A stretch of DNA of 34,666 nucleotides, taken from sequence record DRR723986_4825, one strand, 5' to 3'. Below are positions 1-34,666 of this stretch, one piece after another; the first letter of the stretch is position 1, and each line of letters starts with the position of its first letter. The position numbers were made by a program, and so were the translations under genes. The notes beneath the pieces were generated by a model. It did not search any database, had not been told where the DNA came from, and was given only the letters and a program-made list of their open reading frames with translations.

Positions 1-179
1 CAGCTTCCCCGAAGCAGCCGTTCGACACATTGCGCAGAATTTTTGTTGGCCAGAAGGCAGCTATGCGGACTCAACGGTCATTCATCGCGCGACCAATCAA
101 GTGCAAAAACGCCGATTTTGTGTATAGTTTCGGTAACCGCAATTCAGAATCAGAAATTTGTTCCAAAAGGAGTTTCGAC

Positions 180-1607
180 ATGGGTTGGTGTAAGAGTTTA
201 GGGACCATCAAAGCGCTGGCTTTTGGGGTGGTAGTCGCGACCGCAGGTCAGGCGGAGGACTTTGACCCATCGAACGCCAACACGGCCGACCGCATGACCT
301 ATCACCGAGCAGTTGATGCCGCTGTTTGGGCCATGCCTTTGATGAATTTCAAATTCTACATCGATGCCCTCGCCCGGGCCGGGGTGGGGCCGAACGACAT
401 TGGCTATAATTCGAAGGTGCAAGACTGGCGTTTCCAGACCGCAACACCGAACAACACAACTCCCTACATACACGCGTATTGGAACATCAAGGACGGGCCG
501 GTTGTGTTCGAAATGCCTGCGTCGGTTGAAGGGATTGGCATCTTCGGGACCGTTATGGACGCGTGGCAACGTCCGCTCGACGATGTAGGCTCAAAGGGGC
601 GCGACCGCGGCCTTGGGGCAAAATACTTGTTGGTGCCACCTAATTACGATGGCCCGCTGCTCAGGAATGCACTGGTCTACGAGCAGCAGACGAATTTCGG
701 CTTCGCAGTTCTCCGCCCGATTATCGCCGGTGGTCCGACTGAAGAGAACCTCGCAAAGGCCACCGCGCTGACCAAGCAGATCAAGGTCTATCCGCTTTCC
801 GAAGCCGGGGGAGAGGCCGCAATTAATTACGTGGATGTCTACGGCGTGCCGCTGGAAATGACGCCCAAGATGGACGGCGCGATTTACGGCCTTATCCACG
901 AAATGATTGGCGAGGAAGTCGTTTTGGACCGCGACCTTGCCATGATGGGCGCGCTCGCGCGCATTGGTGTCAAGCGTGGCGAACCCTTCGAGCCTGACGC
1001 AAAACTGCAAGCGATTTACGACGCCGCCGGCCCCGAGGCACTCGAATACATGATCGACCAGTACCACCGTGTACTCAATCCATTTGTGTTCGAAGGGAAG
1101 AAATGGTCTGCGCTTGTCCCCGATGGGTCGCGAGAGACAGAATGGAGCTACGAATATCCATCGTACTATGATTATGTGGCACGCGGCGCGCTTTACTATG
1201 CGATCATCACCAGCGTTAAGAATTACGGGACCGCGACCTACTACCTCGATCTGGCGGAGACACCGGATGGAGAATGGCTTGAAGGCGACCGCAACTACAA
1301 AATTACCGTGCCTGCCAATGTTCCGGTCCGCGATTTCTGGTCCATCACAACCTACGATCTGGTGACGGCGTCCTATCTGCGTGACATCGAGCCAAGCACG
1401 ATTGATTCCAACATGGCTGATGTCGTTAAGAACGATGACGGCACCGTTGACATATACTTTGGGCCCAAGGCTCCGGTGGGAAAAGAAAGCAACTGGCTCC
1501 CAACCGATCCGGAACGCCGTTTTTTCCTGCTCGCTCGGTTCTACGGTCCAGAGCCTACCTTGCTCGACAGTAGCTTTGAACTGAACGATATGGAGCGGAT
1601 GGATTGA
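180..1607 (+). CDS. DUF1254/DUF1214 domain-containing exported protein
   Basis: ATG at 180 after AGGAG RBS; signal-peptide-like N-terminus; motifs TPNNTTPY, GPVVFEMP, DAWQRPLDDVG, YLLVPP, FWSITTYD, DGTVDIYFGP, NWLPT, RFYGP typical of the family. Confidence 0.88.
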   Translation: MGWCKSLGTIKALAFGVVVATAGQAEDFDPSNANTADRMTYHRAVDAAVWAMPLMNFKFYIDALARAGVGPNDIGYNSKVQDWRFQTATPNNTTPYIHAYWNIKDGPVVFEMPASVEGIGIFGTVMDAWQRPLDDVGSKGRDRGLGAKYLLVPPNYDGPLLRNALVYEQQTNFGFAVLRPIIAGGPTEENLAKATALTKQIKVYPLSEAGGEAAINYVDVYGVPLEMTPKMDGAIYGLIHEMIGEEVVLDRDLAMMGALARIGVKRGEPFEPDAKLQAIYDAAGPEALEYMIDQYHRVLNPFVFEGKKWSALVPDGSRETEWSYEYPSYYDYVARGALYYAIITSVKNYGTATYYLDLAETPDGEWLEGDRNYKITVPANVPVRDFWSITTYDLVTASYLRDIEPSTIDSNMADVVKNDDGTVDIYFGPKAPVGKESNWLPTDPERRFFLLARFYGPEPTLLDSSFELNDMERMD

Positions 1608-1615
1608 AAGAATAG

Positions 1616-1645
1616 AACGTCCACTTCGGGCTCACAGCCGACTTG
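1616..1645 (+). repeat. Copy of ~30-bp intergenic palindromic repeat (12-6-12 type)
   Basis: AACGTCCAC-TTC-GGGCTC-ACA-GCCGACTT, 8 nt after the DUF1254 stop; related copies at 54-82 and 1774-1803. Confidence 0.6.
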
Positions 1646-1984
1646 CGGCGGTGCAGCACCTGATCTTGCACCAAAAGGCCACCGCCGGTGGTCTGATCTG
1701 CCCGCCGGATGCCCGAAGTCAGCCCTTTCTGGACATTGACACAAATTCCCCTAGCGACCCTATTGCGGGTTCCAATGGCTGCTTTGAGCGATAGTTATGC
1801 ATTGCAAAGTCAAGGTATGGTCCAAACAACGCGCATTCGTGGCGAAAGGGGTGATCACAAGGTCACTGACGGGGGAAACTTTGGACGGCATTGCTGACGA
1901 GAAAAAGTGGTTATCAGCGAAAACATGAACACGCTATGCAGATATCGTTCATAATAGAGATTGAGCAGATGAAAGTGAGCGAAG

Positions 1985-3397
1985 ATGAGCAATGCAATAC
2001 CCATTATCATCTGGTTTCGACGGGACTTCAGACTGGCGGACCATCCGGCGCTTTGTGAAGCTTACAATTCCGGACGCCCAATCATTCCTGTGGTCTTATT
2101 GGATGAAGTCGCAAACACCTATGGAGCCGCCTCCAAATGGCGCTTATCCAAGGCCATCGACCACTTTGATGAGGCTCTGAAGAAGATTGGATCCCGATTG
2201 ATCCTGCGTCGCGGACCCGCAGCAACCGAGTTGCTCATTTTGGCGAATGAGACCGGCGCAGAGGACATCTGGTGGACTCGTGCCTATGATCCAGATGCAA
2301 TAGAACGTGACACTCGCGCCAAATCGGAACTAAAGCACGCCGGGCTCAGGGCAAAGAGCTGGCCGGGACATATTCTGTTTGAGCCCTGGGAAATTGCCAC
2401 CAAGCAAGGTGGATTTTATCAGGTTTACAGCCCAATGTGGCGTGCCGTAAAGGACCTTGATGTTGCGCAGCCTGATGCTGCACCTAAGCGCCTTGTGGCA
2501 CCTGCGAACTGGCCTATCTCAGATCGGTTGCAGGACTGGGCACTCGAAAAAGGCATGGAATATGGCGGGCGGGTATTGAACCGATACGCCCAAGTTGGCG
2601 AAACTGCGGCCAAGGAGCGCCTTGCTCGTTTTGCCCATGGATCAATCAAAGATTACAAAGATCTGCGTGATTTCCCGGCGCTGAATGCAACCTCGCATCT
2701 CTCGGAATTTTTGGCCTGGGGGGAGATCGGGCCCCGTACCGTTTGGCACGCAGGCCTGCAGGCGCATGAAAAAGGCCAACGCGGGGCAGAGCATTTCCTA
2801 AAAGAACTCGTGTGGCGTGAGTTTGCGTACCATCTCGTTTTCAATACTCCCCAAATCACTCAAGAGAATTGGAAACCTGAATGGGACGCCTTTCCTTGGT
2901 CAGAAGAAGACGACGAAGCGGTTCTGCGGTGGAAACAGGGCCGGACAGGTATTCCGTTTGTCGATGCCGCCATGAGAGAGATGTATGTGACAGGCCACAT
3001 GCACAATCGGGGTCGTATGATTGTTGGGTCCTTTCTTACAAAGCACATGCTAAAACACTGGCGCATCGGGCAGAAATGGTTCGAAGAATGCCTGACAGAT
3101 TGGGATCCTGCTGCGAACGCACTAGGATGGCAATGGGTCGCAGGAAGCGGCCCGGATGCGGCCCCCTATTTTCGCATTTTCAATCCAGCTACCCAGGCTG
3201 AAAAATTCGACGCTGATCAGACATACATCAAGAGATTTTTGGCCGAGCTTTCAACAGAGGCAAGTTCAGAAGCCTCGGCGTTTTTTGATGCCTGTCCACG
3301 CGCTTGGCGGCTCTCACAAGACGATCCGTACCCGAGCCCGGTGATCGGGCTTGCTGAAGGCAGGCAGAGGGCCTTGAAAGCCTACGAGAACTTATGA
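1985..3397 (+). CDS. phrB: Deoxyribodipyrimidine (CPD) photolyase
   Basis: WFRRDFRLADHPAL N-terminus, TSHLSEFLAWGEI, ELVWREF, GRTGIPFVDAAMRE, GHMHNRGRMIV, WQWVAGSGPDAAPYFRIFNP FAD-binding motifs. Confidence 0.96.
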   Translation: MSNAIPIIIWFRRDFRLADHPALCEAYNSGRPIIPVVLLDEVANTYGAASKWRLSKAIDHFDEALKKIGSRLILRRGPAATELLILANETGAEDIWWTRAYDPDAIERDTRAKSELKHAGLRAKSWPGHILFEPWEIATKQGGFYQVYSPMWRAVKDLDVAQPDAAPKRLVAPANWPISDRLQDWALEKGMEYGGRVLNRYAQVGETAAKERLARFAHGSIKDYKDLRDFPALNATSHLSEFLAWGEIGPRTVWHAGLQAHEKGQRGAEHFLKELVWREFAYHLVFNTPQITQENWKPEWDAFPWSEEDDEAVLRWKQGRTGIPFVDAAMREMYVTGHMHNRGRMIVGSFLTKHMLKHWRIGQKWFEECLTDWDPAANALGWQWVAGSGPDAAPYFRIFNPATQAEKFDADQTYIKRFLAELSTEASSEASAFFDACPRAWRLSQDDPYPSPVIGLAEGRQRALKAYENL

Positions 3398-3527
3398 AGT
3401 TGGGGGCGGGGACGAAACAGATTGGGTTTGGTTCAGAAGCCGTGCAGTTGCCCCAGAAAACAATCCGCTCCAACCTCTGCCCTCTTTCGCACTTGACCTG
3501 TCCATTCTGACGCCCTTAAGCGCAGAG

Positions 3528-3553
3528 TGATCCAAACCCGCTCCGTGACCGTA
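3528..3553 (+). promoter_or_regulatory. RpoE (ChrR-regulated ECF sigma)-type promoter
   Basis: TGATCC(3528-33)-N16-CGTA(3550-53), 24 nt before the Gpx ATG; same geometry at 5819. Confidence 0.75.
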
Positions 3554-3577
3554 ACCACCACACAAGGAGGGGCGATC

Positions 3578-4099
3578 ATGGGTAGATTAGTCTTTTTAGC
3601 GGTGTTTATTCTTACAGGGTATCAGGTGAGGGCTTTGGATTTAACAACGCCATTCCCATCTATTGATGGGGGGAACTTGTCTTTGTCGGACTGGTCTGGC
3701 CAGCCAATTTTAATTGTGAACACGGCTTCTAGATGCGGCTATACCAAGCAATACGGCGGTCTTCAAAGTCTTTACGAAACTTACCGTGACGCGGGCCTAG
3801 TGGTCTTGGCGATCCCTTCAAACGACTTTCGACAAGAGCTGGCAAGCGAACAACAGGTCAAAACTTTTTGCGAGTTAACCTACGGAATTGATCTTCCCAT
3901 GGCCGCTATCACTCAGGTCTCAGGCCCGCAGGCGCATCCGTTCTATCAAACGCTGAAGCATGAAACCGGGTTTGAGCCAAAGTGGAACTTTAGCAAAGTT
4001 CTGATCGGACCGGAGGGGGATGTGGTTGCAACCTATAAGTCCAATATCAGACCCCAGTCCGCTGAAATCCTCCGCGATATCGAAGGTCTTTTGAAGTGA
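3578..4099 (+). CDS. Glutathione peroxidase family protein (Cys-type, probably exported)
   Basis: AAGGAGG RBS before ATG 3578; NTASRCGYT, PSNDF, WNFSK motifs; hydrophobic N-terminus. Confidence 0.93.
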   Translation: MGRLVFLAVFILTGYQVRALDLTTPFPSIDGGNLSLSDWSGQPILIVNTASRCGYTKQYGGLQSLYETYRDAGLVVLAIPSNDFRQELASEQQVKTFCELTYGIDLPMAAITQVSGPQAHPFYQTLKHETGFEPKWNFSKVLIGPEGDVVATYKSNIRPQSAEILRDIEGLLK

Positions 4100-4494
4100 T
4101 GACCAAGTCGCCGCATCAGCCCGAACAGCTCACCGTTTTTTATGACGGGTCCTGTCCGTTGTGCGCATCGGAGATTGATTTATACAATCGGGCAGACTGT
4201 CAAAAAGCGCTTCGCTTCGTTGATGTTTCCTCCGAAAGTTTCACGGGTGATGCCCAGATAACCCAGGCCCAGGCCTTGGCCCGATTTCATGTACGTTTGC
4301 CGGATGGGCGGCAGCTGTCGGGCGCACGAGGCTTTATCGAGGTCTGGCGTGTTCTGCCCTCCTGGAGCTGGATGACGAAACTCGCGGAGTGGCCCGGAGT
4401 AGCGTCCGGCTTAGAGCTGCTATATCGCCTGTTTTTACCTCTACGCCCGCTGATCGCAGCCTGCACGCGCAGATGGCATCGCAATGTGCGCTAG
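4096..4494 (+). CDS. DCC family (DUF393) thiol-disulfide oxidoreductase
   Basis: VFYDGSCPLC (DxxCxxC) motif; overlaps the Gpx stop codon. Confidence 0.9.
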   Translation: MMTKSPHQPEQLTVFYDGSCPLCASEIDLYNRADCQKALRFVDVSSESFTGDAQITQAQALARFHVRLPDGRQLSGARGFIEVWRVLPSWSWMTKLAEWPGVASGLELLYRLFLPLRPLIAACTRRWHRNVR

Positions 4495-4545
4495 ACCTGA
4501 GGCTCCCCTGGCAGGACGCCGCTCCCCCAACAGAGGTGTACGAGA

Positions 4546-5007
4546 ATGAAACAGATGGCATCCTTGCTGCTCTTCCTGATCGGGGTCATGGGCGCGGGTC
4601 TTTCGATAGGTGTTCTGACGGCGCCAGGCGATTGGTATGCGGCCTTGCAAAAGCCCGTATTTAATCCACCAAACTGGGTATTTGGGCCGGTCTGGACCCT
4701 ACTGTATATAGGAATCGCCTATGTTGGCTGGCGTCTATGGCAGCATGAGAACCAAAGGATCTTGCGACAGCTTTGGTCGCTGCAAATGGGATTGAACCTT
4801 TTATGGTCCCCTGTCTTTTTCGCAGCCCAGATGCCGAAGCTAGCGCTGTTGATCATCCTCATGTTGTTGGGCACACTTTTCTTCTTTGAACGGCGCGTCT
4901 GGCAGTCTGACCGGCTCTCGGCTGTTGTCTTTCTCCCTTACCTCGCCTGGGTGAGCTTTGCGACAGCGCTTAATCATGCGATCGTCTACCTAAACTGGAC
5001 AATGTGA
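4546..5007 (+). CDS. tspO: TspO/MBR tryptophan-rich sensory protein
   Basis: WYAALQKPVFNPPNWVFGPVWTLLY, LNLLWSPVFF, PYLAWVSFATALN; 5 TM pattern. Confidence 0.95.
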   Translation: MKQMASLLLFLIGVMGAGLSIGVLTAPGDWYAALQKPVFNPPNWVFGPVWTLLYIGIAYVGWRLWQHENQRILRQLWSLQMGLNLLWSPVFFAAQMPKLALLIILMLLGTLFFFERRVWQSDRLSAVVFLPYLAWVSFATALNHAIVYLNWTM

Positions 5008-5008
5008 C

Positions 5009-5671
5009 ATGGAAAAGAATGCGCTGGTCATTGGGGCCTCGGGTGGCATTGGTCGCGCTCTGGCGCTGAATTTAGAAGCCGGAGGCTGTGACGTAACCCG
5101 TTTTTCACGGTCGCAGGATGGCTTTGACATTACCTGCGAAGACAGCGTGGCAACATCCTTGGGGAGGTTGGACACTCCGTTTGACCTGATCCTCGTCGCC
5201 TCTGGGATCCTGTCAAATGGCCAGGGTCCCGAAAAAACTCTGCGCAGCTTAACCGCAAAAGAAATGTCCGGCCTTTTTGCCGTAAATGCAATTGGCCCCG
5301 CTTTGGTTTTGAAACATTCAGTGAAATTGCTCCACAAAAGAAAAAGGTCTGTTTTTGCAGCGCTTTCGGCCCGAGTTGGCTCAATTGGAGATAATAAACT
5401 AGGTGGCTGGTATTCTTATCGCACATCCAAATCTGCGCTCAATCAAGTCCTTCGAACTGCATCAGTTGAGCTCGCTAGAACACACAAACACTTGGTTTGT
5501 ACAGCGGTTCATCCCGGGACCGTCGCGACAGAATTTACAAAAAACTACAAAACACATCAAACTGTTAGCCCACATCAGGCAGCGGGTCATATTCTAAACA
5601 TCTTGGACAACCTAACGCCCGAGGATAGCGGCCAGTTCTTTGATTGGGCAGGAAAACCAATCCCATGGTGA
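5009..5671 (+). CDS. Short-chain dehydrogenase, CsgA/C-factor-like
   Basis: GASGGIG Rossmann motif; LSARVGSIGDNKLGGWYSYRTSK (YxxxK); HPGTVAT; C-terminal FFDWAGKPIPW. Confidence 0.92.
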   Translation: MEKNALVIGASGGIGRALALNLEAGGCDVTRFSRSQDGFDITCEDSVATSLGRLDTPFDLILVASGILSNGQGPEKTLRSLTAKEMSGLFAVNAIGPALVLKHSVKLLHKRKRSVFAALSARVGSIGDNKLGGWYSYRTSKSALNQVLRTASVELARTHKHLVCTAVHPGTVATEFTKNYKTHQTVSPHQAAGHILNILDNLTPEDSGQFFDWAGKPIPW

Positions 5672-5818
5672 AGCCGGGCTGGCTATCGAAATAAAGGTCA
5701 TCCGTTTAAACGCGCCTCATCCCTCCTCTAATTGATCAAAAAATGGGCTCTATTAAAAAGAATGACGCCATGCGGCCGAAAAAAAAGTACTTCTGAATAA
5801 AAATATCAGAGAATACGA

Positions 5819-5844
5819 TGATCCAATTGGGAAGGTGCTCCGTA
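5819..5844 (+). promoter_or_regulatory. RpoE-type promoter
   Basis: TGATCC(5819-24)-N16-CGTA(5841-44) upstream of the fasciclin gene. Confidence 0.75.
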
Positions 5845-5890
5845 ATACCATTATTCCGCATGACGCGGGAAGTAACCAAATGGAGAAACC

Positions 5891-6376
5891 ATGTTTCGTA
5901 GAACTTTCCTCGCTACATCGGCAGCCGTTGCCATGTTTTCCGCATCCGTCACATTGGCAGACGGCCACTCAAAAGACATTGTCGATACTGCCGTTTCTGC
6001 CGGCTCTTTCGGGACCCTTGTGGCCGCCGTACAAGCCGCGGGTTTGGTAGATACCTTAAAGGGCGATGGACCGTTCACAGTCTTTGCCCCAACCGACGAA
6101 GCTTTCGCCGCCCTTCCTCAAGGCACAGTCGAGGGGCTGCTGAAGCCCGAAAACAAGGCCCAGCTGGTTTCTATCCTCACCTACCATGTTGTGCCCGGAA
6201 AAGTTCTGAGCACGGACCTGAGCAACAATATGATGGTCACGACAGTGCAGGGCAGCGATCTCTCGATTATGACCCAGGACGGCGTCACGATTAACGGCGC
6301 CAATGTTGTCTCGGCAGATATTGCGGCGTCCAACGGCGTCATCCACGTGATAGATGCGGTCATTCTGCCGAAATAG
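5891..6376 (+). CDS. Fasciclin (FAS1) domain protein
   Basis: [49 protein letters not shown] twin-arginine-like leader. Confidence 0.96.
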
Positions 6377-6495
6377 CCAACCGAACAAGTTACGCGCCTT
6401 TTCGAGCTTTGACTCCCAGAGGTGCGTATCTGCATGAACGCACAGCGAGACTTCGCTGATCAGCTTGATCGATGAGAACCTAAAGGATTAGAAAC

Positions 6496-7002
6496 ATGAT
6501 GAAAGCACTTGCCCTATCCGCTGCATCAGCAATGCTGGCGCTCCCGGCACTGGCCCAGGTGACGGTCTCATTTATCGAAGGCGCGCCAAAGGACCGGTTT
6601 GTGATTGAAAACACCGGGCGCTGTGAGTTGGCCGCGACGATCCTCGCCATAGATCTGAAAACGGCGGCATCCGGTCTCGTATTTGATGTCACCGGGAGCG
6701 GGCCCGGCGTTGAGGTCTTTCAACCTTTCGAGCTCGTTTCCGGGGAAGATCTCGTTCAACGGCATTCAATGATTGCAGATGGTGATACGACAGTGACCTT
6801 GGAGCTTTCCAGTCTGGCACCCGGCGAAACCGTGGGTTTTACGATTGATATCGATGACACGAGTGGTCGCTCTGAAACCATGGTCGCCGGAAATGAGATT
6901 TCTGGAGCCGAAGTAACCATGAAAACACTTGGGCAAGATTATATCGGAGCCATGTCAGCCAAAGCACAGGCGGTCCTGCCTGTTTCAGGCTGTGCGACGT
7001 GA
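6496..7002 (+). CDS. Secreted protein of the Roseobacter 'aggregation factor core'-annotated family
   Basis: Signal peptide ending ALA; EGAPKDRF and GLVFDVTGSGPGVEVFQPF motifs recalled from this family; function unknown. Confidence 0.6.
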   Translation: MMKALALSAASAMLALPALAQVTVSFIEGAPKDRFVIENTGRCELAATILAIDLKTAASGLVFDVTGSGPGVEVFQPFELVSGEDLVQRHSMIADGDTTVTLELSSLAPGETVGFTIDIDDTSGRSETMVAGNEISGAEVTMKTLGQDYIGAMSAKAQAVLPVSGCAT

Positions 7003-7010
7003 AAAGGAAT

Positions 7011-8045
7011 ATGCCCCTCAAAGAGATGACCTTTTCACCCCGATTGATGCCGTCATTACTTGGGTCGATGGACGTTCAGACCGTCATCAGCGCAAGCGGC
7101 GGCTCCACATGTCGAGGCTGAGGCCCCGCTTCATGAAGCGCAACCAATCCGCATCGGTGGGCCTGCAACGATGAGAGTTTGCACTGCCTGCAATCCATAG
7201 AAAACCACGCGCCTTAGGTGGGGAGAAACTGGGTTGTGGTCGACGAGGAAACGCCTGACCTTCAGTCTCTCTCTGACAAACTGCGTGTCAAAGTCACGTT
7301 GATTTTTCATCATGAAATTCTTGCAGAGCTCGCGGGTTTTCTCCCTACTTTTAACTCCTTGGGCAATGAAACCTTTCTGTGGCGGATACCTTGTCTCAGC
7401 GAGCGGTTCATATGCTTTGACGATGATGTCTTCCTGAGCGCACCTTTGAAACCCACTGATGTGTTTCAGGGTTCCCCCCTGTGCTTCGCTGGCAGTGGGT
7501 GGAATACGCAGAAACCTTGAAAAAACCGCTCATGCGGCGAGACCGGTCAAAATTCAATCACTACATGCAACGGAATGCTACGCGGGTGTTAGGTTTTGAA
7601 GACACCCGATTGTTCGCATCCGCCCATGTCGTTCATCCGATGCTGCGGTCAGTCGTCCCGAATGTTTGACCGACACAAGAGCGCTTTTGTCGACGATATT
7701 CGCCACCGCTTTCGTGATCTGAGTCAGTTCTGACCCTAGCGCCTATTTATTTATGCCAGCATAGCGGCCCAGAACGCGGTTTTGATACGCGTTCCAGACC
7801 ACCTCCATATCAAAAGCGGGCAAAGCCTTGATCGCTGCCCGACTGAAATCCTATCCTTGTTGGGGGAAGGGGCAAATTCGGCGTCTAAATTTTTGTGCGT
7901 TAATGACCTGCCTCAGTTTGAAATGGTGGTTCCCGAGGCCCGCGAATGGATCAGTTTAGCTATTGGAGGCTTCGTCGATCACCAAGCTTTGCGTATCAAA
8001 AAAGAACCTTCCTCAATCGCCAATGGGCCCACAGATCTTATCTGA
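7011..8045 (+). pseudogene. Stealth family hexose-1-phosphoryl transferase (CR1-CR4), disrupted
   Basis: PIDAVITWVDG (CR1), NDESLHCLQSIENHAP* and PTFNS...LSERFICFDDDVF (CR2), HVVHPMLRS (CR3), FLCVND (CR4) spread over different frames; TAG at 7215-7217 replaces the conserved Trp. Confidence 0.85.
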
Positions 8046-8103
8046 TGACCTATTTTTAGAGCAGGTTTTTGACCTCCATGACGCAGCACAAGTCAGCGCT
8101 TAG

Positions 8104-8165
8104 GATGACTGCTTTGCGCAGATAACGTACTTTGCAAAGTCACGCGGACGGACCACAGCCGCCGC
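8104..8165 (+). repeat. Intergenic repeat copy (30-bp palindrome + CTTTGCAAAG extension)
   Basis: GATGACTGCTTTGCGCAGATAACGTACTTTGCAAAGTCACGCGGACGGACC aligns with 11774-11835 and 22238-22273. Confidence 0.8.
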
Positions 8166-8319
8166 TGGCCAGCCGATCTGGTGCCGCGCTGCAGCTTCAC
8201 AAAACCCGCCATTCGTGCGCCGTGCGGCATTCTCGAAAGGCGAGTGACCAACATGCGGGACAAAGCGCCTATCCGCTGTATTTGCGCCAATGGCTGCTTA
8301 CGGAAATCAGTGCCTGACA

Positions 8320-8337
8320 AAAACGGTCGTTTTTGGC
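8320..8337 (+). repeat. 18-bp direct repeat, left copy (att/res-like)
   Basis: AAAACGGTCGTTTTTGGC, identical to 11415-11432. Confidence 0.85.
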
Positions 8338-8404
8338 CAACCACCCTACTCCAGCCTCCAAGCTAAATGACACTCGGATCAAGACGCAATGTCGACTCCA
8401 ATTT

Positions 8405-8743
8405 TTAGGGCGCGCACTTGCCAAGTATGAGAACTGTCTGTGTCCAAATAGACTCGCCGTCTTCGTCGGTGCACCTAGATTCTCCAGGATCGAAACCGAT
8501 AAATTCAGGAGATTGACAGTCCGAAAGAGCTTCGCAATGTGCAGAAGCATCGACCAACCACTTTCGCATGATACCGTTCAGCATGCGCTCTTGCTCGTCA
8601 TCAGAGTAATTGTTGCAGCTCTCAACCTTAACTGAATAGGTAACGCTGATGTTGAATTCCCCGCCACACTCTAGTGACAGCTCGTCACGTGAAGGAATTT
8701 TGATGTCCCGTTTCAAACCACTTGCCATTTGTTTTTCCTTCAT
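8405..8743 (-). CDS. Small acidic Cys-rich hypothetical protein
   Basis: 112 aa ORF with 6 Cys; ATGA overlap with the upstream stop; alternative start at 8728 after AAGGA. Confidence 0.7.
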   Translation of the reverse strand: MKEKQMASGLKRDIKIPSRDELSLECGGEFNISVTYSVKVESCNNYSDDEQERMLNGIMRKWLVDASAHCEALSDCQSPEFIGFDPGESRCTDEDGESIWTQTVLILGKCAP

Positions 8744-10371
8744 TTGAAAGTTGGATCGCCGCTGATCACAAGATATTCGCCTGCGTTTCCTAGGCTCGTG
8801 TTGATCCTAGTCTCCCATTCGATACCGGTACCCGGAAAGTGAAGGGGGTATCCAGCAATCTTGATGCGAAAAATAGAGATCAAAGTAGCCAGGAAACCTA
8901 TTATCGGTCGCGTTAACACGCTTGTTATCCACCCTAGTATTTGGTTGGCCCAACTGGGCCAGTCACAAAAAGAGAGCTTAATGCCTTGAGTTGTCAAACG
9001 TGCTCTTAAGTATATTCCATCTGAAGGAAACGTTGGAAAAGCTGAGATTCCAAAGTGTGGGTCAGGTTTCAAATCTACACATGGACCGTGGCAGCGCCAC
9101 TTACCGAATTTTTTAGGATCAAAGTCGAAATGACAAACCCTTGCAAACCCGCCTATCGTCGCGTCAGCAGTGACATTGACCCCGCCGGTAACAACCTGAG
9201 CTCGCCCGTTTTCGACCGCCAAGCTCCAACCGGCTTCTGCCTTTACAAGTCGGTCGAGTTGCTTGCTACCCTGCCAACCCTCCGAAATTTTTAGCTGGGA
9301 ATTCGCGACAGAGTCGAAAAGTTTATCGTTTGATAGAAGGAAAATGTTCTCAGGATAGTTCGTTGTCGCAGAAGGTTTTGAAATTTCTCTCAAGGCTTCA
9401 ACCTCAGATTGGCTTCTTTCCGCTAAATTCTCGATCCAGTCTACGGCATCTGAGTGGCTGATCTCCTCAGAACTCAAGCCCCGTTTTACCTGTTCATCAG
9501 GAATAAATTTCTCTTTCTCTGTGAACTCGCGATATCTCTGAGTAAGCTCGCTTGCTGCTACCTGAAGGTCTGAATGGGATGGACCAAATGTTGGTATGAT
9601 CTGAGCACCGACGATCAGGTAGCCTTCATCAAGTAGCAGGTAGTCTGCTTGGAGAGCGACACCATCAACCAACTCGATGGCACGGGGGAGTTCGAATTGC
9701 TGTACAAAATTTCTAATTTGGGTGTTAAGAACATTGTTCAGCAGTAACAAGATTAGCTGCTCGACCTTCGCACACCAAACTGGATCGTCAGATGACCAAG
9801 GGTTTATTCTTGGGTTAGTCGTGCTGGAACCAGGATCAACAATTTTAGACCGTATTTCAGTGGCGATGACTGAGAGTGGTTTTGAAAAAGCAATTTTTAT
9901 GGGTTCAAGCTTTACTGCTCTGCCGCCTGCTCCGTCATCTTCTAGAAACACAGCGGCACGGCAGGATAAGTCCCAAGCGAAATCAACGCTTAACTTAACA
10001 TTTGACATATCCTGGCCGTCAAAAACATCTACGGTAAACTCGACCTTAGACGATGAAAGTGACAGATTTGGTGGTGCTTTTGTTTCGTCTGCAAAGCTGG
10101 GTAGCTCACTTCTTTTCTCAAGGAGATGCCGCTTCCAAACTTTCATGAACCGTGTTGCAGTTATCGGGCGGCCAAACGAAAATTTAATCGGATTGGCGAC
10201 GTGAAATGTTATTCGGATCCAGTCATCAAACTCCTTAATCATTGTGCTGCCTGTGTAGATCGCCGGATTGCCTATCTTATGCGCCTTTGAAAATCTGTTA
10301 AGGAAAATTTCGTTCAATCCACCGGCTACTTGAACACCAGCGTCTGACAACTTTTGATATGGAATCGGCAT
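8740..10371 (-). CDS. Hypothetical protein, possible tandem TULIP (BPI/LBP-like) fold
   Basis: 543 aa ORF with AAGGA RBS; two similarly organised halves, each ending in amphipathic helix-Pro-strand-'YL(I/V)' pattern; fold call is by eye only. Confidence 0.75.
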   Translation of the reverse strand: MPIPYQKLSDAGVQVAGGLNEIFLNRFSKAHKIGNPAIYTGSTMIKEFDDWIRITFHVANPIKFSFGRPITATRFMKVWKRHLLEKRSELPSFADETKAPPNLSLSSSKVEFTVDVFDGQDMSNVKLSVDFAWDLSCRAAVFLEDDGAGGRAVKLEPIKIAFSKPLSVIATEIRSKIVDPGSSTTNPRINPWSSDDPVWCAKVEQLILLLLNNVLNTQIRNFVQQFELPRAIELVDGVALQADYLLLDEGYLIVGAQIIPTFGPSHSDLQVAASELTQRYREFTEKEKFIPDEQVKRGLSSEEISHSDAVDWIENLAERSQSEVEALREISKPSATTNYPENIFLLSNDKLFDSVANSQLKISEGWQGSKQLDRLVKAEAGWSLAVENGRAQVVTGGVNVTADATIGGFARVCHFDFDPKKFGKWRCHGPCVDLKPDPHFGISAFPTFPSDGIYLRARLTTQGIKLSFCDWPSWANQILGWITSVLTRPIIGFLATLISIFRIKIAGYPLHFPGTGIEWETRINTSLGNAGEYLVISGDPTFK

Positions 10372-10672
10372 CGTGTCGTCCTTAATGAACTATGTAAAAA
10401 ATATCTAATCAGGTTTTTATCGAAGCCGACGAGTTACGTAAAGTCAAGGCGGTTGTGATTTGGATCAAGATTTCTGAAAGCAGATCAGATCAAAGAGACA
10501 TAGCTGAGGCCTTGAGTACCCCCCATTTTAATGGAGGATTACCCTTGTAGGTCAACATCGGTGCGGTAATGTGGAAAAAGACTATTGCGAAACTGCCTCA
10601 GATTCGTGAATTTACAACCGATCTTCTCGTGATCAAGTTTCTCGATTCACACTCTAAATATTGGAAGTAAAT

Positions 10673-11392
10673 ATGTTTTTAAAAAAGAATATTCCTCTTT
10701 CGACCGTCGTGCTTTTGTCTTTGGCGGCTTGTAGTAGACCTATGACGGACGGCGAAATATCGTACAGCGGAGAGATCATTTCTCAAGGCTTGAACTTCGG
10801 GGAAGTCCGTTTTTCTGGGCAAGAAACTCAAGGTATCAGGCGGGCAGAGCGCCAATTAGCGCGGGAGGTTCAGCAACTTCTTGAAGCGCCCGGCAATGAA
10901 GAAAGCGCTAACAGGTTGATGTCTAGTCTACCGTCACTGTTCGGTGCTGATGCAATTGCAATCGGAAATACAGTCTTCTTTGACCGAGACGTATATTCGT
11001 TCGACTTTTCAACGAGCACCATTGATAGTGATAGATGGCTTATGGCGCACGAAGTTACCCACGTCTGGCAGTGGCAAAACAAAGATGTAACAGGCTATAC
11101 CTTTACGAAGATTGTTTCCGAACATCTAGAATTTGAGGGCGATGTCTACGAGTATACTCTGATTGATGGTAAGCGATTTACCGAATATCGCTTTGAGCAA
11201 CAGGGAGCGATTGTTCAATGCTATGCGATGCTTCGCCAGATCAGCCCAAATGATCCATTGACCCTCAGGCACGAACAAGTCATCCGCTCAGAGTTTCCCC
11301 TGGATGCCATGCTTGAATTAGTTGGTTCAGACAATGATGGGGTAGTCAGGGTTAGAGAAGAAATCGATTTAAATGCGTGTGACGGAAGATAG
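10673..11392 (+). CDS. Lipoprotein with HExxH zinc-metallopeptidase motif (DUF4157-like)
   Basis: Lipobox LAAC, RPMTDGE, AIAIGNTVFF, LMAHEVTHVWQ, YRFEQQG. Confidence 0.8.
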   Translation: MFLKKNIPLSTVVLLSLAACSRPMTDGEISYSGEIISQGLNFGEVRFSGQETQGIRRAERQLAREVQQLLEAPGNEESANRLMSSLPSLFGADAIAIGNTVFFDRDVYSFDFSTSTIDSDRWLMAHEVTHVWQWQNKDVTGYTFTKIVSEHLEFEGDVYEYTLIDGKRFTEYRFEQQGAIVQCYAMLRQISPNDPLTLRHEQVIRSEFPLDAMLELVGSDNDGVVRVREEIDLNACDGR

Positions 11393-11414
11393 ATTAGATG
11401 TGAACTGGGCGGTT

Positions 11415-11432
11415 AAAACGGTCGTTTTTGGC
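11415..11432 (+). repeat. 18-bp direct repeat, right copy (att/res-like)
   Basis: AAAACGGTCGTTTTTGGC, identical to 8320-8337; followed by further TGCCA/TTGGC motifs to 11521. Confidence 0.85.
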
Positions 11433-11669
11433 ACTGACGGCGCGACTTCCAAAATCACTGAAAAATCTTGTGCCACAAACCCTTGGCAAAACTCAGTTTG
11501 ATTTTGGCAAGTTTTTGGCCATCCTTGAAAACCGGACATTCACGCGATGCGCAGCAAATAGCAAAGTGGCTCCTTGCAGTCATGCGGCGTTGCAATGAAA
11601 TCTACAGTTTCGAGACCGCTTGAATGTCGGCTTCCAACATAGCGGTATGAATGGCTTGCGCCCGCAGAG

Positions 11670-11840
11670 AATGTCCGCAATCCGCCCGATGTGTAGGACG
11701 GCCATGTCAGCTTTGGGCTGACTGCGGTCATCTGAAGGTTTTCGCAACCAACTTACGCTGACCAAAATGATCGAGCGGCAGCTCTGCGCAGATTGCGACC
11801 TTTGCAAAGTCTCGCGGACTGACCAAAGCAGACCTTGCAG
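11670..11840 (+). repeat. Composite intergenic repeat (three palindromic units)
   Basis: Units with spacers CCGCCC (11670), GGGCTG (11704) and GCGCAG (11774); same order as 22144-22273; 25 bp TGCGCAGATTGCGACCTTTGCAAAG (11785-11809) identical to 22249-22273. Confidence 0.85.
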
Positions 11841-12021
11841 TGGCACCTAACTGCTACCTTGCAGCGCTACCAAGCCAGTCGTTTGACACGTCACCTAGCA
11901 GATTGGAGCCATTGGCACTGACGCTAGGCAGAACCTACATTCACAAAACAGAAAACCTGCGCCTTCGATTGCACGCCAAGATTTTGGGCTTGGGTGTTTT
12001 AGCCAATCAGCAGTCGTCACA

Positions 12022-13131
12022 TCACAAGTAATTCAACATTTTGCTGATCCAAAAGAGGATCTCAGCCAGCACGCCAATTGCACCGGCCTCATCTGTGATT
12101 ATCAGAACTGTGCCAGAAGCGCCCAGTTGCACGGCCTCGGTTGGGACATCCGCCGGTATATCCATCTTCACGATATACTGAGAGCCGCCGCCAACTTCGC
12201 GAATAGATGGCAAGCCATTGCGGGGCGAAAACACGCCTTCCGCAGACCCGAATGGGATTGCCGTTATTGGCGCCGAAATTTCGGTACCGGGCAAAGTACC
12301 TAGCGCAACCCGCAGGATGTCACCAACCGCAACGTTTTGTCGGCTGGTTTGTGGGAGAGACGCAACGAATACACGATCGGATGGCGAGGCGAAGCTGAGT
12401 ACGCCAGAAACCGGCGCGACGCGATCTCCGACACGCAAATCAAGCGCTGTGACCACTCCGTCTGCAGGAGCACGCACGACCGTTTGCTCCAGTGCCCAAG
12501 TTGCTTTAACAAGAGTTTCTTGGGCTTCTATGACGCCAATATCAACATCGCCGATTGTCGCCGATATCCGTCGCTGAAGGCTTGCTCTGCGCGCCTTGGC
12601 GCCACGAATGCCCGCTGTGAGTTGCTCAATTGTTGACACCGCTTCCTGCATTTGGAACCCGGCAGAGGCGCCTCTTTCCTCGAGTACGACAATGTCGTCC
12701 CGACGTTGGATTCCAAATTTTAGCTGGGCTTCGAGGCTTTCGATTTCTGCGTCTGCAGCCTGCAAATCAAATTTCAACTGTTCGGCTGCTGAGAACGCAG
12801 CTTCCAGTCCTGCCTCCGCGCTCGCGACATCTGCGACCATTGTGGTCGGATCAATTTTGAAAAGAACATCACCCTTCTTGATTGGCACATTTGGTGTGAC
12901 CGAGACTTCCGTCACGGTGCCCGACACATTGGGTTTGACCTGGATCACCACGCCCTGAACCGAGACACTTCCGGTGGGTGTAGTGTGGTTCAACGCCCCC
13001 ACGACGACCAATGCAATCACGAGCGCAATACCGTAAACGCATGTCTTCCACGCGGTGTTCCAGGGCAACAAGTTGAATTTTGAGAACACGAGCCAAATGG
13101 CTCCAAAGTATAACCCCAGAATGATCAGCAT
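12022..13131 (-). CDS. HlyD family membrane fusion/secretion protein (YiaV/YibH-like)
   Basis: Two N-terminal TM segments, PNVSGTVTEV...KKGDVLFKIDP, coiled coil, TVVRAPADGVV; AGGAGG RBS before ATG 13131. Confidence 0.9.
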   Translation of the reverse strand: MLIILGLYFGAIWLVFSKFNLLPWNTAWKTCVYGIALVIALVVVGALNHTTPTGSVSVQGVVIQVKPNVSGTVTEVSVTPNVPIKKGDVLFKIDPTTMVADVASAEAGLEAAFSAAEQLKFDLQAADAEIESLEAQLKFGIQRRDDIVVLEERGASAGFQMQEAVSTIEQLTAGIRGAKARRASLQRRISATIGDVDIGVIEAQETLVKATWALEQTVVRAPADGVVTALDLRVGDRVAPVSGVLSFASPSDRVFVASLPQTSRQNVAVGDILRVALGTLPGTEISAPITAIPFGSAEGVFSPRNGLPSIREVGGGSQYIVKMDIPADVPTEAVQLGASGTVLIITDEAGAIGVLAEILFWISKMLNYL

Positions 13132-13297
13132 TATTTGCGCGCCTCCTAGTCGAATTTCCGCTCTCACGTCCATCTACCTGTGTTCAGGCCTCGCAAGAGA
13201 GTGCTGGATTTATACAAAGATGTTTTTGGCTATGTCCACTCGGACCAGACCAAACAATCTTTCTGTTCTGTCTCGGAGCCTCAATGGGCACCAAGTT

Positions 13298-13335
13298 GAA
13301 AAGACGCCCGCAACCTTAGGTGGCGGCGGACGTTT
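13298..13335 (-). terminator. Possible intrinsic terminator after the sulfatase
   Basis: Imperfect GC-rich hairpin followed by TCTTTT on the minus strand, just past the stop codon. Confidence 0.35.
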
Positions 13336-13346
13336 GACGGATGTTG

Positions 13347-15095
13347 CTAGCCGTTGATGTTTTTCGCCAAGCTAGGATCGAACGGTAATTCGTCGAGGTG
13401 TTCGATATACTCCAGCGGATCAAAGGGCATGTTCTGCAGAGCTTGTGGAGGTTCGGCTAGAGCTTTAATTCCGGGCGTTGCATTGCTAATCCCAGTCCAA
13501 GGAATGCCATGTGTTTCCGGTGAATCTGGATACTTCTTTTTCCATAACTCATGACGCAACCGCATCCGATTGAAAGGTGTCTTCAAATGGACAAGCTGGA
13601 TCAGCATCGGCAACATCTCCCGAGGATCGGGTGGGAGGAAATAGAAGGCCGCGGGTATGCCGCTTGCATCTCCAACAGGATCTGGGGAGATCCAGTGACG
13701 CTTGTAGTCTCCCTTGACGGTCGCCCCCAATTGCGAGCCAGCATAGATGAAGACGTGGTCTCGCCGGCTGTAAGTATCTCCGTTGAGAAGTAACGAAGTT
13801 TGATCGATGCCGTCCACGATCCGATCAGTAGGGATATGCTGTGTCGCGCCGGCAATGCGTGCAAATGTTGTGAACAGATCGGTTTCATGGATGATATCAC
13901 CTACTGGGCCTGGCTTAATAGTGCCGGGCCACCATGCTTGCGCGGGAACACGGACACCGCCTTCAAGGAAATCGCCTTTACCACCACGGAAAATGGTCTG
14001 GTTCATACCAGAAGCAGGGGGAGGATCATGTGCCATTGGTCCATTGTCCGCCATCGCAATTACGAGGGTGTTCTCTTCAATGCCCAACTCTTGCAGCTTG
14101 GCAACAATTTGACCCATAAATGGATCGATATTGCATTCCAAAGCTTCGTGCAAAAGACTGCGACCGACGGAACACTTCTCCGGCAGAGGCAACATTGTCG
14201 TCATGATAGGCCAATTGGCGACGTAAAACGGTTTGTTCGCTTTGGCACTTCGCTCAATGAAATCGAGTGTGCGACGCTGCGATTCAGGATCGATCTGTTT
14301 GTAACTTTCGAAGCTATTGTCCCCCCATTGGCGGCTTTCGCCTCCTTTGGTTCCCTCACCGATCATCACCCAGTCCTTGGTGATAAATGTGTCGTCCATC
14401 ATGTAGGGGTCTTCGGGAAGCATATCTTGAAACAGCCCAATCGAGGCATTTGCAGCTTCGCCTGCACGTGAATGCATCGCCAGAATGGCATTGTACCCAG
14501 TGAAGAATGATTCATCAAAGCCTTGGTTGTGCGGATAGCTTTGCTCGATATCGCCAAGATGCCATTTTCCGTGGAAGGCTGTTGCATAGCCGACTTCCGA
14601 CAAAACTTCTGCAATTGTTACCTCCCTTTCATTTAGGCCGTGGCTTTCAAGAAGCATACCGATATTGTAGCTACCGCTACGAATGGCAAGCCGTCCAGTA
14701 GCGGAAGCAGCACGGCTGGGAGTGCAACCGACTTCGGTGTACATCCGTGTAAATAACATGCCTTCCTCAGCCATCTGGTTCAGAACAGGCGTTTTCATGC
14801 CCCGGACCATCTGAATCTCAGGAATGCCAACATCGCCATATGCTGTGTCGTCCCACATGACATGAATGATATTCGGCGGCCTTCCGAATTTTTCCTGGAG
14901 GGCTGCAAGTCGCTCGTCGAGGGCCTTATCTTCAACGGCCCAACGCTGGCTGTGTTGGGCTTCGAGAATGTAATATTCTGCGTCGTGGATGATGGGGGCT
15001 TCAGAAATGGCGGGCCCAGCTATCACTCCTGTGATGATCGATGCTACGGCAGCGAGGCCGAAGCGATGACGTATTGGAGGAGCGTGGATTTTCAT
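13347..15095 (-). CDS. Arylsulfatase-family (formylglycine-dependent) hydrolase
   Basis: PPNIIHVMWDD, CTPSR (CxPxR), GKWHLG, ADNG, GGKG..EGGVRVP motifs; signal peptide. Confidence 0.93.
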   Translation of the reverse strand: MKIHAPPIRHRFGLAAVASIITGVIAGPAISEAPIIHDAEYYILEAQHSQRWAVEDKALDERLAALQEKFGRPPNIIHVMWDDTAYGDVGIPEIQMVRGMKTPVLNQMAEEGMLFTRMYTEVGCTPSRAASATGRLAIRSGSYNIGMLLESHGLNEREVTIAEVLSEVGYATAFHGKWHLGDIEQSYPHNQGFDESFFTGYNAILAMHSRAGEAANASIGLFQDMLPEDPYMMDDTFITKDWVMIGEGTKGGESRQWGDNSFESYKQIDPESQRRTLDFIERSAKANKPFYVANWPIMTTMLPLPEKCSVGRSLLHEALECNIDPFMGQIVAKLQELGIEENTLVIAMADNGPMAHDPPPASGMNQTIFRGGKGDFLEGGVRVPAQAWWPGTIKPGPVGDIIHETDLFTTFARIAGATQHIPTDRIVDGIDQTSLLLNGDTYSRRDHVFIYAGSQLGATVKGDYKRHWISPDPVGDASGIPAAFYFLPPDPREMLPMLIQLVHLKTPFNRMRLRHELWKKKYPDSPETHGIPWTGISNATPGIKALAEPPQALQNMPFDPLEYIEHLDELPFDPSLAKNING

Positions 15096-15121
15096 TGGAG
15101 GATCCTCATTGTTGAAGGCTA

Positions 15122-15376
15122 TTAGTTGTTTGGCTGATCAAAAGGATTGGCGCTGTTTGTGAAAGCACTGCGCAGGTCCTGTTCGAGCTCCAAAAGAGCC
15201 GCTGAAATGTCATCGATTGCGGGCTGATTCTGGGCGCGTCGTTGGTGGCCAAGGTCTTCTAAAAGACAGGCATAATCTGTGACGATCTCCCGGAACATCT
15301 CATTGTCTGCGATTAGTTGGTCGAGTTTCGTACGGTGCGGGAGAAACAGCTCTACCAATTCTTGCGGGCATTTCAT
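15122..15376 (-). CDS. Small helical hypothetical protein
   Basis: ORF directly upstream of the sulfatase, same strand; FREIVTDY...LLELEQDL helical pattern; start uncertain (15376 ATG or 15388 TTG). Confidence 0.65.
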   Translation of the reverse strand: MKCPQELVELFLPHRTKLDQLIADNEMFREIVTDYACLLEDLGHQRRAQNQPAIDDISAALLELEQDLRSAFTNSANPFDQPNN

Positions 15377-15506
15377 TAAAATCGCCAACCTCTGCTTATC
15401 CTTCGAAGTTTAGCGATCTTGCCATTGGGAAGGTAAGTGTCATATCGTGAGACTCGCCCCTGTCACGTCAGAAGAAACCCGTTTAAAGCACTGTATTTAT
15501 TTAATA

Positions 15507-16826
15507 ATGAAAATCACCCATCTCCCAACACATGACGATATTGATCGGGCTTTGTCACGAGTCACAAACAGCGAGATGCTTCAAAACTCTGATCGCTCCA
15601 AAGAATTTCTTCAGTATGTGGTGAGGGAATCTCTTGCCAACCGCGCAAACTCAATCCGAGGAAAAACCATCGCGGCTGACGTGTTCGGTCGGGACCCCAC
15701 GGAGAAAGACAGCGACAATGTTGTGCGAGTCGAGGCAAGAAGGTTGCGCCGCAAGCTTGGAGACTACTATCAACAAGAAGGCAAAAATGACCTGCTGCGC
15801 ATCCATATTGACTCTGGCGGATATGTACCTCGATTTGAAGTCGTGGAAGTTGTTGAGCCATCGCCGGGGGAGCCCTCCGGTGCTAAACTTGAAAAGTGGA
15901 AAGTGCTCGTGGTCGCCTGTGTTTTAGTCGTCCTAATTGGGCTCGGTTACTTGGCGCTTCAGTATGCCATAGGCCCACAGTTGATTGCTATACCATCGCA
16001 GCAACAGGCCAGTGAACGCAAAGCATTACGAGAAAAATCTCTGGCAACTTTGCAAGCGGCGAATCTTGATCTTCAAGGGCGCAATTTGCTCTTTCCTCTG
16101 TTTGATCCGGACCGCCAGAAACTCGCGATATCGCTGTTTCAAAAATCGATGGAAATCGATCCAACCTACTTTGCCAGTTACGCAAGTGCAGCCCACAGCT
16201 TTGGGACATTGGCGTTGATGACGCCTTCTGGCCTGGATAGGGAAAAACTGCGATTGAAGTCTGTTGAAATGGCCGCAAAAGCGGTCGAGCTGGCGCCTCA
16301 GGAGGCGTGGGCCCAAGCCGCCAATGCGTGGGCCCACCATGTTTCAAGAGATTTTGATGCAGCGGTTCGTATTGTAGAACTCGCCCTGCAATTGGATCCG
16401 AACGATGCGAGCGTTTTGGACACGTACGGGTTGGTCATGCTTGTTAATGGAGAATTTGAGAAATCCGTTGCCGCCACCGGGCCTGACATATTGTATCAAG
16501 ACAATGGGTTGCGTCTTGGGCGACGCAATATTTTTGCTGTATCATCGTTCCACCTTGGGAAATACCAAAACACGCTGGATAGCTTGGCTCTTGCTGTCGA
16601 ACATGGCGATCCCGTGAGCGGCCCAACATTAGTGTTCACTGCGGTGGCTTATGAAGGGTTGGGACAAACAGAAAAGGCGAGGGCGGTTTTGCGCGAATTA
16701 AGAAGCACATATCCCGGGTTCCGTCCATATGCTGTGTTCTCTCAGTTCTATACAGAGCCAAAGGATGCACTGCAGATCCTTAGCTATTTGGTGCGCGCAG
16801 GGTGGAACGAAGATTGGATCGAGTAA
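15507..16826 (+). CDS. Membrane-anchored regulator: N-terminal winged-helix-like domain, TM helix, TPR repeats
   Basis: FLQYVVRE..IAADVFGRD..VVRVEARRLRRKL.DYY..GGYVPRF, then hydrophobic VLVVACVLVVLIGLGYLAL, then TPR-like repeats (AVELAPQ, ALQLDPND). Confidence 0.8.
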   Translation: MKITHLPTHDDIDRALSRVTNSEMLQNSDRSKEFLQYVVRESLANRANSIRGKTIAADVFGRDPTEKDSDNVVRVEARRLRRKLGDYYQQEGKNDLLRIHIDSGGYVPRFEVVEVVEPSPGEPSGAKLEKWKVLVVACVLVVLIGLGYLALQYAIGPQLIAIPSQQQASERKALREKSLATLQAANLDLQGRNLLFPLFDPDRQKLAISLFQKSMEIDPTYFASYASAAHSFGTLALMTPSGLDREKLRLKSVEMAAKAVELAPQEAWAQAANAWAHHVSRDFDAAVRIVELALQLDPNDASVLDTYGLVMLVNGEFEKSVAATGPDILYQDNGLRLGRRNIFAVSSFHLGKYQNTLDSLALAVEHGDPVSGPTLVFTAVAYEGLGQTEKARAVLRELRSTYPGFRPYAVFSQFYTEPKDALQILSYLVRAGWNEDWIE

Positions 16827-16955
16827 CTTACGAAGCTCGTTTTGTGGTTTTGGCCAACATAATTAGGAAGGCCGCTTTGACCAAGTGACGGCCATCAAAC
16901 GGCGCCCTCTGGCATCTTACTTGTATTTCGACAAAAAAAACGTGCCGATGCATCG

Positions 16956-17032
16956 AACGTCTCCTTTCGGCCCCAATCGGACATTCATGCTAAGTGCGGA
17001 GAACGGTATGTTTGAGCCCAAAATGAGACATT
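16956..17032 (+). repeat. Two copies of the ~30-bp palindromic repeat
   Basis: AACGTCTCC-TTT-CGGCCC-CAA-TCGGACATT (16956-16985) and AACGGTATG-TTT-GAGCCC-AAAA-TGAGACATT (17002-17032). Confidence 0.65.
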
Positions 17033-17112
17033 GACCAGTAGATAGTCCAAGGTAGCTGCCGGCCACAAAGGTTCTTTCCGCCAGGCTAGAACACCCCAAA
17101 TCTCCCATGCCT

Positions 17113-18909
17113 TTAGAAGCCGGGCGAGTACCAGATAGGAGACCCCCAGGCGCGTTCCTGAATGACTGCTGGAACATCTTCGAGAAGCGGCAAGCCGGCT
17201 CGAACCGCATCGTAGGTCGACCAGCGAGGCGTGGGAATCTCCAGAGCACGGGCGTAGTAGTAGGCCCCTTCCTGAGGATCAAAATCCTCATCGGTCCAGC
17301 TTCCGATCAGGGTCGAAGCGCCGATATCGTTGGTGTACAGGGCTGTGGCCAGATCCACGGTATTCCCAACTGGCGCCAGTTTACCTGTATTCGGATCGAT
17401 GGCCCGGCCTTCTGACCAGATCACATCAACAATTTTTTCGTTTGTATCACCAAACTTATCCACCCAGCCCTTGACGATCTGGATGCGGTCAAGATTGGCG
17501 CCCAATGCGTCCTTTTCGGCGTAAACCGTAAAGGTCGGCGCTGCCGAACCAGGTTCCAAGGTGCCACCCATGTGGGTACCGTTCAGATAGCCGTTCTCAG
17601 CCATGGCAATTGGATCTGACGGCGTGCTTAGCCCGATACCTCCGAACATACGCAGTTTGATACGCGGTCCCGAGGTTGCGTAGGTCTCGCGCCGCTTCAT
17701 GGCATCCCAGATTGCTGCCCTTGTATTTTCCTCGGCCCAAACCGCGGCGAGTGAACCGATGGACAAGTCCTTGCCGTCGATCCAACCCAGCACATCGCCG
17801 GTGCGACGGCGCTCCACCGTACCGTCCTCTGGTCCGTGTGCCCCTGTGAACTGATCTTCGGCCACAGCGGACATCAATCCATTGTGGTTGTCGGTGCCGC
17901 CGATAAATCCGTACTTGAAGGGGTTCGTTCCCAAGGCAAATTCGTACCCAATCCCTTCGGTCAGTCCGCCACGGACAAAGTCCTTTTTGTGGAAAACCCG
18001 ACCTGAGTTCTTTTGGATCGAGTCTGCATTTTCAAAGTTCGCAAATTCATCAGCTGTCCAGAACTTGCGATGGACTTCGGAACTACCTTTGACCTGCAAC
18101 ATTTCGATCAGAGGCTCGAAATGTGCCCTTGTGCGGGCATAATCCAAGGTCAACGGGCCACCATCACTGGTCGTATCCGGGAACATGCGTCCTTTGGAGG
18201 CGTTAGAGTTGTGAGGGATGGCGAGAAGGTGGCGACCTTCGGCCTCCTGAGAGCGCATCCATTCCCACAGGCCCTCTTCGGTGTTCACGTCGATGTAGCT
18301 GACCACAGATTTCGGAACGTTGTGGTCGCGGAAAATGACGTTGCGGTGCAGGTTCGCCCCGTTCGGGGCCCCCGACCATTCAAAAGCAACAAATGCCGTA
18401 AACTCGCCGGGCTTGTTTGCATCCTCGGCGGCTTGAACAATAACTTCCCAGGCGCTTTGGGCCGTTGCGGGACCAGCAAAGAATGGCGGATGTTGCGGCG
18501 TTGTCGACCGATTTGACGAGATCACATACTTGAAGAACCAGTTCTGCCGATCCTCGATATTGGTCATGGACCGGAGTTCTTCGAGGTCCTTGTCGTCGTG
18601 ACCTGGCGCATCCGGGTACATGGTCGAATACATCTCGCCAATGTATTCCGCATGATCTGTCACAGCTGCGAAATCCAACGGTCTTTTGTGCTGCATTACG
18701 GTGCCGTCGGGCAAGGTAACCGGTTTGCCTTGGGCAAACTCCAACGCATCAGCAGGCATCAGGCGTGCACCGCCGATGTAAGCATCCAGAGAAAATGCCG
18801 TGTGCATATGAGTTTCGCCGAAATACAAGTTGCGCAATGGGTTAGGATCGGCCTGAACCTGAGAGGCAAGAACCCCAAGCGCTGCGCTCATTACCGCATT
18901 TTTCAGCAT
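17113..18909 (-). CDS. DUF3604 domain protein (PHP-like metallohydrolase)
   Basis: YFGETHMHT, AAVTDHAEY, NLHRNVIFR, IPHNSN, GGTDNH, ETYATSGPRI, QERAWGSPIWY; signal peptide from ATG 18909. Confidence 0.92.
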   Translation of the reverse strand: MLKNAVMSAALGVLASQVQADPNPLRNLYFGETHMHTAFSLDAYIGGARLMPADALEFAQGKPVTLPDGTVMQHKRPLDFAAVTDHAEYIGEMYSTMYPDAPGHDDKDLEELRSMTNIEDRQNWFFKYVISSNRSTTPQHPPFFAGPATAQSAWEVIVQAAEDANKPGEFTAFVAFEWSGAPNGANLHRNVIFRDHNVPKSVVSYIDVNTEEGLWEWMRSQEAEGRHLLAIPHNSNASKGRMFPDTTSDGGPLTLDYARTRAHFEPLIEMLQVKGSSEVHRKFWTADEFANFENADSIQKNSGRVFHKKDFVRGGLTEGIGYEFALGTNPFKYGFIGGTDNHNGLMSAVAEDQFTGAHGPEDGTVERRRTGDVLGWIDGKDLSIGSLAAVWAEENTRAAIWDAMKRRETYATSGPRIKLRMFGGIGLSTPSDPIAMAENGYLNGTHMGGTLEPGSAAPTFTVYAEKDALGANLDRIQIVKGWVDKFGDTNEKIVDVIWSEGRAIDPNTGKLAPVGNTVDLATALYTNDIGASTLIGSWTDEDFDPQEGAYYYARALEIPTPRWSTYDAVRAGLPLLEDVPAVIQERAWGSPIWYSPGF

Positions 18910-18914
18910 TGTCG

Positions 18915-20831
18915 TTACCCTTTCGGTGAATACCAGATTGGAGATGTATAGGCGCGTTCTTGCGTTATGGTTTCGATCTCTTTTGGTAGGTCTATGCCGA
19001 AACGCACCGCATCGTATGCAGGCCATCGCGGGGTCGGAATTTCGATCACCCGAGCATAATAGAATGCGTGCATCGACGGATCAAATTCCGGATCCGTCCA
19101 TACCGTGGCAAGTTCTGCCTTGCCGATATCGTTGGTCCAACTTGGCACGCTCAGATCGACCGTGTTGCCAACCGGAGGTAACTTGCCATCATCGCCCGGC
19201 TGGCGATCACCAGCCCAAACCACGTCATACACCTGTTCGTAAGTCTCGCCCCCTGCATCGACCCATCCCTTGATGATCTGAATCCGGTCGAGGTTCGCAC
19301 CGATAGGATCCCGCATGGCGGATACCAAAAAGGACGGAGCGATTGTTCGATCACTCAAATCACCGCCCATTGGGATGCCCCCTGAATAACCAGCGCGCGC
19401 TAGGTCGCGCTGCTTCAGATCATTGGCCGAAAAATCGCCACCAAAGAACCGAACGGTGATACGAGGACCGGTCGTGGCGTAGACCTCACGTCGTTCCATC
19501 GCGTCAAAAATGCCAGCTCTGGTGTTTGAGTTCGCCCAAACAGCGGTTGGGCCGGGCGTGGCGTATTGCCAACCTTTGTATCCGATATCGAGGTTCTTGT
19601 TCGCTTTAGCCTCGTTTGCGGCTCTGGTTTCGTTTGGTTCCATCCAAGTGAAGGCCCCAAAGAAATTATCGTCGTCCTGCGTGGTCAGGCCGGTATGGAT
19701 ATCCGAGCCGCCAACAACTCCCAGCTGGAACGGGTTTGTGCCTTGCTCTGCATTGAATTTCAGGCCGCTCTTAAGAACTTCGCGGACGTATTCCTGCGGC
19801 AGCATCTCTGGGGTCTTGGCGGCGGAAAGGTCCAGATTGCCCCAATCCCACAGCTCATAGTCGGCAAATTCGTCCGTCGGTGACAGAAGCGGATGCGCCT
19901 CGCTGGTTCCTTTGGTCTGATTTATCTCGACCAGTCTTTCCCAACGCGCGCGCGTTTCCAGATACTCTCGGTCAAAGGCCTTGCCGTCCCGGAACGTGTC
20001 ATTCAACGCAAACATAATGCCGTTGGAAAGGTTTGGATTGTGCGGGATAGCCAGAACATCACCGCCAGTTTTATCCTCGTAATTCTGCATCCATTTCCAC
20101 AGATCCCGCGGATCTGGACTGCCTTGAGGGGGCGCCATCAGGAATGGAACGACCTGCAACGCACGTTCTGGTCCGTCGCGAAAGATCACATTGCGATGCA
20201 AGTTGTTTCCCGCAACCAATGAGGTCCACTCATACGCAATCATTGCTGTGAAAACATGGGGGTCATTGAAGTCTTCGGCGGCCTGCACTAGGTCGCGCCA
20301 AGTATTGTCGTACCCCGGGCTTCCTGGTTGATACAGCAGTGCCTCGCTCAGCGTTCCCTGACTGAACTGGGCAATCAAATCAATACTGGCTTGCTTTGCC
20401 GCATCGCCTCCCTTGGCGAACTCTTCGTGAAATCTCTTACCCTGGGGATCCGCCATGATGTTCGGGGCGCCCCTTTGAATATCTGTGATGACCCCCATCC
20501 CATCCGTGTGCTCGGTCAGCATGTAGAAATCAAAGGGCCGAGACAGTTTGACGGGTAGCCCGGTATTTGAAGAAACCTGCTCTCCTCTGGCAAAGCGATA
20601 CATGTCGCGCGGCATCAGCGTTGTGCCGCCGCCTCCGGCATCGGCAGACAATGCGGAATGCACATGTGTGTCCCCAAAGAACACTTGGGTCGGGAAATCC
20701 CGATTTGCGTTTGGCGAGTAAGCCTGCCCGTCCACACCACCTGATGCGCCATCGGTTGAAGTGGTGTCCTGTGCATTGGACGACGGGGTCCCAAATCCAA
20801 TTGCTAGCAAAATTGCAATCAAAGTTCGCAT
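18915..20831 (-). CDS. DUF3604 domain protein (PHP-like metallohydrolase)
   Basis: FFGDTHVHS, LTEHTD, NLHRNVIFR, IPHNPN, GGSDIH, EVYATTGPRI, QERAYTSPIWY; signal peptide; AGGAG RBS. Confidence 0.92.
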   Translation of the reverse strand: MRTLIAILLAIGFGTPSSNAQDTTSTDGASGGVDGQAYSPNANRDFPTQVFFGDTHVHSALSADAGGGGTTLMPRDMYRFARGEQVSSNTGLPVKLSRPFDFYMLTEHTDGMGVITDIQRGAPNIMADPQGKRFHEEFAKGGDAAKQASIDLIAQFSQGTLSEALLYQPGSPGYDNTWRDLVQAAEDFNDPHVFTAMIAYEWTSLVAGNNLHRNVIFRDGPERALQVVPFLMAPPQGSPDPRDLWKWMQNYEDKTGGDVLAIPHNPNLSNGIMFALNDTFRDGKAFDREYLETRARWERLVEINQTKGTSEAHPLLSPTDEFADYELWDWGNLDLSAAKTPEMLPQEYVREVLKSGLKFNAEQGTNPFQLGVVGGSDIHTGLTTQDDDNFFGAFTWMEPNETRAANEAKANKNLDIGYKGWQYATPGPTAVWANSNTRAGIFDAMERREVYATTGPRITVRFFGGDFSANDLKQRDLARAGYSGGIPMGGDLSDRTIAPSFLVSAMRDPIGANLDRIQIIKGWVDAGGETYEQVYDVVWAGDRQPGDDGKLPPVGNTVDLSVPSWTNDIGKAELATVWTDPEFDPSMHAFYYARVIEIPTPRWPAYDAVRFGIDLPKEIETITQERAYTSPIWYSPKG

Positions 20832-20951
20832 TTCGACTCTCCTACATGGGCAACAATAGTTTCACGGTCTGGCTAATATTGTGCCTTCGGCCTGGTCCGG
20901 TTTCAAAACCGAATGTCGTGTCCGAGGTGCTGACCAACGCAAGCCCCGGCA

Positions 20952-21962
20952 TCAGAAAACAAATCCGAGTGTCATCCAAAATTTATCACTTTCGAAACGC
21001 CGCTGCGCTCCGAATTCTGAGATGTATTTAGCCTTGATCGAAACCGGTGTGTTACCAATTTTGGTGGACCAAGTCAGGATCGGTCCAAGCCCGTAGACTC
21101 TTGCCTCAAGGCTGTTGATTCCCAAAAGCGCCCTGGTTCCGTCAGCACCGGACCCACTGTCATCGCCGATTTGGTGATAGGCATAACCTGTTAGCCCAAG
21201 CCCCAGATGGTTTGGCAGGTGACGCATCACCGTCGCCTCCAGATGCGCCTCGGGGGCGGTGTTATAGTTGGTCGTGTCATTTTCGGCGCTAAAGGTTACG
21301 CCCAAAGCCCCCGAAACTTCCCAACCGGTCTTTGGGTCGAACCACGTCATGGCGATTGTCGGATCGAACGCAAAGCGGTTCTTACCCGCATTCAGAGCGT
21401 CAACGGTTCGATTTGCGACGTCGACTTGGGCAGATTGATAGTGACCTGTTGGCAAAAAGAACTGTAGCGCCAGCGTGGTGTGCAGCTTGCCCTGTTCCCA
21501 GTTGAACAAAGGTGTCACTGTGATGTCCCCAAGGGCGCTTTCACCAGTATCCGTCAATGTTCCGGAAAAACCTGAGCTGAGCTCTCCCGAGTAGTTGCCG
21601 TCGGCCGATACGTAGGGAACATTTACGTTGAGCCCAAGCCGGGCATTGCCCCAGTGCGCATCAAATACATGGGTAAAGTTAAGTTTGTAAGTGAACACGT
21701 CGACTTCCGGATCGGTGACGACGACACCACCGGCTGAAAAACTAGGTGCCCTGCCACTGAAGAAGACAAAGTCGTTGTTCCAGTAGTTCCCTGGTGGCGG
21801 GAGCACACCTGCCATACTGTCCCGACTTCCAAGCAGGTAGGTTTCGATACCCCCTTCTAAAGCAACGACATTTTCAGGAACCGCAATGGAAGTGAAAGCA
21901 GTGAGCACCAAAACAGTCTTGAACCTGACCAGCACCAACTTGCTGTCCGTAAAAAATAACAT
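20952..21962 (-). CDS. SphA / MetA-pathway-of-phenol-degradation family outer-membrane beta-barrel
   Basis: YLLGS..MAGVLPPPG.Y, LGDITVTP, PTGHY, GYAYHQIGDDSG, GLGP motifs; C-terminal Phe; start uncertain (21962, 21971 or 22064). Confidence 0.85.
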   Translation of the reverse strand: MLFFTDSKLVLVRFKTVLVLTAFTSIAVPENVVALEGGIETYLLGSRDSMAGVLPPPGNYWNNDFVFFSGRAPSFSAGGVVVTDPEVDVFTYKLNFTHVFDAHWGNARLGLNVNVPYVSADGNYSGELSSGFSGTLTDTGESALGDITVTPLFNWEQGKLHTTLALQFFLPTGHYQSAQVDVANRTVDALNAGKNRFAFDPTIAMTWFDPKTGWEVSGALGVTFSAENDTTNYNTAPEAHLEATVMRHLPNHLGLGLTGYAYHQIGDDSGSGADGTRALLGINSLEARVYGLGPILTWSTKIGNTPVSIKAKYISEFGAQRRFESDKFWMTLGFVF

Positions 21963-22143
21963 ATCACGCATCCTAAATGCACTAATCCGAGTAGAATGAT
22001 CGAAATACTTCACTCGATCAACCGAAACGTCTGTCTTGTGGGGGCAACTGCCGAGAATTGTCATGTCGACAAACTGCTATCGGTGGCCACACGCCATGCG
22101 GTGGTAGATTGCCGCAGAGCGGACCTTGGCGTTAGGTGCTGCG

Positions 22144-22300
22144 AATGGCTCTTTTCCGCCCTTCCTGCATGAGCGCGCCGGTTGCCCTGATGTTAGGCGA
22201 TGGGTCCGCTTTGGGCTGCCTGCAGCCATCCACTGGGGATGGCCGCTTTGCGCAGATTGCGACCTTTGCAAAGCGAGAGCGGATATCCGAAAGCTGCCGT
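22144..22300 (+). repeat. Composite intergenic repeat (three palindromic units)
   Basis: Units with spacers CCGCCC, GGGCTG (22201-22230) and GCGCAG (22238-22267); parallels 11670-11840. Confidence 0.85.
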
Positions 22301-22476
22301 ACACATGAACGCTGCGCACAGTGGTTTGGACCTCGGCCTGTGAGTTTCTTTTTGGTGCTGTATGCGCTCGCCAAATGGAAACCGCCGCAATTGGAAAACA
22401 GTATACTGCAACGCAGAGGAAAAACCGGACATACATCGCGGGTGTAGGGAAGGCTTGTGCAGTGGATGACTGCGGA

Positions 22477-22503
22477 TTTTCCACTATTGGTAATTGTGGA
22501 AAA
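22477..22503. repeat. TTTTCCAC-N11-GTGGAAAA palindrome
   Basis: Near-identical arms recur at 25253-25279. Confidence 0.7.
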
Positions 22504-22852
22504 TATGGAACGATCAGAGTGGTAAGAACCGAGAGCCGACCGTCGTGCCCAGCGCGGCTAACGGCGGTAGAGAGCGTATACCGGGCCTGTCAAATTCGTG
22601 CTGCGAGCGCAGCGCAAATATTTTTGCACATCAACAGTACTTCGTGCCGCAAAGCGGTCGGGAAACCGGTTATTCTTGCAACGTTCAAAAACCTTGAGAC
22701 CACGAACTTACAGATCGCGGAGATAGTGTTGAAGAAGTCGCCGATTAGGTGCCTGCTGGATGGAGGAGTGTCTTTGTTGATGCCGGTTTATGGGGCATCA
22801 ACGCCATCAACAAAGACTTGCTGCAGAGTGAAGTTGCGAATGCCCGCATTAC

Positions 22853-24091
22853 CTATCCTGATTGCCTTCCCGAGATTTCCGATGTTTCTGAAAATGCCTT
22901 GGATTGCGGTGAATCTGTCCACGTCACCACTAGTAGGGTAGCAACACTTGTTGAGAAAACACCGAACAAAAGTGGGAAAACTGTCAAGTCAAACGCTGCG
23001 CCAATTAATGAGCCAACAACCAAGCCCAACAGTCCTTTTATGAAGCTGATGACAGCGCTAGCCACACCTGCGATATGTCCAAGTGGATGCATAGCGATAG
23101 CATTCATATTGCCAAACATAAGACCGAGGCAAAAGAGGATACCGGCCTGCGCTACGAGAAAGCCAGTCAAGGAAAGCGAACCTAGCAATTCGCCCAACAA
23201 AGCTATGATGCTCACCGCAATTGTGGCCATTAAAGCGACCCGACAGATTTTCTGTGTCCCAAAACGTTCTACTATCCGAGCATTCACAAGACTTGACAGG
23301 CCAATGGAGAGTGCAAGTATTGCGAAGTAGATCGCAAAGAGATCACCCGTCTGATAAGTTTGATGAAAAATTTGCTCAGCCGACAACAGATATCCGACAA
23401 AGCCACCCTGAACCAGTCCGAGTGAGATGGTATACCCTAACACCGTTCTGTTAGAGCAGGTTTCACGCACGCCTGCCCACACACTTTTGAGTCCCGCAGG
23501 TGCACGATGTGCGGGGTCAAGTGTTTCCGGCTGGCGAATCCAGAACCACACCGCCAAAACCCCTGACATGGTTAGAAGAACCCAAAAAATTGCACGCCAG
23601 TCAGCAACTGCGAGAATACCTTGACCCAACAGGGGCGCGACACACGGCACAAGAATAAAGATCGACATTGCGAGCGACATTATTCTTGCCATCGACGCGC
23701 CCTCATATTTGTCTCGAATGATTGCGACAGCCACGATCCGCATCGCCGCCACGCCGAAACCTTGCACCAACCGTCCCGCCAGAAGAGTTGAGAAGTCACT
23801 AGCAAAAGCTGACACCAAACTGCCGACCATGAAGACAAAAATGCCCATTGCCAGGGCGGGTTTGCGCCCTAGGCGATCAGCAATCGGTCCAAAGAAGAGC
23901 TGACCAACGGTCAGTCCTAAGAACAGGAATGAGACGACTTGCTGAATTCCGTTACCTTTGGTCTCATCGAGGCTTTCCGCAATGAGTGGTAGAGCTGGAA
24001 GAATTGTATCGATGGATAAAGCAACGAGGGACATAGCAAACGCCATGAGCACTATGAATTCGCGCTCGCGCATCTTGGGTTTCTGGGTCAC
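22853..24091 (-). CDS. Bcr/CflA family MFS drug-resistance transporter
   Basis: LSIDTILPALP, GPIADRLGRKP (MFS motif A), GRLVQGFG, AIIRDKY, PETL; ~12 TM; GTG start after AAGGA. Confidence 0.93.
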   Translation of the reverse strand: MTQKPKMREREFIVLMAFAMSLVALSIDTILPALPLIAESLDETKGNGIQQVVSFLFLGLTVGQLFFGPIADRLGRKPALAMGIFVFMVGSLVSAFASDFSTLLAGRLVQGFGVAAMRIVAVAIIRDKYEGASMARIMSLAMSIFILVPCVAPLLGQGILAVADWRAIFWVLLTMSGVLAVWFWIRQPETLDPAHRAPAGLKSVWAGVRETCSNRTVLGYTISLGLVQGGFVGYLLSAEQIFHQTYQTGDLFAIYFAILALSIGLSSLVNARIVERFGTQKICRVALMATIAVSIIALLGELLGSLSLTGFLVAQAGILFCLGLMFGNMNAIAMHPLGHIAGVASAVISFIKGLLGLVVGSLIGAAFDLTVFPLLFGVFSTSVATLLVVTWTDSPQSKAFSETSEISGRQSG

Positions 24092-24191
24092 GGCTCACAT
24101 TCCTTAAAAAACCTGACCGATTCAGTCGGCCTTGACACTGTACTAGAACGTTGCAAATATATAAAAAAGAAGCATGTTGTTGATATGTTGT

Positions 24192-25097
24192 ATGTCGAAA
24201 TTTAATATATCAAATGTTGATGTAAAACTCCTCTCAATCTTTTGTGCGGTGTACGAAGAAGGTTCAATTTCACGCGCTGCGGAACGATTGAATTTGAGCC
24301 AGCCTCTTGTGAGCCACGCATTGGATCGCTTGCGCCTCGCTTTCAAAGATCCGCTGTTCGTACGTGCTGGACGTTCGATTGCCCCAACTGATAGAGCGCG
24401 GTTCCTTGCGCCAGAAATATCTGAACTGGTTCAAAGGCTGATTGGGCTGTCGGAACCTGAGACGCTCAATCTCAATGAGATTGAAACTCGATTTTGCTTG
24501 TCAGCAAATGACTTCGAGCGTCAATTGTTGGCCCCCAAGGTTTCGACCGAGCTCTTTCAGAGAGCCCCTCATGCATCGCTGCGTCTGATGGACACCAAGG
24601 ATACATTTGTTGAAAGCTTGAGGGCCAGAGAATACGATGTGGTGGTCACTCCGTTGGCACTACCAGATTACATGGACATTCACAGTTCGGCGCTTTTTGA
24701 AGACAATGTTCAGTGTTTCTTTGACAGCTCGATGCTCCATGCCGACGAAGTTCTATCCTGTTATGGCGAACTCGATCACGCTGAAGTTGATTTCGGTAGG
24801 ACCAAATCAAGGGTTATTGACCCGGCGTTGCTGCAACATGGGATTGTTCGTAAAATCAAGCTTGCGGCACCTAGCTTCGAGGCCTTGCCACCCCTACTGC
24901 AAGGAACGCGAATGGTTGCAACGCTACCTTCCCGTCTGAAATACGGTCTGTTCGCCGACTTTGAATGTGTGCCATTGCCATTCCCAACCGCAACATTCAC
25001 CTTTAATATGGTCTGGCACAAGGCGACACATTTGTCGGCAGCGCACCAATGGTTTCGGTCATTGGTCCGCGCGGCGGTACGAAATAAGGAAAACTGA
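24192..25097 (+). CDS. LysR family transcriptional regulator
   Basis: DVKLLSIF..EEGSISRAAERLNLSQPLVSHALDRLR..DPLFVR HTH; C-terminal WH...AHQWFR; divergent from the MFS gene. Confidence 0.95.
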   Translation: MSKFNISNVDVKLLSIFCAVYEEGSISRAAERLNLSQPLVSHALDRLRLAFKDPLFVRAGRSIAPTDRARFLAPEISELVQRLIGLSEPETLNLNEIETRFCLSANDFERQLLAPKVSTELFQRAPHASLRLMDTKDTFVESLRAREYDVVVTPLALPDYMDIHSSALFEDNVQCFFDSSMLHADEVLSCYGELDHAEVDFGRTKSRVIDPALLQHGIVRKIKLAAPSFEALPPLLQGTRMVATLPSRLKYGLFADFECVPLPFPTATFTFNMVWHKATHLSAAHQWFRSLVRAAVRNKEN

Positions 25098-25252
25098 GCA
25101 GCCTGGCAATCAGATGTTTCAGTCGAAAATGATGCCTTTAAACTAACTGAATATGTAAACAGGTGCTTGGTTCAGCGGCGAAATCAACCAAAATTCTCAA
25201 AGATCCACACTGTGTGAGTTCATGCGCTGCGCAGCAAAGGTTGGCACTACCA

Positions 25253-25279
25253 TTTTCCACTATCGGCCGTAGTGGAAAG
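25253..25279. repeat. TTTTCCAC-N11-GTGGAAAG palindrome
   Basis: TTTCCACTA/TAGTGGAAA perfect arms; extra half-site TTTTCCAC at 25361; matches 22477-22503. Confidence 0.7.
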
Positions 25280-25565
25280 TTTTGCGTTTCTAGCCCTTTG
25301 AAATCCAACCGTTTTCGCAATAAAAACAATGGCCGGCGGTTTCGAGGTATTGGCCTCCGGTTTTCCACTTTCAAACTACCATACGGGTGGGCATCAGAAT
25401 GACTGGTCAAGGGAAATCATGCTAAAGCCGAGCAACTGTTGCTGCAGATGCAAGTGTTCTCAGCATCAACAATAGTCGAACAAGCAAGAGGCTGCATAGT
25501 CCGCGTGGCAGACGACTAACACAGTCGTGCGAGTGTCCGCTTCCAGAATTACTGGACAAGAAGGA

Positions 25566-25635
25566 GAGGGCGGCTTCGGGTTGGCTCCGGTCATCAGCGC
25601 TAAACGAAGCGCAAGGCAGCTCCGAGCCCATCTTT
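25566..25635 (+). repeat. Degenerate copies of the ~30-bp palindromic repeat
   Basis: GAGGGCGGC-TTC-GGGTTG-GCT-CCGGTCATC and CAAGGCAGC-TCC-GAGCCC. Confidence 0.55.
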
Positions 25636-25708
25636 CCGGATGCTGCGGAGTTGATAAACGTCTGTTACAGCAACATTATGTTCGTCAGCATTAGGCGCTC
25701 ATTCATTC

Positions 25709-26257
25709 TCAGTCGCGCGTTTCCATCACAACGATCATTTGTGTGCCGGGCACCAAGGATTCGTAAATATGCGACCGGTCGGCAGGATAACGGTAGTAAT
25801 CTCCGACGTTCAGAATCTCTTCGGCCCCAAGCGGTCCAACTCTGGCTTGACCGACGCAGAGGACGGCATGTTCAAAGGTTCCGACCGGGTGAGGGGCCGA
25901 GCGACGCACGGTGCCAGGTTCAAGATCCACGCGGTAAAGGTCGCGACGCGTACCCGAGGAACAATTTGCCAACAGCGTTGTCTGATAACTTGCATGATCT
26001 GATCCTACGGTATCGCCTTCACCAGCTCGTATAAGGCTGACATCAGGCTTGCTGACCTCAAACAACGTAGAAAATGTGACCTCTAACGCGGCGGCGATGG
26101 CCCAGAGAGTTTCAATGCTTGGATTTCCCTTGCCGGATTCCAACTGGGACAGAGTAGATTTTGCCAACCCTGCCTTCGCCGCCAATGCCGAAAGGCTAAG
26201 GCCCTTGCGATTTCGTTCTCTTTGAATTGCGTTGGCAATTAGATCGTTTGGGGTCAT
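25709..26257 (-). CDS. XRE-family HTH regulator with C-terminal cupin
   Basis: GLSLSALAAKAGLAKSTLSQLESGKGNPSIETLW; cupin PHPVGTFEH...GDYYRYPADRSHIY. Confidence 0.94.
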   Translation of the reverse strand: MTPNDLIANAIQRERNRKGLSLSALAAKAGLAKSTLSQLESGKGNPSIETLWAIAAALEVTFSTLFEVSKPDVSLIRAGEGDTVGSDHASYQTTLLANCSSGTRRDLYRVDLEPGTVRRSAPHPVGTFEHAVLCVGQARVGPLGAEEILNVGDYYRYPADRSHIYESLVPGTQMIVVMETRD

Positions 26258-26259
26258 TG

Positions 26260-26326
26260 ATTCACCATAGAGAACGGTTGTATTTTTTATCGAACGATAA
26301 TAGGTTCGCTACAGTGAACATTGTTC
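26260..26326. promoter_or_regulatory. Putative XRE operator array in the divergent promoter
   Basis: GTTC-N8-GAAC at 26304-26319; degenerate copies ending at 26275 and 26295; extra GTTC at 26323. Confidence 0.55.
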
Positions 26327-26343
26327 GACATAAAAGGTCAATC

Positions 26344-27045
26344 ATGTCTGAAGTATCAACATCAATCAGGTCTGAAATGGCATTGGGGGCACGGGATATG
26401 TTGCCTATGGCTTTGGCCGCGGCGACCTATGGTGCAGCCTTTGGCCTGTTGGCATCGCAATCAGGGTTTTCACTCGCGCAATCCCTCAGCATGAGCGCTT
26501 TCGTATTTGGCGGATCGGCGCAGCTGGTTGCCTTGGATCAGCTGTTGGCTGGTGCCGGGATCACAGCGGCCATCATGGCGGGTGCTGCACTTAACATGCG
26601 TATCCTGTTGATTACGGCCAGTATGCGGAATGCTCTGATCAACCGTCCGTGGTGGCAGATTATGACTGGCGTATATCTCGCTACAGATGCGTCCGTGGCC
26701 CTGATGCAAACCGCCAAGAGCCGAGGTGCACTAGCAAGCTATTGGTATCTCTTTGGCGGGGGAACGTTTCTGCTGATGACCTGGATTGCAGCAACGAGCT
26801 CCGGTGCGTTGTTGTCTCAAGGCATACCTGATCCCACCCGTTTCGGCTTGGATTTTGCAATCATTGCTGTCTTCGTTGCTTTGTTGCCTGGCCTTTGGCG
26901 CGGGCGCAGCGATTTATTGCCTTGGGCCATGGCAGCAAGCACTGTCATTATTTCTAATCTGATGTTTCCGGAGCATGCCAGTTGGGCTTTGATTGTTGGA
27001 GCTGTTGTTGGTGCAATCACGGCAGGAATAGCCCATGACGACTGA
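26344..27045 (+). CDS. azlC: AzlC family branched-chain amino acid exporter, large subunit
   Basis: MSAFVFGGSAQL, ALNMR, TDAS, FGLDFA motifs. Confidence 0.9.
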   Translation: MSEVSTSIRSEMALGARDMLPMALAAATYGAAFGLLASQSGFSLAQSLSMSAFVFGGSAQLVALDQLLAGAGITAAIMAGAALNMRILLITASMRNALINRPWWQIMTGVYLATDASVALMQTAKSRGALASYWYLFGGGTFLLMTWIAATSSGALLSQGIPDPTRFGLDFAIIAVFVALLPGLWRGRSDLLPWAMAASTVIISNLMFPEHASWALIVGAVVGAITAGIAHDD

Positions 27046-27334
27046 GATTTGGTTGACAATTCTTGGTCTTGCGGTCGCCAGCTATACCATTCGCCTTGGC
27101 GGCTATCTGCTGGCACTGCGCTTGCCTCAAGAGGGTAGTTGGGCGCGCGGTATGGAGGCGCTGCCGGGTTGCCTGATTGTCGCGCTGGTCGCGCTGATGA
27201 TGTTAAATGGTGGAGCTATCGAATGGGCAGCAGGGGTGACTGTATTTCTTGTCGCCGCGAAAACCCGTAATCTACCGATTTCTATGCTGGTGGGCATGGT
27301 GACTGTGGCAGCCCTGCGAATTCTGGTGCTGTGA
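27035..27334 (+). CDS. azlD: AzlD family small membrane subunit
   Basis: 99 aa hydrophobic, SYTIRLGG, EALPGCLIVAL; overlaps azlC end. Confidence 0.88.
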   Translation: MTTEIWLTILGLAVASYTIRLGGYLLALRLPQEGSWARGMEALPGCLIVALVALMMLNGGAIEWAAGVTVFLVAAKTRNLPISMLVGMVTVAALRILVL

Positions 27335-27599
27335 CGCCGAGGGGCTTGGTGACATGCTCATTTAGCCAGGTGATCAACCCGCAAGCATTCGCCCCATCAA
27401 ATAACAAATCTGTAGAAGTTGTCCCAATTTCTAACAGCAGCCATTGAGCCTGTCTTGGCCAAAGTCGGGAAAGTCCGCGTTGCCGCCATCTGACACATGA
27501 TTTCGTCGTTTTAAACCACCAAACTTGTCGGATGACCGCTGTGAACCCTTTGCGAAATGCTGCGTTGTACATGGATGGCCGCGTGCAAAGTTTTGGCGA

Positions 27600-27743
27600 T
27601 CAGGAATGGTGATTTCTATCTCTAGCATTCTGGCTCTGAGCCCGAATGCTGGTGCGCACCCCGCCACCGATAATAATCAGCAATCCACCAGCAACGACGC
27701 CGGTGCCTGGATACTCACCAAACCCAACTACGCCCAGTATCAT
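27600..27743 (-). pseudogene. C-terminal fragment of a DMT/EamA transporter
   Basis: Translates as MILGVVGFGEYPGTGVVAGGLLIIIGG..., matching the 'FGE.P....GG.LII.G' last-helix motif; no upstream part. Confidence 0.6.
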
Positions 27744-28101
27744 AGATTTTCCGAGCCTTTCCTAAGGTCATTTTGAAAGTCTTGGCCTCTTCGATAAGTA
27801 TGAGGCGGACATTTGTCAGTTCGGTCATGCGGCGTAGAAGTCTAGCGTTTGCGTTTCCCAAATACCTTCTGAACTGACCCACAAGGAAACCGATGTACCC
27901 CAGTCAGGGGCTGACCTGCTCAATTCCGTAATTCCATTCATAGGCGCGTTGATCGACGAAATTGAGCGGGGGTCGTGGAATGGGCAGTCACACCCCACCT
28001 TTTCAATCCAGTACGAACGTTGAACAAGGAGGTGGCGTCGGATCGCGCCCAAGACAATCCATCCTGATTGCATCACGAAGCAGGGGCGGTTGGCATAATG
28101 G

Positions 28102-28143
28102 TCGTTGATATTGTCAACATATTATTGTTGACAATATCAACGA
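28102..28143. promoter_or_regulatory. Double palindromic MarR-type operator
   Basis: Perfect 18-bp inverted repeat TCGTTGATATTGTCAACA-N6-TGTTGACAATATCAACGA; each arm is itself GTTGA-N5-TCAAC. Confidence 0.8.
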
Positions 28144-28174
28144 TACAGTTTTAAGCAGGGACGGGGAGATAACA

Positions 28175-28687
28175 ATGCCAAGAATTAGAGAATCTGAAAT
28201 CGAGCCAATCGAGGACAAAGCACCAAGAATAGAAAACCTCTCGGCGGCTTTGAGCTTTCGAGTTGCGCGCTTTGTGGCCATCAACGAACGCAATGGTGCT
28301 CAATATTTTAGGGACCAGTTGGGCGTGAGTCTGTCCGAGTGGCGTGTTCTCGGGTTGGTTGCAGAGAGTGATGGTGTCACGACCCGTTCCATCCGCAAGA
28401 CACTCTTGATGGATCGAGGTTTGCTTAGCCGGGTCGTCAAAGCACTCCGCGAACGCAAACTGATCCTGAGCCAAGCATGTAAAACCGACAAGCGCCAAAC
28501 TCTATTGTTCCTGACGCCGTCGGGTTGGGGTTTGCACCGAGACTGTATCGCTTTCACCAACGAAAGGAACCGGTCCATGGCTTCCATTCTGGAACCGCAT
28601 GAGGAGGCAGAATTCTCACGTCTGCTTGACCTGTTGATTGATCACAACGCCCAACTTTTGAAGAAAAGGGGTCTCACCGATGACTGA
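28175..28687 (+). CDS. MarR family transcriptional regulator
   Basis: GVSLSEWRVL, MDRGLLSRVVKAL, DKRQTLLFLTPSG; GGAG RBS. Confidence 0.92.
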   Translation: MPRIRESEIEPIEDKAPRIENLSAALSFRVARFVAINERNGAQYFRDQLGVSLSEWRVLGLVAESDGVTTRSIRKTLLMDRGLLSRVVKALRERKLILSQACKTDKRQTLLFLTPSGWGLHRDCIAFTNERNRSMASILEPHEEAEFSRLLDLLIDHNAQLLKKRGLTDD

Positions 28688-30507
28688 TGCTGCTGTAGCC
28701 TCTCGCAACCCGATCCAAGTTGCAGGACGTGCGCTTGCGGTCGTGTTCTCACTGACCATAATCGCAGCAATTGCATTTTTTGTGCTGGACGAGGCAAATG
28801 CGCGTTTTGGCGTGATGGCCGTCAGCATCGCAATTGTCGCACTGACCTCTGACAAAGGGCGCATGGGAAAGTTCGGTTGGGCGATAGATATCGGTTTGGT
28901 GCTCGCATTTCTTTATTCCGCAGTCTGGTTCTTTCGGGTCAAAGAGCAGCTTTATACCGGTTTTTTCACCGCAACGCCGGATAACATCGTTGCTGGGCTT
29001 GCTGGTATGGTGGCGATCATTCTGTTGTCGATCAGGGCCTGGGGCGTATCGCTGGCGATCATGGCAGCGGCCTTTGTGGCATTCGGTTTCGCGGGTCCAT
29101 CGCTGCCCGGAATCCTAGAGCATTTCGGCATGGGTTTTGGGGGGATTCCTGCAGATCGGCTGGTACTCCTTTGATGGTGTGTTTGGCCGCGTCACTGGGC
29201 TTGTTGCTGACAATGTCCTGATTTTCCTTATCTTTGGTGCGATCCTTGAACGCACGGGCGCGGGCGACAGCCTGATCCATCTCAGCACGGCCCTGACTGC
29301 ACGCCTCAGAGGCGGGGCAGCCCATGCGGCCATCGTTGCCTCGGCGGTGTTTGGCATGATGAGCGGATCTGTTGCAGCGAACATCGCGGGCACAGGTGTG
29401 TTCACCATCCCGATGATCAAACGACAGGGGTTTTCGGCCAACTTTGCGGGTGCTGTTGAAACCGCCGCCTCTTCGGGTGGGCAGTTGACGCCGCCGATCA
29501 TGGCCGCCGCCTCTTTGCCCGCGTTGTTCAAATACATCGGCCTGTTTGCACAAGTCTATGCCGAGGCAATCCGCCTTGATATCCAAATCCTGCCAGAAGA
29601 CCAGATCCCGACGATCACGGCGCGTGACTGGTTAAATTCCGCACTGGTCTTTGTGCCAATCGGCGCGCTGATGGTTGCATTCATTGCAGGCAATAGCCCC
29701 GCGATGGCTGGCCTTTATGGTCTGGTTACGGCGATCATCATGGGTCTGCTTCTGAACCCTAAGTTCCGGCGCGACCCCAAACGCATTGTATCGGCCCTTG
29801 CAGATGGCGGCGTCAGTGCGGCGCAGATTATGCTGGCTGTTGGCGTCATTGGGATCGTGCTGGCGGTTGTAAATGAAACCGGTGTCGCAATCCGCTTTGC
29901 CACTTCCATCGCGTCGGCAGGTGAGAGCAGTCTGATACTGGCGCTGATCCTTGCGATGTGTGGTGCGTTGATACTCGGGATGGGTCTTCCAACTTTGCCC
30001 TCTTACCTGATCATCGCGATCATGATTGCACCTGCCATCATCAAAGCGGGGGTAGAGCCGATTGCTGCGCATATGTTTGTCCTCTATTTTGCGGTCTATT
30101 CCTCGATAGTGCCGCCGATTGCATATGGGTGTTATGTTGCCGCCCCTATTGCCGGAGGTAATCCGCTGGCGACGTCATTTGTTGCGCTGCGCATTTCGGT
30201 GATTGGCTTGCTTGTACCTTACGTCTTTGTCTTTTCGCCATCGCTGTTGCTGGTCGCAGATGGGTTCAGCTGGGTTGAGCTGGCCTGTACCTTGCTGCGG
30301 ATGCTGGCGGCGGTCTGGATGCTGGCCAGTGCGTTTGGTGGCGCTGACCCGCGGTTGGGTAAACTTGGCTCGGGCCAGCGCATCATCCGTCTGGTCGTTG
30401 GTGCCGCAGCCATGATGCCCGTCATCTACCTCTGGGCACCCGCCGTATTGGCAACCCTCGCGGTTGGGTTGCTTTCACCAAAACCGCTAGAACGAAAATT
30501 CACTTAA
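28680..30507 (+). pseudogene. TRAP transporter fused (4TM/12TM, DctQM) permease, frameshifted
   Basis: Two consecutive ORFs (28680-29174, 29137-30507) offset by +1 at the T4G6 run 29135-29144; motifs SGSVAANIAGTG, TIPMIK, ETAASSGGQ, LGMGLPT, PPIA. Confidence 0.85.
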
Positions 30508-30521
30508 AGGGAGAAACGTGA

Positions 30522-31535
30522 ATGCTTGACGTACTGAAAAAAGCCAAGGGATTGACCCTTGCCGGGATGCTTGCCATCTCGCTGCCTGCCTCAGCGGCGA
30601 TGGCCGATCTTTACAAAGTGACCTCCATAGCGCCGGGCATGTCGCCCTTCGTGGTGAATACTGCCATCGCCAAAGTTGTGAACGGCCATGTCGACAATGT
30701 CGAATTTCAGGTCCGTGCGACGGGTGCTGCGACCAAGCATATGGTTGATGCAGCTGGCGGCAAAGTTGATTTTCTGTTCGGCTCACCAACCATTAACTGG
30801 TTGATGGCTAACAACATTGGCCCCTTCAAGGGCATGGCAAACGCACCGGAGCTTGAGCAACAGGTCGGCATGATCTTTTCCTACCAGATCGGGCCTTATC
30901 ACTATGTCACACGTGCGGATTCAGGGATCGAAACGCTTGCCTATATGAAAGGCCGCAAGGTCTTTGCGGGTCCGCCGGGCGGCGCGGCCAAGAACGTCGT
31001 GTTGCGCAATATTAAGGACGCCACGGGTCTGACTGTTGAAGACATGCAAGTGCAGACCTTTGGGTTCGATGCAGCAATTCAGGCGTTTCAGGATGACAAG
31101 ATCGACGTCATTGTCCTGCCTACAAACCTGCCCAGCCCGCCCATCCAGCAATTCGCACTGACCAAGGAAATTCGCATCCTTGACGTTGATGTCGACAAGC
31201 TAAAAATCAACGGCGCAACCGGTGGCACCGTCAATGAAATCGCTGGTGATGCCTATGGCGGCAATCAGGTGGGTGGTGCGGTGCGCACCCATGGCGCATT
31301 GGTGAACTTTTCCGCTGGTCTGCATGTGGACGAGGAAGTGGTCTATCAGGTGACGAAAGCGATCTGGGAAAACCTCGGCGAGATTCACGAGACAGCCGTC
31401 TGGATGCCATCCACAGTCCGAAAGGAAACGGCACTGCAACTGGTCGCTGGGCGCCTGCATCCCGGTGCAGAACGCTACTACCGTGAAATGGGTTGGGAAA
31501 TCCCTGAGGCGACAACCTTTGGTAAATCCAACTGA
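30522..31535 (+). CDS. TAXI family TRAP solute-binding protein
   Basis: Signal peptide, ADSGIET..MKGRKV, EEVVYQVTKAIWEN, LHPGAERYYRE. Confidence 0.92.
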   Translation: MLDVLKKAKGLTLAGMLAISLPASAAMADLYKVTSIAPGMSPFVVNTAIAKVVNGHVDNVEFQVRATGAATKHMVDAAGGKVDFLFGSPTINWLMANNIGPFKGMANAPELEQQVGMIFSYQIGPYHYVTRADSGIETLAYMKGRKVFAGPPGGAAKNVVLRNIKDATGLTVEDMQVQTFGFDAAIQAFQDDKIDVIVLPTNLPSPPIQQFALTKEIRILDVDVDKLKINGATGGTVNEIAGDAYGGNQVGGAVRTHGALVNFSAGLHVDEEVVYQVTKAIWENLGEIHETAVWMPSTVRKETALQLVAGRLHPGAERYYREMGWEIPEATTFGKSN

Positions 31536-31654
31536 TCGGTTGATCAAGACGAGGCACCGGGGGCCTGCATTGGCACGGCTCCCGGCACACACGATCAAAA
31601 CGTTACCTGCGCGGGTCTGCCGATATTCCCTTGAACAACATAGGTATGGCCAAC

Positions 31655-33115
31655 ATGGCTGACACAGAAAACCGAACCTTCACCGGACCTGACCTTTGCC
31701 GCTTCGAAGCGCATGAGGTCGTTGACTTGCTGAAACGCAAGGAAGTCTCCTCCAAAGATCTGCTGGATGCGAGCTTTGCACGGATTGAGGCTGTAGGGCC
31801 TGACATCAACGCAACGCCGACGATCTGCCCCGAACGGGCGTATGCCGCAGCGAAACCGCTGGATGCCAGTGCTGCTGATCATTGCGGATGGCTGGGCGGT
31901 TTACCCATCGGGATCAAAGACCTGACGCCTGTTGCAGGGGTCTTGACGACCTTCGGCACAAAAGCCCTTGCCAAGAATATCCCTGCTGTCAGCGATCCGC
32001 TGGTCCTGCGTCTTGAAACCCGTGGTGGCGTGGTTGTTGGCAAAACGAACACGCCAGAATTTGGAACAGGCGGCAATACCTTCAACGATGTTTTTGGTGC
32101 CACCCGAAACCCCTGGGACACGAGCCTCAATGCAGGTGGATCCTCTGGCGGTGCCGCCGCGTCGCTCGCAGCCGGCGAGACCTGGCTCAGCCACGGATCC
32201 GATCATGCGGGCAGCTTGCGCACGCCCGCGTCCTTTTGCGGGATTGTCGGATTGCGGCCCGGCACTGGTAGGGTAAGCGGTGGGCCACGTGAAAACGCCT
32301 TCATGAACGAAGGTGCGCAGGGGCCGATGGCCCGCTCCGTCAGGGATTGCGCGCTTTTCCTGGATGCACTGGCCGGGTTCGATCCCCGATATCCGGCATC
32401 CATTTCAGCGCCCCAAACGCCATTTCAGGACGCAGTAACACGCGCCGACGGCAAACTGCGGATCGCATACACGCCAGATCTGAACGGCTTTGCGTCAGTC
32501 GACACGGAAGTGAGCGATCACCTCAAAGGGATCATGCGCCTTTTGGCGGGCCAAGGCGCTACCATCGAGGACCATTGCCCTGATCTGAGTGGATTGGATC
32601 AAGCCTACCGCACGCTTCGGGGTCTGGGGTATGCCGCGATGTCGCGCGGGCTAAAGCCAGAGGTCCGCGCTCATTTCAAGGATACGTTGAAAACCAACAT
32701 GGCGATGGGAGAGGCATTGACGGTTTGGGACATTGCCGATGCGTACCGTAACCGCGCTGCTATATTTTGCAATATGGTCACGATGTTTGACACTTTCGAT
32801 GTGCTGGCCTGCCCGACCGTGGGGTGTTTGCCACATGCCCAGAGCGAAGAATGGGTGCAATCGGTCGGCGGCCATGAATTTGACGATTATCTCGATTGGC
32901 TGCGCTTTGCCTTTCTGGCGACCACCACTGGGCTGCCTGCGATTTCTGTGCCCGTGGGGCTTGGTTCGCGCGGCCTGCCTATCGGCCTGCAATTGATCGG
33001 CAAACCACGCGGCGAGGCGGCTCTTCTTGCAGCGGCACGAGCAGTCGAAGTTGCGGTTGGCGGACCACTTTGGCCGATCGACCCAAAGGTCACCCATTTT
33101 AGCGAGGCGGGTTAA
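31655..33115 (+). CDS. Amidase signature family enzyme
   Basis: [38 protein letters not shown] (Ser-cisSer-Lys triad), [10 protein letters not shown]; start uncertain (31646 or 31655). Confidence 0.93.
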
Positions 33116-33118
33116 ACA

Positions 33119-34429
33119 ATGGTGCAGCGGAGCTTTCTTAACGAAATTTTAAGCCGGGTCTCCAGACAGTCATGGACCACGCCGGACACCGATGAGTCTG
33201 CAGATCAGGACATTATCACATTGACCGAGCAACTGCTGGCCAACGCGTCGGAAGCTTCTGGGCTCATGCTCGCTCGCGAAATACTCGACAGGTTCGAGGC
33301 CCTGAACCCGCAGGATGCCACGGCATTCTTTGTCCATCTGGCTACGGGGCTTGGCCAGGATGATGATGCAATCCGGCAAGAAATCGCAAACTGGTCAGAG
33401 CAGGATTCTGCTGCGACACGCCAGTTGCATTTCGCATCAGAACCACGATCTCAGGACCTTATACGCATTCTCAACCGGGTTCCGGGTGCCACGCAGCGAT
33501 TGGTTGCCATGCGTGCGGCACTTTTACAGCAGGTGAAGGACCACCCTGAGCTTGCTAGTCTGGACCTTGATTTCAAACATCTGTTTAGCTCATGGTTTAA
33601 CCGTGGTTTTCTGGAAATCCGACGCATTGAATGGTCCACTTCAGCGGCGATTCTGGAAAAGATCATCGCCTATGAGGCAGTTCACGAAATTTCAGGCTGG
33701 AACGACTTGCGGCGCAGGGTAGGCGATCCCGACAGGCGGCTTTTTGCATTTTTTCATCCTGCAATGCCCACCGAGCCGTTGATTTTTGTCGAAGTTGCCC
33801 TGACGAACGCCGTGCCTTCAGCAATTGGCCCGATCCTGAGCGATGACCGCGTGCGGAGCGATCCCGAACAGGCAACAACGGCGGTATTCTATTCGATATC
33901 CAACTGTCACGCCGGTTTGCGCGGCATCTCTTTTGGCAATTTCCTGATCAAGCAAGTGGTGAGCGAATTGCTGCGCGAGCTGCCGCAGTTGACAACTTTT
34001 GTCACCTTGTCGCCTTTGCCGGGCTTGCGGCGCTGGATCGAACATGCCCTCAAAAACAACGATCCTTTGCTGACGGACGCGGCAAGGGATGTCCTGCACT
34101 CATTGTCGGGTGATGACGTGCCGCCACCCGCATTTTGCACGCACATCGCCGCGCTTTATCTCACGAGGGCCAGACACGCCCTCGGTTCTGCACGCGATCC
34201 TGTGGCGCATTTCCATCTTGGCAACGGGGCCGAACTGCATGCGGTTCACTCAGGCGCGGACCAAAGCCGGCGCGGCTTTGCTGCCGCCTGGGGAGTCATG
34301 GTGAACTATCTGTATGACGGTGCAACCGTTGATCAAAACCACCAAGCCTATGCCGCCGACTATAGCATTGCGGCTTCTGAAAATGTGCTTGCTGCGATCG
34401 CGAAGACAAAGGGATACCGCGATGTATGA
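33119..34429 (+). CDS. matA: Malonyl-CoA decarboxylase
   Basis: SWFNRGFL, YEAVHEI, FFHPAMPTEPLIFVEVAL, FYSISN, GISFGNFLIKQVV, TLSP, DPVAHFHLGNGA, MVNYLY. Confidence 0.95.
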   Translation: MVQRSFLNEILSRVSRQSWTTPDTDESADQDIITLTEQLLANASEASGLMLAREILDRFEALNPQDATAFFVHLATGLGQDDDAIRQEIANWSEQDSAATRQLHFASEPRSQDLIRILNRVPGATQRLVAMRAALLQQVKDHPELASLDLDFKHLFSSWFNRGFLEIRRIEWSTSAAILEKIIAYEAVHEISGWNDLRRRVGDPDRRLFAFFHPAMPTEPLIFVEVALTNAVPSAIGPILSDDRVRSDPEQATTAVFYSISNCHAGLRGISFGNFLIKQVVSELLRELPQLTTFVTLSPLPGLRRWIEHALKNNDPLLTDAARDVLHSLSGDDVPPPAFCTHIAALYLTRARHALGSARDPVAHFHLGNGAELHAVHSGADQSRRGFAAAWGVMVNYLYDGATVDQNHQAYAADYSIAASENVLAAIAKTKGYRDV

Positions 34430-34666
34430 AAATAACCTTCTGGGAAAGCGACTGCGCAACGAAAGCCTTGGCGCAGAGGCGTCACCATTCTTGCAAAACC
34501 ACACTACGGGCAAGACTGAAAGCTATGGCAGTTTCTTTGCAAAGGCCGAACAGATGGCTGCAGCATTGGTCAGCGCGGGCCTGCAACCGGGGGATCGCGT
34601 TGCCGTGCAAACCCCCAAGACCCAGGCCATGGTCGAGCTTTATGTCGGCGTGATACTGGCGGGGGG
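34422..34666 (+). CDS. matB: Acyl-CoA synthetase N-terminus, probably malonyl-CoA synthetase (runs off the window)
   Basis: Open frame from ATG 34422: MYENNLLG...AAALVSAGLQPGDRVAVQTPK..MVELYVGVILAG; overlaps matA end. Confidence 0.8.
   Translation, partial: MYENNLLGKRLRNESLGAEASPFLQNHTTGKTESYGSFFAKAEQMAAALVSAGLQPGDRVAVQTPKTQAMVELYVGVILAG

Follow-up and report, generated by a model that had tools for sequence, protein, structure and literature searches.

Introduction

Integron attC sites have an R''-L''...L'-R' structure with GTTRRRY core sites and belong to single-ORF cassettes in one orientation, and pdif sites flank plasmid modules in alternating orientation. Among the Alphaproteobacteria, the RIMEs (Rhizobium-specific intergenic mosaic elements) are mosaic palindromic intergenic repeats. 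Roseobacter-group bacteria are major marine heterotrophs that hold much of their ecological diversity in flexible genomic islands, and the assembly of these islands is poorly understood. For the Neisseria NIMEs, which are composed of dRS3 and RS, the authors proposed an exchange of adjacent genes promoted by the short repeats (PMC1797815), an idea also put forward in a preliminary description of the DNA analyzed here.

The window, by which we mean the whole stretch of DNA analyzed (DRR723986_4825, 34,666 nt, one strand), is best explained as chromosomal DNA of a Roseobacter-group (Rhodobacteraceae) bacterium. All genome-wide figures given below come from relatives whose genes share at most 84% nucleotide identity with the window. 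The 11 sites that the preliminary description listed as recombinase sites are eroded repeats of an intergenic mosaic type that many Roseobacter-group bacteria share.

Mosaic Repeats in the Window

The preliminary description had read the 11 sites as one 9-3-6-3-9 palindrome laid out like a dif/pdif or loxP site. Repeats are indeed present at all of these coordinates, above chance, but they do not form one clean family: the consensus AATGTCCGCTTTN6AAAGCGGACATT had no match at ≤3 mismatches, and the copies deviate at 5–11 of the 24 specified positions (9 mismatches at 54, 7 at 1616, 9 at 1774, 7 at 8104, 6 at 11704, 10 at 11774, 5 at 16956, 9 at 17002, 9 at 22201, 7 at 22238, and 11 at 25566). 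The proposed layout did not hold either, the 12-nt arms being complementary at just 4–7 of 12 positions and the 6-bp centers differing between copies (GGGCTC, GGGCTG, GCGCAG, GAGCCC, and CGGCCC), so that partners of the Xer or Cre type would mismatch. Consensus sites with up to eight mismatches occurred six times in the window, whereas 50 shuffles gave 0.5 on average and never more than three. The half-site GCGGACATT occurred 20 times at ≤1 mismatch (7.4 expected), and 11 of these lie in intergenic DNA, which makes up 16% of the window (p = 7e-5).

The listed copies are several repeat families, assembled into mosaics joined by hairpin units of the GTCCGC/GCGGAC type. The module set was defined as type-A, type-B, and R1, R2, and R4–R6, with R3 as a composite of type-A and type-B. 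The short hairpin unit, GTCCGC-TTT-GGGCnn-AAA-GCGGAC, is imperfect and corresponds to the palindromes and half-sites noticed previously; half-sites of the GCGGAC type lie between, or at the borders of, all of the modules other than the R3 composite. Type-A is a 27-nt unit with copies at 11704, 22201, and 25566. Type-B (49+ nt) is present at 8104, 11774, and 22238 in copies whose 25-bp core (TGCGCAGATnnCGnnCTTTGCAAAG) is identical; this core consists of two boxes, TGCGCAG-N9-CTTTGCAAAG, the second of which is a perfect 10-bp palindrome.

The window opens with R1 (1–70, plus strand), a 70-nt module cut by the window edge that has at least 10 copies at 85–98% identity in relative G001 and a 99% match in G051. 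Within G001 it sits after type-B elements in composites, with the order R3-R4B-R1 in four loci (L143, L144, L145, and L148). The first listed site (54–83, plus strand) is, by flank comparison, the 3' end of R1 together with the half-site GGTCATTC, which is also found at the orthologous place in G001. At 1616–1737 (plus strand) a hairpin, AACGTCCACTTC...TTTCTGGACATT, encloses the 98-nt module R2 in its loop (1628–1725, plus strand). R2 has sharp bounds in six G001 copies and a predicted fold with z = −2.95, and among 401 family genomes just 3 carry it at full length, with 93–96% identity; although its ends are sharp, seven aligned copies displayed no consistent terminal inverted repeat (TIR) or target-site duplication (TSD). 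Overall, R1 and R2 are 93–99% identical among the window, G001, G051, and G002, compared with 64–84% for the shared genes. A decayed type-B element follows (third listed site, 1774–1840, plus strand), of which 1802–1840 matched positions 63–101 of the type-B HMM (nhmmer E = 0.083).

A type-B element at 8104–8168 (plus strand, exact core 8115–8139, nhmmer E = 1.8e-13) is followed by the mosaic module R5 (8141–8270, plus strand), which shows a 77% match to G001:C12:759998-760157 and weaker matches that adjoin R1 copies. The 18-mer AAAACGGTCGTTTTTGGC at 8320–8337 (plus strand), assigned to family D8 in the repeat search, is an exact direct repeat of 11415–11432, within R6 (11415–11556, plus strand). 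R6 is a module of ~140 nt with an iterated TTTTGGC that ends in the half-site ACCGGACATTC and matches 12 of 401 family genomes at 74–92% identity, where the flanking genes are not shared. Next to it lie R4 (11562–11705, plus strand; 70–77% matches in G001), a stretch of hairpin units (GAATGGCTTGCGCCC..., AATGTCCGCAATCCGCCC...), the type-A unit CATGTCAGCTTTGGGCTGACTGCGGTCATC of repeat family D3 (fifth listed site, 11704–11735, plus strand), and a further type-B element (11767–11840, plus strand, exact core 11785–11809, nhmmer E = 8.8e-18).

The best hairpin and truest palindrome of the window, AACGTCTCCTTTCGGCCCCAATCGGACATT (16956–16985, no strand assigned), pairs at 7 of 12 arm positions and has a center that is the reverse complement of the GGGCCG type. 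The weak hairpin-like copy at 17002–17031 (no strand assigned) was unsupported by the repeat searches, including an nhmmer scan of the window with the type-B HMM. A partial inverted copy of the module upstream of type-B lies at 22113–22158 (minus strand, nhmmer E = 0.0035) and aligns to type-B model positions 4–49. It precedes R3 (22201–22294, plus strand, exact core 22249–22273), the type-A plus type-B composite with at least 11 copies at 79–93% identity in G001. The last listed site is a type-A-like unit (25566–25595, plus strand) that is 78% identical to the one at 11706. In an alignment of 11 type-A plus type-B composites the covariation term was 0.11, with double changes in only 2 of 22 pairs; sequence, not structure, is conserved in these composites.

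Several other statements in the preliminary description were borne out. All listed copies lie outside the ORFs accepted as genes, they occupy long, non-divergent spacers that separate functionally unrelated gene blocks, and a scan of 40 ORFs in the window identified neither a recombinase nor a transposase domain, IS110 included. The claim that the copies all read the same way applies to the four type-B and three type-A copies, which are on the plus strand, but not to 16956, 17002, and 22113–22158: the centers CGGCCC (16956) and GAGCCC (17002) give the GGGCTC/GGGCCG type only when reverse-complemented, and those two units therefore point the opposite way. The co-orientation is within chance (type-B 4/4 on one strand, p = 0.125).

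Repeats in Related Genomes

The type-B core was identified in 120 loci or more; among the matches listed, 115 carry Rhodobacterales names, and these represent 36 named genera. Two matches, in Oligoflexia and Clostridia records, fall within ORFs (396 and 241 aa, respectively) and appear fortuitous. Genomes G001–G005 contain 28, 6, 23, 8, and 5 copies with up to two mismatches, and a reversed-pattern control yielded none in the same genomes; a copy number of 5–28 per genome is far below that of classical REPs. Both boxes and the distance between them are constant, whereas the sequence of the 9-nt spacer varies. At least five different downstream modules, and several upstream ones, are found attached to one and the same core, and composites as well as inverted doublets are present in G001. 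No Rfam match was obtained for the type-B core or the hairpin units. REP, MITE, or mosaic repeats of the Rhodobacteraceae were not described in the literature searched, which comprised main texts outside subscription journals.

For the majority of the 134 cores, which are distributed over 117 loci, no ORF of ≥150 aa runs across the core (118 cores). Among the 72 cores with two callable neighbors, 26 lie in convergent spacers, more than the background of 135 out of 677 (p = 0.001), and divergent spacers are depleted, with 9 cores (p = 0.036), whereas in tandem spacers the core is co-directional with the genes in 18 cases and anti-directional in 19. The copies are clustered in three of the four complete relatives (G003, G004, and G002, not G005), as the preliminary description led one to expect. 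A strand bias did not emerge, since of 29 pairs of neighboring copies 19 were on the same strand (p = 0.14), and the inverted doublets and mixed orientation inside the clusters of relatives disagree with an integron-like array. Local same-strand runs do occur in G001 (4/4 on C3, 4/4 on C8, and 3/3 on C5), and such runs within clusters are atypical of classical dispersed REPs. The RAYT transposase (Y1 transposase, PF01797) was found in none of five genomes, while the control search was positive in 6 of 14 reference genomes; the usual mobilizer of REPs is thus missing.

Homology Junctions, Recombinases, and Insertion Sequences

Hypervariability was compared in one relative, G003. Three 20-kb stretches of its type-B cluster share ~35%, ~35%, and <6% with the close relative G407, compared with 100% and 99%, at 93–94% identity, for two control stretches. 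The 75-kb cluster contains 10 type-B cores and the three control stretches (60 kb, including the two compared with G407) contain none. The non-ORF fraction is higher in clusters (0.19–0.20, compared with 0.13–0.17). The collinear control stretches yielded no empty-site pair.

Homology ends at or inside repeats at all four junctions compared base by base, and this supports the preliminary description in part. Homology between G003 and G407 breaks between AGCGCCCGCTTCCA and GCCCGAAGCCGACATT; homology between the window and G001 begins at the half-site after R1; at the hairpin around R2, G001 has only a degenerate, empty version; and the match to a contig of run X1 ends at 11720, the center of the type-A unit. 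All four junctions are hairpin centers or half-sites. A site-specific mechanism would equally predict junctions at such positions.

G001 contains 13 tyrosine recombinase matches, several of them within ~10 kb of repeat clusters (108 nt from a core on C2, and 0.5–7 kb on C9, C13, C8, and C3). The PF00589 matches that adjoin clusters in G001 and G003 are a heterogeneous set, and some of them are fragments (several of 116–180 aa). A BLASTP comparison of nine integrases gave only three matching pairs at E ≤1e-3; one of these extends over 340 aa (31% identity), and the other two cover no more than 30 and 51 aa. These genes lend no support to a dedicated cassette recombinase acting in trans of the kind that the preliminary description had envisaged.

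IS110-family (DEDD) matches number 24 in G003, many of them in or near repeat-rich stretches, and 4 in G001. IS110-a of G003 is located in the center of a hairpin-like unit in four of five copies, and IS110-c in the 9–10 nt spacer between the type-B boxes in two of three copies. The hairpin center and the type-B spacer are real IS110-family insertion targets in G003. The IS110 ends matched no Rfam family, so that no bridge RNA was identified.

Origin and Role of the Repeats

The reading favored here, to which we assign a probability of roughly 0.55, is that these are mosaic repeats, similar to the NIMEs of Neisseria and the BIMEs of E. coli, in a flexible genomic island that serve as recombination substrates and IS targets and are not cassette sites of the dif/loxP kind. 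The window would be a stretch of a flexible, hypervariable chromosomal region in which long 3' and convergent spacers have probably been filled with mosaic intergenic repeats, the hairpin units linking the conserved modules type-A, type-B, R1, R2, and R4–R6. The repeats may propagate as small non-autonomous units that survive wherever insertion is tolerated. As dispersed homology and IS targets they would make the spacers sites of block gain, loss, and rearrangement, presumably via RecA-dependent recombination and IS activity, and they may cause the junctions or merely accumulate there. A RecA-mediated event between repeats was not observed in this analysis. In our view, the repeats are probably not cognate sites of a dedicated cassette recombinase.

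Four other accounts draw on the same observations. Tyrosine recombinase core sites (dif/pdif/loxP-like, or integron-like in function) served in trans, with the window as a captured cassette array, would explain why repeats lie at block junctions, why copies cluster, why homology stops in hairpin centers, and why tyrosine recombinase matches adjoin several G001 clusters, yet the account is hardly credible given arms paired at 4–7 of 12 positions, unlike centers, several unrelated families among the copies, random orientation relative to genes with neighbor co-orientation of only 19/29, heterogeneous and in several cases fragmentary integrases, and no recombinase among the window ORFs scanned. 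It is also very improbable that the type-B core and the hairpins are functional cis elements (a protein-binding site, a transcript-end hairpin, or a terminator) conserved for function: the invariant boxes at fixed spacing around a variable 9-nt spacer, the perfect 10-bp palindrome CTTTGCAAAG, and the position of most copies at gene 3' ends fit such a role, but strand is unbiased with respect to transcription (18 versus 19), covariation and Rfam matches are absent, and the copies are clustered and not spread over all operon ends.

The IS110 insertions suggest a different enzyme, in that IS110-family proteins (DEDD, bridge-RNA type) and not RecA might occasionally move or invert DNA between target repeats, a shuffling of blocks served in trans. 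The 24 matches in G003, many at repeat-rich stretches, and the positions of IS110-a (4/5) and IS110-c (2/3) agree with this, as do the modular transposition and circular intermediates reported for the REP-inserted ISPpu9 (PMC12288879) and the proposal that dRS3 of Neisseria is a phage transposase or recombinase site (PMC1797815). However, this evidence concerns IS insertion alone and not movement of host genes, no IS110 was found in the window, G001 has four matches only, and the IS ends gave no Rfam match and thus no bridge RNA, so we regard the account as rather improbable. The broader proposal of a Roseobacter-wide exchange of gene blocks, integron-like in function, in which hairpins and the two-box type-B core would be programmable targets of IS110-family (bridge-RNA type) or other trans-acting recombinases that take up, excise, and re-insert multi-gene blocks of flexible islands by sites and enzymes unlike those of integrons, is doubtful to the same degree. 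Somewhat less doubtful, though still unlikely, is that the repeats are selfish MITE-like elements tolerated in dispensable spacers and have no role in rearrangement. The patchy R2 (3/401 genomes) with 93–96% identity across genera, the conservation of R1 and R2 above that of genes, the enrichment in convergent and depletion in divergent spacers, and the higher non-ORF fraction in clusters (0.19–0.20 vs 0.13–0.17) point in this direction; the lack of target-site duplications or consistent terminal inverted repeats at R2, the lack of RAYT, and homology that breaks exactly at repeat edges or centers point away from it.

The family-wide mosaic repeats concentrate in a variable island in the one relative tested, homology blocks end at them, IS110-family elements target them, and some modules are better conserved across genera than genes. 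Together, these properties provide a testable handle on island assembly, like the NIMEs in Neisseria. In practice, the repeats break short-read assemblies and produce spurious ORFs.

Relation to Described Systems

The nominal arm-spacer-arm layout and the flanking of gene blocks recall dif/pdif and loxP sites, but here the repeats form chromosomal mosaics with poorly complementary arms and unshared centers. With integron attC sites and CALINs they share imperfect palindromes between gene blocks and, in this window, the same orientation; they differ in that the blocks measure 3–10 kb with 3–6 genes on both strands, repeat orientation is mixed in relatives, and no integron integrase is found. 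The likeness to RIMEs is one of description, the repeats analyzed here being found, unlike RIMEs, in the Rhodobacterales.

The REP/BIME elements of enterobacteria and pseudomonads, and the REPINs with their RAYT transposases, are likewise extragenic imperfect palindromes in mosaics with inverted doublets, are IS targets, and are positioned at gene 3' ends (PMC2817692, PMC3116915, PMC1525189). The present repeats differ from them in the absence of RAYT from 5/5 genomes, in 5–28 type-B copies compared with >100 dispersed copies per genome, and in strong regional clustering.

The NIMEs resemble these repeats in several respects. The NIME paper (PMC1797815) describes short inverted repeats that link many module families of 20–200 nt into arrays, arrays that carry IS elements, vary between strains, and flank variable genes, and a short inverted repeat, dRS3, proposed as the target of a transposase or recombinase encoded by an element. 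The arrays described here are short, unlike NIMEs, with 100–600 nt per spacer, and the type-B 25-bp two-box core has no stated counterpart among the NIMEs; nor are the present repeats known to be tied to natural transformation. The dRS3 repeat, given there as ATTCCC-N8-GGGAAT, differs from the GTCCGC-type units, which are found in another host group at the phylum level. Judged by these sequences, the repeats of the window are an analogue of the NIMEs and not a member of them.

Repeat Families in the Window

The window had been described in the preliminary description as carrying at least 11 copies of one palindrome. With up to three mismatches allowed, no window site fits the consensus, AATGTCCGCTTTN6AAAGCGGACATT. 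On re-alignment, the claimed copies mismatch 5–11 of the 24 specified positions, and their supposedly inverted 12-nt arms are complementary at just 4–7 of 12 positions. The sites are nevertheless repeated above chance: six window sites fit the consensus at up to eight mismatches (mean 0.5, maximum 3 in 50 shuffles), and the half-site GCGGACATT occurs 20 times at up to one mismatch against 7.4 expected, with 11 of the 20 located in the intergenic DNA that makes up 5,550 of the 34,666 window bases (p = 7e-5).

A repeat finder and an HMM split the copies that had been assigned to a single family into different elements. One is a type-B element, which has the exact 25-bp core TGCGCAGATnnCGnnCTTTGCAAAG at 8115, 11785, and 22249; its decayed copy occupies 1774–1840. 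Another is a 27-nt type-A unit at 11706, 22204, and 25569. The type-A unit sits immediately ahead of type-B at 22.2 kb and ~50 nt ahead of it at 11.7 kb. The remaining elements are a hairpin at 1616 that holds the 98-nt module R2 in its loop, the 70-nt element R1 in the first bases of the window, and one good palindrome at 16956. Blast comparison with related loci finds repeated DNA at 1–70, 1624–1725, 8097–8258, 11662–11844, and 22204–22294. R2 (1628–1725) is sharply bounded (GGGCTCACAGCC...GAAGTCAGCCC) and its predicted multi-hairpin fold makes it the sole tested region that folds better than shuffles (z = -2.95), the R1, R5 (a mosaic module), and type-B regions being no better than shuffles. 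An Rfam search gave no window match at gathering thresholds and, with E values up to 5, one chance snoRNA match only. The type-A + type-B composite shows no covariation among 11 aligned copies (covariation term 0.11), and these composites conserve sequence, not pairing.

Two further repeats were observed. Module R6 (11415–11556) is ~140 nt long with TTTTGGC-type motifs both ways round and a GGACATTC half-site at its end; 12 of 401 family genomes carry it, at 74–92% identity and next to unrelated neighbors. Its first 18 nt recur as an exact copy at 8320–8337, which places identical direct repeats on both sides of the block at 8.3–11.4 kb. A 27-nt palindrome (ATTTTCCACTAT...GTGGAAA) is present in two copies (81%) at 22476–22504 and 25252–25278, which flank an MFS/LysR gene pair and look operator-like.

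Genes and Spacers of the Window

The window genes are ordinary chromosomal cargo. A Pfam scan of 40 window ORFs identified DUF1254/DUF1214, photolyase, glutathione peroxidase, TspO, fasciclin, HlyD-like, sulfatase, and two DUF3604 genes, together with a MetA-type outer-membrane protein, MFS, LysR, AzlCD, MarR, TRAP transporter parts, amidase, and malonyl-CoA decarboxylase. As noted earlier, no recombinase is encoded among these ORFs, and the window likewise contains no transposase and no tRNA. All spacers filled with repeats are long and nondivergent (1608–1984, 8046–8404, 11393–12021, 16827–17112, 22065–22852, and 25098–25708); the short spacers and the divergent promoter spacers are free of repeats.

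Two gene regions stand apart. Three short ORFs of 168, 100, and 87 amino acids occupy 6496–8045, with a Stealth CR2 domain in the middle one. Positions 7039–7972 correspond to one 68%-identical stretch within a single 397-aa ORF of the related genome G001 (L134 14456–15646), which suggests that the window copy is a pseudogene with frameshifts. Indels of 1–2 nt are seen in this stretch in metagenome contigs. A three-gene block at 8405–11392 encodes two proteins (112 and 543 amino acids) that lack a Pfam match and a third (243 amino acids) that weakly matches an eCIS-core domain. The block has no DNA-level match in the 401 family genomes and is 99.8% identical in contigs of sequencing run X1.

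Distribution and Placement in Related Genomes

The type-B pattern was found in at least 120 stretches of genome contigs, and among the matches listed, 115 carry Rhodobacterales names that include 36 named genera. Matches in Oligoflexia and Clostridia records fall within long ORFs and are probably fortuitous. In aligned copies the same core is followed by one of at least five different modules and preceded by one of several others; the surroundings of type-B are a mosaic. Five genomes were searched at up to two mismatches and contain 28 ('Rhodobacteraceae bacterium EL53', G001, reached via L117), 6 (Aliisedimentitalea scapharcae, G002), 23 (Phaeobacter sp. SH40, G003), 8 (Shimia sp. MIT910701, G004), and 5 (Thalassobius sp. 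MITS945101, G005) type-B copies, whereas a reversed-pattern control gave none in any of the five. No RAYT (PF01797) was found in these five genomes with a search whose control was positive in 6 of 14 reference genomes. All genome-wide statements rest on the relatives.

The best relative found was G001, from a genus represented by two genomes only; a sample of 401 family genomes contained nothing above ~75% identity. Identity between the window and G001 is 84% for the DUF1254 gene, 75% for the photolyase gene, and 69% for the DUF3604 pair. For R1, identity is 85–98% in G001, which has at least 10 copies, and 99% in a further relative (G051); for R2 it is 86–96% in G001 and 95% in G002, a genome of another genus. 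Both elements are more conserved than the genes that the window shares with G001. R2 is present in full length in 3 of the 401 sampled family genomes, within at least two genera and at 93–96% identity. A distribution this scattered, with copies nearly identical, is more readily explained by recent movement than by an ancient functional RNA. R2 may be either a small mobile element or an RNA gene that has spread horizontally.

The intergenic placement proposed for the repeats extends to the relatives, where 118 out of 134 type-B cores (117 loci) are not spanned by an ORF of at least 150 amino acids. ORFs in the relatives were called by length, a crude substitute for GC3-based calling (52.7% GC), and the 41 of 134 cores inside called ORFs of at least 110 amino acids lie mostly in ORFs of 110–149 amino acids that are probably spurious. 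After exclusion of these 41 and of 21 cores at locus edges, 72 cores with two callable neighbors remained: convergent spacers hold 26 (background 135 out of 677, p = 0.001), divergent spacers hold 9 (p = 0.036), and in tandem spacers 18 cores point with the gene direction and 19 against it.

Type-B copies are clustered in G002, G003, and G004, with a median nearest-neighbor distance of ~6–7 kb compared with 73–310 kb at random (P <= 0.0006), and 13 of the 23 copies in G003 fall within 1.67–1.93 Mb; G005 shows no clustering. The co-orientation that had been reported is not beyond chance: all four type-B copies of the window are on the + strand (p = 0.125), in the relatives the strand is shared by 19 of 29 neighboring pairs separated by <20 kb (p = 0.14), and the G001 clusters on contigs C12 and C13 contain both orientations as well as inverted doublets. 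The outcome that was to refute the preliminary description, an even scatter in random orientation through core operons, is thus borne out by half: orientation is unremarkable, but the copies are placed very unevenly.

Repeat Clusters and Junctions

The G003 cluster is hypervariable. Stretches of 20 kb were compared with G407, a close relative in which shared DNA is 93–98% identical. The cluster stretches L137 and L138 are each ~35% present in G407 and L139 less than 6%, versus 100% and 99% for the control stretches L177 and L178. Three controls (60 kb, including L177 and L178) contain no type-B core compared with 10 in the 75-kb cluster, half the half-site density of the cluster, and a non-ORF fraction of 0.13 versus 0.20. 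The clusters also carry IS110- and IS1182-family transposases. Tyrosine recombinase matches number 13 in G001 and 14 in G003, and several of those in G001 are 0.1–7 kb from clusters. The integrases near clusters are heterogeneous and often fragments of 116–180 amino acids. A comparison of nine yielded three pairs with BLASTP E <= 1e-3 (one of 31% identity over 340 amino acids, two short at 30 and 51 amino acids), and on this heterogeneity a single cognate family was rejected. The G003 cluster is read as a flexible genomic island that gathers mobile DNA and, by likeness, the window and the G001 clusters may be read in the same way.

Two other features of the clusters were recorded. A ~340-nt repeat with iterated GGGACACTTCC motifs (L137 4133–4476) resembles a transposon end or iteron array; it has at least three G003 copies at 90–93%, is also found in the genomes G407, G405, and G416, and its end coincides exactly with a synteny break. 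In G001 (contig C3), two blocks of an amidohydrolase with a divergent AraC regulator (L132 6770–9600 and 15909–18584) are each followed by type-B in the same orientation. A recent duplication was rejected, as the blocks are 68% identical over 174 nt versus 83% for the repeat.

At base level, homology between G003 and G407 stops at AGCGCCCGCTTCCA|GCCCGAAGCCGACATT, the center of a hairpin unit, and two further block ends lie within or beside mosaic repeats. Homology between the window and G001 starts upstream of DUF1254 at the half-site GGTCATTC, directly after R1. Downstream of DUF1254, hairpin arms surround R2 in the window and G001 has a degenerate empty hairpin-like stretch with the same ACATTGA end; the 13.4 kb that separate the DUF1254 and photolyase genes in G001 have borders free of R1–R5. 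Contigs of X1 match 8201–11720 with seven differences in 3,194 aligned letters (99.8%), and one diverges from the window after 11720, the center of a type-A unit. X1 cover is absent on 5800–7800 and 12470–16471 and at most 0.22 elsewhere outside 8201–11720, and the depth of runs X2, X4, and X5 is ~2.5 or less on 8468–11135 and ~0.4 or less on 12470–16471; neither was used as evidence. Joints in X2, X4, and X5 from 11.7 kb to 22.2 or 25.6 kb were rejected as deletions, the shorter sides being at most 34 nt, and are read as type-A + type-B composites elsewhere. A search for empty sites across 40 kb where the G003 and G407 controls are collinear gave a single break >100 nt, a replaced spacer that lacks mosaic repeats. 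The proposal that repeats mark junctions agrees with all four junctions, which lie at the predicted places, although four are too few for statistics and aligners also stop at repeat edges. The analysis is further limited because the G407 assembly breaks at repeats.

Insertion Sequences That Use the Repeats

G003 contains 24 IS110-family matches. Four of the five IS110-a copies (99.7–99.9% identical to one another) are flanked by GTC(C/T)GGCT and TTGGGCCG, the center of a hairpin-like unit, and an uninterrupted homologue of the target is found at L137 16810–16850. Two of the three IS110-c copies interrupt a reversed type-B core in the 9–10 nt spacer that separates its two boxes. On the left, the flank can be aligned with an intact element as far as GACTTTGCAA; on the right, alignment starts at CTGCGC and extends for >90 nt. 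This site was placed by local alignment, automatic pairing of the flanks with intact repeats having returned no pairs. Rfam gave no match on four IS110 loci. In two species, an IS1182-family element adjoins the long mosaic at its left edge, once in G003 (L137 10981–12658) and twice in G417 (L168 2611–4268 and 8971–10643; 73–74% identity), and either targets this edge or carries the mosaic along. IS insertion into extragenic palindromes is a known property of REP (PMC1525189) and of dRS3 in Neisseria (PMC1797815).

Discussion

The site type that had been proposed for the repeats, a dif- or loxP-like target of a tyrosine recombinase, does not hold for the features that define such sites, as the arms pair poorly and the copies have no center in common. 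The repeats may instead be substrates on which gene blocks are gained, lost, and rearranged, and would themselves spread as small nonautonomous units. The junctions are compatible both with repeats that cause them and with repeats that only accumulate at them. A search of the literature on Rhodobacteraceae and Roseobacter, with supplementary files outside its scope, found no account of such repeats.

In the NIMEs of Neisseria and the BIMEs of E. coli, as here, many module families are joined together by short inverted units, arrays lie in variable regions alongside IS elements, and the short unit is the target of a recombinase. Based on this shared anatomy and the failure of the dif/loxP model, the repeats are classed with the mosaic intergenic repeats, in a new form that belongs to the Roseobacter group.
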